A stretch of 64,000 nucleotides of DNA from Hydrolagus affinis (lineage: Eukaryota): positions 1 to 64,000 of the forward strand of contig JAAILG010000267.1 in assembly GCA_012026655.1 (NCBI GenBank), in the 5' to 3' direction. The notes below the pieces were generated by a model. That model was given only the letters and a program-made list of their open reading frames with translations, was not told the DNA's origin and did no database searches. Within the stretch, counting starts at the first letter, position 1. The number at the start of each line of letters is the position of its first letter. The position numbers were made by a program, and so were the translations under genes. This document shows positions 1-64,000 of this stretch, piece after piece.

Positions 1-24
1 AATTTGTTGTTGTTGTTGTTGTTG

Positions 25-150
25 AAAATGACCAATTTTTTTTGAGGGATTATTATTAGGCATGTGTAATAAAGAAACTTGCCCAAGATTTCACCTTGCC
101 TGTAATTGAACCCAGGTTTCTCGCTCTAACCACTGAGCTACAGGACTCCA
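25..150 (-). mobile_element. 5' half of tRNA-derived SINE (same family as 35594 and 59239)
   Basis: Reverse complement GGAGTCCTGTAGCTCAGTGGTTAGAGC...GGTTCAATT (A/B-box-like); near-identical to 59400-59537; adjoins a (TTG)n tract at 4-24. Confidence 0.85.
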
Positions 151-2928
151 CAACCTACTAAACTAAATTGATTTTGTGATGCATGTCTTACAATACTGGT
201 AAAGAACAATGCACCACATGTTTTGGTTATGACATGAATTCATTTTGATCATGGATCAACAGCAATAATCAATATCCGAATGGTTTTTCATGCTTCCAAA
301 CTTCAGAGAAGCACTAATGTGAAGTGCGTTGACCAAGTACTATTTATACATGGAAAGGAGTGACTGCCAAATACACCACAATATCTAAAAAGAAATGTAA
401 AAAGTGTTTTGATGTGTATGAGGTTTTCATGTTGGCATTTTCTACAAAGTGACCGCAGACATGTCAGTGGTGTTTAGACTCCTATCACATGAAATGTTCT
501 TTGATGTTTTAGGCTTTATTTTTTGTACTATTGAGACCTTTTGCATTGCCCATCGCTCAACTAGTAAGAGGCAAATATAATTACAAAAAAAATTCAAAGC
601 TGCAATCATTTACTTCCCTATAATTCTTTCTCCTGCGGATTCAATTGGCGGGAATATTTTTGTTGTGTAACCATTTAGCAATTATTCCTATTTATTGTTA
701 GAATAATGACCGAATCAAAAGTAATGCCTTCTAACCCCCAAAAATTAAAATGGGCAGTTTTGTGAGTGTGTGTATTGTTAGTTGTCATTGAAAATATTCA
801 GTTTAAACGTAACTGATAGATATAAGGAACTTGACTTCTCGTTCTCATTTATTTTGGATGAAAACAGAAGAACTGCATAGCTGAAGGTAGTGTGCTTAGC
901 TTTTCAGCATGATTCATTTCTTGAGCCCACTTTTACAAATGTAGAAAAATAATGTTGTGCCTTTAATTGTCTCACTAAAAGTTCAAGATGCAGCAATAAA
1001 TATGAAATAAGATGTTCCTGTGATTGTTGTGCTCCCGCACACTAGCCCATGTGAAGGGCACTATATAAATGCAAGTTGTTGTTGTTGTTACTGCAGTGAC
1101 TGGTTTATAATATTGTAGATCATCGTGGCTCCGCTCAGCCCTGTGCACGTTTACTGTAGTAGCAAGTCAACAACACTTTGTTCAGTTCTATTGCTATATG
1201 TTCCACATTCTGTGTTGCCTTGAACATCCCTTGCCTGCTTTTATCTACCGTGGCTTTTGTGACCTTGCTCTAAATTTAAACTGTCAGGTTCAAAGCAGCA
1301 AAACTCACTTACGTATTCATGTGTGCAACTGGAAAACAGGGTGCTCTAAGCACAGTAATCTACTACACAGACAAGATAAGGCAAATGGTTTTCTTCTGTG
1401 CCATAAAGATTCTGATTCCGTAAATCTATCTGCAGATGTTCCTTCTAATACAGCACAATATTTGAGAGAGTAATACAGTACTTTGAAAATGTGCATTTTT
1501 TGATTTCTAGCCCTGCAAATGAAAGGGCTAGAAATCAAAATACAACAAGCTTCCCCATACACATTTGTAATTTGTCTAGAGTTTTGGTGTTCTTGATTCT
1601 GTAAATACAACTAGCCTCAAATCCAATCAGAGATGAGGCAATTAGCGATTGCAAAACTGAAATGTGCCTTAAAACGTCTCTAACTTCACAAAAAGGATAG
1701 TTGCACTCTGAACTATGTTTTTAACAATAATGCAATAAGTAGTGTATATCATTTGTAATCTCGGATATGATATTCTTAACAATAGATGGAGCCCTTATTA
1801 AGTCTTGTAGGTATTAGATTACAACTTTGTTGTCTGTTAAAATATGTGTTAACTCTTCCAGCGCTGATGCGTTCACTCGTCAAGCGCTCCAGGGGTTGCA
1901 GCTGGATGTATTCGTTGGGCACCTTGTCTGTATTTTGACATGTAAAATGTGTTGAAAATTAATCTGGACATGTTAGCGATGTTACTGTGTCTCTACCTCT
2001 GCTTTCACTTGGTTTAAAAAAGAATTACCAAAATGAATGATGCTAATAACAAGGAATTTGCAACATTTGGGATGTTGGTGGACATTGTCATATTTAGCGA
2101 TGAAGACAATTTTCTTTTGCTGAGGTTAAATGTAGAACTATCTGAATAGCTTAGATGTCGATATGGAGTGATCTGCATGCATAGCAGTAAGGTCAGTGCA
2201 CTTTCAGTTTCTTTATAGTTCATGTGCAAAATGTTGAATAATACAGAACTTACTTGCCATTATTTACATTTTAACAAGGTGCAGGAATCTGTAAGGGGAA
2301 ACCAGCAACTGAAGCTGCGAGTCTGGCTGCTAAATGTGCTTTAGCTTAACTTCAAGCTTTAACTTCTGCCTTCCTGCCTCTGTTCCATCAAAACAAATCT
2401 CTAAGGATTATCCTGGTTTTGAACCGTTTAATGTTCTTGTTGCATCATTTAAAATACATAGGTTTTAGGCTCATTATTTAAATGTGATTTTAATAGGTGT
2501 ATTTTCATATTTCAAGCTACTGTACAGCACATTGTGCCCTTGAGGGAATGTTAATTCTTTGTGGTGTACATGCGGTTGGGCTCCAAATATATGTTGTCTC
2601 TTGGGAGAAACCCTACTGAAACCACGTAGCAGTCCACAAGAAGATAGATTTTGCACCGAAACAGTACTAGCTTTATATTAATTCCACTGAGTACCTAGAA
2701 GAAAACCTAAATCAAATAGGTGCTTTCATTTGGAAGCTTTTGGTTGTAACAGTTTTGCAATGTTGTACTCATAAAGTGTTGCCCAAGTGTTCAGTTTTCA
2801 TATGTAACCTTAGGTGTTTGGTAATGCCAGGCTGTTCATTCTCAGCTCTTGCCAACTACCGAGTTTTAATTTGTGGCTTTGACTATTGTCAGTCGGTTTA
2901 AATTTGGGGAGAGCAGTTCCACATTCTG

Positions 2929-3050
2929 TCCTCCCATGATGTATCCGGGTCTGCATATTCCAGTGGAGGTCATTGATAGTGTTCAGGAGCTAGAAACCAC
3001 TGTTTCTTTTTCTTTTAATTGTTCCCTGGCCCTAAGGTCCTGAAGGAAGC
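2929..3050 (-). mobile_element. Ancient SINE fragment, AmnSINE2-like (related pieces at ~7355-7470 -, ~19880-20090 +, ~21560-21680 +, ~23115-23340 +)
   Basis: Shared motifs such as GCTGAGATCAGCTAACT..ACACAGA and CCTGAT.CT.TC.AGTG; family name from memory. Confidence 0.5.
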
Positions 3051-3289
3051 CAATTATTGTATATTACAGCATTGGCGAATATGATCCCATTATTGGGTAC
3101 CAATATGTGTTTATAGAAATTGTTTTCTTTGAAATGATTGTGGCATGTTTCACTTTTTATAATTTCCTATAATTCGTTATTGGGATAGTACTGTACACAG
3201 TAATTATTATTACTGTCATTCTCAGTAATGTAAATGTGATTCTATTACTGTAATTACAATTATTTGTAATTAGAAGTGCTTTCAACCTT

Positions 3290-3518
3290 TCTGTCCCACC
3301 CTCTGGAACTCCATCCCAGAATCCTTCCACCTTGCCATCTCCCTTGCCTCCTTCAAGGCCTGTCACAAGACCTTCCTCTTTGACCATGCCTTTAGTCATC
3401 CTCCCACCCCTATCCCCCTTGGTCCCCACCTCTCTTGATTCCAACGCCTAGTGCCAGTGCCTTGGGACATTATCACAGCATGAAAGGTACTATATAAATG
3501 CAATTCGTTGGTGTTATT
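3290..3518 (+). mobile_element. L2 LINE 3' end fragment
   Basis: CCCACCCTCTGGAACTCCATCCC...TGAAAGGTACTATATAAATGCAA tail, homologous to 9090-9325. Confidence 0.75.
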
Positions 3519-5205
3519 GCACGCAATAATGAGCTAAAAGTGCACAAACCTGGGATTGTCTTTGTGTGGCTCAGTACCAGAACAAGAATGGCTTGGTGAC
3601 TGAAGCAAGTTCACGAAGTGCTACAAAACACTTGATCTTCTTGCAACATTTGCAAAGCAATTTCTCCAAGTGGTGTGTTTGCTTTGCCTCCAAAAGCTTC
3701 TCAGACAAATAGAGAATGAAAATATAGAAGAGAAAATATTCTTCCAAGTCTAAAAAAAACAAGTGATTCGACTTTGTAAAGCAGCAGAAGCATTCTCATT
3801 GACATCTGGTATACATTGCATTTTGACCTGAATCAGCCTTTGTCAATCATATCTATGCTACCTGATGTTAGGAAGATAACTGTGGGCATGAAAAAGTGAT
3901 TACACTGGAATAGCTGAGTCCACTGTATCAAATTTCAGGGGGGGGTCACAAACGCATTTCTTCCCAAGAGAAAAAGATTCTCACACAGCAAAACTTCTTA
4001 GCCAATGCAAGATTTTTAACATATCGTGCGTTTGGTTAACCATGTCAATATGGCGATGAATATACAGCTGGCCATAATACTATTGCACACCTCAGCTGGC
4101 TGGAATATCTTTCTGTGACTGTGCCGATGATGAGTGATACTGAAAATGCCATTTTGCACTTGTTGTCAGATTTCCCAAGGCAATACAAATTCATTTGTAT
4201 CTGTTAACAAATAGGTGAATGTTTTTTCAACGTTCGACCAGGAGATCAAATGACTGAATTAATTCACAGTTAGGAAGGTGGCAGGCTGAATAAATGGCCT
4301 TTTCTTGTTGCGTGTTCTCAATTTGTGACTCGTGTTTAATGCTCAAGATACATAATGGAGCAGGTTTCAACCAGTTTCCCAGGGTCAAGTTAATTGAGAT
4401 GGTACAATTATTGGGAGGTTAACTGGTTGGCTGATATCACAATGCCACTGATTGATGTTTTAGCCTGAGGTCTCCCAAAACCCAGATTTGGCATGGTACT
4501 GTATCAATTACTTCAGGTCATGTTAGTGGAGTTTCACCACTTGTATGACATGGATGTGTTGGATTACATCAATTTAGGGACAAAATTTGACAAAATGTGA
4601 CCTAAAATATTCAAAACCTAATTACTATACTTGCAAAGCTGTATGAGATCATTTATTTGATTCCATTTAAATGTGATAAAATTCCAAAGGTCTGATTAAT
4701 TTATACAATACACAGGTATGTCTAATGACAACAAATGTTAAAGGCAGAGTGGATTATATTCTTGCACTGAAACAAGGTAAACCAGATGTTAAAAAAGTTT
4801 CATGGCTGTTACAATAACCTGCTCCCCAATGTTACTTCCACTACTCCCCAATGTGGGCTAAAGATCTGTCTTTCAAAGTGTTTTTCTGTGTTTATAGAAA
4901 TCCCTTTCTTTGAAATCATTGTGACATGATATAATTACCTTTACATAATTACCTAAAATCATTATTGTTGCGTAAAAGCGACCCATTAAGAGTATAATTA
5001 AATCTAAAACACCAATGGAAAAACCAGCCAGTTGACTCATTGGCACATTATGGTGAGGCAGGACTTGTTTCAGGCTTGGCTTGGCTCTTGCTAATCTGCA
5101 TTGAATACTCACCAGGAATTAGGTAAGCAGGAACACCCCTCCTGGTAGAGAATACACAATCCATTCCAGAAAAAAAGAAATTTCTGTGTGTAGGTTATAT
5201 ACATA

Positions 5206-5972
5206 CAGTAGAAGCCCATTTATCCGTGACTCGATGCACCGGCACTTCCGTATAACTGGCATGGCAAAAAAATAGTCCCCATTCGATAAACCGGAACTTA
5301 TCCGGAACAATACCAGTGGAGCATTTGTAAATGCATAAATAATAACAGAATAACAGAATATTGTATTGGTACTTATTGTTAAAACTACTCTCTTGCGCTT
5401 TTTACCTTTGCTGGTGGATGCTGCGCTTGAAGCCGTGATAATGCGGTTGAGGTTTACAGTCCAGCAGTTCTTCTTAAAATGGAGTGGGTGAAAAAAACGG
5501 AGCGCGTATGACTTTAAAATGATACTATGACTACGTATGATTTTAAAGCCATACTAGCGGCAAGCTGATAATGCTAGCCGATAACCCACATTGTCGTGCA
5601 GGTGCAGTATTTCGGTTTGCCGCTAGTAGAGTCTAGGGCTTCGGCTTGCAGCTAGTAAAGTCGCGCAACTTTAAAATCGCGCTGCCATTTTTTTCACCCG
5701 CTTGGCTCCATTTAATAAAGAATGCTGGACTGTAAACCTCAATCAGTAAAGATGAGAAGCGCAAGAGAGTAGTTTTAACAATAAGTACCAATATAATATT
5801 CTGTTATTATCTGTTATTACTTAGTCTGGTGTGTATGGTGTGTATGATGTGTGTTAAAAGAACTTTAAGTTTTTTGTGGTGGGTTTTCGGCCGCGGGCCA
5901 CCCGAATATGCGGCAGGCGCTTTAACCCGCAATGGCCAAGTCCCGCGGTGCCGTATAAACAGGCTTTTACTG
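5206..5972. mobile_element. pogo/Tigger-type non-autonomous DNA transposon with internal foldback
   Basis: TA|CAGTAGAAGCCCATTTATCCG ... CGTATAAACAGGCTTTTACTG|TA; both ends match the 46790 MITE in reverse orientation; internal inverted arms ~5338-5520 and ~5670-5820. Confidence 0.85.
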
Positions 5973-7904
5973 TATCAGCAAATATCTTTACTCAAATTAA
6001 AGAGTCTTATGACTCTGAATGTAATGTCACACCAATCTGATGAACATTAAGTGAGGTGCCGGATAAGCGGGCTTCTATTGTATATGGAACTCTCGATACA
6101 TTTTAGTTACTCTCAAACATGTTGATAGTTTTCCAAATGTGTCAGATGCGACTGACTAAATGAACTGACTAATGCTGTGATTCTGCTCTCGCCAGTATAA
6201 GATCATGGAATGGGAAATCAGATCTATGCTGTCTGCTCCATATCCATACTCAATTGGGAGAGGGAGGCTTGTGTGATTTTTCACTCAATAAATTCTGTGC
6301 AGACAGAAATGGCTTGGCTACTGAAATGAGCAAGGGCTCTGCTGTGTCTTGCATTGCCATGTTTGGTGATCTATCACTACCAAAATTGTATTTATTTGCA
6401 CCAAATGGTGAGTAGAAAACAGAGTCAATGACGTTACAGTATTACTATGATCTAAGCAATGTATATATCTTGATAGAATTGATTTACAATGTGCTGGTAG
6501 AGATTTAATTCTTAACCGATAAGCCAACTAATGGAAACGTATGCATATATGGAAATGTTTCGAAGGGAAAATGGCAGAATGATTCATCAATAATTTTCCC
6601 TCATTTTCATTCCATTATATGAATTACACTTGCTTGGAAATGTAATGTATACAGTATGACAGAAGGCTTATAATGAAGACGGAATATTTTAAACGTCTGG
6701 TGAAAATATTTTTGGCTGTTTTAAATCTTGTAAAAACATTTTTGTTAGATTTTAATTGGTATTTATAAATTGGAAAAGTTAGTGTATCATTTGTTACTTA
6801 CTGGCTCAATGCCAGGTTTACAAGATCAGGTAACTACACACTGAAAAGCACAATACAACTGTTCATTATGCAACCAATTGCTTGAAGGATGACCAGAAGC
6901 ACCTGCACTGAAATTGCTAGCATTCGGTTAAAATCAATATCAGCTCTTTATTACTGTAGACATTTTACGTTTATGAATGGCAATTTATTCTGCAGAAATA
7001 ATAAGTCTGTGAAATCTATTGGGCTTGCATATTTCCAAAACAAACATTTATCTCACACCTTAACTTTACCCCTGTAACTCAGAAACCTAAAGAATTTCAC
7101 ATCCAGGGTACCCAAGAGGCTGTGGTAATATTTTGATTTTTTTTAAATGCTTCCTCGTTTTTGCTCACAATTTGATAACCTCCATAATATACTACCATGT
7201 GTTAAGTTGTTCATTCATTTAAGGATTGGATTCAGCTTAACTTCTCATTTTGGTTGTGCAGAAAACCCATGTTAGTGAGCAGAGAGAATGCGTAGGGTTC
7301 AAAGAGTTTGGAAAGATAAAGAGGTGCCAGAGAGTGGATGGATGAATACTTTCCGTTCCCTACACGAGGGCACTTAGGCCAAATGTAACATCTCTACCTC
7401 TGCCCCGGCTGAGATCAGCTAACTAAACACAGATTGGGATTTGAACCTTTAACTTTCTGGCTTGGTTCTACATTTGGTGGTTATTGGAAGCTCCAGAGAG
7501 ATCCGATAACATATAAGCAACCAAAGTGGCTGAAATGAATTAGGGAATTTTTGAATGATTGGTTTTAACTTTTAAAAATAACATTTCAAAAAATGAATGC
7601 AGTGCTTTTCAAAGACTAGACTTCTGTTTAATCCCAGACAACCATAAAAGTATGCACTCACTGGATATAATTATATTGTCACAGAAAGCTCTTTTTAAAA
7701 ATGTCAGCACCATATTAATAATTGTTGTATGAAGTATTTTGTTTAATTCAGTTCAGCAATGTTTAATCACAGCAATATTTAATCACATTATAGTAACATA
7801 GTGTAGTTGTTACAGCCACATACTTTGAAAGCCTTACACTCATTACTGAAGTTGGCATGGTTGAATGATAGGGTGGTTTGGATCGTAGGGGGTTCTTGTG
7901 GGTG

Positions 7905-8065
7905 AGGTTGATGGATTTCTAAAGGATAGTGGGATTAAGGGATATGGGGATAGGGCAGGTAAATGAAATTAGGTTAGAAGATCAGCCATGATCCAATTAA
8001 ACGGCAGGGCAGGTTTGAGGAGCCAAATTGCCTACTCTTGCTCCTATTTCTTATGTTCTTTTGTT
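7905..8065 (+). mobile_element. CR1 LINE 3' terminus
   Basis: AAGGGATATGGGGATAGGGCAGG...GATCAGCCATGATC...CCTACTCTTGCTCCTATTTCTTATGTTCTT, typical chondrichthyan CR1 tail. Confidence 0.8.
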
Positions 8066-8244
8066 CTAGGTTCAATTGGGTGTGAACTCTTATGTGAGTA
8101 ATGGGGAAACTGGTTGCTCATCAGCAACAGAGTTTGTTGGTTTAGTTGACACTAACCTGTAGTAGGGAGGTCTGCAGCTTCTGGTGCTTCTTCAACTTTA
8201 TAAGATACATCAAAGGTGTTCACATGTGTTGCTGCACATGTGTT

Positions 8245-9325
8245 TACAAGACCAAAGCCCTCCTGATTGGCTTGTGCCAGCGCCTTCACACATCAGGCAC
8301 TGGCAGGATCAACCTCCATGGTTGCACACTCAACCTCATCAAGTCAGTCTGGAACCTAGGTGTCTTGTTCAATCCTCAACTGTCTTTTCTTCCCCACATT
8401 TAAGACATGACCTGCTCTGCCTTCTCTCACCTCCACAATATTGCCCGACTCTGCCATTACCTCACCCCTCAGCCAGCTGAAACCCTAATTCAGGCTCAAC
8501 TATGCCAATACCATGCTTGGCAGCCTTCCCAATTCCTCCCTCCATAGACTGCAGATTATCCAGAATGCTGCGGCCCATGTCTTCTACCGCTCCAAGCTCC
8601 TGACCCCATCTCCCCCATTCTCGCCCATTTCCAATGGCTCCCCATAACCCAGAGGATTCAATTCAAGTAACAAAAACAAAAATTGCTGGGAACACTCAGC
8701 AGGTCAGGTAGCATCCATGGAGAAAGGAAAAGTGAGTCAACATTTCTGTCCCTTCGTCAGCACTGGGGCATGTTGGGAGGGAGAGGCTTTTAAGCATTAA
8801 CAGAGAGGGAGAGGCACGGCAAGAAAGACAAAGAAGAAAATGGGATAGAGGGCAGGAGATGATATGTTAAAGAGGTGTCAATGTTGTGAAACAAAAGGGG
8901 AGGATTGCAACAAAATTGGGGAGAAGAGATCTTGGTCCTCATCTTAAAAACCTGTCATAGCCTTGCCCCACCCAACCTTTGCGACCTCCTAACACCCTAC
9001 CAACCTGCCTGCTCCCTCCACTCACCAAGCTGCTCCATGTTCCACGCCCCACCTGTCCTACCATCGGTGGGCGAGCCTTCAGCCATTCTGCCCCTTTGAA
9101 ATTCCATCCCGCAGTACCTCCACCTCGCCCCCTCCCTAGCCTCCTTCAAGTCCTGTCTCAAGACCCTCCTCTTCAACGGTCCCATCGGTCACACAAAATC
9201 CCCTCCTTTCCCTCCACCTTCTCCAATCCTGACCCCAGCTCAGGTTTGAAACATTAACTGTCTAGCACCTTAGAACGTCCTCCCGATGTGAAAGGTGCAA
9301 AACACAGGTAATTTTGTTATTGTTC
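8245..9325 (+). mobile_element. Truncated, decayed L2 LINE (ORF2 C-terminus + 3'UTR), interrupted at ~8669-8929
   Basis: KTKALLIG...SVWNLGVLFNPQLSFLPHI, LQIIQNAAA, RIQFK|ILVLI.K..HSLAPPNLCDLLTPY; stops and frameshifts present. Confidence 0.85.
8669..8929 (-). mobile_element. Penelope-like retroelement terminal fragment inserted in the L2
   Basis: TGCTGGGAACACTCAGCAGGTCAGGTAGCATCCATGGAG...CCCTTCGTCAG; minus strand carries CTGACGA...GAAA; splits the L2 frame between RIQFK and ILVL. Confidence 0.65.
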
Positions 9326-10023
9326 GGGAGGATTAAGACTGTACCATGTGTACCTTCACAAAGTTAGCCCTGAGTAAGCTTGCATGTTGCTGGGGAAATT
9401 GTTATGCATTGAGAGGACTGCATCAAATATAAATAATACAATATAAATTTCTAATATAAGTATTCTTACAAGATGAATGTAGTTTCGGAAGATGGGTAGG
9501 ACTTAAAACATTTTTTTAAATAGGTTTTAGGACCTCCATAGAAAAGATTAATCCCCTCCACCCCATTCATCTTCCACCATCAGCTCCATGTTAAGCACTT
9601 TGAGGTATCCCCTGAAAGGCGCTATATAGATGTACATTGTGATTGGAGCAGACAGTACATTCTTGTAATTTACATTAACAGTTGTAGGGCTTAGCATTTT
9701 GAAGGAATGTGTGTACTGTTTTTACATTCTGTTTAAGATCATGAGTTCCATGGGTATCAAAGACCAATCCCCAGGATTAAGTGATTTAACAACAAACTAT
9801 GTAAATCTTTTTTAAAAATGGAGCCCTCAATTTTAAACCAAGAATGTTTCTAAGTTTACCAATTTTAATAACCCTTTTTAAAAAATACACAATATGTCTC
9901 AACATTCAATTATAAGAACAATATCTTGTAGTTAGAAGATTTTTTATATATCCAGATACATATTTTGATAGACTTTTCAGTTTAATTAGCAATTACTTAA
10001 TTACTTTTATTGTTTTATACCAG

Positions 10024-10068
10024 GTCCTCCAGGAGAAAAAGGAAAGCATGGTCGAAGAGGTAATCCAG
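10024..10068 (+). CDS. Collagen exon, 45 nt, phase 1-1: (G)[14 protein letters not shown](G)
   Basis: ttttataccag|GTCCT...CCAG|gtaggt; first COL1 exon, resembles GPPGKRGKRGRRGES of collagen XXV. Confidence 0.9.
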
Positions 10069-13000
10069 GTAGGTGAAGAGCTCGCCATGTTTTACAGACA
10101 AGTCATTATCTTTATGTTTCTCGTTTTATATAGATAGTCTATGAAGAGAGCTAGGAATAAGCAAGTTATAACATTGAAAGTTATTCTCTTGTAAATTATT
10201 TCCAAGAACATAGTCTATATGTTATATTTTGTGAAATGTTTTGAGATGTCTTCCCAATGTGAAAGGAGCTATATCAATATCAAATTATTATTCTATTTAT
10301 TCAAATCTTTCAACCGTTATTTGTATAATAGTGCTTTAGATAGGCCTTGTTTGAGTTGTGTTAGCTTTTAAGGTATCTATAAATAGTACTAATGTAAATA
10401 GAGGTTTGCAGTTTAAAAAAATGTTTTATGAAGTAGGGATTTGTATTGGAGCCTCAAAACCAAAACTATGTATGAAGCCAAAATATTATTTATTAAGTAA
10501 CACAATTCAAGTACACAGTTCAGCTGTGTGCAATTGGCTGCCGCGTTTCACCCACAGTCAATTCACTTTACAGTATATTCTGTGAGGCTCTTTGAGACAT
10601 CGATAAGATGTGAAAAGCACTACATCAAATGCAAAGATCACTATTATTATTAAGTAACACCAATTGTATGTGAACCTTGTTTCCCCAATCAAACTATCAA
10701 TTACTATCAATGACCTGAAATGTGCTGACTTTCTGAAACTTTAAATTAGAAATGGTGAACTACCTTATCAAAACTCATGAAATCTGCACAATTTACCGTT
10801 TTGTAGGGTGATGGCATGACAAAACAATTTTGACTCGCAAAACCCTTTTCCTATTCTGTATCACACACATATCCTTCCATCCTAAATTACCATTTGTGCA
10901 ACTCATCAGCAACCACCGGTGGCAGAAATGCAGTAGTACAACAAAATCAATCAGGACAGACCTGCTGCATAAGCATTGTTTTAAGATTTAAACATTTTTA
11001 CATGATTGGGTTATTAATGATCAAATAACAGAGGAACCTGATTACAGCAGCCTTTGATATTGTGTTCCCTTGCTTATAGCGGACAGTGGTAGCCAGAAGC
11101 AACAGCAACATTGTTTATATAGTGCCCTTCATTCACTGCTGAGAATAACAACTTGAATGTCAAAAAGTCGATGTCCCTCTCTGCTATATGTTCACTACGC
11201 GTGCTACTAATGCCACCTTCTGTGCACTACCCATGCACACTATGCACGAGGCATTGCTTGCATCACCTTTGGTGCACTGTACATGTGCGCTAGGCGTTTC
11301 TTCAAGAAAAACCTGCTGCCAATTTGCAAATAAAATGTGGTGCATAGTGAGTGGCACTTCCTGCATATATTCTTTGTAATGAATACGAGCTTGTTCTTTT
11401 CTTTTGCTGAATTTCATTAAAATCATGTCAAGTTACAGTGGATAACATACTTAATCATGACACAGGTTTAAATGTAACGAAATTGTGGGTGTGAATCCAA
11501 CATTTTCTCATCAAATAATCCAAGGAAAATGTACCTCTTGCTTCAAAATGCAAGGCAGCTTCTCATGCACTAAATCATGTGTCCATCATCAGGTCGCCAC
11601 CGATGTCAGTTCCTGTGCACAGGTCGTGTGCATATGCATAGAAAGTGATGTTGTTAGCCACCTAATGACCCAGAATTAGCCAAGAACTTTCTGCGCTCAT
11701 TCAGAGTGAACATAGAAATACTAGCCAGAGATTGTGCCCCGTTATAATCCTAATAATCCTTACATTTGATATAGCACTTTTCACTTCTTGAAGACATCCC
11801 AAAGCCCAACACAGGAATATCGTGTGAAGTGCAGTGTTGTGTGTTTTGTGAACAAACGTGGTAGTCAATTTGTGCACAATTTTTGTTTTGATCAACCTGG
11901 TGTCTGAACATGCAGAAATCCATCACCATGCTTAAGAGTATCCATGAGGATTCCAAACATCCCACTACACATGGAGATCCTAGAGATCGATTGTTGGAAT
12001 GGAATATGCACTCTCTCCCTGGGGGGACATATCCTACTTACCTAATTCCAGGAAGTATCAGCGCAGGTTGGCAAGAGCCAAGGCTCGGGGACCCCAGAGT
12101 GTGTCTTGGGGTACTGCTGGATTCTAACCAGCTAAAACCACCTATCTTGCTATTGATATTGCTGGCAAGCCTTCTCACTGTTTGTCCAGCTAGGACCACC
12201 CTACCCATTAAGTGCTCTGGCTTGCAACAATGTCCCACAAACAGCCATGAAATGACCCTCCAGGGAGAGAGTGCACATTCCATTCCAACAATCTATTTCT
12301 AGAATTTCCATGCGTAGATGGGATGCATGGTATTCTCAGTTTGGCTTGGATACTCTTCAGCATTGTGATGGGTTTCCAAAGTGAATTGACCGCATTTTTG
12401 TTTGGGAGAAACATTGCAGTCAATTGCGCACAGTACTGTCCCACAAACAGTCGTGGATTGAAGTGACCAATTTATTATTTTATTTTCAATGACTAGACAG
12501 TAAGATTGGTTTTCTGGAAGAATTACATCAAATGAGTCAAAGATCTTCTTCATCCAAACTGATTTTGTGATCTAGAAGCTTGATGTTTGATCTGATCTTT
12601 TCCAACCGACTTTGGAAGAATAGTTTTTTCCAACAGTTTCAGGAAATTAGAAAATTGTTCAATCGCCAATATAGTTATCTCTAGGATAAATGTGTACTAA
12701 CTCTCTTGTCTTTATATAGGCTGATCTGTCTTTAATGTAATCCCATTTGCCTAAAAATAACTATTTTCTGACTTGGTATTATGACAAGTGATGTGATTTG
12801 TTGACTGAAGAGAATGAATGAGAATTAGATTGAAACTTGTGTTGACATTTTCCAGAAGGCAGCAGTGTAATATCTTTTGTTTCTTTTATTTACAGGATCA
12901 TCTGTAAGTACATGAAGGGCTTGTGTTGCTCATGGGAACCGTTGGGTAAAAAAAGACTATGTGTCAGCAGGCTTCTGCTTAATATATTGCATTCTGGATA

Positions 13001-16000
13001 TTAGTTTATTTCTGCTGTATTATTTCATTGTTGTGTAACCTTTTTGTTTCTATGAAGTCTGCATTTGATATTATCCTTGTACTGCAGTCATTTATGTCTT
13101 ACATTAAATGGATTTAATAATGGGATGAAACACTATCCTGTGCATCTTTCCGTAGTGCACATTTTAATTTAAGTGCCTTTTTAAATAAAACTAATAAATC
13201 CAGTTTATTGCTTTGGCTTGTTGTGCTGTATACATATAACATGTTCATGTTCTTTTTGTACTGCATTTTGTCCATTTTAGGGACCGCCAGGAAGAGATGG
13301 CTTTCCGGTAATTACTCTTTAAGTGCACCACTCACGCTTATATCTATTGAAAGCTTTGTTTGAATTAGATTCTTTGCTCGGAATGCTTGATCTTGATTCA
13401 AACTCTGTTGTGCATCTATCCCTATTCTGTTGCGGAAACTTGCCTCTACTAACTTTCTGTCCACACCCTTTAATAAATATCTTTCTTTTTTTTAACAAAG
13501 CAACCCAAAGAGGAAAACTAATGATGGTGTTTAGAATGATTGCAGACAAGGTTGAATCCCCAGTTATTAAACATGCTAAAGTCATCAACTTTATCATTGT
13601 ATTCAACTATTTTGCAATCATTTGCTTCCTGAACTCTGGGTCTCATAGCATTTGTTCTAAGGCTGTGGATGGAAACCTTTTTAACGGCATTAGCATACAA
13701 CCAAGTTTTTTGTATGCTGACTGCTATTTCTCAGTGTTAACTCTTGGCCTAGCAGTCTGGTAGTTTGGTGTGTAAAGCAATGTTCAGCAGCATCTAACAG
13801 GAAACATCATGCTTTGTGTACAACCATTAAATCATGGGAAGCTGGTGATATTTCTTTGCATTGGTCATGGAGCAGCTTATGTGATGTATAATGCGTTGGC
13901 AACTTAGCAGGCTTTGAGGTATAATCATTACTTTTTTTCTGTTCAATTCTGACTATACATTGATTATTAGGGAAACAAAGGAGCATTGGGTCTACCAGGG
14001 AGAAAGGTAAGTTTTGTTGCATCTAATTCTAGCCTGTGGACATACGCCTGATGCCTTACGCAGCTATCCTAAGCATTTTATGCTGTGCTGTAAAAGCAAA
14101 ATCAACAATCGTTTCAGCTATATATTAATAGGCTGTCTAAAGTCATTTAAAGCTGCAATATACCACCTGTTCCTAGTTAGCCTGGATAAGCTGTATCCAA
14201 AATTGTGTCAATACAATATTTCATCTCTGCTAACATGTACAAAATTTGTGTGTATATATAAATCATTGGAAAATGGCACCATTTTTAGCAGTGTGGCAGT
14301 CCTTGACTGTCATGTGTTCTCCCATGAGAGTCATTGAGTAAACATTTGTTAAAGATCAGACCAACATTTGGCTTACCAAGGATAGCTGAACTTTGTTAAA
14401 TTGATGATGTACAGGGTTTATTTTATTTCAAATGCCTGGATACTGCAGCCTTAAACCGTGCATTTGACTAAGCAGCTTAATTGCATCCTTTGAGAGACCT
14501 TTTTTCCTCATTTGTGGCTCTACCTGACGCCTTCTTCATAAACCAATTTCCGTCACTTCCATGAATTGAAACACCATTATTTCATTTTAAAAAGAACATA
14601 ACGCTGATAGGATTTCATTGAATTTCTGAGCAGGGTCAGAGTCATTTAAATTGGATTGATGTGCTTTGTAGTTGTGGTTTGCATTATATATGTGTATGTA
14701 TATGTGCAATATTAAAAATTACCTTTCCTACATTGCAGCTGCTGCTTTTCATATCAGTTTTTAAATGGACTGTTTGGTCAATCCCTTCCGTTTTGAGTAA
14801 AAAAATTCCCCTCCAAAAAGAATTGGTATTTCGTTTGTCATTATTACAAACAACTATAGCACAATCTGTGGTATATACAACAGATAACACTCAATGCCTA
14901 TTACTTATTGAAACCTAAGAAAATATTTAGACATTGAAAAGTATGGAAATATTTCAGCCTTTTTAACATTTTTAAAATTTAAAAATGTTTTTTTTTAACA
15001 ATTTTAGCCTTTTTAAAATTATATTTCATTGCTGTTCGTTTTACCTCATTGTCATGCACTTCTCTGATCATTTTTGAATACAGTGCTTTGTTATGCAGAG
15101 GTATTGGTATCTATGAAGGATATTAACAAGCACATTTATCACTCTGCAAAGAATTGTTATTTTCTGTCTTTAGCTGTAATAGCAGACACTACGTGATTGT
15201 TAAATGTTTCATTGCTATAAAGTGAACAAATCCCAAATACAGTAGAACCTGTGGGTTAGAATTGGCATGAAAACATACTCCTGGGTTGAGCTCGCTAATG
15301 ATAGACATGTAGGAAATTGTAAACAGCTCAACTGAGTTTTAAAACAACAACAACTTGAATTTATATAGCGCTCTGCATACTGGGTAGCATCTCAGAGCAC
15401 TTAAAAATTGGGCTCCTATTAAGGTTGTGAAAGATCAGTGTTGTTGTAAGCAAACTTGCTGAAGAAAGTAAAGAGAAAGTATTTGCTGAATTTTTGGAAA
15501 AATGCTTGCAAGGGTTCAAATATAAGCTATATTTCAATGCTTGCAACTGTGTTTTTCTAAGTGTTATACTCTTTCTCTGGTCCTCTCCTAACACTATTAA
15601 CTGTCAGCTAGTTTAAGAAACGATGTAAACTGATTATGATTTGCCCAGTGTAGCCTTTCTAAGTTTGGCACAAACTATCAAACATATTTCTCAGTAAAAT
15701 TATCTTGCAGGAGTTTACATAAAACATGCACCACAAAGTTTAGAACCTATCAACTTATCATATTTACTTTTCTTTCCACTTTCCCGAAAAAACAGATATA
15801 TGATTACATATTACATCAGAGGTGGGATAAATTAGAAATATAACATTTCCTGATGAGTAGAACAATATCGAGCATCAACAGATTTAAATGTTCTAAATTT
15901 CCACGGGGAGAAAATGAGGGATTTCTTCCTGTTATGCAAGGAGACTTATTTCTGTCAGTTTCATCTGCATGATCATTTTGCTGAGATCTTCAACACTGAC

Positions 16001-19000
16001 CTTTCACTTTATGTTAATTAGACTAAGCAATTAGGATAATGCCGGTTTGCTGAATGTCTCTCCTATTGTAGAACATAATGGAACTGATTCTTTCCCCTAT
16101 TTATATTGCAATAAATGTTCTTTTTGCATGCTTAAAATACGTTCATTTTGCAGACTGCGTTAAATGCATTTTTGCTATCTGGCTGCATGTTTGCAGGTTG
16201 AAGCTCTTGTGTTTTTAACAGGAATCTAAGAAGCATCGATAAATCCTGCATCTGTAATCAAGAATACAAATATGTATTTCTTATTAACACTACCTTTTCA
16301 ACTGTACAACCTGGATTTAATTGGAAAGAAACCAGGTTGATAGGATCAGTATTGTGTTTGTAGTCCTATTAAGTGACAAAACTACGTGACTGTGTTGAGC
16401 TCCAAAATGAATTGCTTGTCAATGGAATATCAGAATTGTGTCCATCCTGTATGTAGGTAGTCTGCTTCCTGAGCTAGGCAGGTCCACAGTACTCTTAAGG
16501 CAATGTTAGTGACAGGTCAGTCAGACTGGGTTGTCACCAGAATGTAGAGAGTCACACTGATCACTGGGTTCAGGATTCTGCCCACAAAACACAGACACTT
16601 CACTTTACAGTAATAACAACAACAAAATTACATTAACATGTCCCAAGGCACAGGACAGTCAGTGTTTCAGACCCGAGCTTGGTGTTGGGATTGGGGAAGG
16701 TGGAGGTAAAGGAGAGGATTTGGGGTGACCGATGGGACAGTCGGAAGAGGAGGGTCTTGACAAGGGACTTAAAGAAGACTGGGGAGGGGTCGATATCATG
16801 TGAAGCACTTTGGGATGTGAAAGACACTATTCCAAATGTAAGGATGATTACTTTTCCCATTTGCCTGAGAGAGTACACACTCCATTCCAGACAAAGTGAA
16901 ATTTCTGTGCACACATGGCATGCATATGTGGAACTCAGTCTGGTTTGGATACTCTTAAGCTTGGAGATACAAAATTGTGTAGTTTGAACTTCATACCTAG
17001 TAGGCAAGGATCCACAGCGTAAAACTACTAATATTTTGGCACTAAGTTTCTCAGAGAGACCATAAGGACATCTGATCGGGGTAATCGAAATGCCACACTG
17101 ATGAAGCAATGGATGCTGAAAGATTGTAGTGTGAGCATAAGAACCACCTTTATGAAGCATCCAAATCGTATTATGTTATACTGGATATAAAATAATGGGA
17201 TCTTCATTTTGATGAGACCCTAAATCACCACACACCTCCTCACAAAAACTTGTTAAAAATTCCCCCAAATAAATGTCTGTTTACAAGTGTTTATTCATGG
17301 TGTTTGAGGACCATAGACTCAATGTGTGAGTTTATACCTGAATAATGGATGAAAAGTTTGATTTCATTCATAAATTATAGCCCTGTATCTTTATGTTTAC
17401 ATTGCTTCAATTATTCATGATGTGTCCCATCAAGGGTCCACATATGTTTGATATATATAATAATAATAATCCTGCATAGACATTGAGTGCTTATGTTAGA
17501 GAAAAATATAGGTCAGCTCACATTTGAGCCTTCTCCATGTGCTTCATAGAAACTCCATCTCACAGATGATTCGTCTTAGCCTTAAGTTTGGCTAAATTGA
17601 AGAACTCCATTGATGCTCTGTAACTTCAAGCCCCATGGAGGGAGTAGCATATTCTTATTGAAGTTGAATTCAGTGCATAAGGAAATGAGAGAGCAAAACT
17701 AAATAATATTGCTTTGGCACTTTGTGTTGATGCAGCAAAAGTATGCTTACTAAAACTAAAGATGGCAAATCTTATGCTGTGCATCTTGCTTATTGAGTAT
17801 TCTGTTCTGTATAGGCATACGTTTTTTTGGCTGTGAATATGCTTCCAAGCAGATGACTTCAATGGCATGTGAGAAGTGCATTCGATTTTGTTAGTCTGAT
17901 ACTAATCCTCTTATTTGTGTCTCTCCTTTACTTTTGCATGCTGTTTGCTGTGACTGGCGCAGGGTCTAAAGGGGGAACCTGGTGAAAAGGTGAGTCACTA
18001 AAAGGAAAGGGAAGCTTCCCCATATAAGCAATATTTTTATGACACGTTAATTAATACAAAGTCTACTTGCTGGCTGCTTCAAAATCGCAGGTGTGTTAGG
18101 AAGAGCAAATTCACTTGCAAATGCCATTTCCAACTGCAGTAGTAGGGAATGATGAGTGGTGGCTTAAGATGGTAGCTTTTGTTCTGGAAACTCTTTTTGT
18201 TCCCCTTCCCTTCTCCCCATTTTTTCAACCGTGGCACATAGTCACATTAGTAACCCTGTTATATCACTCACTGGCCTGGCCATCAGAAGCATGATGCTTA
18301 CTATGAATGATTTTGGGCAGCACCACCACACACACATGCCACCACAACCCCTTTATTCCTTTCTTCCTCTTGTATACATTGAGTATCCTTTTGAATGCAT
18401 TGATATGTTCTGCTTCAACAACAGGTTCTAGTAGTGAGTTCACCATTGTTCCCCCTCTCCCGAGTAAAAGGTTCCTCCTCAACACCCTTTCGGATCTGTT
18501 GGTGGCTGTCTTATATTTCTGGGCCCACTCAATTTCCTTATTTTATTTCTCCAGTTTTTAGTGTTTTTAATGCCATTTTTTAGAAACTGGCTAGAATTGT
18601 TGAACTACTCAAATTTAAATGGATTTGATGATGTAAGTATTCTAACGAACATCCTTACAAATCAAGTCAAAAGTCCTTAAATAGCTGTCATCTACACTCA
18701 CAACTGCTGCCAGCCTTAAAACTTATTCCAAACCTAAATAAAATTAGATAAAATATAAATGTTAGATTCAATTTCTATTTTGGAAAATTACTCTTGGGAT
18801 TCAGTCAATGTGGATTTGACTCCAAGATGCCAATTTGATTACATTTGTTTATTTGTCCGGTATTGTTTAAAGATAATGTCATAACAATTTATCAGTTCTG
18901 ATCATTTTGCCAAGTATTAAACCATATTAGAGAAGAAGATTAGGAGTATAACCAAATATCTTATTGTTTATAAACGATGTGAATATTGTGCATTGTCCAG

Positions 19001-22000
19001 CTTTGCTCAGGCTAGCGTTCAATGGAGTAATTAAGCCTTGAAGATTTATTTACTCATCAAAACATATTACAATACAAACTACATTACAAGCTGATAAACT
19101 GTATGGAAAAATAGCTTTCACGTCTGACTACTTGAATCTGTCTATTGGTGTGGGCAAAAGGGTTATTTTGTTTTAATGATTTCCCTGGAATAAGTTTTAA
19201 GTAAGAGTTTTATAAAATGAACATGTATATTCATGCACAGTCTGGCTTGAAATCTATGTTCAGAAAGAGACTCAGTAGTTAAAGGTAAAATAACCAATTA
19301 TAAATCTTATAATTTTGTTCATTAACTGGTTAAAAATTATAGCTACTTTACATACACTGCATAAAGATCCATTTCTCATACTGAACAATGTATTTTAAGC
19401 ATTATTAAATACTACCCAACAAACTACCAGATGTACAGGCCAGCACTGTGAGAAATACATAGGTGAATATTATGTGTGGTAAGTAGAGTAGCGGGGAGGA
19501 GATTTTCCTGGGAATGGAATTGCTGTTTTTTTTCACACTTTCCTGTCTTTGGATCTTATATAAACCCCTGCATCTATACACTGTACTACCACTTACATGG
19601 CCAAAGAGATTAAATATTTGTTTCTCACCAGAGCAAAAATATCACAATGTTTTGCCTTTAAGAGACCACAAGGTAACTTTGAAACTACAGTACAGTACAA
19701 TGAAATCTGTATATTTGTTTCCATTCACACTACCATGTATATATAAACACCCCTGCAAATGTAAATTTGTTCAGACAAAGATAGTGATGTTTTCCACCGA
19801 TGAGGCCCACTGGACCTTTTAGTTTACAGACTACTCCAATGGTTGAGGATGTGACTATGTTGCATGGAGTGACTGCACTATCCAGAACAGAACAATACCC
19901 GGTTTGATTTTTGTTTGTGCTGGGTTACCTGACCTCAACTGTGGCAGCTCATTATTCCCATCTCAGGGAAGGGGTACAAATCAGGCTGGTTTTAGGGTCT
20001 TGACTGGAGTCTGTCAACTCCTGCTGCCGTATGTACAACATGTGTGGAAGCCAAGTGAGGAAAATAGCTGCCTCTAATGAGGTTCTTGACACTCCAGGTT
20101 TGTACACAAAGAAAAGACACCTGTGTAATTTTGGGGCAATGACAAGAAGAAGAAAAAATAGGGAAATTGAAGTTGATAACTGAATTGCTATTCGATAACT
20201 TTTAAGACAAATTGTTGCAAAGGTGCTGTCCTTGATTGTTGTCATTTCATACAGTACATTTGACTACTCAAAAACCATGACAGCACCTTGATCTTTAAAT
20301 TCAAATGCTGCTGCTTCTTTTACGATTTCCAGCATTCTCTCCCTCTCTCTCTCACCCCTCTCTTTGCCCCTTCACCTCCCACCCACCCCAGTAGCAAAAC
20401 CGGTATCCATCTCTTGCACCTTATTTTTGAATAGTTTAAAAATCTGTGCTCTGGTTTCTTGCTTAGGAACTGGATTGTCTACAGCATATGTGAAATGCAT
20501 TGGCAAAATGAGTCATAATTGTTTTTAACCTTGCTGGAAAGGTTCTGGAAATGTACTTATGTACTGTGCAAGCTACACGCATAGGCAGTGGTTTCCTAAA
20601 CACCAGACCCATATAATTCCTATTCATTTTGAAAATGGCCCACGATGGAGTAAAAGTGTTATCTAGAGGTTAACCAACTTACAGAGATTTATATCTGGCC
20701 TATTTAATTCCAATCGACAGTAGCACTGGTGTGACGCTGGGTGCATTCCGCATTGAATAATCTTTTTTTAATCCCCGCGTAATTTTTTCTTAGAAACAGC
20801 ACTGCTATTTGATTTAATGCTTTTCATGGGAACAGAAAGAAAACATTAAGAAAAATGGAATTGGCAAAAAGATGTACAGTTGTCACTGCTATAAATGTAG
20901 AATCCTCATTGGGAAACAAAAAAAACAATGGAGAGTCACCTGCTGTCATACCCACTTACTTTGCAACTGGTCACAGAGCACCATATTTGGATTCTCTACA
21001 GCCACTTGTATACCAAATTACAATATGGAGCTGGGGAGGACATCATGTAGCTGTCAAGAGCATTAGCGAAAGGACAGGTTGGAGATGGGTGATAACTAGA
21101 GAGTTTGGAGGGGTCGAGAGTGTTTTTTTAGGAATGAAAGGAGCTTTGAAAGAGGGTTCTCTACCAGTGCATAGAAAAGGTTGATAAAGTGCAACTTTTA
21201 TCAAGAAGCAAGAAGCAAAAGACATTCCAGCATTACTGATTTCAGTAAATTACATCAACCTGACCTATTGGATCTGTTCATTGGCTGCAAAAATCTATAG
21301 GCAAAATGTTGTCTGGTGGTTTTATAAATATCTTCGGAGTATACCTACAGTCTGTCTAACTTGCATGGTCTATCAAACTATTGTTGGTTAAGGTGGGTAG
21401 ATTTGGCACTCTGTCTCAGTTAGAAAACCCACTGTGTCCAATATGTAACTGAGCCAAATAGATTTGATCATTTCCACGTTTGATCCACTGACTTTGCTGG
21501 TCTCAATTGGGCCAGCAGTAAGTGCTGATTGGTCTCAGCATCCTGATGGGAATGTGAACTCAGACCTCGTGAATGTAACCCTGTGATCCCTACTGGTAAG
21601 TACAGGTGCGTGGACATCAGATTTAGGACCAAGTGCAGCTCAGCTGTGTTATTCCCAATAATCAAATGGCCCGTCAATGCCGACTGCTAAACGTGCGTGT
21701 AAAGGAAAGCCACCTGTGTGGTACGCTGGGGGAAGCCTGTGTAAGTGTAAGCCTTCAACAACAACAAACAACAACATTACATTTATAGAGCACCTTTCAC
21801 GTCGGGAAGATGTCCTAAGGCGCTGGAAGAGATGGGAGGAATATTTGAAGGAAAGAACAAAACAAAAGCAATTAGATGAGTCAGTTCAGTTATATAGTTG
21901 GTTTCTGCTGGTAGATATGCAATGCAGGAGAGATTGAACAAACTACGATTTACTGATGTTTAGGCTGTAACAATCTGCCTGCTTTTTCTTTAGGGAGCTC

Positions 22001-25000
22001 CAGGAGATCCAGGCATCTCTATTATTGGACCTCGTGGCCCTCCAGTAAGTCTCTCTTAACCTATTAAAATTCCTTGTTAATTGTGCATTTGACAATGACA
22101 TATTACAATATTCACCAATTTAAAAAATATATATTTTTTGTTATATTGAAGAAATGTGATCACTGGATTCTGCATTGTATTGTAATTCTCCCACCAACAC
22201 CACCATCATGATTATTTCTTCCCACTCCAGATTACTGGTTGTATGATTGAAGACATTCTTAAACATTATATTCCACAAATAAAGCACCAATTTTAGGATG
22301 ACTTTATGTCTGTGTGCATAATGTGATTCAAAGCATTTTATACCTGTAGTTGAGTTTCTTAAATCTGTTAGAATTGCTAAATGTATTCATGCTCTTTAAA
22401 GTGTTATTGAAAGCTACATGTTAGCAGCGCCCAGAAGAACAAAAAAACCTGTCTAGTTTTATACAAATGATTGGGGGGGTATTTAATTTTGATGGATGTT
22501 TGTAATTTCCTTTTTGATCAGAGCATAAAGAATTGATTTTATTTGCAGAGATTTTCACTCCTCCTCGAGTTTAAGTCAGGGCTGAAGAAGTGGGATTGCG
22601 CAATTTGAAGCATCTGTTTTTCCAATTAGTCCTCAAAAGCCATATAATAAACCATTACTAATGAGGAACAGATTGGGAGCCAGTTCCTTGCTCCCACATT
22701 TTTGGTTTGACAAATGAAGAACAAATAACAGCCCCTTTTGTCTTCAAGGGAAGCTACTGTTTCAGAAGCCTTCATTAAAATGATTTTGACCTATCTTCAG
22801 TCATTGTGGGCAGCTAGAGAAAGCTGGCTGTACGCCGAGCAAAGTCTGGCACCATTGCCAAAGTATTGACTGAAATGCAGGAAAGTCAAGAAAATTGCCT
22901 CCGGTATTACATTCTTTAAATGCGGCTGCTGTAAAAAAATATAATCCTGTGTGAAAATAATTATATTTGAAGTCTCTGCAAAGTACTGTGGAAATCAAAG
23001 TGGCATTTGTGTTTGAATTCAACAGCCACCCCATTTCAGGGTTAGGCCTAATCTCCATCTGTTTCCTCGCTCTTGCTAGAAGTTTAGTGCTGCACTGAGC
23101 AAATATATCTGCTGTGTAGCTGAACCAAATGGATCGGAAAAAGAAATCCAATTACTGCACTGAATGATACAAATTCAGCTGAGGAGGAATATAGTTGGCT
23201 TCAGTGCCTCAGGATAGGGTGTGGAATGTTCCAGCCCCTGATACTGTCTAGTGGCTCTTCCTAAAGGTGACAGAATCAGCCCTGCCGCTAATTCCTGCAT
23301 CCTCTCTGTCTAGATCCACTTTTGATAAGGTACTGCAGGGCGCCCACTATCTACCAACAATATATATTTGCACCCCACTTTGAGATGACATAAATATAAC
23401 ATTTTGTGACCTAATGTTAGAGAATCTAACACGACGTCCGAATGCTGGTTTGCATGGTTTCACTGCATCTCCTATACCACCACCACCACCAACAACAACT
23501 TTGATTTATATAGCGCCCTCCATGCCGAACAGCGTCTCAGAGCGCTTCACAATAACGGATCCCAGGACCGAACCAGGGGCAAGGGTAGAAAGGTGGCCAA
23601 AGGCACGGTCGAAAAAAAAGATCCTCATAATATCTCCGACCTTAATCATGGTATGATGGGACGGAATGCATCGAAGGTCATTGCGATGGATGGGCTCTGA
23701 GAAAGTGCCTGAAGTAACAAGGAGGGCAGCAATTTGATGGGGGGGTGTGGGCGGGTAGGCAGATAAATGCAATTTGTGAAAGAAAACTATTCCTTATATT
23801 CAGACTTTACACAATTTAGTTTGGGGAGCACTTTTACTCAACTAAGCTGTTTTTGAAAGTGTAGTTTAATTTTACTGTGATGTCCGTCTATTCATTTGAA
23901 ATGACTAATTTTTTGATTGTAAGTGGCTGCATATTTTGCAAGATCATTCATAATTTGTTCACTCCACATTGTGGTGTCTTTATAGAACAATCTTCAGAGA
24001 GGTTTTCCAACTATGGACCGAACCCTCAAATGCATCTCCCATTTGTTGTCAGAGGAGTGCAGTAAAATATTGTAAACCACGGCAGATGATTCTAGATGCT
24101 TTAGTTTAACGCAATATTGTTGAAAATGACATGCCCTTCTCAACTGACAAATCCTGGAGCGTCTGCATCAAATTCAAGCACTTGGCTATCTGTCATCCAC
24201 ATGTTTCACCAGCAAGGATGGATTAAAGTGGATTATATTTAAACTACTATAATTTCATAAAGTGGCTGTATGTTAAAAGAAAAGTAGCTGACTTTTCTAA
24301 GATAATTGTGAGAAATCTGTGAAATCATCACCTTCTAAATGGGTGTCTACTCCCAATTGCTGTAAGTCAGCCTTCTGAGAATAGTAGTAGACGTTGTGGG
24401 AAATTAAAAATTCTTATTCTTTTCTGTCGATTAGAGGGAGCTGCTGACAGTGGGGGTCAATTTATTGGCACATTTGGTATTTATCAGATTCAATGTGCTG
24501 CAAACAGAGATGAACACACACTCCTACTCCAACGCCGTTGTCAATGGTGACATCGCTGAAATCAGGTCCCAACATTAATCTCACAGATAAAATTAGCCAA
24601 TTCACTTCAAGGCTACATTCATCTACAAAATACACAATGATGCTACATCATATGAAAGCAGTACTATTATCCTGACGTTTGACCCCTGGACAGAGTGCTA
24701 CTGGTATCCCAAGCTTTTTTAAAAAAAATTAAAAAGCTGGTATTCCACCTCTTTAGCCTCTCCAATTAACAAATATTGGCCAACTAATTGAGAGAGGAAG
24801 AAGTTAGATATCTTGTGGAGGTATTTGTTTCACATAAAAATTTAGATTGGAGCGAGGAAATGGGTCCTTAATTTCATATAACTCACAGTGGAAAAAGCTC
24901 TTAAATACAATGTGGAATGGAATTGATGCTTTTTTTTACCCCCTCATTGTGTCTTTTTGTTTATGCAGGGTCAACCAGGAGCTAGAGGCTTTCCAGGATT

Positions 25001-28000
25001 TCCGGTGTGTTGACTTTTTGAGAGACTGCCTGCCATACTTTTTCTTCAAAGTTCTATTTACGAGCCATTCCATCACAGTTGCCTATGAATATTCTACTTT
25101 ATTTATTTTACAAATTGTATTCTAATAAGGCTATGTTAGTTTCTGAACAAAAGAATGTATGCCACAGAAGATCTATTTAGATACAATACATATCTTTTGA
25201 TCACTTATGTGGCTGTGAATTCTGAAATCAGTTAATTGTGCTCCAAACTATTTAAATTTTTGGCTGTGAAGCGAGCCATTTATCTGCTCATGAACTACAT
25301 GTTCGTTAGCAAAGAATTGCCGTTGGCAGAAACATTCTCATTTTCATGAATACAATTAATTGACAAAGTAGTTTTCAACATTGTTGACATCAATTCTAAT
25401 ATGTTGCTCCTCAACAAGAATAAATATTTTTCTTTTGTAAAATTATAATGTGCTTTGTTTGAAAGGAATAGATTTTTTGTAAAGACTTATTTTAGTCAGA
25501 CACAAGGCATATTGCACTATTCAAAATGACATGGTAGAATGTTAAACCTACTGCCTGAATACTTTTATAAAAGTAGAAATAATTTCTGATGGCTTGCTTT
25601 TGATATATCTTGTAATCTTTGCTGGAATTGCTGTGACGTTGGACTAACTCCTGAATGAAAATATGAGATTTTGCCATTCTGTCCTATTAAAGTAATTTGT
25701 GATAGCTGTTTACAGCACAGAAGTCTATTCGGCTTGTTGAGCTTGTGCTGGTGATGTACCATTCCTAAGTGTTTAAATTGCCAAGATTTGGGTTCTAACA
25801 AAAGGTTTGCCATTTATAGTGAAGGATATAATAGCCACTCAATAGGAAAATATTCAGAAATTAATATTGAGTATGGAATTCACTCCATTCGTGAGGGCAT
25901 GACTCTCAATGTCACACGTGTTGCATTTAGTTTCTACAAATGATATACTTCAATGATTTTACTGTCCTGAAATGTTTTTGAGGCATATTTTGCTTTAACT
26001 TTTTTTTTATAAGGTTAAAATAGTAGTTGCATTTTAACTCTGATGCCTTCAGGAAGAATTTGCTTCCAGCAGTGAAAATACATTGAAGAAACTCAATTAG
26101 TTTTGTTGATCAGCACTACTGATTATTGTTTCATTCTACAATCATTGTTATGATTTTTAACTCCCAATTAGATTCAATGTGATGTTTTATTTTCAGTGAG
26201 AACTATTACAGTTTAGTGGAGTGAAGTAAACATTGTGATGTTTATGGGCAGTGACAACATTACAGTCATTGATCCGTCAAAATGAATGTTAGAACACATC
26301 AACAAAATGGTGCCCACTGGCATTCTTAACATCAATAGCCCCTATTAACGCCGTAACTGACCCCAAACAATAAAACAACCCATTAAACCGAACGGTATAA
26401 GCCCCCTTGAATGATTTCAAGATGGAAATCCATTCTCAGCATTTAAATGATGTTTTTAAGGTGGTTCAGTTAAACTGCTTGATTGTGTTACTGTCTCACA
26501 CGTCATTCCCAGGCTTCTCTTGTTTAATATTTATTTGGTGTCAGGATATAAAATTAGACATCAGCCTTTGTGGGGAAAATAAAACATATTTTCTAAATTT
26601 CCTTTTGAACTACAAACCTGGTTTCCTTTTTTTTCTTGTATTTAACACTATTTTAAACTAGGTTATAATATTATTTATGAGTATTCAGTTAAGATGAATG
26701 GCATTTTAAAATCCTTGTCTTTACTTCTGAACTCATGAAATGCTATATTGTGACTCATTGACTGTGATGCCTTGCAGCTCCATTGCTATCAGAAAACTGT
26801 CACCTAACATTTGAGTAGACCATTTCTGTGAAGGAATCTTGACTTTCATTTGCAATGCTTCCATGATAGTGTATGGCTTACTGCATAGGGGCTGTACGGT
26901 CTGTTAATCTTAACCGCTTGGGCTGAAAATATCAATGAAACATGAAACTAGCTTTGTGGATGGTTTGTATTGATGATTCAGCTGCAGTGCAGGATGTGTG
27001 TATAACATGTACATACTACAAGTTACTAAAGAGAGTAGAGTGTATATAGTAGTTACAAAATATTGGGGAGAAATTCCACCTGCATCTAGATTTACACTTA
27101 TTTATGCAACCTTTTAAAGTGTTCAGAATTTAGCAAATGGTTCAATTCAGTTATAATCCTCATTTTTCTTTAAGTTCTTATAAAAACACTGGCTTCAATT
27201 TGAAGGCTATATTTAAGAATTTGCTGAACATTCGGGAATCTTTGAAATACTACATAAATAAAGTAAATCTAGATTTCTGTGGAATTTCTCCCCAGGGTTT
27301 GCAAAATATCTTTGGGTTTTGTTGGTACAGCACAGATTTAACTATGAATGGGGTATTGTCTTATTTGATTCTGTGGTCCTGTGAAAACCTGTGTGTATTT
27401 ATTGGAAAATAAATATGCCTGAATATGTGAGAGAAATGTTTGTATTGATAAACATTGTGAATGTCACACATCCATAAATACAAAAATGGAGCAATATTTC
27501 CAATATCTTTTATGGTTGCGTCTTCTCACAACTAAAGTAAAGCATCAAGTGAATAGAAGTTTTGAAGTGTAAAGTTGTGTGCGTAACTTGGTGCTAAGCT
27601 GAAACCCTCAATTCATAATACTGTCCAAAATTGATCTATTACCATGTAAAACGGTATAAATCCTGATTACTTCAAGCTTTACCAAGCTGCTTCTTTTTTT
27701 AATGAATATGCTGAAATACTATAAAACAATGTGCTTTTACACATCTCACTATCAGCTGATGGGAACCATCCTTTAAAACTGCCATTTAACAAACGAGTGG
27801 TTACTAATCTGGTGAAATTTCCTGGGGGGATTTTTGCTTCCATGTTTCTATTGCTAACCATTTCATTTCTAAAACCAATAGCTATGTTCATTGCTGTTGA
27901 TACTTATCTGCTGAGAACCCTGCACATCATTTCCTACTAATGTGTTTAAATTTTTTTTAAAAACATTTCATATTCTGAATCCATTTATTTACCTGTGGGT

Positions 28001-31000
28001 ATTTATTCTTTCTTAATTTGTTTTGAAGGGCCCGATCGGGTTGGATGGCAAAAACGTAAGTATTCTGGCTCTTAATTGTTAGATATTACACATGACATTC
28101 ATTTTACTTTCTCAGTTCCGTTTAACATAACTTATAAGCCTTTCATTTCACTGTGCTAAATCTTCCAAGTGTCATATATTACAGTGATCATATTAAATCA
28201 AGGTAAAATTACATTAAATACTTATTTAACCCATGAACCAAAAAAAAATTGGTATGTGGCTGGTGCCCATGATTGCTTAACAAATACTGTTTCATATTAT
28301 CAAACTTGCATTTAATAAAACACCTTTTAATGTTGTAACAACTCAAATGTAGCAAGTCTTTTCTGTTTCAATTTCTACAAGCTTTTCACAAGAAAAATAT
28401 TTTCAAAGATATTGTCATTCAACACTGCCTGAATATATTTTTCCTATAATTTCAAGGGAAGATGGGTCAAAAAGGTGAAATGGTAAGATCTGAAAGTCAA
28501 ATGTGCCATTCTGTTTCACCCTTTTATTGGTCAGCCAAGAGTCTGACACACATCATCTTCAGATTGGTGCTGCTGAAAAAACGTATTTCATGGATATTTC
28601 TGTACAGACTAGTGCTGTTTGCAAACTTATGTGATCTGAATTAGAAATATTGTTCCGTTTCAAAATAATTCAGTAAAGCTAAACTACTGTATAGTAAAAA
28701 GATTTACATAAATACTGCGTGACAAGCTCAGGATATTACAAGAATTAAGAATAAAAATTCATTTGTGAAGTTCTGCAGTTTATTGATGGAAACATCAGCA
28801 ATAAATGGAACATTCTGTAATTCCTTGGTTTTCGAAGCAAAACTTTTCAAATTCTTCTGATGTTTGAGGTGATGTAACGCAAATTAAATGTTACACTGTT
28901 TTTTTTCCCCAAGTAAACCTTTACAGATGCTGTAACCAAAAGTTGCTTTGTTAAAAATAGCAATGTTCCCAAAATTTCCTTGTTTACAGTCAATCATTAC
29001 TTATCCGTACAAACATTCTTTGTATATTGGGAGGGGGCAAAACCCTTTGTAGGAAGTAACATTTTTCTGTTTGCTGTAACCACTGACTTTTAAAAATTTA
29101 TTTATAGGGTTCACCTGGTTCGAGAGGTGAAAAGGTGAGAACACTTTGCCATTATACTGTATGTACATAATCTGGTAAGACTATATATAAAAAACACTAA
29201 TTCCAATGTTTTCTGTTTATTTGCAAAGGGTGAACCTGGTCAAAATGGAGAAAAGGTAAGATGCAAATTTGTTGATTTTCAAGAATAGAATTCAGAGCAT
29301 TATGTTAGCAGGGTTCTGTGAGCCATGGAACAAAGTTTTTTGAGGAACCAAGTAATTTCCAGTGAATACCTTAAGTAGCAAAAAAAAAAGGTTAAGAGTG
29401 TAGAAAATATGGTAATAATTAATGTAAAGAGAGAGATGTCTTTAGGTATAGTGGTGTGTGTATTTCCCATTGTATCCATGTCCTAAGCGTTTCACAATGC
29501 TGGATTGAGATAACATGTAAGAAGACATTTAGTGTAGATTTTCCTCCCCATTGCTCTAAATTGAATATTGCAATGGCGAGCTTCAGTTCCCAATTTGCAA
29601 ATTATTGAAGAGGAAGATTATGTATCCAAAATTTTTGTTCTTTAGCTGAATTCTGCCAGCAGTTTGAAACCATAAAATTACGAGGAGATCTGTGACACGC
29701 CAGAAAGTCCATCTATGTCTCTCCCTTTTCCATTTTGAGTATTATGTAGTGGTTTAGGGATTGGACTTCTTCTTTATGAAGCTTTAAGTTTTTAGCTTAT
29801 GTGTTGCTTGTTTTGATCAGTTTTAAAGGATTTAAATTGAGGCAACTGATATCAAAAGCATACCTCAAAATCCCAGGATTATCTTAATAAATTTTGTAAC
29901 AGGCACATTAAACATTTGAACTACTTGAATTTGCTGGAATTCTATTTGTATAAATGAAATATAAAATGAACAATAATATTTACATAAAGTAATCTTTACA
30001 AACCAAAGTGACTGTTACAATATTGTGACTGCACAAATGGCACGCAGGGCAATGGCTTGTTTTGAGGAGTGAATAACTGTAAGATTGTACAAAGATAATT
30101 ACGGGATACAGCTTCTTGTTTGGGCACAAAATGTCAAGCAAATACCAGGATCGTGGAAGACAAACTAGATGGATCTTGGTGTTCTTTCACTTAGCAAATT
30201 CTTATTATCTTTTGTTCTTCTATTTGTTTCTGCGTACTAGATACATAAGTCAAACTATTAGTGAGTATGCAACAGCAAAAAATTTTCCTTTTATTGCTTT
30301 TTTTAGGGTCATCGTGGAGAATCTGGATTGCATTTTGTAAGTAGCTACCACTGCTGCAATGTAGTCTGCAATAGGATCCTTTCATTCTTATTGATTATTA
30401 ATCACTATTTTCTTGATCATGGTCAATGATCTTGTAGAGTGTGGAACACTTCTGTTTTGTTAGAACCAAGAATTCCCTTGGTCTTAGTGTAACATCATTA
30501 AATTGTCAGACAATTCTCATTGAAATGAGGATGAGGTGGGTGTGTAAATGGAAAGGTCTTGTGTCTGGAAAACATATTTAAAAGATGCGGTTTGTCACTG
30601 AATCAAGTTTTTTATTTTCTCTGGGCAGTTCTGAATTATCTGTCAATGCTTTTTGTGGGATCTAACATACATTTTGCTCGCTGACGTTCTGTGCTTATAA
30701 TAGAAATCCCATTATAAGTTTGTGGTTTATACTGGGGTCAACATTTTGTGCAAATTGGGGATTCAAAATAACCAGTTTTCAAAATACTTCCTAATTCAAG
30801 TTGTGTATAAATAATAAACAATTGACAAGCAAAAAAGATTGTTAACAGTAAAACAGACTTCCAAAATGCACTGCTGGCTCCAGTTGAAACTTGGCAGCGG
30901 ATGGACTGGGATTTCATGTGTGGAGCATTAAGCCTGAAGTTGGAGGACACTTTGTGCCTAGATCAGGGTTTGGTACTTAAATGTTATACTGTACTTGGAT

Positions 31001-34000
31001 CAGGCACTGCATACAATTGGAAAGAGCGATTTCATACAATAGAATTCTGTACTTGGATCAATACACATTTACCTGGAGATGATTGTTGTAGTTAAAAACA
31101 GCTGTTGTCTTCATACAATTGGGACCTGATTTAAAACACAGGCACAAAATGGCTTTGTTCTGTGCTGAAATGTCTTGGAAAATACTTCTTGATGCTCAGC
31201 GGCTAGCTAACTGGATCCTCTATTCCAGGTAGCTAGTGATCCTTTTTTAAATACTGTACTATGCTTTCGCTCTAATGTGTAAAGTGTTGGTTTCCATTTT
31301 TGAACCTGCTTCAGTTCATTGTAAACTTTTTTTCATATACAGTATATCATGATATAGTATACTAACGCTTGAGTATCCCTCTTTTGGCCTAACCAAGGCA
31401 GCATTTCACTATGACTCATTGTTTGTGTTTGTGCAGGGTCTAAAGGGTGAGAAGGTGAGCATGTTTTCCTTTTTCCAGTATTTGTAAGATTGCACTATCT
31501 TTAGAGATCTCTGCATCTTACTCTTTAATACTGTATTCAACTTTGCAAAGTTATAAATTATATTTTTCTTAAATTAAAATAGTAATTGCCCTTACACTAG
31601 CCTTCACTATAGAACTCTTGATATGCCATGCTGACTAAAGCAGTGTGCACTTCTCAAAGTGCTGTATTTAACAGGGAAACCATACCAACCACTATTACTA
31701 AATTATGCTCCCTGCTTTGAACATGCGCTTTTTATAAGACTTCTAGAACCTGCCCTGTACTATATTGTACAATATTCATAAACCGCTTTTTAACTATGCG
31801 AAACATAGAACATTTGCAAGTAGCTCATATGTATATTGCTTTGTGCTATAAGGGAATAGAATTTTTTGTCAATAGCTGCATGTGCTCAAAATAATGTAGA
31901 ATATTTAAATGATGGATTGTTTATTAAGAATACCATAAAAATTGTTTCTATAGAGTGTACCATTTGGAAAAGAAAGTTATTTAACAATAATGAATCAATT
32001 TCACACTAGTATTTCTGACATGTTGAAACATGGCAAAATGTAAAGCATATCTAATGGAGATATAAAACTTCTTGCCGCCTCACATATTGCACTGTGTTCG
32101 CGACATCATTGCCATAGTTCCTTGTTATCAATGAATACAGTAGGAATTCCCCCAAGTCTGGATTTTTACAGTGAATGCACTAACATCTGATTGGACACTG
32201 AATGCACTGACTTCTGATTTGAGCAGTGAATGCACTAATATCTAATTTGGGCAGTGAACATGCCAGTTCTGACTTTGACAATGAATGTGCCAATAAGCTA
32301 TTACTGTATTAATATTTCTTAAAAATGGATTCTACACCATTCATTGGGAATAATGTGCAATACCTCCTCATCATATAAATTGCAGAAATGTTAAGGGACA
32401 AGAAATAACAATAAAAATACACCAAAGGATTACATATTACAGTATAAGGTGGCTGCATGTATACGTTTAAAATATTGCTCAGCTGGGGCAAGAACAACAA
32501 CAATAAAATTACAATTATAGAGCGCCTTTCACGTCGGGAGGACATGAAAGGCAAGAAAGGGTTACTGTCTTTTTATTGTAACACATCTCTTTTTAGGTTA
32601 CTTTTTGTAATGCTAATGTTTGGGTTGCTTTGGGGGAAAGATATACAGTGATTTTTTTCTCTTTTATAAGTGATGAAGAATGATTTTTAATATTTCAATG
32701 TTAACGGTTCAAATGTTTCTGCCATTTTGTTCCAAACATACAAAGTTCACAAACATATTGGTCTATATTTCAAAATCTAGTGCCTTGCTAGTTTTAGTTG
32801 TGCTTTGTTATTATATATATTGCTGTTGCACTACAGTATAATTATACATATTGCTTTAATGAATATATTTGGCATATATCTTCCACCATCATGTCAACTG
32901 CGAGCAGGCGAGTGTTTGGTCCACGTCTTCTGAATTTATAAAGGAAGCTGATTCTTCAGAACCTAGTATGTGAAATGGAAAAAAAAACACTGAAAAAAAT
33001 TTGTCAATAGAAACAAATAATGTTACCAGTTGCAGAACAACAAAGCATTACAGAACAAAATATATTGTTGTTGTTCAAACACATCTTTTGCTTCAATTAA
33101 AATTCAAGCAAATTTTGGACAGGCCTTCTTAGTGCCCGGACTGATTGTATATACTATAGAGTAGCCACTCACAAGTTCAAAAAGATGTTGATTTTCTTCA
33201 ATTCTTTTCATTCATGGAGAGAAAGCTAAAATGAACACTGCATTAAAACATAAATCTCAACAAACTTCCCTTCTTTTAGGGCCAGCGTGGAAATTCTGGA
33301 CTCTCAGTAAGTGACTTGTCTACTACATAATATATTTTCTACAATAAAGATAAATGGTATAAAAACAACAGTGTTTATGCATACTGGGGGTGAATGAATA
33401 AATACTGTGCGCACTCTTGTGTGTGTTGCAATGAAATATTTGGAAATAACTAAGTTAATAATAAAATGTTGTTTGGTTATTCATGAATTGAAGTCATAAT
33501 GAGTTTGAAATATAACCTGGAATGGGCAGATGAAGGAGATTTAAAAAAAAAAAAATTGTATTTGAAGTCTCATTTGGTGATCCCATTGCAGAGCATACAG
33601 TTTATTCATGAGTTGTCATGCAAAACTTGGAAATGGCTTTGTCTGTGATTTCTTTTCTCCTCTTCCCAAACACAAGTTTCTAATCTTGTAAAACCTAACC
33701 TTTGAGCCACTACCCCCCACCCCATCTCTGAACAGATAAACATCAAAATATTGCATCCATAGTACAATACTTGCAAGTAAGTAGGAACCTGATTGTTAGT
33801 TGATTGGAAGATTGCTTTTCTGGTGGTAATAATTCCATAAAAAAAAGTGGTCACTTAATCCACGGCTGTTTTGGGAAAACTGCTGTGCGCAATTGGTTGC
33901 CGCATTTTGCCCACAAAATATACAGTCAATTCACTGTACAGTAAATTCTGTGAAGCGCTTTGAGGCATCTAGAAGACGTGATAAGGCACTATATCAAATA

Positions 34001-37000
34001 CTAGGATTACTATTATACTTTCAGTCTGACTTGGGGAAACAACCCCCAACAATTTTTTTTATTGGAAATTGAATGAGGGAAGCTTGATTCTTTAAACTTG
34101 CAATATAAGTCCGTTGCATTCTGAAACTGTTTTCTAGTTCCTGCTCCATGGATAGTCTGTGCAGCTGACTCAGTCCATATATATTGGGTAGCATCAGCAC
34201 ACCACAAAAAAAATTGAGTCCATAATAAACCCTGCGGATCCTGTGAGGGGAAGGCTTGTCGCTGGAGGATTTAATTAAGTGGTGTTGAAGATCTGATAAC
34301 AGCTGCGAGGTTGTCCTCATGCCACTGAGTCTCCTGGCGAGGGTCAAACCAGTCCGTAAGATAATTACAGCGATATAGAAGGCTGATAGGGCTATGACTT
34401 TGCTAGCTACACATCAACTGGATTTGCTTTGTAAAATCAGAGTGACAGGAACTGTCGAAGTTGGAATGTCAGTCAGGTCAGCCTTCTGCCCCAGTACATC
34501 GTTAACACCAAAGCAGCAGGAAATATTATGAAGAGACCCACATTTTTTAATCAACCTATAGCTTATTACTTCAGAACCACCCCTTCAGTTTTACATCATC
34601 TCATTTTCATTTAATTGCTGCTTGACTGGAAGTTAATTTGAGTCCAGCATAGAGTGTGTAATATAATGCTTCTAGCCTGATATTAGGAGCAACTAAATAG
34701 CTCTGTAACTGCTTAATTGAATTCAGATATGGGGTTAGCAAACAAAGGCACAGATTCTTAATTATTACAAAATGTCACTGTTGTCATCACCTTCATTTTT
34801 AGAAAAAATGACAGTAGCTCAGCCTCCATTACTTCCATTCTCCTACTGATCTCAGTCAGGTGCCATGCTGAAATAGGAACAAATCTGTACATTTCATTCC
34901 TGACCCCGTGGGGTTAGGCATGCACAGCCAGAATACAGGAGAGGAGAAGAGAGCACAAAGTTACAAAGTAAATCCCATAAATTTGCAAATAAAAATTATT
35001 GTCCATAACACTTAAGGTGTCTCTTCTTTTTTCTCTATCCTTTTCTGTCCTGTTTTCTTCCAATGAAGAATTCAGGCAATTTTGCTGTTGATGTGTGTGG
35101 TTTGAAGAGCAGAAATAGCAGTGTAACAATATGACAGGTGCTCCGATTTAGATATGAAATTCAATTCTTGTCAGTCTGAGTTAACATAGCAAGTGCAGTT
35201 GGCACAAAGCTGCCATTGGCAATACAAAATAATGTACTGTATCATATCAGCCTCCTATATTGCTGTAATTATCTTACACAATAAAAACATGACCCAGTCA
35301 ACTTTCATAGAAATGGTATGTCCATTTCTGCCCCATCTAGATTGTATTTCAGAATATTTCATCAAAACAACTGTTTTAATTACTCAAGCTACTTTACATA
35401 TTGTGTGTATTCAAGTGAGTGTGGGTTTGAGTGTGTGTGTTGCAAGTTTCAGCTGAAAAGTTAATAGTAGAACTTATTCTAAGCATTGTTTCTGCTACTT
35501 TCCATGTCACAGCAATAGGTTGCTTGTGAAATTAATACTATTTTTGATGATATTCCACCAAACAAATTATATGGGTAGTTGTTCAGTGAAGATGGAGTCC
35601 TGTAGCTTAGCCATTAAAGCACTCGCCTTATGAGCGAGAGACCTGGGTTTAATTCAGGCAAGGCGAAATCTTGGGCAAGTTTCCGAACTCCACATACCTG
35701 ATAATAATCCCCTCCACCAAAAAAAAAAGGTCATTTCAATAATCGACTGTTTGTGGGACACTGCTGTGCACAATTGACTGCTGCGTTTCACCCACATATT
35801 TACAGTCAATTCACTTTATCTGTGAAGCGCTTTGAGATGTCTAGAAAACGTGAAAAGCGCTATATCAAATGCAAGGCTTATTATTATTCAGAAAGGGTTG
35901 AAGATTTTACTGTTAAAACAAAAATAACAAATGCCAAGCCATTTTGTATAATAGTAATATAAGAATAATAATAATAATCCTTGCATTTGACGTCTTGCAA
36001 TAATCCTTACAATCGTGCTTTTCACGTCTTCTAGACGTCTCAAACATATATAAATAATATATACAAAAATGTGGGTGCACATTTATTATGTGTGGAGGGA
36101 ACAAACATGATAAATTTGTACCCTATCTGTCCCTATCCTGGAGTCTGAAATTACAAACACAATGGCCGACGGGGTTGGAAAAATTCAAGACGACATGGCC
36201 TTCAAAATTTAATTTTAAAGTTTAACTTTGTAGGGTCGATGGTAAGTGGAGTATTCTTTATTTAAAAAAGACAGAAGGTTACTTTAAGAATACTATGCAC
36301 ATTTATGAAAACGAGTGAAGAAGAATGATTCTGTCTGCCTGTGGATAGAATCACCCAGTTTCTATGTTGCATTCTGTAGGAGTTCCCTGGGACCTCACTA
36401 GCAGCACTTCGTCTAAATCAGATCCTGACTGTGAAGGTTTGTGGGTGCTTTCACTGTCACTATGATCAGTCTTGCAACAGAGTGAGTCGTCTTGTTTTTG
36501 AAGGCAATATTTTCATTTCTGCAAACACGCAGCACGGCAAACCAATTCGTAAAGATTGGGAACTAACCTGTAATTGGTTTATTTGACTACATTTTGAGCT
36601 GAAGATTGATATTGTTCCATTTGACTAGAAAACTAAATTCTGTATTGAAAACTATTTTGATGAGAGCGAATGCAAAATCTGACATGTTGGCTCACTTTGT
36701 CATATGACTGAATCGCAACTCTTCATTTAAAGCCAGCAACAAGTTCTGAGGGTGGTCTTTGGTGAAGAACAATTTGCCTTTTCTATGGATTACATTTCTT
36801 TTCCTGTAACTTTTGTCATATGACGAAAGGGTTTATATTTTCACCAATTGTACACCCGTATGCAAACATTGATGTTGCTGGTTTTCTCTCAATTGTCAAG
36901 CTCTGCTGCTTTTCTCAACATTCTCATCTTTTTTTCCTATATTCTCCCCACTCCCTCCCCCCTCCCCCACCCCCCCCAAATCCTTTGCTGGCATCAACTC

Positions 37001-40000
37001 ATGACCTTTGGCTTTGTACTGGCCTGTGAATTCTGGCTCATCTGGCTGTTCAGTTTACACCTCCTGGATTGTCTGTGCTGCTAGCAGCTGACGAGCAGTA
37101 TATCAAACGCCATCACTACTTCAAGGTAAACTTATTTTCTGTTGCCAAGGGCCAATGTGTTCCTTTTCTGTTTTCTTTTTATTCTTCTTCTCCTTTGTTC
37201 CTTTCTATTTATCTAGTCTTTGGTTATGAAGTATGCTTTTGGCTGCCCTACATAATACCATTTCTTCTGTCTTAATCAGAGAACCAATCGCAAGCCATTG
37301 GTTCAGATGGCTCACAGCTTTAACTTGTCGTCTTTTTTATTCAATCTCAGGGTGAACCAGGACAAGCTGATAATAACTGTTCTCCAGGGCCTCCAGGTCC
37401 CCCAGGGCCCCCCGGACCCAAAGGACCTCCAGGGTATTCAGGACATCCAGGGGCAAATGGATTACCAGTATGTTTTGAGTGCTCCCATTTATTCTTTGGC
37501 CTTAAAAGTTTTTTTTTATGTCTTTCCAGTGACCATAGTAAAACGATGAGACACTTCATGGAGGAAACCCAAAGTTTACTACTTTTTGCATCCTTATTGA
37601 ATTTCAAGCCTTTTAAGAAGATCATACCACTGCACCACATAGTCCTACAAACTTTTGTAGTTACATTAAAAATCCAAGCATTCGATTCATTTCAGAATAT
37701 TCAAGCTGCAACCTAAATGCAGCCAGTGACCATGATCAATATTTGTATGTCCATTGAGAAATACAAACAAATTAAATATTGGAAAGAAGCAATATTGGAA
37801 GTCAAATATACAAACTGCCACTTTGATTGCAAAGTTCATGAGTTTTTGCCTGTTTCTTAACGACATAGAGCATTTTCTATGTTCTCAATATGATATGACA
37901 AGGACATTGAAGAGTTGCCCATATCAAACAATGGCATATGATTATTTATTTCTCAGGGGAAAACTGGAGAACCTGGAAAACCAGGAAGAGATGGAATGAG
38001 GGTAGGTACCCATGATTCAAATAGTTTATTATGTAAATGATTTGGCAAAGTAACTCATTGTATTTTCAAATGACATTAATTCAACAAAGTCTCATTATTT
38101 CAAAATATGTGTTGTAATTTCTTCTTTCTTTCCCTGCAATACACTGGCCCCTCTCTAAGTTGGCACACAAGTGAGCTTTCCCCGGAGATTAGTTTGTGCA
38201 GCTATAACAAATGATAGTAATAGCACATCTTCCTTGTTCCAATGTAAAAGCATTTATCATATTTTTCTCCCTCAACTTTGGCCGAGGTTTTGGAATTCAC
38301 TGCACTTTTTGTTACTTTTCTTTTTCTTTTGAGTAGTCTGCACAACGGAGTCTTGCAACAAATTCACATGTGCTACATTTTAAAAAGTAAATCATTCGTT
38401 ACCATTCCTGCCGTAGTAACTTAATCCAAAGACGCAAAAACCTTTTTTCTCCCAAGATGGTCATTTGTACAGTAGAAGCATTACTCTAGAGTAGAAATTG
38501 TGTGGTAACTGAAAGCTTCAACAACACTTTTTATGTTGAGGATCCACTTACTAACTTTTCAATAATCATTCGCTGGGAATGTTGCACCTTGATTCTGTGC
38601 TGTACAATTTAACCCATTTTATTTTTTAAATCACGGTGATAAATAGTGATAATTGAATTACATTTGAATTACCATGTCACTTTTTGCCTTAAAACATTAC
38701 AATTTCACTCTTCACATTTCCTAGTATTGTCAGACAGTTTGTTATTATCAGATAAAAGTGGCCTGTTCACATCTTGTCACCGTCTTTTCGTTTTTCAGGG
38801 CTCAACTGGAATGACCGGTATGAAGGTAATGAATTGCTTGTCTATTTAGTTTCTAGGATAATATTAATAAATCCTTTTTTGAGGACAAGTTCATGTAAAG
38901 TCAAGCTATTGTGAAGCATTTTCTCTGTTATGTGTCTTTATTCCAAGGCAGAGTATGAAGCCTGAACATAGTAAAATTTACTTTTGGCATTCTGCATCCA
39001 ATAAAGGATTGCGGAATAAAACTGATTTAATTTTTTTAACAGCAGATTTTAATTGTCTCCATTTGCAAGTTGATGATAACAATGTAGGAAAAATGGATGG
39101 TTCTACATTAGAGAAAAATTGCTGTCTTTTCAATATTGAGTGCATTAATGCAGACTATATGTGGATTTAGATATTCTTCTAGAAAATTGTAGGTAACTCA
39201 TTTTCACATTCTAATCATAGGGTGATTCCGGACGTCCAGGTGAAAAGGTAAGACCGCTTTTTGCATTTACCCAAATTTATTAGTTCAAAAGTTCCAAGCC
39301 TAAACTAAATACAATTGGTTTACTTAAAATTGCAAATATAATGTTACTGTTTGACACTGTGTGAAATATTAAATGATTCCTTGAGTAACCAGAATTATCA
39401 AATTCTGAAACACAATCCTTAATTTTCAAGCTGGTTTCCTTTTCAGATCTACAGGAAATTTGTTTTAAAGTTAAAACTGAATTCAGCAATTGCCCCATTC
39501 TGGACACTCTGAAATGCTAGATTAATTGAGTAAATCTAGACTGGTTGAATTTATATCCCCTGCCCCCACCCCATATCTACTGCATTAGATAAACCATGCT
39601 CTGTGCATGATAGTGAATTTCACCTCATTTTGCAAAGACAAAACATAACATCCGGAACATAGGGTACAGTAGACATTTGTGCCACTGTATATTGATTATT
39701 TTTCGTATAGCATTTTAATTGGTTATACTTACTAAATATTAACACATAAAAAATGAAAGGACTATAAATTAAAACAGCTTATTCTTCATTATAAATGAAG
39801 ATGTATTTGATCGTGGAGCTTTATTTAAAACTCCTGCCTTTGAAGCAGCATTAGAGAGAAAATTATTTAAAAAAACAACTATCATTTACTTTTGTTTCCT
39901 GTCATCCAGGGTGATCCAGGTGCTACTGGAAAGTCAGGAGCAAAGGTGATTTTTTTAGTATTGTTATTAATTAATAGTGGCAATTACATTGTATGTTACA

Positions 40001-43000
40001 ACAAACTCTCTTTCCTAAGTATTCTATACTTTAAAAAAGCATCTGCACTGAAAGTAAAAATAAATTGGCAAAAACTATTCAGCATGTCACAGATTAAATG
40101 AGCAAATTGTGTGAATGAAATTGCTTCATTAGAGTGTGTTGGCAGAAAACAAGCTTTCTTCTTGCTTGTTTTCTAAATTATATTGAACATGCCATCAAAT
40201 GTTTTGGCAATATTGTAAATTTCATTGTTTATTTGTGGAGAATTTGCATATGATGTAGCAAAATTCAGGTTTTACTACCTCAATATCCAGTAGAAGTAGA
40301 GACTTTGGAAAGTATCTGTGTATTTACTCTCTTTATCATAAGGAACAATGGTGACCTTTTTTTCTGAGAGATTCTAAATAATGAGAAGCAAATGGACATT
40401 TTCTTTTGCAGGGTGATCCGGGAATGCCAGGGCAAGCAGGAAGAAAGGTTAGATTATTCCTTTTGTATCTATTGATGATTTAATTTCCGAGTTGCCAGTT
40501 CCTTAATGTCTATAAATTTGTTTGTGTTTATTATGTGATGGTGATACCCTGTTTAGACTGATGTGTCTTGATGAGAGACGTGGGACAGACATGGATGCAC
40601 ACCCATGTTCTCTTGCAATATTTTTGAGAGATAATTTTGTTTAGGTGTCAGCTGGGTGTCCTGACACCTACAGAAATTTAGCACCATATTTAAGAGAATG
40701 CATATTACCCTGTGTCTGGAATGGAATACACATCCTGCCTTTACCTGATTTCAGAGATGATAAGGCACAAGTTGGCAAGAGCCCAAACAATTTTTAACGC
40801 ACAAAATGTGCTCTCCTACATATTGTTTCTGAACAATGTGAACATTGGCGTAACCGGGAGGAGGTTTTTTTTCCATCCATTTATCTGCCAAATATTTTGA
40901 TTGTTCTGCCTCTAAATTGTCCTTGGCAATAAACCTAACTCCAAATTGATTAACATGAAGCTGCAACCTATTTGTCACATCTTTGCTAGATATTTGAGCC
41001 AACCTTCAGTTGCCACAAGAGACAGGCTTTTGTTAATGTGGTAGGAGTCCAGTTGAATAGTAAACTGGCTGAATTGTTTGGTGTCTGCATTTCAGTATTT
41101 GAAGTAGTGTAATGATGTGGGAAAAAAATGCGGCGTAATCATTTAGTGCAGTGAATATTCAATGGCAGCTTCAGAAGTGAAGCAATCTTCCAGCTGTACA
41201 CCCAATAACTGATGCTGATGAGCGGTTTGATGTGTAAAGCAAGCAAATAACATGCAGTGCTGGTATATCTGAAGGGAATAAAATAATGGAAACTGAATAA
41301 TCTGAACCCTTGTAAAAATGACTAAAGGTGAATATAACTTGCCAGAAATCTGCTGGTGTATCATTGGACTTTATATGGGTGGCCATGATTCGCCCACAAA
41401 ACACACAGTCGAAACAATTGGATTTGTTTTGAGAAAGGGATATTGGCTATTGGGAGCATATTTAGTAATGTACGTGATACACAACTTATGGTGCATTGTG
41501 AACAAGATAATACAGCAAGCTGATTGTGTTGAGAAGCCAAATTTGCTATTTGAATTATGCTAAATGTTTATACAGTATACAAATATAATTTGGGGAATTG
41601 TAGCGGTTACCATTATCATCTTTTCACTTAGTAGATGTAAAATGCAACAATACAAATGGTGGAAATGAGAAATGAAAAGAACCATTGGAAATCCACAGCA
41701 GGTCAATCAGTATCTGAAAGATGTACCCAGATTAATATTTGGAACATGACCCACTTTGTGGAATCCTGTAACTCAGTGGTTAGAGCACTCGCCTCGCAAG
41801 TAAGAGACCTGGGTTCAATTCTAGGCAGGGCATAACCTTGGGCAAAATGTGAAAAGCGGTACAGTATATCAAAGGCAAGGATTATTATTATTAGCAGGTC
41901 AGATTGCCACCATTTCCCTTTCTGCTTAGTTTTTACTTGCTGACTTAAAAACTTATTGAGCCTTCAAATGAGTAAGATGTTTCAAAATGCCAACCTGTTG
42001 TATTGTACAAATTGAGGATTTGAGCAATTGAACTATGGAAAGCTAAAAGATGTATGTGCTGTCAAAATACAATGAGCTCGCTTTCTGAATGGAGAATTGT
42101 AACAGACTTACTTTACTCATCCATTGAAGTTTTTAAAAAAAAAAGTTTTTAATGTTTTTAGGATGGAACTCTTCAAATAAGGTTTATCCTAGCTTTGCTG
42201 CATTGTGTAAACCAATCTGTTAAAAAGTGCCAGTTGAAGCTTAACGTCGACACAGTCTAAAGGTTGAAATCAGAAATAATTGAGGGCCACGCTTTTTTCA
42301 TTATATAGCAAAACTGTTTATTGTAAAAGAGTGCATTCATGGCAAAATTGTGGCCAGCTTTTGGACCTTGTCTCAGTTGTAAAGTTTTATGCTGATATAA
42401 AGTTGCTATTCCTGCACCAATACCAGCTTCTTTTTTCCCAGTCCTTTATTGGAACTCTTAGAATACTCTTTGGAATTCACAATAAGTAGGGAGGAGATGG
42501 AGCCTGATATTAATGTTCCATCCTAAGGCTTTAACTGTTATTCAGTGTATAAATAAATGCTACAAAAGCAAGCTACAACAGATTTTCCGTTTCTGAGAAG
42601 AAAAGTTAAGAATTTGAAGTTAGTATTTCTGAACAATGAATGCTTAAATGTTTCAGTAGGCTTGAGAGAATTGCACTCCTATGCATCCATTTATGTTATA
42701 ACCATATTGAAAACCTTACACCCAGGCCCTATTTGTCCAACTGGAAACAATTGGGCTGGTGAGGTCAGAAGGCAAATGTGTAGAACATTATACTGACATA
42801 AATAGAAGTGCATAATCTCATTGGACATCTTTTAACAGCGTGTGCTAGATCATATGACTGTTTTAAATTCTCCTTTTACAATAATAAATAATCCATAATT
42901 TAGTGCTTAATGTATTGAAGAGTAAACCTGAAGTGGTGTGTGCCTGACCTTATAGTTGGAAGAAGAAGTGTTTATACATTTCCTGCCACAGGCAATAAAT

Positions 43001-46000
43001 TTCGACATTCATCTGCCTGTCTTATAAACCATCCAGCTGTGGACCACTCTTCTTTTTTTCTCTCTGAAGTCCTTTGTATCAAAGGAACTGCACTGACTTA
43101 TTTATTTCATTGCATGTTGCTAGGGAATAGAGGACTGTATATATTTTAGATCTTTATCACCTGTAGAATTGATGTAATTTTCCAGTAGTCCCAATAATCC
43201 ACGACACATTCAATTCTTGTACCTTGCTGTAATACTTGCACCTTAGTATTTAGTGATGATATCATCGTGCACCAACTAAATGGAGTGTGGATATTAATGT
43301 TGATCACAATAGCGAGGACTGAAAACAGTTTATTTGAAAATTTCTTTTTACCTGAAGACTTGGAAGTAATTTAACCACAGTATGCTAACCCAGGTATAGG
43401 TAACAATATCCAGCAACTTTATTTTTGTTGTCAACCAAACCCTGTGATAAAAATTATATTCTTAGGTTCATTGTCACTGCACCTAGAGTTCTTGAATACC
43501 ATATAACGGCTATTTGCTGGTCAAAAGTATGTTACTTTGCCACACAGTTGTTATTCCTCCAGTGCCACCTAACTCAGTTAGTTGCAATCTCAGCTCTGGG
43601 TCAAAAAATTGTAAGTTGAATACCCATTGTGGCACTTTGACCTCACAATCTAGGCTGGCACTCAATACCTGAGTTCTGGATTGTTGGAGGTGCTGGCCTT
43701 TGGATGAAATGTTAAACCAATGTCCCATCTACTCGTTCAGGTGAGCATTAAAGATGTTTTGATGCTCAAAAAAGAAGAGTTTACCTCAGTATCCCAGGCG
43801 ACAATATATATTGTCCAGATAAATTAAACCTTCATTTTAAGGCAGTTTGTTGGCACAACTTGTGAACAAATTGGCTGCCAGATTGCCAATGATTTCCAAT
43901 TACCTGTAAAAGTGTTTTAAGACTATTTGTTGATAGTACAAACACCATATCAAGTGCAAGGATTATTTCTTCCACCTTGATTTGATGCATCTTTAAGCTC
44001 TTCATCGATATTCTTATATACTTTATTGCTGCTTGCATCAAAATGTTAATAGACTGCCAAAGTCACCCAGTCAGTAAAGAGCTAATTTGTTCAATTTGTA
44101 GTGGGATTATCACTGAATAAAGTAGACACACGAGCACTCTGCTACTTCTAGAAGAGGAATACTATATTTACTGCTCTCAATTTCTTTTCTCTTTGCTGCC
44201 ATGCTGCCTGCACACTCTGTATGTACAAGGGTGATGATAGATCTTTGGCTTGCCAGATTCAATGTCTAGCATTTCAATCTTTACAGAGATCTTTCCAAAA
44301 ATACTACTGGTAATGGGACTCACATAATAAATCCCAATCAAAACAGATATATGGACTAATTCCAGTTCACATATTCACAGTCAAATAGCTAGTCCCTCTT
44401 GGGAATCTGGGAATCAAGTTGTGATTATTTTACTTTACTCTGAAGCAGGCATGCTGCTGTTCAATCATCTTATAACTTCATACAATGCAGTTAGGACAGT
44501 AACATTTTAAAACAAAATGCTTGACTGGAAGCTGGTTGAATAATTAGAAGACAAATTGCGTGTGTCTCACGGCCCAAAAGTTTACATTGTGCCACATTGT
44601 TGGAATCTTGCATGTCTCCTGTAAAGGGAACCTTTTATTCACTCATGTTTTGGTTTATTTATGTTCTGCCATTGTGTTTGCTTTTTTTTCACCACTGGAT
44701 ATGACCCGGATATACTTTGCATGTTTCTGACTCCTTGACTCCTGCTTTGCTATAATCTTATTGTTGTTTTGTTTCTCAGGGAGAGTTTGGTGAGCCAGGG
44801 CTGCCTGGTCCAACAGGCCTTCCTGGACCTGTAGGGCCAAAGGTAAAACGCAGAAATAATGCATGGCTTTTCAGTTTTGAAGACTAAATGTGTTCAATCT
44901 TGAATAACATAGATTATACAAAAATTTGGGAAAAACATAACATTTCAGAATGATGCTTGTGTAAAAAAAAAAGGCCTGCTGAGTGCTGTTTCGGATGGCA
45001 CCTTTGTCAGATTCAAATAGATAAAATCGGAATGCTTTAAAAATTGAAATGCTTTGTTTAATAAAATAGAAGCAATCATGAGGTCAGCTTTTGTTTTCAA
45101 AGATAATAATAATAATCAAGGTGCTCAATTCATATCCTAGGGCAAAGATAGCTTGAACAGTTACATCAAAAGACCAGTTGTTTGTTGGTTCCAGTGTGTG
45201 AATGCTATTTCATAGTGATTTCAAATAACAACGTAAACTCTGCACTATACATATGATATATTAGTTGACCTCACATGCTTCCCCACTGTGTCAGCTCCTG
45301 TCTTCGTACTTTACAGCAACTTATCTCTGCTCTTTTTCTGGCTTTTTTATTTATTTTAACAGGGAGATAAAGGAAACATTGGACATAAGGTAGGAACATA
45401 GGGAGGTGCTTCTCATCTTTTCTTACTTAATCTTGTTTTGCTTTAATCTCATCTGTTCATTTTCTACTCGCTCTATCACTGGTCTGAATTAGGGTAGTAA
45501 AAATGTGGAAACAATAAGACACAACCAGTTATTTTTGTCCAAGTATTGAATTTTAATATCATTGGCAACCTGGAACCTGCAGGGGTATAGATACTTTAAA
45601 CAAGATATTATAGTTGGAAGCTAGTTCTCAATATTAAATTCTCCAGCAACTAAGTGAATTGTTGAAAAAATTGCATTACAAAATTCTGTTCCGCAATTCT
45701 TGTCTCTTCCTGCCGTAAAAGAAATCGAACATTTATGTAATGTTGGAATTGCCCTTTGCTCATATTTTGCTTTGTTGCTGACTTTTGTGATCTGTACCCT
45801 CAAGGGAATAAAGTGGGATTCCCAACTGCAATTTTATATTTCAGGTAATTTCTGTAATAACCATCTTTTCATTCAGAGGAAAAACCATTACAAAACAGCT
45901 TTTAATTCAATGCTTGACCTGGTTTGTAAACTTCTATCAGCCAGTCAAAATAGAGTAGTATTGTCATTTGATTCCAACATTTACATGTATAAGAAACCCA

Positions 46001-49000
46001 ACGTGACTGCTTATAATAGCCACATGTGGTTTGTATGTTTCAGTGCTCTTGCTAGTTATTCCATTAATCTGCCATTATCCTACACAGGGAGATCCAGGTG
46101 AAATGGGTCAGCCAGGTGAAAAAGGAGAAAGGGTAGCTGAAAATTTCTTTCAGAAATTTTTGTTCATTGTAAATTAACATAAGGGCTCAGAAGGTAGATG
46201 CATGTCAACTGCCCACTGCGGAGATTCAGATTTTTTATATATAATATACTGTATATATATTTTCTAATGAAGTTGAAAAAAATCACTTTTAAAACAATTT
46301 TTAGTCACATTGCAAACTATATTAAGAGGAACAAAATGAAACAAATATGTGGTGGTGTTGAACCAATCCTATTGGAATAACTAAACAGACTGAACAGGGA
46401 AATGAATAATACAGAACTTTAAACCACCTCCCTTTGTTATGAGTTCCCTTCACATCTCTGACTATTAGTCAGGATAGATATAAACTTATTTTTAAAAAGT
46501 GTAACATTTGTTTAAATGCTATTTCAATCCAATGGTTTCTGCTTGTTTTTGGCTAGTTAAAATCCACTGAATCCTTTGTCTGACATTTGTATTGGTAATA
46601 TTAGTGTATTAGTCATTGCCATCTACTTGCCCACTTCTACTCTTCCCAGCATTGTTTCTGTAAGAACTTTGGGAAAAACAGAGTTTGGTATCTGATTCCC
46701 TAGTGAATTCAATTGTGGAGCATTCCATTCCAGCTGTGTGTGTATGTATGTATGTGTGTGTAAATATATATATTTAGAGAGAGATTATACAGTAAAAGCC
46801 CGTTTATCCGGCACCCTCGGGACCTGGCCAATGCCGGTTAAAGCGCTTGCCGGATATTCGGCCGAAAACGCAAAAAACCCCCAAAATTTCAATGCATTTT
46901 TCCGGATAAATTCCAATTAATCAAATGCGTACCTTTATTTTGCGATGCCGCTTATATGGAAATTATGGTCGATCGGGTGCTAGATAAACGGGCTTTTACT
47001 GTACATATCATTTTAATTTGTCTGACAAACATGGAAACTCACCATCTTGCTTAAGAGTCTCCAAACCCAACTGAGATTTTCATGCATCCCACCTATATAT
47101 GGAAATTCCAGTGATAGATTGTTGGAATGGAATACACACTCTCCCTGGAGGGATGCATCCTGCTTACCTAGTTCTGGAAAGTATTTGGCACAGGTTGGCA
47201 AGAGCCAAGGCTTGGGGACCCCAGAGCGTATGTTGGGGTGCTGCCAAAAATGCATAGCTTGCCATTGATATTGTGATCTGGCAAACATTCCTGCTGCTAG
47301 TCCAGCTAGGACCACCCTACCCATTAAGACTTTAGCTTGCTGGGTTAACAGGGGGATGATTCCCTGCTCCAGGGAATAGTATATCTCCAGTATATCATTC
47401 CAGGTCCTGCCTATGAGGCTGCCTGTTCTGTCGCAGGTAGTGCCCTGAAATACTGTGAAAGTGCCCATTTCAGAATCTGGAGACTGCCAGAGAGGACTGG
47501 CTTGATGCCGACATTTCATTGTCAGCTGCTTTCCCATTGACAAGGCTCCGGAGGGCGGTGTCCATCTTCTCCCAGCAGATAAAGTCATTAAAACCCTTCA
47601 ATCTGGCTCTCTTCTCCCGCCAGCTCTTTTGTCCTCCATGCAGATGGGTCTCTGTTATGGTTTATTGGGTCAGACTTCAACTCTATGTAGTGTTCCCTCC
47701 AGACCACAAGGAGGAAGAATCTGGTATCAAAGAAGGTTGCGATTAACCATGTCTGATATGTTAGTTCATGTTGTCACTTGGTAGTGGATATAGTTCCTTG
47801 TCTATTGACATTATCTCTGATGTTGATAGCACATGTGTGTTCTTTAAAAGGAAAGTGCAAAAGATTACAAGCAGATTCATTAAAATAGTATTTCAGAGGA
47901 GACGCTGTTAAAGATTATTGCATGTTTCTTGGTGATGGTATGGTGGGCAGATGGTATGGTGTTGAAATTTAAGATGACCCTTCCAACCTTTTTTTTAAAA
48001 TGAGAAGTATTAAAATGTGTTCATGTCAAAATACAACTCACAGGTAGACAGGAACAGTGGGACCTGGTATTTGAAATGTAATGTATCTGGTGCTGACATA
48101 GATTCGAATGATAAATTTAAGGCCACCATGGTTTGAAGTCAAGCTGTTATGGTTTGTTATCAGAGTGCCAGTGCCATCTGCTGGTACATGTAATGAGATA
48201 TTGGCTTTATGGCGCTTTGGTGATAAGCACGCTTTGATACATCCTCCTAATGTGAAAAGGCACTGTATCAAATTAATCATTTATTTTATTATTAATTTCA
48301 ATAAAATTTCAGGACAACTTACTGAAACAGGGTTACATAATCACAAGAGGTTTCAATGAAGAAGGCCCTCCAGTCCATTTGGTCTCATCCTTCCTGAATG
48401 CCCACCATCCTGCCATTACATAGGCAAGTCTGTTACCACACCAATTACAGAGGTAGTTCAATATTTTTGTAAACTACTGTTGGAGTCATCAACATCATGT
48501 GCATACAAAATAATGCAGTATTGAAAATAAACTCCAGGCTCCCAACATACCAATGTGGTATCACACTATTTATTTTCCATCCATTAGTTTTCCAAAGAAA
48601 ATTATTTAAACATTTGCAATGACTTCAGATGTGAGTTAGCTGCACTTGGGTAATTCCATGCAAGCCCAGATTTTCATGAGATTGTCTACATGTCCTGATA
48701 GACAATCAATACGAATAATCCCAAAGAAAAATAAATAAATTGGTGTCTTCAATCCATAAGTGTTTGTGGAATGCTGCTGTGTGCAATTGGCTGCCGCATT
48801 ACGTCCACAAATATACAGTCACTTAATTTTACAGTGTATCATGGGAAGCACTTTGAGACATCTAGAAGACGCGAGAAGCACTACATCAAATACAAGGATT
48901 ATTTTAAATTAAATTATAAAAAGTTTTCTCCATAGTTCTTTTTAATATTGATCCCTTGAGTTTTATAAACAAGTGTACACCTCAAATTTAAAGACAAACT

Positions 49001-52000
49001 TCATTCCACATTCCAACATTTTGAACTCTTATTTGCAAATCATGAACAGCACTTTCTTGTGACATTTTGAAATCTTTCAAATGCTTGCACAATATTTCAT
49101 ACTTTGCCAAAAATATACAGTCAATTCACTTCACAGTATATTCTGTGAAGCGCTTTGAGACATCTAGAAGAAGTGAAAAGCGCATTACCAAATGAAAGGA
49201 TTTTTTTAAATCTTGCCCAGATATTTTGTTCATGTTGATATATATTTTATTCAATTTCTCCTAAGAAAAGAAACAAACAACAGATCCTGCTGGGCTGTGG
49301 GGGGTTGGTGTGGAGGGGTTAATGATTTAAAATTACCATTAATCTCAAATGTTTCTGTGATAAAACTAATCATTGTTAATATCGACTGACTGGGATACTG
49401 GTCATTTTCTCCTGCTGTCAGCAAGCTCCATGAAAAACAGATCTCAAAATGTTACCATTTGAGGTGTATTTTTCATCATCTGCAGGAGGAAATGTGTTTG
49501 CTACAAATTCCACTGCATAAATGTTAAATCTATTAGAAAACATTTTCATGGGAATTCATCTCTGGGAATGTGCCAGTAGTTCACTGGTTTGTTTTCTATA
49601 TAAGCAGAGGAGAAATAGCCTGAAAAAAAACAGAATGTGGACTCAGTCCATGATTTGGGGAAATAACTAAACCTTTTGGGGGATTCATGTTGATTGAGTT
49701 CCCATTCTATTCCTCTGAACCCCAATTATATCACAATTAGAAAAGCTGCTGCTTTACAACCACAAGTATTTTGGTCTAGAGAGCCATGTAATTCCTAGAC
49801 TAATTTTTTTTAGAAAAACTAAAATTCTGCCCATTCTGGCACAGACATTTTGACTATTTTCATCAAACACTTGAGCTGCTCGAAGCACAGTAGCTCAAGT
49901 ACTTGAGTTCTCTCCTTGACTCCCAAGCAGTAGACTAAGAGTGCAAGTCCTAGGGTGCTGCTCTCACTTGCTTGTTTCAATTGGTTAAGCGCCATATATA
50001 TTCAGCCAAGATGCTAAATGGAGCACTGCAAGGAAAGCGATCCATGGGGAGGAGGAGGGTATTCGGGGACCGGAGGAAAAGAAAGTATACCCTACAAATA
50101 GGAGCACATCTGCTCACAGTATTTTATAGTGCAGGGTTTAGCAAGAATCTGTGCCTCATAGAATCCTGTTCTTTTCCTGCATAATACATATATTGAATAA
50201 GATGGTTTATAATAGCAAAGTTGATCAAGATCATTCGTGTAGTTATATGAACAGAATGATACACAGAAACTCAAAATGCAATGGCCATATGTGCTGTGTT
50301 TAAAACCATTTGAAGGGAAAAATTACCTTGACCACTATGAACTTTTGGCATGTGCATCCTCTGACTGAAGCAATTTCTTTAAAATTGCAAATGGGTACAT
50401 ACATATGGTGAGCATTGGCATTTGGAGCACATTAAACTATCGACAAGCATGATGTTGGTCAGATCAACATTTTCTTCCATGCTAACCGGGTACAGCAAAC
50501 TCCCCAGACCAAGGTGGATATGGGATGATTTGCTGATGACAATGATCACAACTCACGTGAGAAACCTGCTGGTTTAAACCATTCAGTAACCAATGAATAA
50601 ATAGGAGATGTTGAATTTGAATAATAATTCTCCAACAAAACATTCATCTTCCCACAAGGTTAATTTAAAAATGGTTATTTTCTTCATGCACATTAGAGGT
50701 TAAGAAATGGAAATCAAACCATCCCATTTTCAGCTCATTGCAATAAGTGAAATAATTATTATAAATAGATTCTGGAATTGATCAGTAATATTTCATGAAG
50801 GCATTCCTGTTCATTTTTACTGAGACTAATATTTAATGTGCAGCTTTATGTGCCAAAATTTAAACACTACCGTCAGTGTAACTTTTCTAAAATATTATTT
50901 GATACATTGTGCATCTGTAAGTTGTATCTGACTTGAGCCATTTGTTAAACACAGTAGAGCTTTGGCAGAAAAGTGAAAACTCAATAGGTCTGTGGGGGAT
51001 TGAATGTATGGGGAGATCTATGGTCAGGTTTACAGCAGGAAAGTGGAAACGGATTTCACTGCCATTGCCTTAACCCCTTGAATACTGCATTTCTTTATGC
51101 TTTTCTAAAGTAAATGTACATGAGTAAAAAGATGATTTTCTCTTTGAATGCAACATTTTCCCACAAATAATTCAATACTATTAAGGGAAAAGTCTGGATC
51201 TTTCTTATTTATTAGCCAAATCCTTCATTTAACAATTAAATATTTTAAACGTTTTTACAGAACATCTAAATACTGTAGAGCAGCCCTGAAAATGGAGGAT
51301 TCTTTATTTTGCACCATTAATTTGATTCAAGTGCTCTAAATACTCACATCAGGAATTGCAAAGTAGGAATTTCGGGTTCTGTTGTCTTGTTCAGCAGTGA
51401 ATTATGGCATTTCAAGACATTTGTGCCAACAGAATTGGTTGAGTTTAGATGAGTTTAAAGTTGGTTAGTGCTGAATCCTAGAAACACAATGATGGTTTAC
51501 TTCAATTCTATAACTGAATGGGGTAGGAGGTGGTGAGGAGGGTGTGGGGGAATGAGAGATGCTACCATTTAGCATAGTTTACAACTGTGACCATAATCAC
51601 ATTTGCAAAAATCCGAATTCAAGTTTTAAACCACTGACAAAATGCAAGACATTGAAATGTGTAGATATTGATTGTCTAGATGTGAATGAGATATTGGAGT
51701 AAGTGTGGGCAAGGCCAACATTCTTGACTTTCTTCTTCCCCTCTATCTTCATCCAGCCGTTATTTCCCTGTACATGTCTATCCCCTTAACCTTCACCACC
51801 TTTCCTGCTCCTTTATATACAAAATGGATGATATGTTTTCCTGTAACATTATCCAGTTGGTTTGTATCTATCTTATTTTTTGTAGGGAGAGATAGGAAGG
51901 CCTGGCGTTCCAGGAAAGCCTGGAGCTAAGGTATTCCACCCCAACAGATTTCCCCTACTCTCTATCACTTCCCTACATGCCTGCTGAACTCATCTCATGG

Positions 52001-55000
52001 CCTTTATACTAAAGAAGGCATCATTGTAAACTCTAAATAGTCTATATAATGCTTTCACAGATTAAAATGGTCAGTCCTTTTCCCATTCCCAACTCTTGCA
52101 TCATTTTAAACATTTATGTTGCATTATTTAAAATACTCATTGGTTAACTAACTGGATTGTGGGATGATAACATAATAGCATGTGAAAATTACTGTACAAG
52201 TGACTAACCACTTGCTGTTCCTGAAGTTTGCAATACATGAGGATCATTAAAAATATCACATTCTAAGGCATTGCAATTTCAAATTTTACATACATCGACT
52301 TGAAATCAAGATTTTTCATTTGGAATTTGACTCAAAACATTTTTCTGATTTTAGATATGTGTCTGTGGAGGCCAAACAAGACATTGTAACTTTGTGAAGA
52401 GTGCTGCAATGGAATAGCTAGATTTTCTTTGCTTTCCCATTTCGTCCTAAACGTTAGACTAGTCTCCTTATATAAGTTCAAATATCTGACTTTCCCTCAT
52501 TCCCACCAATCCTGGTTAACTGTTTGAAACTTAGTAAACTAATAAATATAAAATAACCCAATATTTACAGAACCAAAGAATCTCTAAAGCTTGTTGGATT
52601 CACTTTTCGCCAGTAATATAGAGGGTGCCTTACAAATTTTCTAACAGACAGCCATAACAATCCCATTTAATACCCCTTTACCAACTACTGATCATTTTAC
52701 TATATATGGCAAGGTCATCTGAAATGTTAACAGCTGTACCATGGCATAATAGTCCTGAAATTCTGTTATTCTGTTTATCTACTGGTCTCTATGTATGTGA
52801 ACTCGCCTCCGATTTTATTTTCTATCCTTTTTAGGGCATACCAAGTTCAGCTGCTTTTGGGTTAAAGGTTAGTTAAAGTACAACATTGTCAAACCCAATT
52901 ATTTTCCAAGGTGGTTTCTTTCATTGGTAAATTTCACTTTCCTTTGTCTCTCTTCATTTCTGATCTATTGGTCTTCACACTTTCTTTTGGACACAGGGAG
53001 AGCCAGGGAATATTGGACCTCCGGGAAAAAAGGTATAATACCACTTTATGTATTGATAGTTTTGTTTGTGGCCTCCACCACTGCATGTTCCCTCAGACCT
53101 CAAGACCCATATCCATTCATCATCATGTCCAGGCTTGACTATGTTGTTCCTGACTCGCTGGTCTTCCCAACTTTTCCCTTTACAAGATGCAGATTATTCA
53201 AAACACAGCAGCTCACATCCTGACCCACGTAAACCCCCATGAACCAATTGCTTCTATTGCCTGTGGCTCCCAATCCCCCAAAAGGTCAAATCTAAAATCC
53301 TTGTCCTCACTTCTAAATCCGTCTAATGATGCTCGTCCCTTCCTCCGCTGAGCGGGCACTGGCCTGGTCTGTGTCCCCTGATCTGCCAGACACATCATTT
53401 TGATGGTCAGATCTTCAGCTTTTCTGCATTATTATTATTATTATTATTATCCACCCTCTGTAACTCCCAGTATCCCTCCGCCCTCTCCCTTATCTCCTTA
53501 AAAGCCCATCTCAGGACATACATAAGCGTCTAGTCCTTCTAATCTCCTCTCCTATACGCTTCTATTTCCTTCTGCCTCATGTATTTAATGCTGGTCTGCC
53601 TTGCAGTTGGAACATAATTTGATCTAAGAGCTGATTTAAACTTGTCATATAAGTATAATGGATGGATTTGTATGTTTGGTTTACATAAAGACTTAAACCT
53701 ATAACAGCAATTCTATGAAACTTGATACCTTACTGAACCACTCACTCCATTGTGTGTTGTTTTATAATGCCAGCTAACTGTGTCTTCGGGAATCAATAAG
53801 TCCCAACCTGTATTTTACTTACTATAAATGTATTTGAACAGCTGTACGAGTATGAAATCCAATCCACCGTTTATCATCTATGTTGTGAAATGTTCTGTAG
53901 GCTTGTCAATCCAAGAGGGCCTTTATGTAAGTCATTTGATCATCACTCCAGTTAAGCCTTCTTTCACACCTTCAAGCCCCAGTGGGCTGATTTATGGTGC
54001 TTAATGCTCCACAAATGTAAAACGGATTAATGTAATCAGCTGATGCAGTTGAATTGTCAAAATGAATAACTTCATAATGTCCCAGGCATACGAACTCGAG
54101 AAACTTGAGAAGGTTCCTGTTTAATTGTCACTGTTACATGTTCTGTACCTCACCTTGAAGCTCTGACTCCAGTGTTGTTTTATTGAGAATATAATGTATT
54201 TTAAAGTTCATTCTCAATTAGCTTTTTTTTTAATCGAGTCTTGTGTGGTGATTTCCTCCTTTCGTATTCAAATATATATAGGGTGAACCAGGTCTTCGTG
54301 GTCTTCGAGGGAGGAGAGGTCTTAGGGTAGGACTTGCTGCGTGGATTTGATTGACTCATTGGTGCATGGATCTGGAGCTATATTTACCATTGCATTTACC
54401 TCCCAAGAAATTACAGCTAGTTTTGTTTAAAAACTAGTTTTGTGTTGAACCAAAATTGGTGATTTTTAACATGTACATATTAGAGGCATTTGCATGGTGA
54501 TATATAACTGACCACTACCGGACCAATTAAGGCTGTTATTGTTATATCATTTGTGTAATATCTATCTAACATTTTACACAGTGATTTAAGTTATTGGTAA
54601 ATGCTTTTTTCCCTAAAATGTTTAGCAATATTACAGCTCTGTACTCTGTGCTGGGTTGCCTGCTTTCTACACTATTCATAAGTGGCTTGGAACGGTGTAA
54701 CCTTATTTAAAATTGCTGACAAATATCCAGTATCCTGTAATACAGAGATAAATGGCATGCAAAGAGATCTGAACCAATTATGATAATAAAGTTTAAAAAA
54801 ATGTTTTCATACTGCCACAATGAAGCAAATTAGAATAGTAAAAATGTTCTCAATGAAGGTGTGCCCACTGTAGGAAATGGGGGAAAAAGGATTTGGCGTG
54901 GTTACCAATCATTAACTGAAGGTATCCAGTGAATGTGTGGATACCATCAATAAATCTAATAATTAGTTGCATGTCAAAAAGATTTGACCAAATCAATTAA

Positions 55001-58000
55001 AATACTGTGCCATTTGGGCAATCTATATTCAAAAGGACATTGGTACATTTGAGCGGAAAATAAGAAGAATGCTGAGGACCATTTCAGAACTTGGGGCTCT
55101 AAATAAGAGGAGGTATGCAGTTAAATCTGTTACAGAAAGACTGAGAGGGAGAGAATGTGCCCTGATTTAACTCTTTAAAATGATGAACTGCATAGATCAT
55201 GTAGATTTGGATTCTGTTTGTGGAAGGAAATGGCTTAAGGTTATTGAACCTTAAATGAGGCAATAGAAAGGAGCATTTACTATTGGCACATATGTTTTAC
55301 AAAAAACAAATTCCCTATGGAGCACTTTGAGATGTGTTTCTGTAAAAATTCAAGTTCTTTCTTAGGTGGAAGAGTATTTCAGCAAAAGTAGTTGAGAGTT
55401 CAGTTGTGCAGGGCAATTCCTTCAAAGAAAGTGGATAAAGGTTGGGAATGGGATTGAAAATAATTTGAGTTAAGATTATCTAAATGTAGGTTGTAATAAT
55501 CAAATGCTTTTTGCGACGCAAGCCTTTGTGTGTTAGTGGGCGCACATGTTACTTTGGAGGAAAGGAATGAATCTGGAAAGTAGCCAATCATGGTTGAGTT
55601 GTGTGAAGATGGATAGACTGTGTGGAGTTTTACTTTGTAGTTTTGGGGGATTGAGGACCTGTTCACTGAAGAGATGGAGTCCACAATAGAGTATGTAGAC
55701 AGAGCAAGCTGGGAGGGTGAATATTTAAAGCTTTAAAGTAGCAAAATTATGACCTGAGTTTGTTTTCAGATAATGAATTCCCTAATTTAGGTCTCACATG
55801 TTGAAGAGCATCTGGTACATTTTGGTTTTGCAAAACAACTTGAAACATAGAATTTTGTGGATATCAGTGACTGTGAATCACTTTATTGAATGGATCACTG
55901 TCTTTGGAACATAATCTGAGAGGCTTTGACGAAATTAGTACATGACCTGAAAGCAAAGGAGAATATTGCTGGATAAATTCAGCCTAAAGTTGAAATTGGA
56001 GCACACTTCTCCAATATATTACAAAATAACATTTGCATAGTGATTTCACGTCAAGAAGGTGCTGGACAGTCAGGAATTTTCTGTTGCAATGTAAAATATT
56101 ATGCAGTAAACCAAAATCTATTGTACATTCTGTGCTTTATTTGACTCTTAAAGTGGCAAAATTAAAGTAATTTACATTCTTTTCCATTTGTACAAAAAAG
56201 CATCTTTTTATCACAATTTTTGAGGTTTAGAATTGGTTTTCACTGGAATTATAGATTATGGTTAGAAGAAATGTCAAACTGCTCTATTTGCTTATCATGT
56301 AGGGTGAAAATGGGATTCCAGGTGAAGCTGGAGAGAAGGTAAGGCTTGGTTCAGCGGATTCGATCCACTATACTGTGGCTTAAATATGGTTAAGCAATTT
56401 GAATCGGGAGGTGTTGGTTGCGATTGCTGAGGGAACTATGTACACTTGACAATCTCAGTGATTCAGAAAATGGCCAATCCCATCCCTTACTTGTGTTACC
56501 TTAACTGTAATTCAACAACTCATCAATAAAATGAAAGTTAGTGACAGAATTAACTTGCACAACTATAAATCCATAATGAAAAGTATATTTTGAAAACATG
56601 TTTAGGTCATGATTAATAGATATCTATTGTCCTGTTTATGTACATCTGTTTATGTAAATCCTAAGTCTTTTAGGATTTATTTATATCCTTTCAATTGAAT
56701 TTGCTGAGCTTTTGCCTGGCCACAACTGCATTTGTGTTCTTGTGCACTGCCAATGGTGTCTAATGCTCATCACAACTTTCCTGTGAATGTTCCAAGAAAT
56801 ATTCCACAACTGACTACAGAAAACAAAATGCTGTGTCCGTTAATTGTTTGACAATATGATCTTATTCAATAGGGTGAGAAAGGAGATGCGGGAATATCAA
56901 CCAATGGAATTAAAGGGGAACCGGGTTCAACTGGACCTCGTGGATCTCCAGGGCAAAAGGTTTTTATAAATATATATATATGTGTGTACAGTGTGTGTGT
57001 ATATAGCATATGTTTCATTGAAAACTTTTGCGTTCATTTGAATATGGTACGTCCATACTATTGAATGGAACCTTTCACCCTGGGTTTGTAATGTCACCAT
57101 CTTAACATTTCCAAGATATTTATAGCAATCATTAGATACAAATGAAAGCTCCACTTCTCAACAGTTTCAAAAGCCAACCTCAGAAGAGCACTTCTGCCAC
57201 ATTACTGTACCATGAAGTACTCCTCTCTTTTCATTATACTTTGTTGTATTTCTATCCTGATATGTACACAAATAATTGTAATTGCATCTATAATGTGCTC
57301 TAATTATTAACCAAATAACTTGCTGAAACACCCTCTTTTTGTGCTATTTCTCTTTAGTATTTCATAGCTCATATTAATCTTGAATCTGAAAGTTTTTTAG
57401 GAAAAGCCTGGGAAAATGGGAGAGCCTGGTTTGCATGGGCAGCAAGGATAAAAGGTGGCAACACTTGAGTTTAAAAAAACTGCTTAGAAGAATATTAAAT
57501 CTACAAATGTTTCTCTTTAACTCTCCTGATAGATTGGTACTAGTGAGAGATGTTTTAAAACTGCAATTTTTTTTGATGATTGATAAAATTCCTTGTGGTA
57601 TTGAACAATTTTTAACTTATTACATATTGCCTGTTAAAAAGCAACCAATAACACTGTTAAAAGGACAAAATGATTTTTACTTCACTTAAACCATTTTCCA
57701 AATTTAACTGCAGATCTGCACAATTTATTGGTAAGGCATGTATTGGTTTATAATATTAGATTTTAACAAAATAGGAATGAAAGTTTTTATTTTAAATATA
57801 TGTGAGCGTTGTTGAATTAAAGCATTATGACATGCCTCTTCTGTTCAAAAATCTCTTTTAATCCATAATACTGCTTTTGACTTAAATTGTCACCATTACC
57901 TGCCAAAATTGCTGTGCACAATTGTGCTGACATGTTTTCCGACAAATACACAGTCACTCCATTTCACATTAATTCCTGTGAAGAACTTTGAGACATCCAT

Positions 58001-61000
58001 GTTAATATGGGGCCAAATGCTGTAAGGCACCATACCAAATGCAAGGATTATTTATCAAATTGAAATTACCTTGAATGCATACAAACATCTTTGAGATGAG
58101 GTGCGTGAAGATTATTTCAGTCTCTTACTGTTATTATATTTCATCAACACTCACTTCTCTTGATGTGTTCGTCAGTATTTCAGACCCGAGCTGTGGTTGG
58201 GATCAGGGAGGGTGCAGGGAAGGGAGGGGAGGGGGATGACTAATGGCACAGTCGAAGAGAAGGGTCTTGAGGTGGGGCTTGAAGTAGGCTAGGGAGCGGG
58301 CGAGGCGGAGGGATTGCGGGATGTAATTCCAGAGGTTGGGGGCAGAATGGCTGAAGGCTCGCCTACCGATGTTGGGGTGGGTGGGTCGGGGGACATGGAG
58401 CAGGCCAGTCAGCGGAGAGAGCAGACAGGTTGGTAGGGGGTTAGAAGGTCACAGAAGTGTCTGTATATCATTCTCTTAAGTAAATGTTTTTCATTATACA
58501 TCATTTCAGGGGGACCCTGGCCGGCCCGGACCAAGGGTGAGTTTATTACTCTGGTGACTCAACTTTGATTACGACCTTCCGATTGAATGGCATAAATTTT
58601 TGTCTATTGGTCATCATCATTTAAACGATTTCCTATTTGAAAATGACTATGTTGCTTTGTAATCATATGATGTGTGTTTTAAAATCTATTGTGATAGTTT
58701 TTCTACTGACCCCCTCAAAGCTGACCGGTGTCCCATACTGTTTCCAGCATGCTCAGACATCATTAACCCTTTAATATCCAAGATCAAATTACAAGTACAG
58801 ATTTTTATCGCCTTCATGCTGTAGTGATGTGTTGATCTATTGTATATATTCTGTAGGGTTCGACAGGTCAGAGGGGTGAAGCAGGAAAAACTGAAATTAT
58901 CGATTACAATGGGAACATCAGTGAAGCTCTCCAGGTAAATTCCAGTAAAACTTGTACTGTATTACACACAAACAAGACTTTTAACTACAAGAGAATTTTT
59001 GATTGAGCACGTTGGTATTACTTTTGGATCAAATGACCCCAATTCTACATTTTAAGATGATTCCAGGTTCAGTTACCAATTATAACACTGCAGCTTTACA
59101 ACACTAGATTTATTTGCCAAATAACTAACTTAATTGTTTGAATTTCTTGATATAATTTGCCTCTACCTTCTCAGCTGTATTAGCACTATCTCTTTACCTT
59201 CCATCTTAACTTGAATCCATACTTCCTATAGTACAGTTAATAATAATAATTCTTGCATTTGATATAAAGCTTTTTACATCTTCCAGACATCTCAAAGTGC
59301 TTCACAGAATATACTGCAAAGTGAATTGACTGTATATATTTGGGCGAAACGTAGCAGCTAATTGTGCACAGCAGGGACCCACAAACAATTATGGATTGAA
59401 TTGACCAATTTTTTTTGAGGGATTATTATTAGGAGTGTGGAATAAGGAAACTTGCCCAAGGTTTTGTCCTTCCTGGAATTTAACCCAGGTCTCTCATTTG
59501 TAAGGAAGTGCTCTCACTACTGAGCTACAGGACTCCACAATGTTGAATGTTATATATACAGATTTCATGGTAGCAGGTGCTCTCCATATGTAGAATACAC
59601 ATAGTATGATTTCCATACTTTCATGTGATTTAATTCTTACCCCTCCAATAAAAACAAGTGATAATTAGTTATTTATGTTAGAGTCGATATGAGGGAAAAT
59701 AAGAGTTAATGTTTTAAATGTTATTTCACCTAAAAAAAATAGTGGTTCGTCTTTTATTTTTCAGGAAATCAGAACTTTAGCCCTGACGGTAACTAAATAG
59801 AATTTTATTGAATGCTTTATTGATTGCTTCTGCATTTTGAGCTGAAACAGAGTTGGTATTGTAAAGTTAGTGCATCCAATTATATTTATTATAACGGATG
59901 CTTTTAACTCTGTTAACTTTGGAATTCGGAAAACAGTAATTAACTGCCCTAACATTTGTCTGCAGTTGTCTCGATATATTACAAGTTGGAATTTATTTCA
60001 GAAGCAATATGTTCAATAACAAGGCTATTTATAAAAAAAAGTGTTATAAATTCATTAGAATATTTCTTGAATGCCATGTAAATAGTGTTGCAGTGTGTAT
60101 TTATATTTTTTGCACACTTAGATTATTATAACTGTTGAAGAAAACGTCCAGTGAGCACCATAAACATGACCTTTTGATGATGTCAAGCCTCTAATGGAAA
60201 TTCCTTTTATAATTGCGCACTAAAGGTGCTGGCTGTAACATCAGAATTTTACCCCGTATTATTTCTGTCTTTCACAAAAGGAACAGGGTATTGTACTTTC
60301 TCTCCTAAAAGTCCTCACTGCAATCACCAAGCTGTCAATAGTGACCTGAGATACCCTGTTCTCTCCACTCCTGCACCTCCCTGCAGCTGTAACATATGCC
60401 ATTGGCATCATTAAGCTTGCCTTGCAATTGCCCTTAAGAGCAAACTGTATAAAAAGGTAGAAAAATTGTGCTGTTTCTTAAACATGCACACAAAGCTTCA
60501 TTCACCTCTTCAGCATCCAGAGACGCTTGTTTGCTTCTGTAAATGACGGCTGTCCCTAAGTTGGGGAGAAATTAACAATGCACGTAATATGAAAGATTCT
60601 GATGATTGTTGAGTTATTGAGGGAAGCTACTCTACATGACTTGTGCATGACATAACCAGCATGATGTGATCTAGGTATATTGTTGGCATGTTTTACCTTT
60701 GCATTTATTAGCTGGTTTGTGTTGTCTACACATCTCTTTCTGAACCACCTTAGAATAATGGAATGTAAGGTCAGTCAGCCTGCTTCACTGAAAATAGAGG
60801 ACAACAAGACAGTGGATAGAGAGGGAAAAACCAAGTATTTTTAATTTGAAGTCAGCTGTTCACCAGCTAGGTAGAGCAATATAAAATATTTGGTAACCAC
60901 AGGATCGCCAGCTAGATTCAGTACATTAATTTGGTACTGAATTTTTCCAGTTCTGACATGTCTGGATCGACAATCCAGTACTGGCTTTGGGCCAATGTGT

Positions 61001-63607
61001 GGGGATTTCCCATGTAACCACTCGCTGACAGGTCTCACCACTGATGTTCAATGCAGTGGGTCCCAGCTGTGTGCAAAGGTCGGAAACGGTGGGCCTCTGT
61101 GGGGAGGGGAAAGGCAAGGGAAAATACAAATCTCCTACCAGGTGTGAGAGTCCTTTACATTGCCTTGCTTGGGAATATACTTTATATTTGAAGGAACGTC
61201 TCTTTTAATTTCTTCTTAATATGATTAGTTTCTGACTGAATTAAGGACATTTCAGTATCTCAATAATTTAGAAATAGGATCTGTTTGCATTACAGAAATT
61301 ATTTTCTAGCCTAAATGACAATTTCTGAAATTAAAACAGAAGTTCAGACTTCAGTGATATAACTGGAATAATTGCGTTTTTTGGCCACTGATTTAGAGAA
61401 CTCTTTCCAAAGTGCAACTGAAGAAACATGGTACTTGTAAATTTTATTACAGACTGGGTTTAATCCAAGACTGTTCAATGCGATTGATAGACCAAAGAAA
61501 AATGTGTTTAACATAAATATATTACAACCCACATCTGTAGCATTCACTTTTGTTTGTCTTTGTCGATCCGCCACTGTTGAGCACTCTGGGGCGCTACCCT
61601 GTGTGAGCGGTGCTTTATAAATGCAAGTTGTTGCTTTCTCTCCTTCAACCAATTTCACACAATGAATCTTTCTTAAAGTCCGCATTAGAGAACAAATGCA
61701 GCCATAGACATCTCCTGTGTCTCTCTAGCAATACTGTTTGATGCTGGAATGTACCCCCAGTACGCGGCAATTGAAATAAATAATTCTCACTCCCTCTCAC
61801 TGACTGACAAGAAAAATTACAATTTGTTATGTAGTCCTGAAAGTGTGTACTGGCTGACGTGAAGAATGTGACTCTGGGTATCTTCAGGCAGTAATGTTTG
61901 GATGTTATTTTATTATCATAATAAATGCAACACCTGATTTAATAATGGAACACCTAATTATTTTACAGTTTTTGTACTTCTCACATGCATGCACAATAAA
62001 TATGTTTGTGTGCCTTAAAAGAAAACTTAGAAATTGATATCTGCCCACCATTTTACTTTTGATACTTTTCTTTAGACATTTGAGTGTGTGATTTTGTCTT
62101 GAAACATTCTTTTGGAGCAATTAAGTGATGATAATGTTTGATTTGCAGGGTCCCCCAGGACTTCCCGGACACCCAGGCCAAAAGGTATAGTTTTTGCCTA
62201 TTTCTATTGTTAAAAGACATGAATTCTGCCTCTGATCTGTTGAGTTAAAAGAAGTCGATATATTTTAAGAATAAGCAAAACCAAATGGTCAGTCAACCCA
62301 CAAGTCAACAATATTGCGATTGCTTGACTCACCACAGTCTAATGCTTATAAAACCTGTTTAACTGTACTGCTTAATGTAGAAGGTGCGTACAATGTTGGG
62401 CAAGAATATTTTGTCTGGATATTTTCTACAATTTACAGAAGTCAAAGCGAAAAACATACCTTGAATCATTATGTATTTTTAGGGTGAAATAGGCTTGCCG
62501 GGTACATCAGGACTTGATGGAGAAAAGGTACTTTAACTTTTTGTTAACTCGGAAAATGCATCCTAGTTTTGTTTTGCTGACAGTTTGAAGTTTCAGTATA
62601 CTTGCCAGAACAAGTGGCTTATTGTATTATTTAAATATCAGTCAAACCTAGCTGTGTGTCTGTTGCTTTAGGGTCCTCGCGGTAAACCGGGTGAGATTGG
62701 ATTGCCTGGCCCTGAAGGCCCAAGAGGCATTGAAGGGTCTAAAGGAGAACCAGGAATTACGGGATTCCCAGGACCTAAAGGAAACAAGGGAGAAGTTGGC
62801 CAGGCAGGTTCTCCGGTGTGTTCAAGTGTTTCAAACAATGTTCTAAGCATGAGTCATCTAGACCAATAGACCAACTTCTTTCATATCACTTGATGGTATT
62901 GCACGTTTTAGCTCCAATCCATTTCTGGTTTAGTATCTCAGGATTATGTAGATAAGGTATTTCTAAAGACAGTTTATGTGATTGTCCATATGTGACAATG
63001 TTAACAGGCAGAATTTATGTATTAGTCAGATTTATTTAAGATTAATATACCTACCATATATGTAGCTTTCTCCTCTCTTTCATGTTTAGTTTCCCAGCAA
63101 TCAAATATTTGAAGCTTAAATGATTTTTGAGGGTGCTTTATGTAAAGACCAGTTTCTGATCGGTGGCTCTAATATGTTGTTAGGGTATGGATGGGCCGAC
63201 CGGTGAAAAGGGAGAAAGAGGGGAACCTGGATTGCAAGGTCCATCTGGCCTGCCAGGTCCTGTTGGTCTTCCCGGGACACCTGTAAGTATCAGTTCGCTC
63301 TGAGACACCGCCAGGCGTGGAGGGCGCTATATAAATCAAAGTTGTTGTTGTTGGTGCATGAATGGAGACTTTCTCCAACATATCATTTCAGTAATGTGTT
63401 TATGAAGTATTCTACAACATAGACAAAGTTTTCTACTGTGAGAAGTTGCACACAGATAGTTGTGCAGGAGTTTGGCGGGGTAGGATCTGTCTTCACTGAA
63501 ACTTGCATGTTTCTTCATAGCAGTAGATGATAAATACTGGTAGATAATGATGCATGTTTTTTTTTCTTTTTTAATTCTAGGGAGATAGAGGAGAAAAGGG
63601 TGATGGG
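10024..63607 (+). CDS. COL13A1: Multi-exon MACIT transmembrane collagen gene (internal part: COL1-NC2-COL2-NC3-COL3), most similar to collagen alpha-1(XIII); orthology not certain
   Basis: 37 AG/GT-bounded exons, mostly multiples of 9 nt, give continuous Gly-X-Y. Diagnostic peptides [51 protein letters not shown] and GEIGLPG..G.DGEK-GPRGKPG match collagen XIII as I recall it; some segments look more like XXV/XXIII. Family call is firm; the symbol is tentative. Confidence 0.7.
10520..10651 (+). mobile_element. SINE 3' half with L2-like tail (other 3' fragments at ~33845-34015 +, 48750-48905 +, 49105-49202 +, 57909-58053 +, 11745-11880 -, 12378-12480 -, 35965-36075 -)
   Basis: GCTGTGTGCAATTGGCTGCCGCGTTTC...CAGTCAATTCACT...GTGAAAAGCACTACATCAAATGCAA..(TTA)n. 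Confidence 0.85.
11915..12228. repeat. Unclassified ~310-bp interspersed repeat (copies at 47031-47340; inverted partials at 12256-12377, 16868-16962, and 5070-5200 + 6083-6135)
   Basis: Direct alignment by eye: GATTGTTGGAATGGAAT...CTCTCCCTGG...CAGGTTGGCAAGAGCCAAGGCT.GGGGACCCCAGAG...GTCCAGCTAGGACCACCCTACCCATTAAG. Confidence 0.85.
12896..12903 (+). CDS. 8-nt microexon GATCATCT, (G)SS, phase 1 to 0
   Basis: Strong pyrimidine tract ...ttttatttacag| and |gtaagt; needed to convert phase 1 to phase 0. Confidence 0.85.
13281..13307 (+). CDS. Collagen exon 27 nt GPPGRDGFP
   Basis: cattttag|GGA...CCG|gtaatt. Confidence 0.9.
13971..14006 (+). CDS. Collagen exon 36 nt [12 protein letters not shown]
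   Basis: attag|GGA...AAG|gtaagt; like COL13 GDKGAIGMPGRV. Confidence 0.9.
16610..16840 (-). mobile_element. L2 LINE 3' fragment
   Basis: Reverse complement of 9100-9320-like sequence with (AAC)n tail. Confidence 0.75.
17963..17989 (+). CDS. Collagen exon 27 nt GLKGEPGEK
   Basis: gcgcag|GGT...AAG|gtgagt. Confidence 0.88.
18236..18530 (-). mobile_element. CR1 LINE C-terminus/3'UTR remnant
   Basis: Minus frame ...[24 protein letters not shown] resembles the CR1 ORF2 end WNSLP..VVEA..I..FK..LD. Confidence 0.7.
21994..22044 (+). CDS. Collagen exon 51 nt [17 protein letters not shown]
   Basis: tttctttag|GGA...CCA|gtaagt; matches COL13 [17 protein letters not shown] including the interruption. 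Confidence 0.93.
23490..23760 (-). mobile_element. L2 3' end, second subfamily (short tails also at 1030-1090 +, 15343-15402 -, 21757-21830 -, 32492-32550 -, 61575-61635 +, 63293-63353 +)
   Basis: AACAACAACTTTGATTTATATAGCGCCCTCCATGCC...TCTCAGAGCG; reverse complement of the tail at 63293. Confidence 0.75.
24969..25004 (+). CDS. Collagen exon 36 nt [12 protein letters not shown]
   Basis: atgcag|GGT...CCG|gtgtgt; COL13 GQPGTRGFPGFP. Confidence 0.92.
28029..28055 (+). CDS. Collagen exon 27 nt GPIGLDGKN
   Basis: ttttgaag|GGC...AAC|gtaagt; COL13 GPIGLDGKP. Confidence 0.92.
28456..28482 (+). pseudogene. Collagen exon GKMGQKGEM with defective acceptor (AA in frame; the available AG gives a 26-nt frameshifting exon)
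   Basis: atttcaa|GGG AAG ATG GGT CAA AAA GGT GAA ATG|gtaaga; positional match to COL13 GHPGPKGDM. Confidence 0.65.
29108..29134 (+). CDS. Collagen exon 27 nt GSPGSRGEK
   Basis: tttatag|GGT...AAG|gtgaga. Confidence 0.88.
29229..29255 (+). CDS. Collagen exon 27 nt GEPGQNGEK
   Basis: gcaaag|GGT...AAG|gtaaga; 94-nt upstream intron. Confidence 0.88.
30307..30336 (+). CDS. Collagen exon 30 nt [10 protein letters not shown]
   Basis: tttttttag|GGT...TTT|gtaagt; one extra residue interrupts the helix. Confidence 0.82.
31437..31454 (+). CDS. Collagen microexon 18 nt GLKGEK
   Basis: tgtgcag|GGT...AAG|gtgagc. Confidence 0.87.
32169..32290. repeat. Degenerate minisatellite, ~27-28 bp unit x ~4.5
   Basis: Unit approx. 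CAGTGAATGCACTAACATCTGATTTGG(A/G). Confidence 0.75.
33280..33306 (+). CDS. Collagen exon 27 nt GQRGNSGLS (end of COL1)
   Basis: ttcttttag|GGC...TCA|gtaagt. Confidence 0.87.
35594..35888 (+). mobile_element. Full-length tRNA-derived SINE with L2-like tail
   Basis: GGAGTCCTGTAGCT head, B-box-like GGGTTTAATTC, central A-run, tail GTGAAAAGCGCTATATCAAATGCAAGG(TTA)n. Confidence 0.9.
37054..37125 (+). CDS. NC2 non-collagenous exon 72 nt [24 protein letters not shown]
   Basis: ctgttcag|TTT...AAG|gtaaac; resembles COL25 MVFPKINHGFLSADQQLIKRRLIK (also 24 aa); acceptor position less certain than donor. Confidence 0.8.
37351..37467 (+). CDS. Exon 117 nt [39 protein letters not shown] (start of COL2)
   Basis: atctcag|GGT...CCA|gtatgt. 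Confidence 0.94.
37957..38001 (+). CDS. Collagen exon 45 nt [15 protein letters not shown]
   Basis: ttctcag|GGG...AGG|gtaggt. Confidence 0.92.
38799..38825 (+). CDS. Collagen exon 27 nt GSTGMTGMK
   Basis: tttttcag|GGC...AAG|gtaatg. Confidence 0.88.
39221..39247 (+). CDS. Collagen exon 27 nt GDSGRPGEK
   Basis: atcatag|GGT...AAG|gtaaga. Confidence 0.89.
39910..39945 (+). CDS. Collagen exon 36 nt [12 protein letters not shown]
   Basis: catccag|GGT...AAG|gtgatt. Confidence 0.88.
40412..40447 (+). CDS. Collagen exon 36 nt [12 protein letters not shown]
   Basis: ttttgcag|GGT...AAG|gttaga; COL13 GDPGIQGYHGRK. Confidence 0.9.
41760..41893 (+). mobile_element. Internally deleted SINE (tRNA head fused directly to tail), next to a Penelope-like end at ~41670-41757
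   Basis: GGAATCCTGTAACTCAGTGGTTAGAGCACTCGCC...GGTTCAATTC...CTTGGGCAA|AATGTGAAAAGCG...GGATTATTATTATT. Confidence 0.8.
43580..43978 (+). mobile_element. Old Deu-domain SINE (DeuSINE/AmnSINE1-like)
   Basis: AATCTAGGCTGGCACTC...GTTGGAGGTGCTGGCCTTTGGATGAAATGTTAAACC...TCAGGTG resembles the Deu core as recalled; L2-type tail. Confidence 0.65.
44780..44842 (+). CDS. Collagen exon 63 nt [21 protein letters not shown]
   Basis: ttctcag|GGA...AAG|gtaaaa. Confidence 0.92.
45363..45389 (+). CDS. Collagen exon 27 nt GDKGNIGHK
   Basis: tttaacag|GGA...AAG|gtagga. Confidence 0.87.
46088..46132 (+). CDS. Collagen exon 45 nt [15 protein letters not shown]
   Basis: tacacag|GGA...AGG|gtagct. Confidence 0.88.
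46790..47001. mobile_element. 212-bp Tc1-mariner (pogo/Tigger) MITE
   Basis: Perfect 19-bp TIR CAGTAAAAGCCCGTTTATC / GATAAACGGGCTTTTACTG with flanking TA duplication. Confidence 0.92.
47341..47620 (-). mobile_element. Decayed LINE ORF fragment (pre-RT region, RTE-like)
   Basis: Minus frames give [24 protein letters not shown] and [14 protein letters not shown], similar to the LINE motif A...L..GKA.G.DGI..E...W..G.IP. Confidence 0.45.
51886..51930 (+). CDS. Collagen exon 45 nt [15 protein letters not shown]
   Basis: ttttgtag|GGA...AAG|gtattc; COL13 GERGMPGMPGKHGAK. Confidence 0.91.
52835..52867 (+). CDS. Collagen exon 33 nt [11 protein letters not shown] (interruption)
   Basis: cttttttag|GGC...AAG|gttagt; COL13 GAPGIAVAGMK / COL25 GDPGSSAAGIK. 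Confidence 0.87.
52997..53032 (+). CDS. Collagen exon 36 nt [12 protein letters not shown]
   Basis: gacacag|GGA...AAG|gtataa. Confidence 0.89.
53070..53520 (+). mobile_element. Old L2 LINE fragment with inserted (ATT)n
   Basis: TCCAGGCTTGACTAT (SRLDY), CAGATTATTCAAAACACAGCAGCTCAC, TGGCTCCCAATC; homologous to 8440-9170. Confidence 0.75.
54282..54326 (+). CDS. Collagen exon 45 nt [15 protein letters not shown]
   Basis: atatatag|GGT...AGG|gtagga. Confidence 0.87.
54705..55260 (+). mobile_element. Highly decayed CR1 ORF2 remnant
   Basis: Remnants of motifs QRDL, EKDLGV, KDI..LE, RLRG...FKMM..ID.V. Confidence 0.5.
56303..56338 (+). CDS. Collagen exon 36 nt [12 protein letters not shown]
   Basis: catgtag|GGT...AAG|gtaagg. 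Confidence 0.9.
56873..56959 (+). CDS. Collagen exon 87 nt [29 protein letters not shown]
   Basis: tcaatag|GGT...AAG|gttttt (weak donor); COL13 [29 protein letters not shown]. Confidence 0.9.
57401..57454 (+). pseudogene. Degenerate or poison collagen exon, 54 nt: [17 protein letters not shown]
   Basis: ttttttag|GAA...GGA TAA AAG|gtggca; Gly periodicity kept but first Gly is Glu and TAA is at 57449-57451. Confidence 0.8.
58170..58455 (-). mobile_element. L2 LINE 3' fragment
   Basis: Reverse complement aligns to 8980-9260 (GGCGAGCCTTCAGCCATTCTGCCCC identical). Confidence 0.85.
58510..58536 (+). CDS. Collagen exon 27 nt GDPGRPGPR
   Basis: atttcag|GGG...AGG|gtgagt. Confidence 0.9.
58857..58934 (+). 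CDS. Exon 78 nt [26 protein letters not shown] (COL2 end / NC3 coiled coil)
   Basis: tctgtag|GGT...CAG|gtaaat; MACIT NC3 signature IDYNGN..EALQ. Confidence 0.95.
59239..59537 (-). mobile_element. Full-length tRNA-derived SINE with L2-like tail
   Basis: Reverse complement colinear with 35594-35888. Confidence 0.9.
59765..59788 (+). CDS. NC3 exon 24 nt EIRTLALT
   Basis: tttttcag|GAA...ACG|gtaact; COL13 EIRTLALM. Confidence 0.92.
62149..62184 (+). CDS. Collagen exon 36 nt [12 protein letters not shown] (start of COL3)
   Basis: tttgcag|GGT...AAG|gtatag. Confidence 0.9.
62483..62527 (+). CDS. Collagen exon 45 nt [15 protein letters not shown]
   Basis: atttttag|GGT...AAG|gtactt; COL13 [15 protein letters not shown]. 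Confidence 0.93.
62672..62815 (+). CDS. Collagen exon 144 nt [48 protein letters not shown]
   Basis: gctttag|GGT...CCG|gtgtgt; 16 perfect triplets; ends match COL13 GPRGKPG...GETGQAGSP. Confidence 0.95.
63184..63282 (+). CDS. Collagen exon 99 nt [33 protein letters not shown]
   Basis: ttgttag|GGT...CCT|gtaagt; 11 perfect triplets. Confidence 0.94.
63581..63607 (+). CDS. Collagen exon 27 nt GDRGEKGDG
   Basis: attctag|GGA...GGG|gtaagg. Confidence 0.88.
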
Positions 63608-64000
63608 GTAAGGCGCCACCACATTTCTTCACTCTTTAAACCTTTATTGATTTTGACCCTGGAGGAATTCCTTGTTTTCAAACAGTATAACATGTGATCA
63701 ATATATCGGTATGCAGAATGGCAGAGGTGAATTATTCATTAGAATATCAACAACATAAACAGGTTAAGTTCGTTAATTTCAAATTTAGACATAAAACAGA
63801 GACATTAAATGAATGTGTGCCTTTCAATTACATTAAGCTGTTCTCCTGTGTTAAAGAATTGACGGTGTTAAAGAATTGCCCGGTAAACTGCGTTTTACGG
63901 ACTTGAGTCCTGAAATTTCATCTCGTCTTTGTGAGACCATTTTGTCTTAAAATTCAAGTGAGGGCAGAATTAGTTATGTATAGATGCATGGAATTGTTCT

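Follow-up and report, generated by a model that had tools for sequence, protein, structure and literature searches.

The 64,000-nucleotide stretch of Hydrolagus affinis DNA analysed here (the window) carries a long chain of collagen exons, and the question that it raises is which member of the MACIT family they encode. MACITs are type II membrane collagen trimers that are shed by furin and act in adhesion and at neuromuscular junctions (PMC4678570). The original prediction, made from the letters alone, had read the gene as a mosaic built from the XIII, XXIII and XXV types, representing either a fourth paralogue of these three or an ancestral-state collagen XIII. The second option fits best, while nothing that was tested favoured the first, and the window most probably covers the central part of a col13a1 orthologue from a fish. 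A fish gut metagenome contains a fraction of 0.31 of the sequence words, which points to a fish as the source.

The collagen gene at 10024-63607 is real. Splice-site profiling together with six-frame scans gave 38 exons on the + strand (Table 1), all 38 bounded by AG and GT; spliced together they amount to 1,700 nt and contain no stop codon. Perfect units, in which AG and GT enclose codons with glycine at every third position, number 28 on the + strand and zero on the - strand, and none occurred in 20 of 20 order-2 Markov controls. The predicted figure of 39 exon-like units was approximately right, the count now being 38 intact exons, two decayed ones and one doubtful 8-nt unit, and every quoted motif that was searched for lies on the + strand and in frame. 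The doubtful unit (36234-36241) has good splice sites; it matches no downstream frame, has a chance-like score and was rejected as an exon, being probably a chance occurrence. The 8-nt micro-exon at 12896-12903 is needed for the frame to stay open across the joined exons, and its acceptor (14.0 bits) is the strongest among the first 36 exons scored. We take COL13A1 to have an 8-nt exon as well, for which literature searches gave no confirmation.

Seven Gly-X-Y runs of 5-49 triplets each are broken by NC2 and NC3, and the chain includes two exons, at 36380-36436 and 52835-52867, that have no Gly-X-Y run. PF01391 was found in three of the five exons scanned, the remaining two being NC exons, and the exon at 37351 scored above the cut-off. 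The interrupted Gly-X-Y ectodomain (COL1-NC2-COL2-NC3-COL3) by which Tu et al. (2015) recognise MACITs is present in the window gene, with NC2 and NC3 homologous to those of XIII and XXV. Both gene ends fall outside the window, as predicted: motif searches of the window found neither a C-x-C-P exon upstream of 10024 nor, before 64000, the C-terminal motif of MACITs, which have 34 conserved residues with two cysteines at that end. No neighbouring gene was recognised within the window when the list of open reading frames was inspected by eye, and ARAGORN returned no match in it. The product would be a type II membrane collagen with its anchor, juxtamembrane furin site and C-terminal cysteines encoded beyond the window; by analogy with known MACITs it may form a homotrimer, undergo furin shedding, help cells adhere to the matrix and act at the neuromuscular junction.

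Table 1. Exons, decayed exons, quoted motifs and RNA-covered exon positions of the collagen gene, in window coordinates.
Feature	Position	Strand	Remarks
Exon starting COL1	10024-10068	+	45 nt, phase 1-1
Micro-exon	12896-12903	+	8 nt, phase 1-0, frame-restoring
COL1 exons	13281-13307, 13971-14006, 17963-17989, 21994-22044	+	
COL1 exons	24969-25004, 28029-28055, 29108-29134, 29229-29255	+	
COL1 exons	30307-30336, 31437-31454, 33280-33306	+	
NC2 exons	36380-36436, 37054-37125	+	19 aa, 24 aa
COL2 exons	37351-37467, 37957-38001, 38799-38825, 39221-39247	+	
COL2 exons	39910-39945, 40412-40447, 44780-44842, 45363-45389	+	
COL2 exons	46088-46132, 51886-51930, 52835-52867, 52997-53032	+	
COL2 exons	54282-54326, 56303-56338, 56873-56959, 58510-58536	+	
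NC3 exons	58857-58934, 59765-59788	+	78 nt; 24 nt (EIRTLALT)
COL3 exons	62149-62184, 62483-62527, 62672-62815, 63184-63282, 63581-63607	+	gene runs past window
Decayed or mis-assembled exon	28457-28482	+	26 nt; nine codons less one base
Dead exon	57401-57454	+	54 nt, first Gly lost, in-frame stop
GKHGRRGNP	10041	+	in frame
GRDGFP	13290	+	in frame
SIIGPRGPP	22018	+	in frame
12-letter motif of the original prediction	24969 exon	+	in frame
GQRGNSGLS	33280	+	in frame
LAADEQ	37081	+	in frame
TEIIDY	58890	+	in frame
EIRTL	59765	+	in frame
GPRGKP..GQAGSP exon	62672	+	in frame
GPSGLPGPV	63238	+	in frame
RNA depth, organism B	56314, 56885, 56923		24-34
RNA depth, organism B	58873		34
RNA depth, organism B	62760		54

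The gene is expressed in a close relative (organism B), in one of two RNA runs. Expression was read from depth at exon versus intron positions, with the splice joints swamped by repeats. The RNA rows refer to variant positions only, and 38 of the 40 listed were used, from a set with 822 further rows, two in a high-copy repeat being dropped. Run X14 had depths of 24, 27, 34, 34 and 54 at five positions in exons against an intron background of 0-6 reads at 32 positions, and its first mates lay on the - strand, which fits a + strand transcript in the usual stranded library. Run X15, the second of the two, had 0 reads at those exon positions.

The exon chain was compared by eye with human XIII (NP_001123575), XXIII and XXV and with C. 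elegans COL-99, as printed in supplement 1 of PMC4678570. Each of the 28 human XIII segments over the span has an in-order counterpart in the window gene, 26 of them intact and two dead. Lengths are equal in 22 of the 28, a figure that is partly circular, the human borders having been inferred from the window gene. Human XIII and the window gene share the 36/51/36/27-nt COL1 series, the 19-aa NC2 segment, EIRTLAL and the GPRGKP..GQAGSP exon, and both have two imperfections in the COL2 triple helix (here in the exons at 52835 and 56873), whereas XXIII and XXV have one each. Identity to human XIII, counted by eye, is 8/12 for the exon at 13971, 14/17 for 21994, 11/12 for 24969, 8/9 for 28029, 11/15 for 51886 and 12/15 for 62483. 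The exon at 62672, a PF01391 match, agrees with human XIII at 33/48 positions (17/32 non-Gly), compared with a best of 9/32 for bird XXV, and the exon at 59765 agrees at 7/8 positions with human XIII and at 4/8 with human XXV. The gene thus belongs to the XIII branch of the MACIT collagens, and a mosaic is not supported. Human XIII differs in that its printed isoform has no counterpart of 12 exons present here, that two of its segments are dead here, and that its NC2-region cysteines are missing here, one new cysteine having appeared. Mouse Col13a1 presumably has exons matching those at 17963 and 63184, including one of the size of the latter; literature searches did not confirm this.

The mosaic reading is not supported: the exon backbone follows the order of human XIII. 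Inside one exon XXV-like residues alternate with XIII-like ones, a pattern that fits the retention of ancestral states rather than an exchange of blocks. The first COL1 exon, which had been called XXIII/XXV-like, is present in XXIII and XXV and absent from printed human XIII; it can be skipped in frame, and in COL25A1 c.367, which splits Gly123, is likewise an exon end. Residues of NC2 and of TEIIDYNGN are XXV-like, as proposed, but they are best read as ancestral, since Thr12 and Ile15 of NC3 are common to the window gene, XXIII and XXV, so that human XIII would be derived at these positions. The first NC2 exon (36380) scores 8/19 against human XIII and 10/19 against the bird XXV sequence P0182, and the NC3 exon at 58857 scores 17/26 against human XIII, 18/26 against human XXV and 19/26 against most bird and fish XXV-type frames, human XIII and human XXV agreeing with each other at 16/26. 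By residue count XXV also scores slightly above XIII for the consecutive COL2 exons at 52835, 52997, 54282 and 56873 (gapped). GPSGLPGPV had been taken as XXIII-like, and its exon (63184), for which the printed human XIII isoform offers no equivalent, does match an XXIII stretch at 13/22 non-Gly positions. GRDGFP had been assigned to XXIII as well, yet GPPGRDGFP matches XIII and XXIII equally, at 6/9. Nor is RG[FY]PGFPGPIGLDG diagnostic of XIII, for it is already found in COL-99, the single invertebrate MACIT of C. elegans, in which the RGFPGFPGPIGLDG motif is present. COL-99 further resembles the window gene in NG-x-I-x-E-x-L within NC3 and in extensive exon skipping, and differs in the interruptions themselves and in having long inserts in its NC regions.

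Many exons of MACITs are in frame and subject to splicing (PMC4678570). Differential exon loss from a longer ancestor would account for the pattern described above without recombination. The ancestral MACIT may have carried a longer series of cassette exons, all in frame, of which each paralogue and lineage shed different ones, leaving a mixed look; the window gene would have retained the 12 exons missing from the printed human isoform along with ancestral NC2 and NC3 residues. The XIII cysteine of GQCGE is absent, as had been claimed, and neither of the two cysteines that human XIII has in its NC2 region is present (exons at 33280 and 36380); a cysteine does occur two exons later, in DNNCSP. 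The NC2-region pair was not taken as a defining mark of COL13A1. The DNNCSP residue (37351-37467) sits on the border between NC2 and COL2, a place without a cysteine in human XIII, and might link chains in place of the NC2 pair. The exon at 54282-54326 encodes five arginines in 15 residues, possibly a heparin-binding patch.

Were the gene a divergent col25a1 or col23a1, or else a genuine recombinant of two paralogues, the XXV/XXIII-like first exon and TEIIDYNGN would be explained, and a search of representatives returned 24 matches, four of them unrelated and the other 20, the exon-like ones, all XXV-type single-exon frames of NC3 exons, 68-76% identical. XXV (human, P0182 and the col25a1-type loci L015 and L016) has in common with the window gene the 45-nt first COL1 exon, the AD-x-Q-x motif and the 78+24-nt NC3 exons, the sizes in L015 (78) and L016 (78+24) being equal to those here. 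This reading is nevertheless extremely unlikely. COL25A1 is highly conserved (NC3 of the fish-like L015 is 24/26 identical to human) and has another exon series, whereas the best blastp identity of a 36-exon model of the window gene to P0182 was 40%. The printed XXV isoform is without the 36/51/36 COL1 series and has other exons before NC3, where L016 has 63/~69/45/45 nt and the window gene 87/(54 dead)/27. Neither mark of COL25A1, the 63/69/45/45-nt series before NC3 or an R-I-x-T-L-T-V-T exon, is present here. Human XXIII matches the first COL1 exon and the GEIGLPG exon at 11/15 each and shares one 10-letter stretch, which in XXIII sits after the COL3 interruption. It differs in having no NC2 exons, DYDG in place of DYNG and no 8-aa NC3 exon, and in being much shorter; the COL23A1 marks (a DYDG NC3 without the 8-aa exon, and no NC2 exons) are not those of the window gene. 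Against a recombinant stands the alternation of residue types within exons.

Cassette exons are still being lost from the gene, two being dead here and one lacking its donor in the relative. The 28457-28482 remnant occupies the place of the next 9-aa segment of XIII and that at 57401-57454 corresponds in position to an 18-aa human XIII segment, although the decay of either could be an assembly error. In organism B the in-frame COL2 cassette at 46088-46132 appears to be lost: its RNA depth is 1, compared with 24-54 at other exons, and in one contig and one RNA read organism B differs at 46132, the last exon base, and at 46133, the first base of the GT donor. The decaying exons of the window and of organism B, together with moderate divergence from human XIII, would also suit a partly decaying second copy of col13a1, either a duplicate peculiar to the lineage or a diverged copy, of tandem or segmental origin or left by a later doubling of the genome. 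We consider such a copy very unlikely, given a flat unique-region contig depth of ~38-45 in run X1 with no second long copy listed, and a frame that is intact across 38 exons of an expressed gene. If the window gene is col13a1 itself, it is an ordinary orthologue that offers a mildly useful map of a near-ancestral MACIT exon set, with in-frame exon loss caught in the act among close relatives.

Two rounds of vertebrate genome duplication (2R) bring in a rival that lies closer to XIII. In PMC4678570, XXIII and XXV are sisters, XIII is the survivor of the other pair, and the fourth MACIT is inferred to have been lost soon after 2R. Skate SI Table 3 (PMC10115646) pairs chicken 6 (1-alpha; LER15, LER34) with chicken 22 (1-beta; LER35), and PMC8040251 shows the four segments for paralogon 14, with Quad C empty for ADAMTS. 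The window gene might then be the fourth 2R MACIT, a 1-beta sister of COL13A1 (chicken 22/skate LER35/gar LG1) lost in mammals but kept, and still expressed, in a slowly evolving fish lineage. Because the empty slot (chicken 22/skate LER35) is XIII's own sister, XIII-like features are expected of its occupant too, and similarity is unable to part it from col13a1. In a matching COL3 stretch XXIII and XXV agree at 13/26 non-Gly positions and the window gene and XIII at 17/32, making the two pairs equally alike, and the NC2 and NC3 exons here are no nearer human XIII than XXV. Chondrichthyans are described as retaining ohnologues lost elsewhere, and the two dead exons and lost donor would fit a gene with XIII-like function under relaxed constraint, its cassettes being shed one by one. 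If true, this would overturn the early-loss inference of PMC4678570 and complete the 2R quartet, and genes labelled 'col13a1' in some fish may have to be checked.

A fourth paralogue is nonetheless unlikely. Tu et al. reported a count of three MACITs for C. milii (PMC4678570; 2015 assembly, no shark synteny check), and the partial skate tables of PMC10115646 list Col13a1, Col25a1-1 and Col25a1-2 only, col23a1 being missing from them too, and place no MACIT gene id near Fgfr1/Unc5d (LE06974-07191). The same tables locate skate Col13a1 on LER34 beside Unc5b, Cdh23 and Adamts14, in the chicken-6, 1-alpha segment, so at least one chondrichthyan retains a true col13a1. The entry 'Col13a1.1' was rejected as a second skate gene: the same suffix occurs on other gene ids, and LER34 is the chicken-6 segment. 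The two skate Col25a1 entries, Col25a1-1 (LE13442) and Col25a1-2 (LE13836), are probably a split model, like Fgfr1-1/-2. The skate col13a1 bin has a GC of 0.410 (z -1.56), and the locus in the window has 36.0% GC in its introns and a GC3 of 30.6%. Small chromosomes tend to be GC-rich, and the low GC is unlike a small beta chromosome, a point that weighs little as C. milii is reported to have fused some small chromosomes. The resemblance of this GC-poor locus to the skate bin leans weakly toward orthology. Skate synteny, the C. milii count, the skate tables and GC lean the same way, and from them we infer orthology with col13a1.

A homologue search with the 48-aa exon gave 79 matches among 98 candidates, none named as a MACIT; a second gave 0 of 5 and missed P0182 despite a 10-residue exact match to the query. 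P0182 was the one MACIT among the 120 listed of 3272 matches. The homologue searches returned no col13a1 sequence, a blank that is uninformative given the missed P0182. An atlas query with the bird XXV sequence gave clusters labelled XXV and XIII that carry no sequences, PDB gave no match, and viral contigs contained 14 collagen-like loci, which were left out of the comparison. The open-access literature yielded no report of a fourth MACIT and nothing on col13a1+col25a1+col23a1 ohnologs, on the peptide strings or stating the mouse exons, and MACIT gene names did not appear in the available parts of the supplements of PMC8040251, PMC13188829 and PMC3964593. Further background came from PMC8302630, PMC10620051, PMC12669723, PMC7848082 and PMC11945623.

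The locus also contains several repeats. A tRNA-derived SINE with an L2-like tail lies at 35596-35890 (Rfam tRNA match 35596-35666), and tails related to its own, at very high contig depth, reappear across many introns; we take it to resemble holocephalan SINEs. An intronic tandem array at 32164-32287 comprises ~3 copies of a 27/28-bp unit. Related repeat copies at 11890-12310 and 47013-47597 each have an internal inverted segment, the latter with a 194-codon stop-free frame on the - strand, and this repeat is probably a non-autonomous mobile element.
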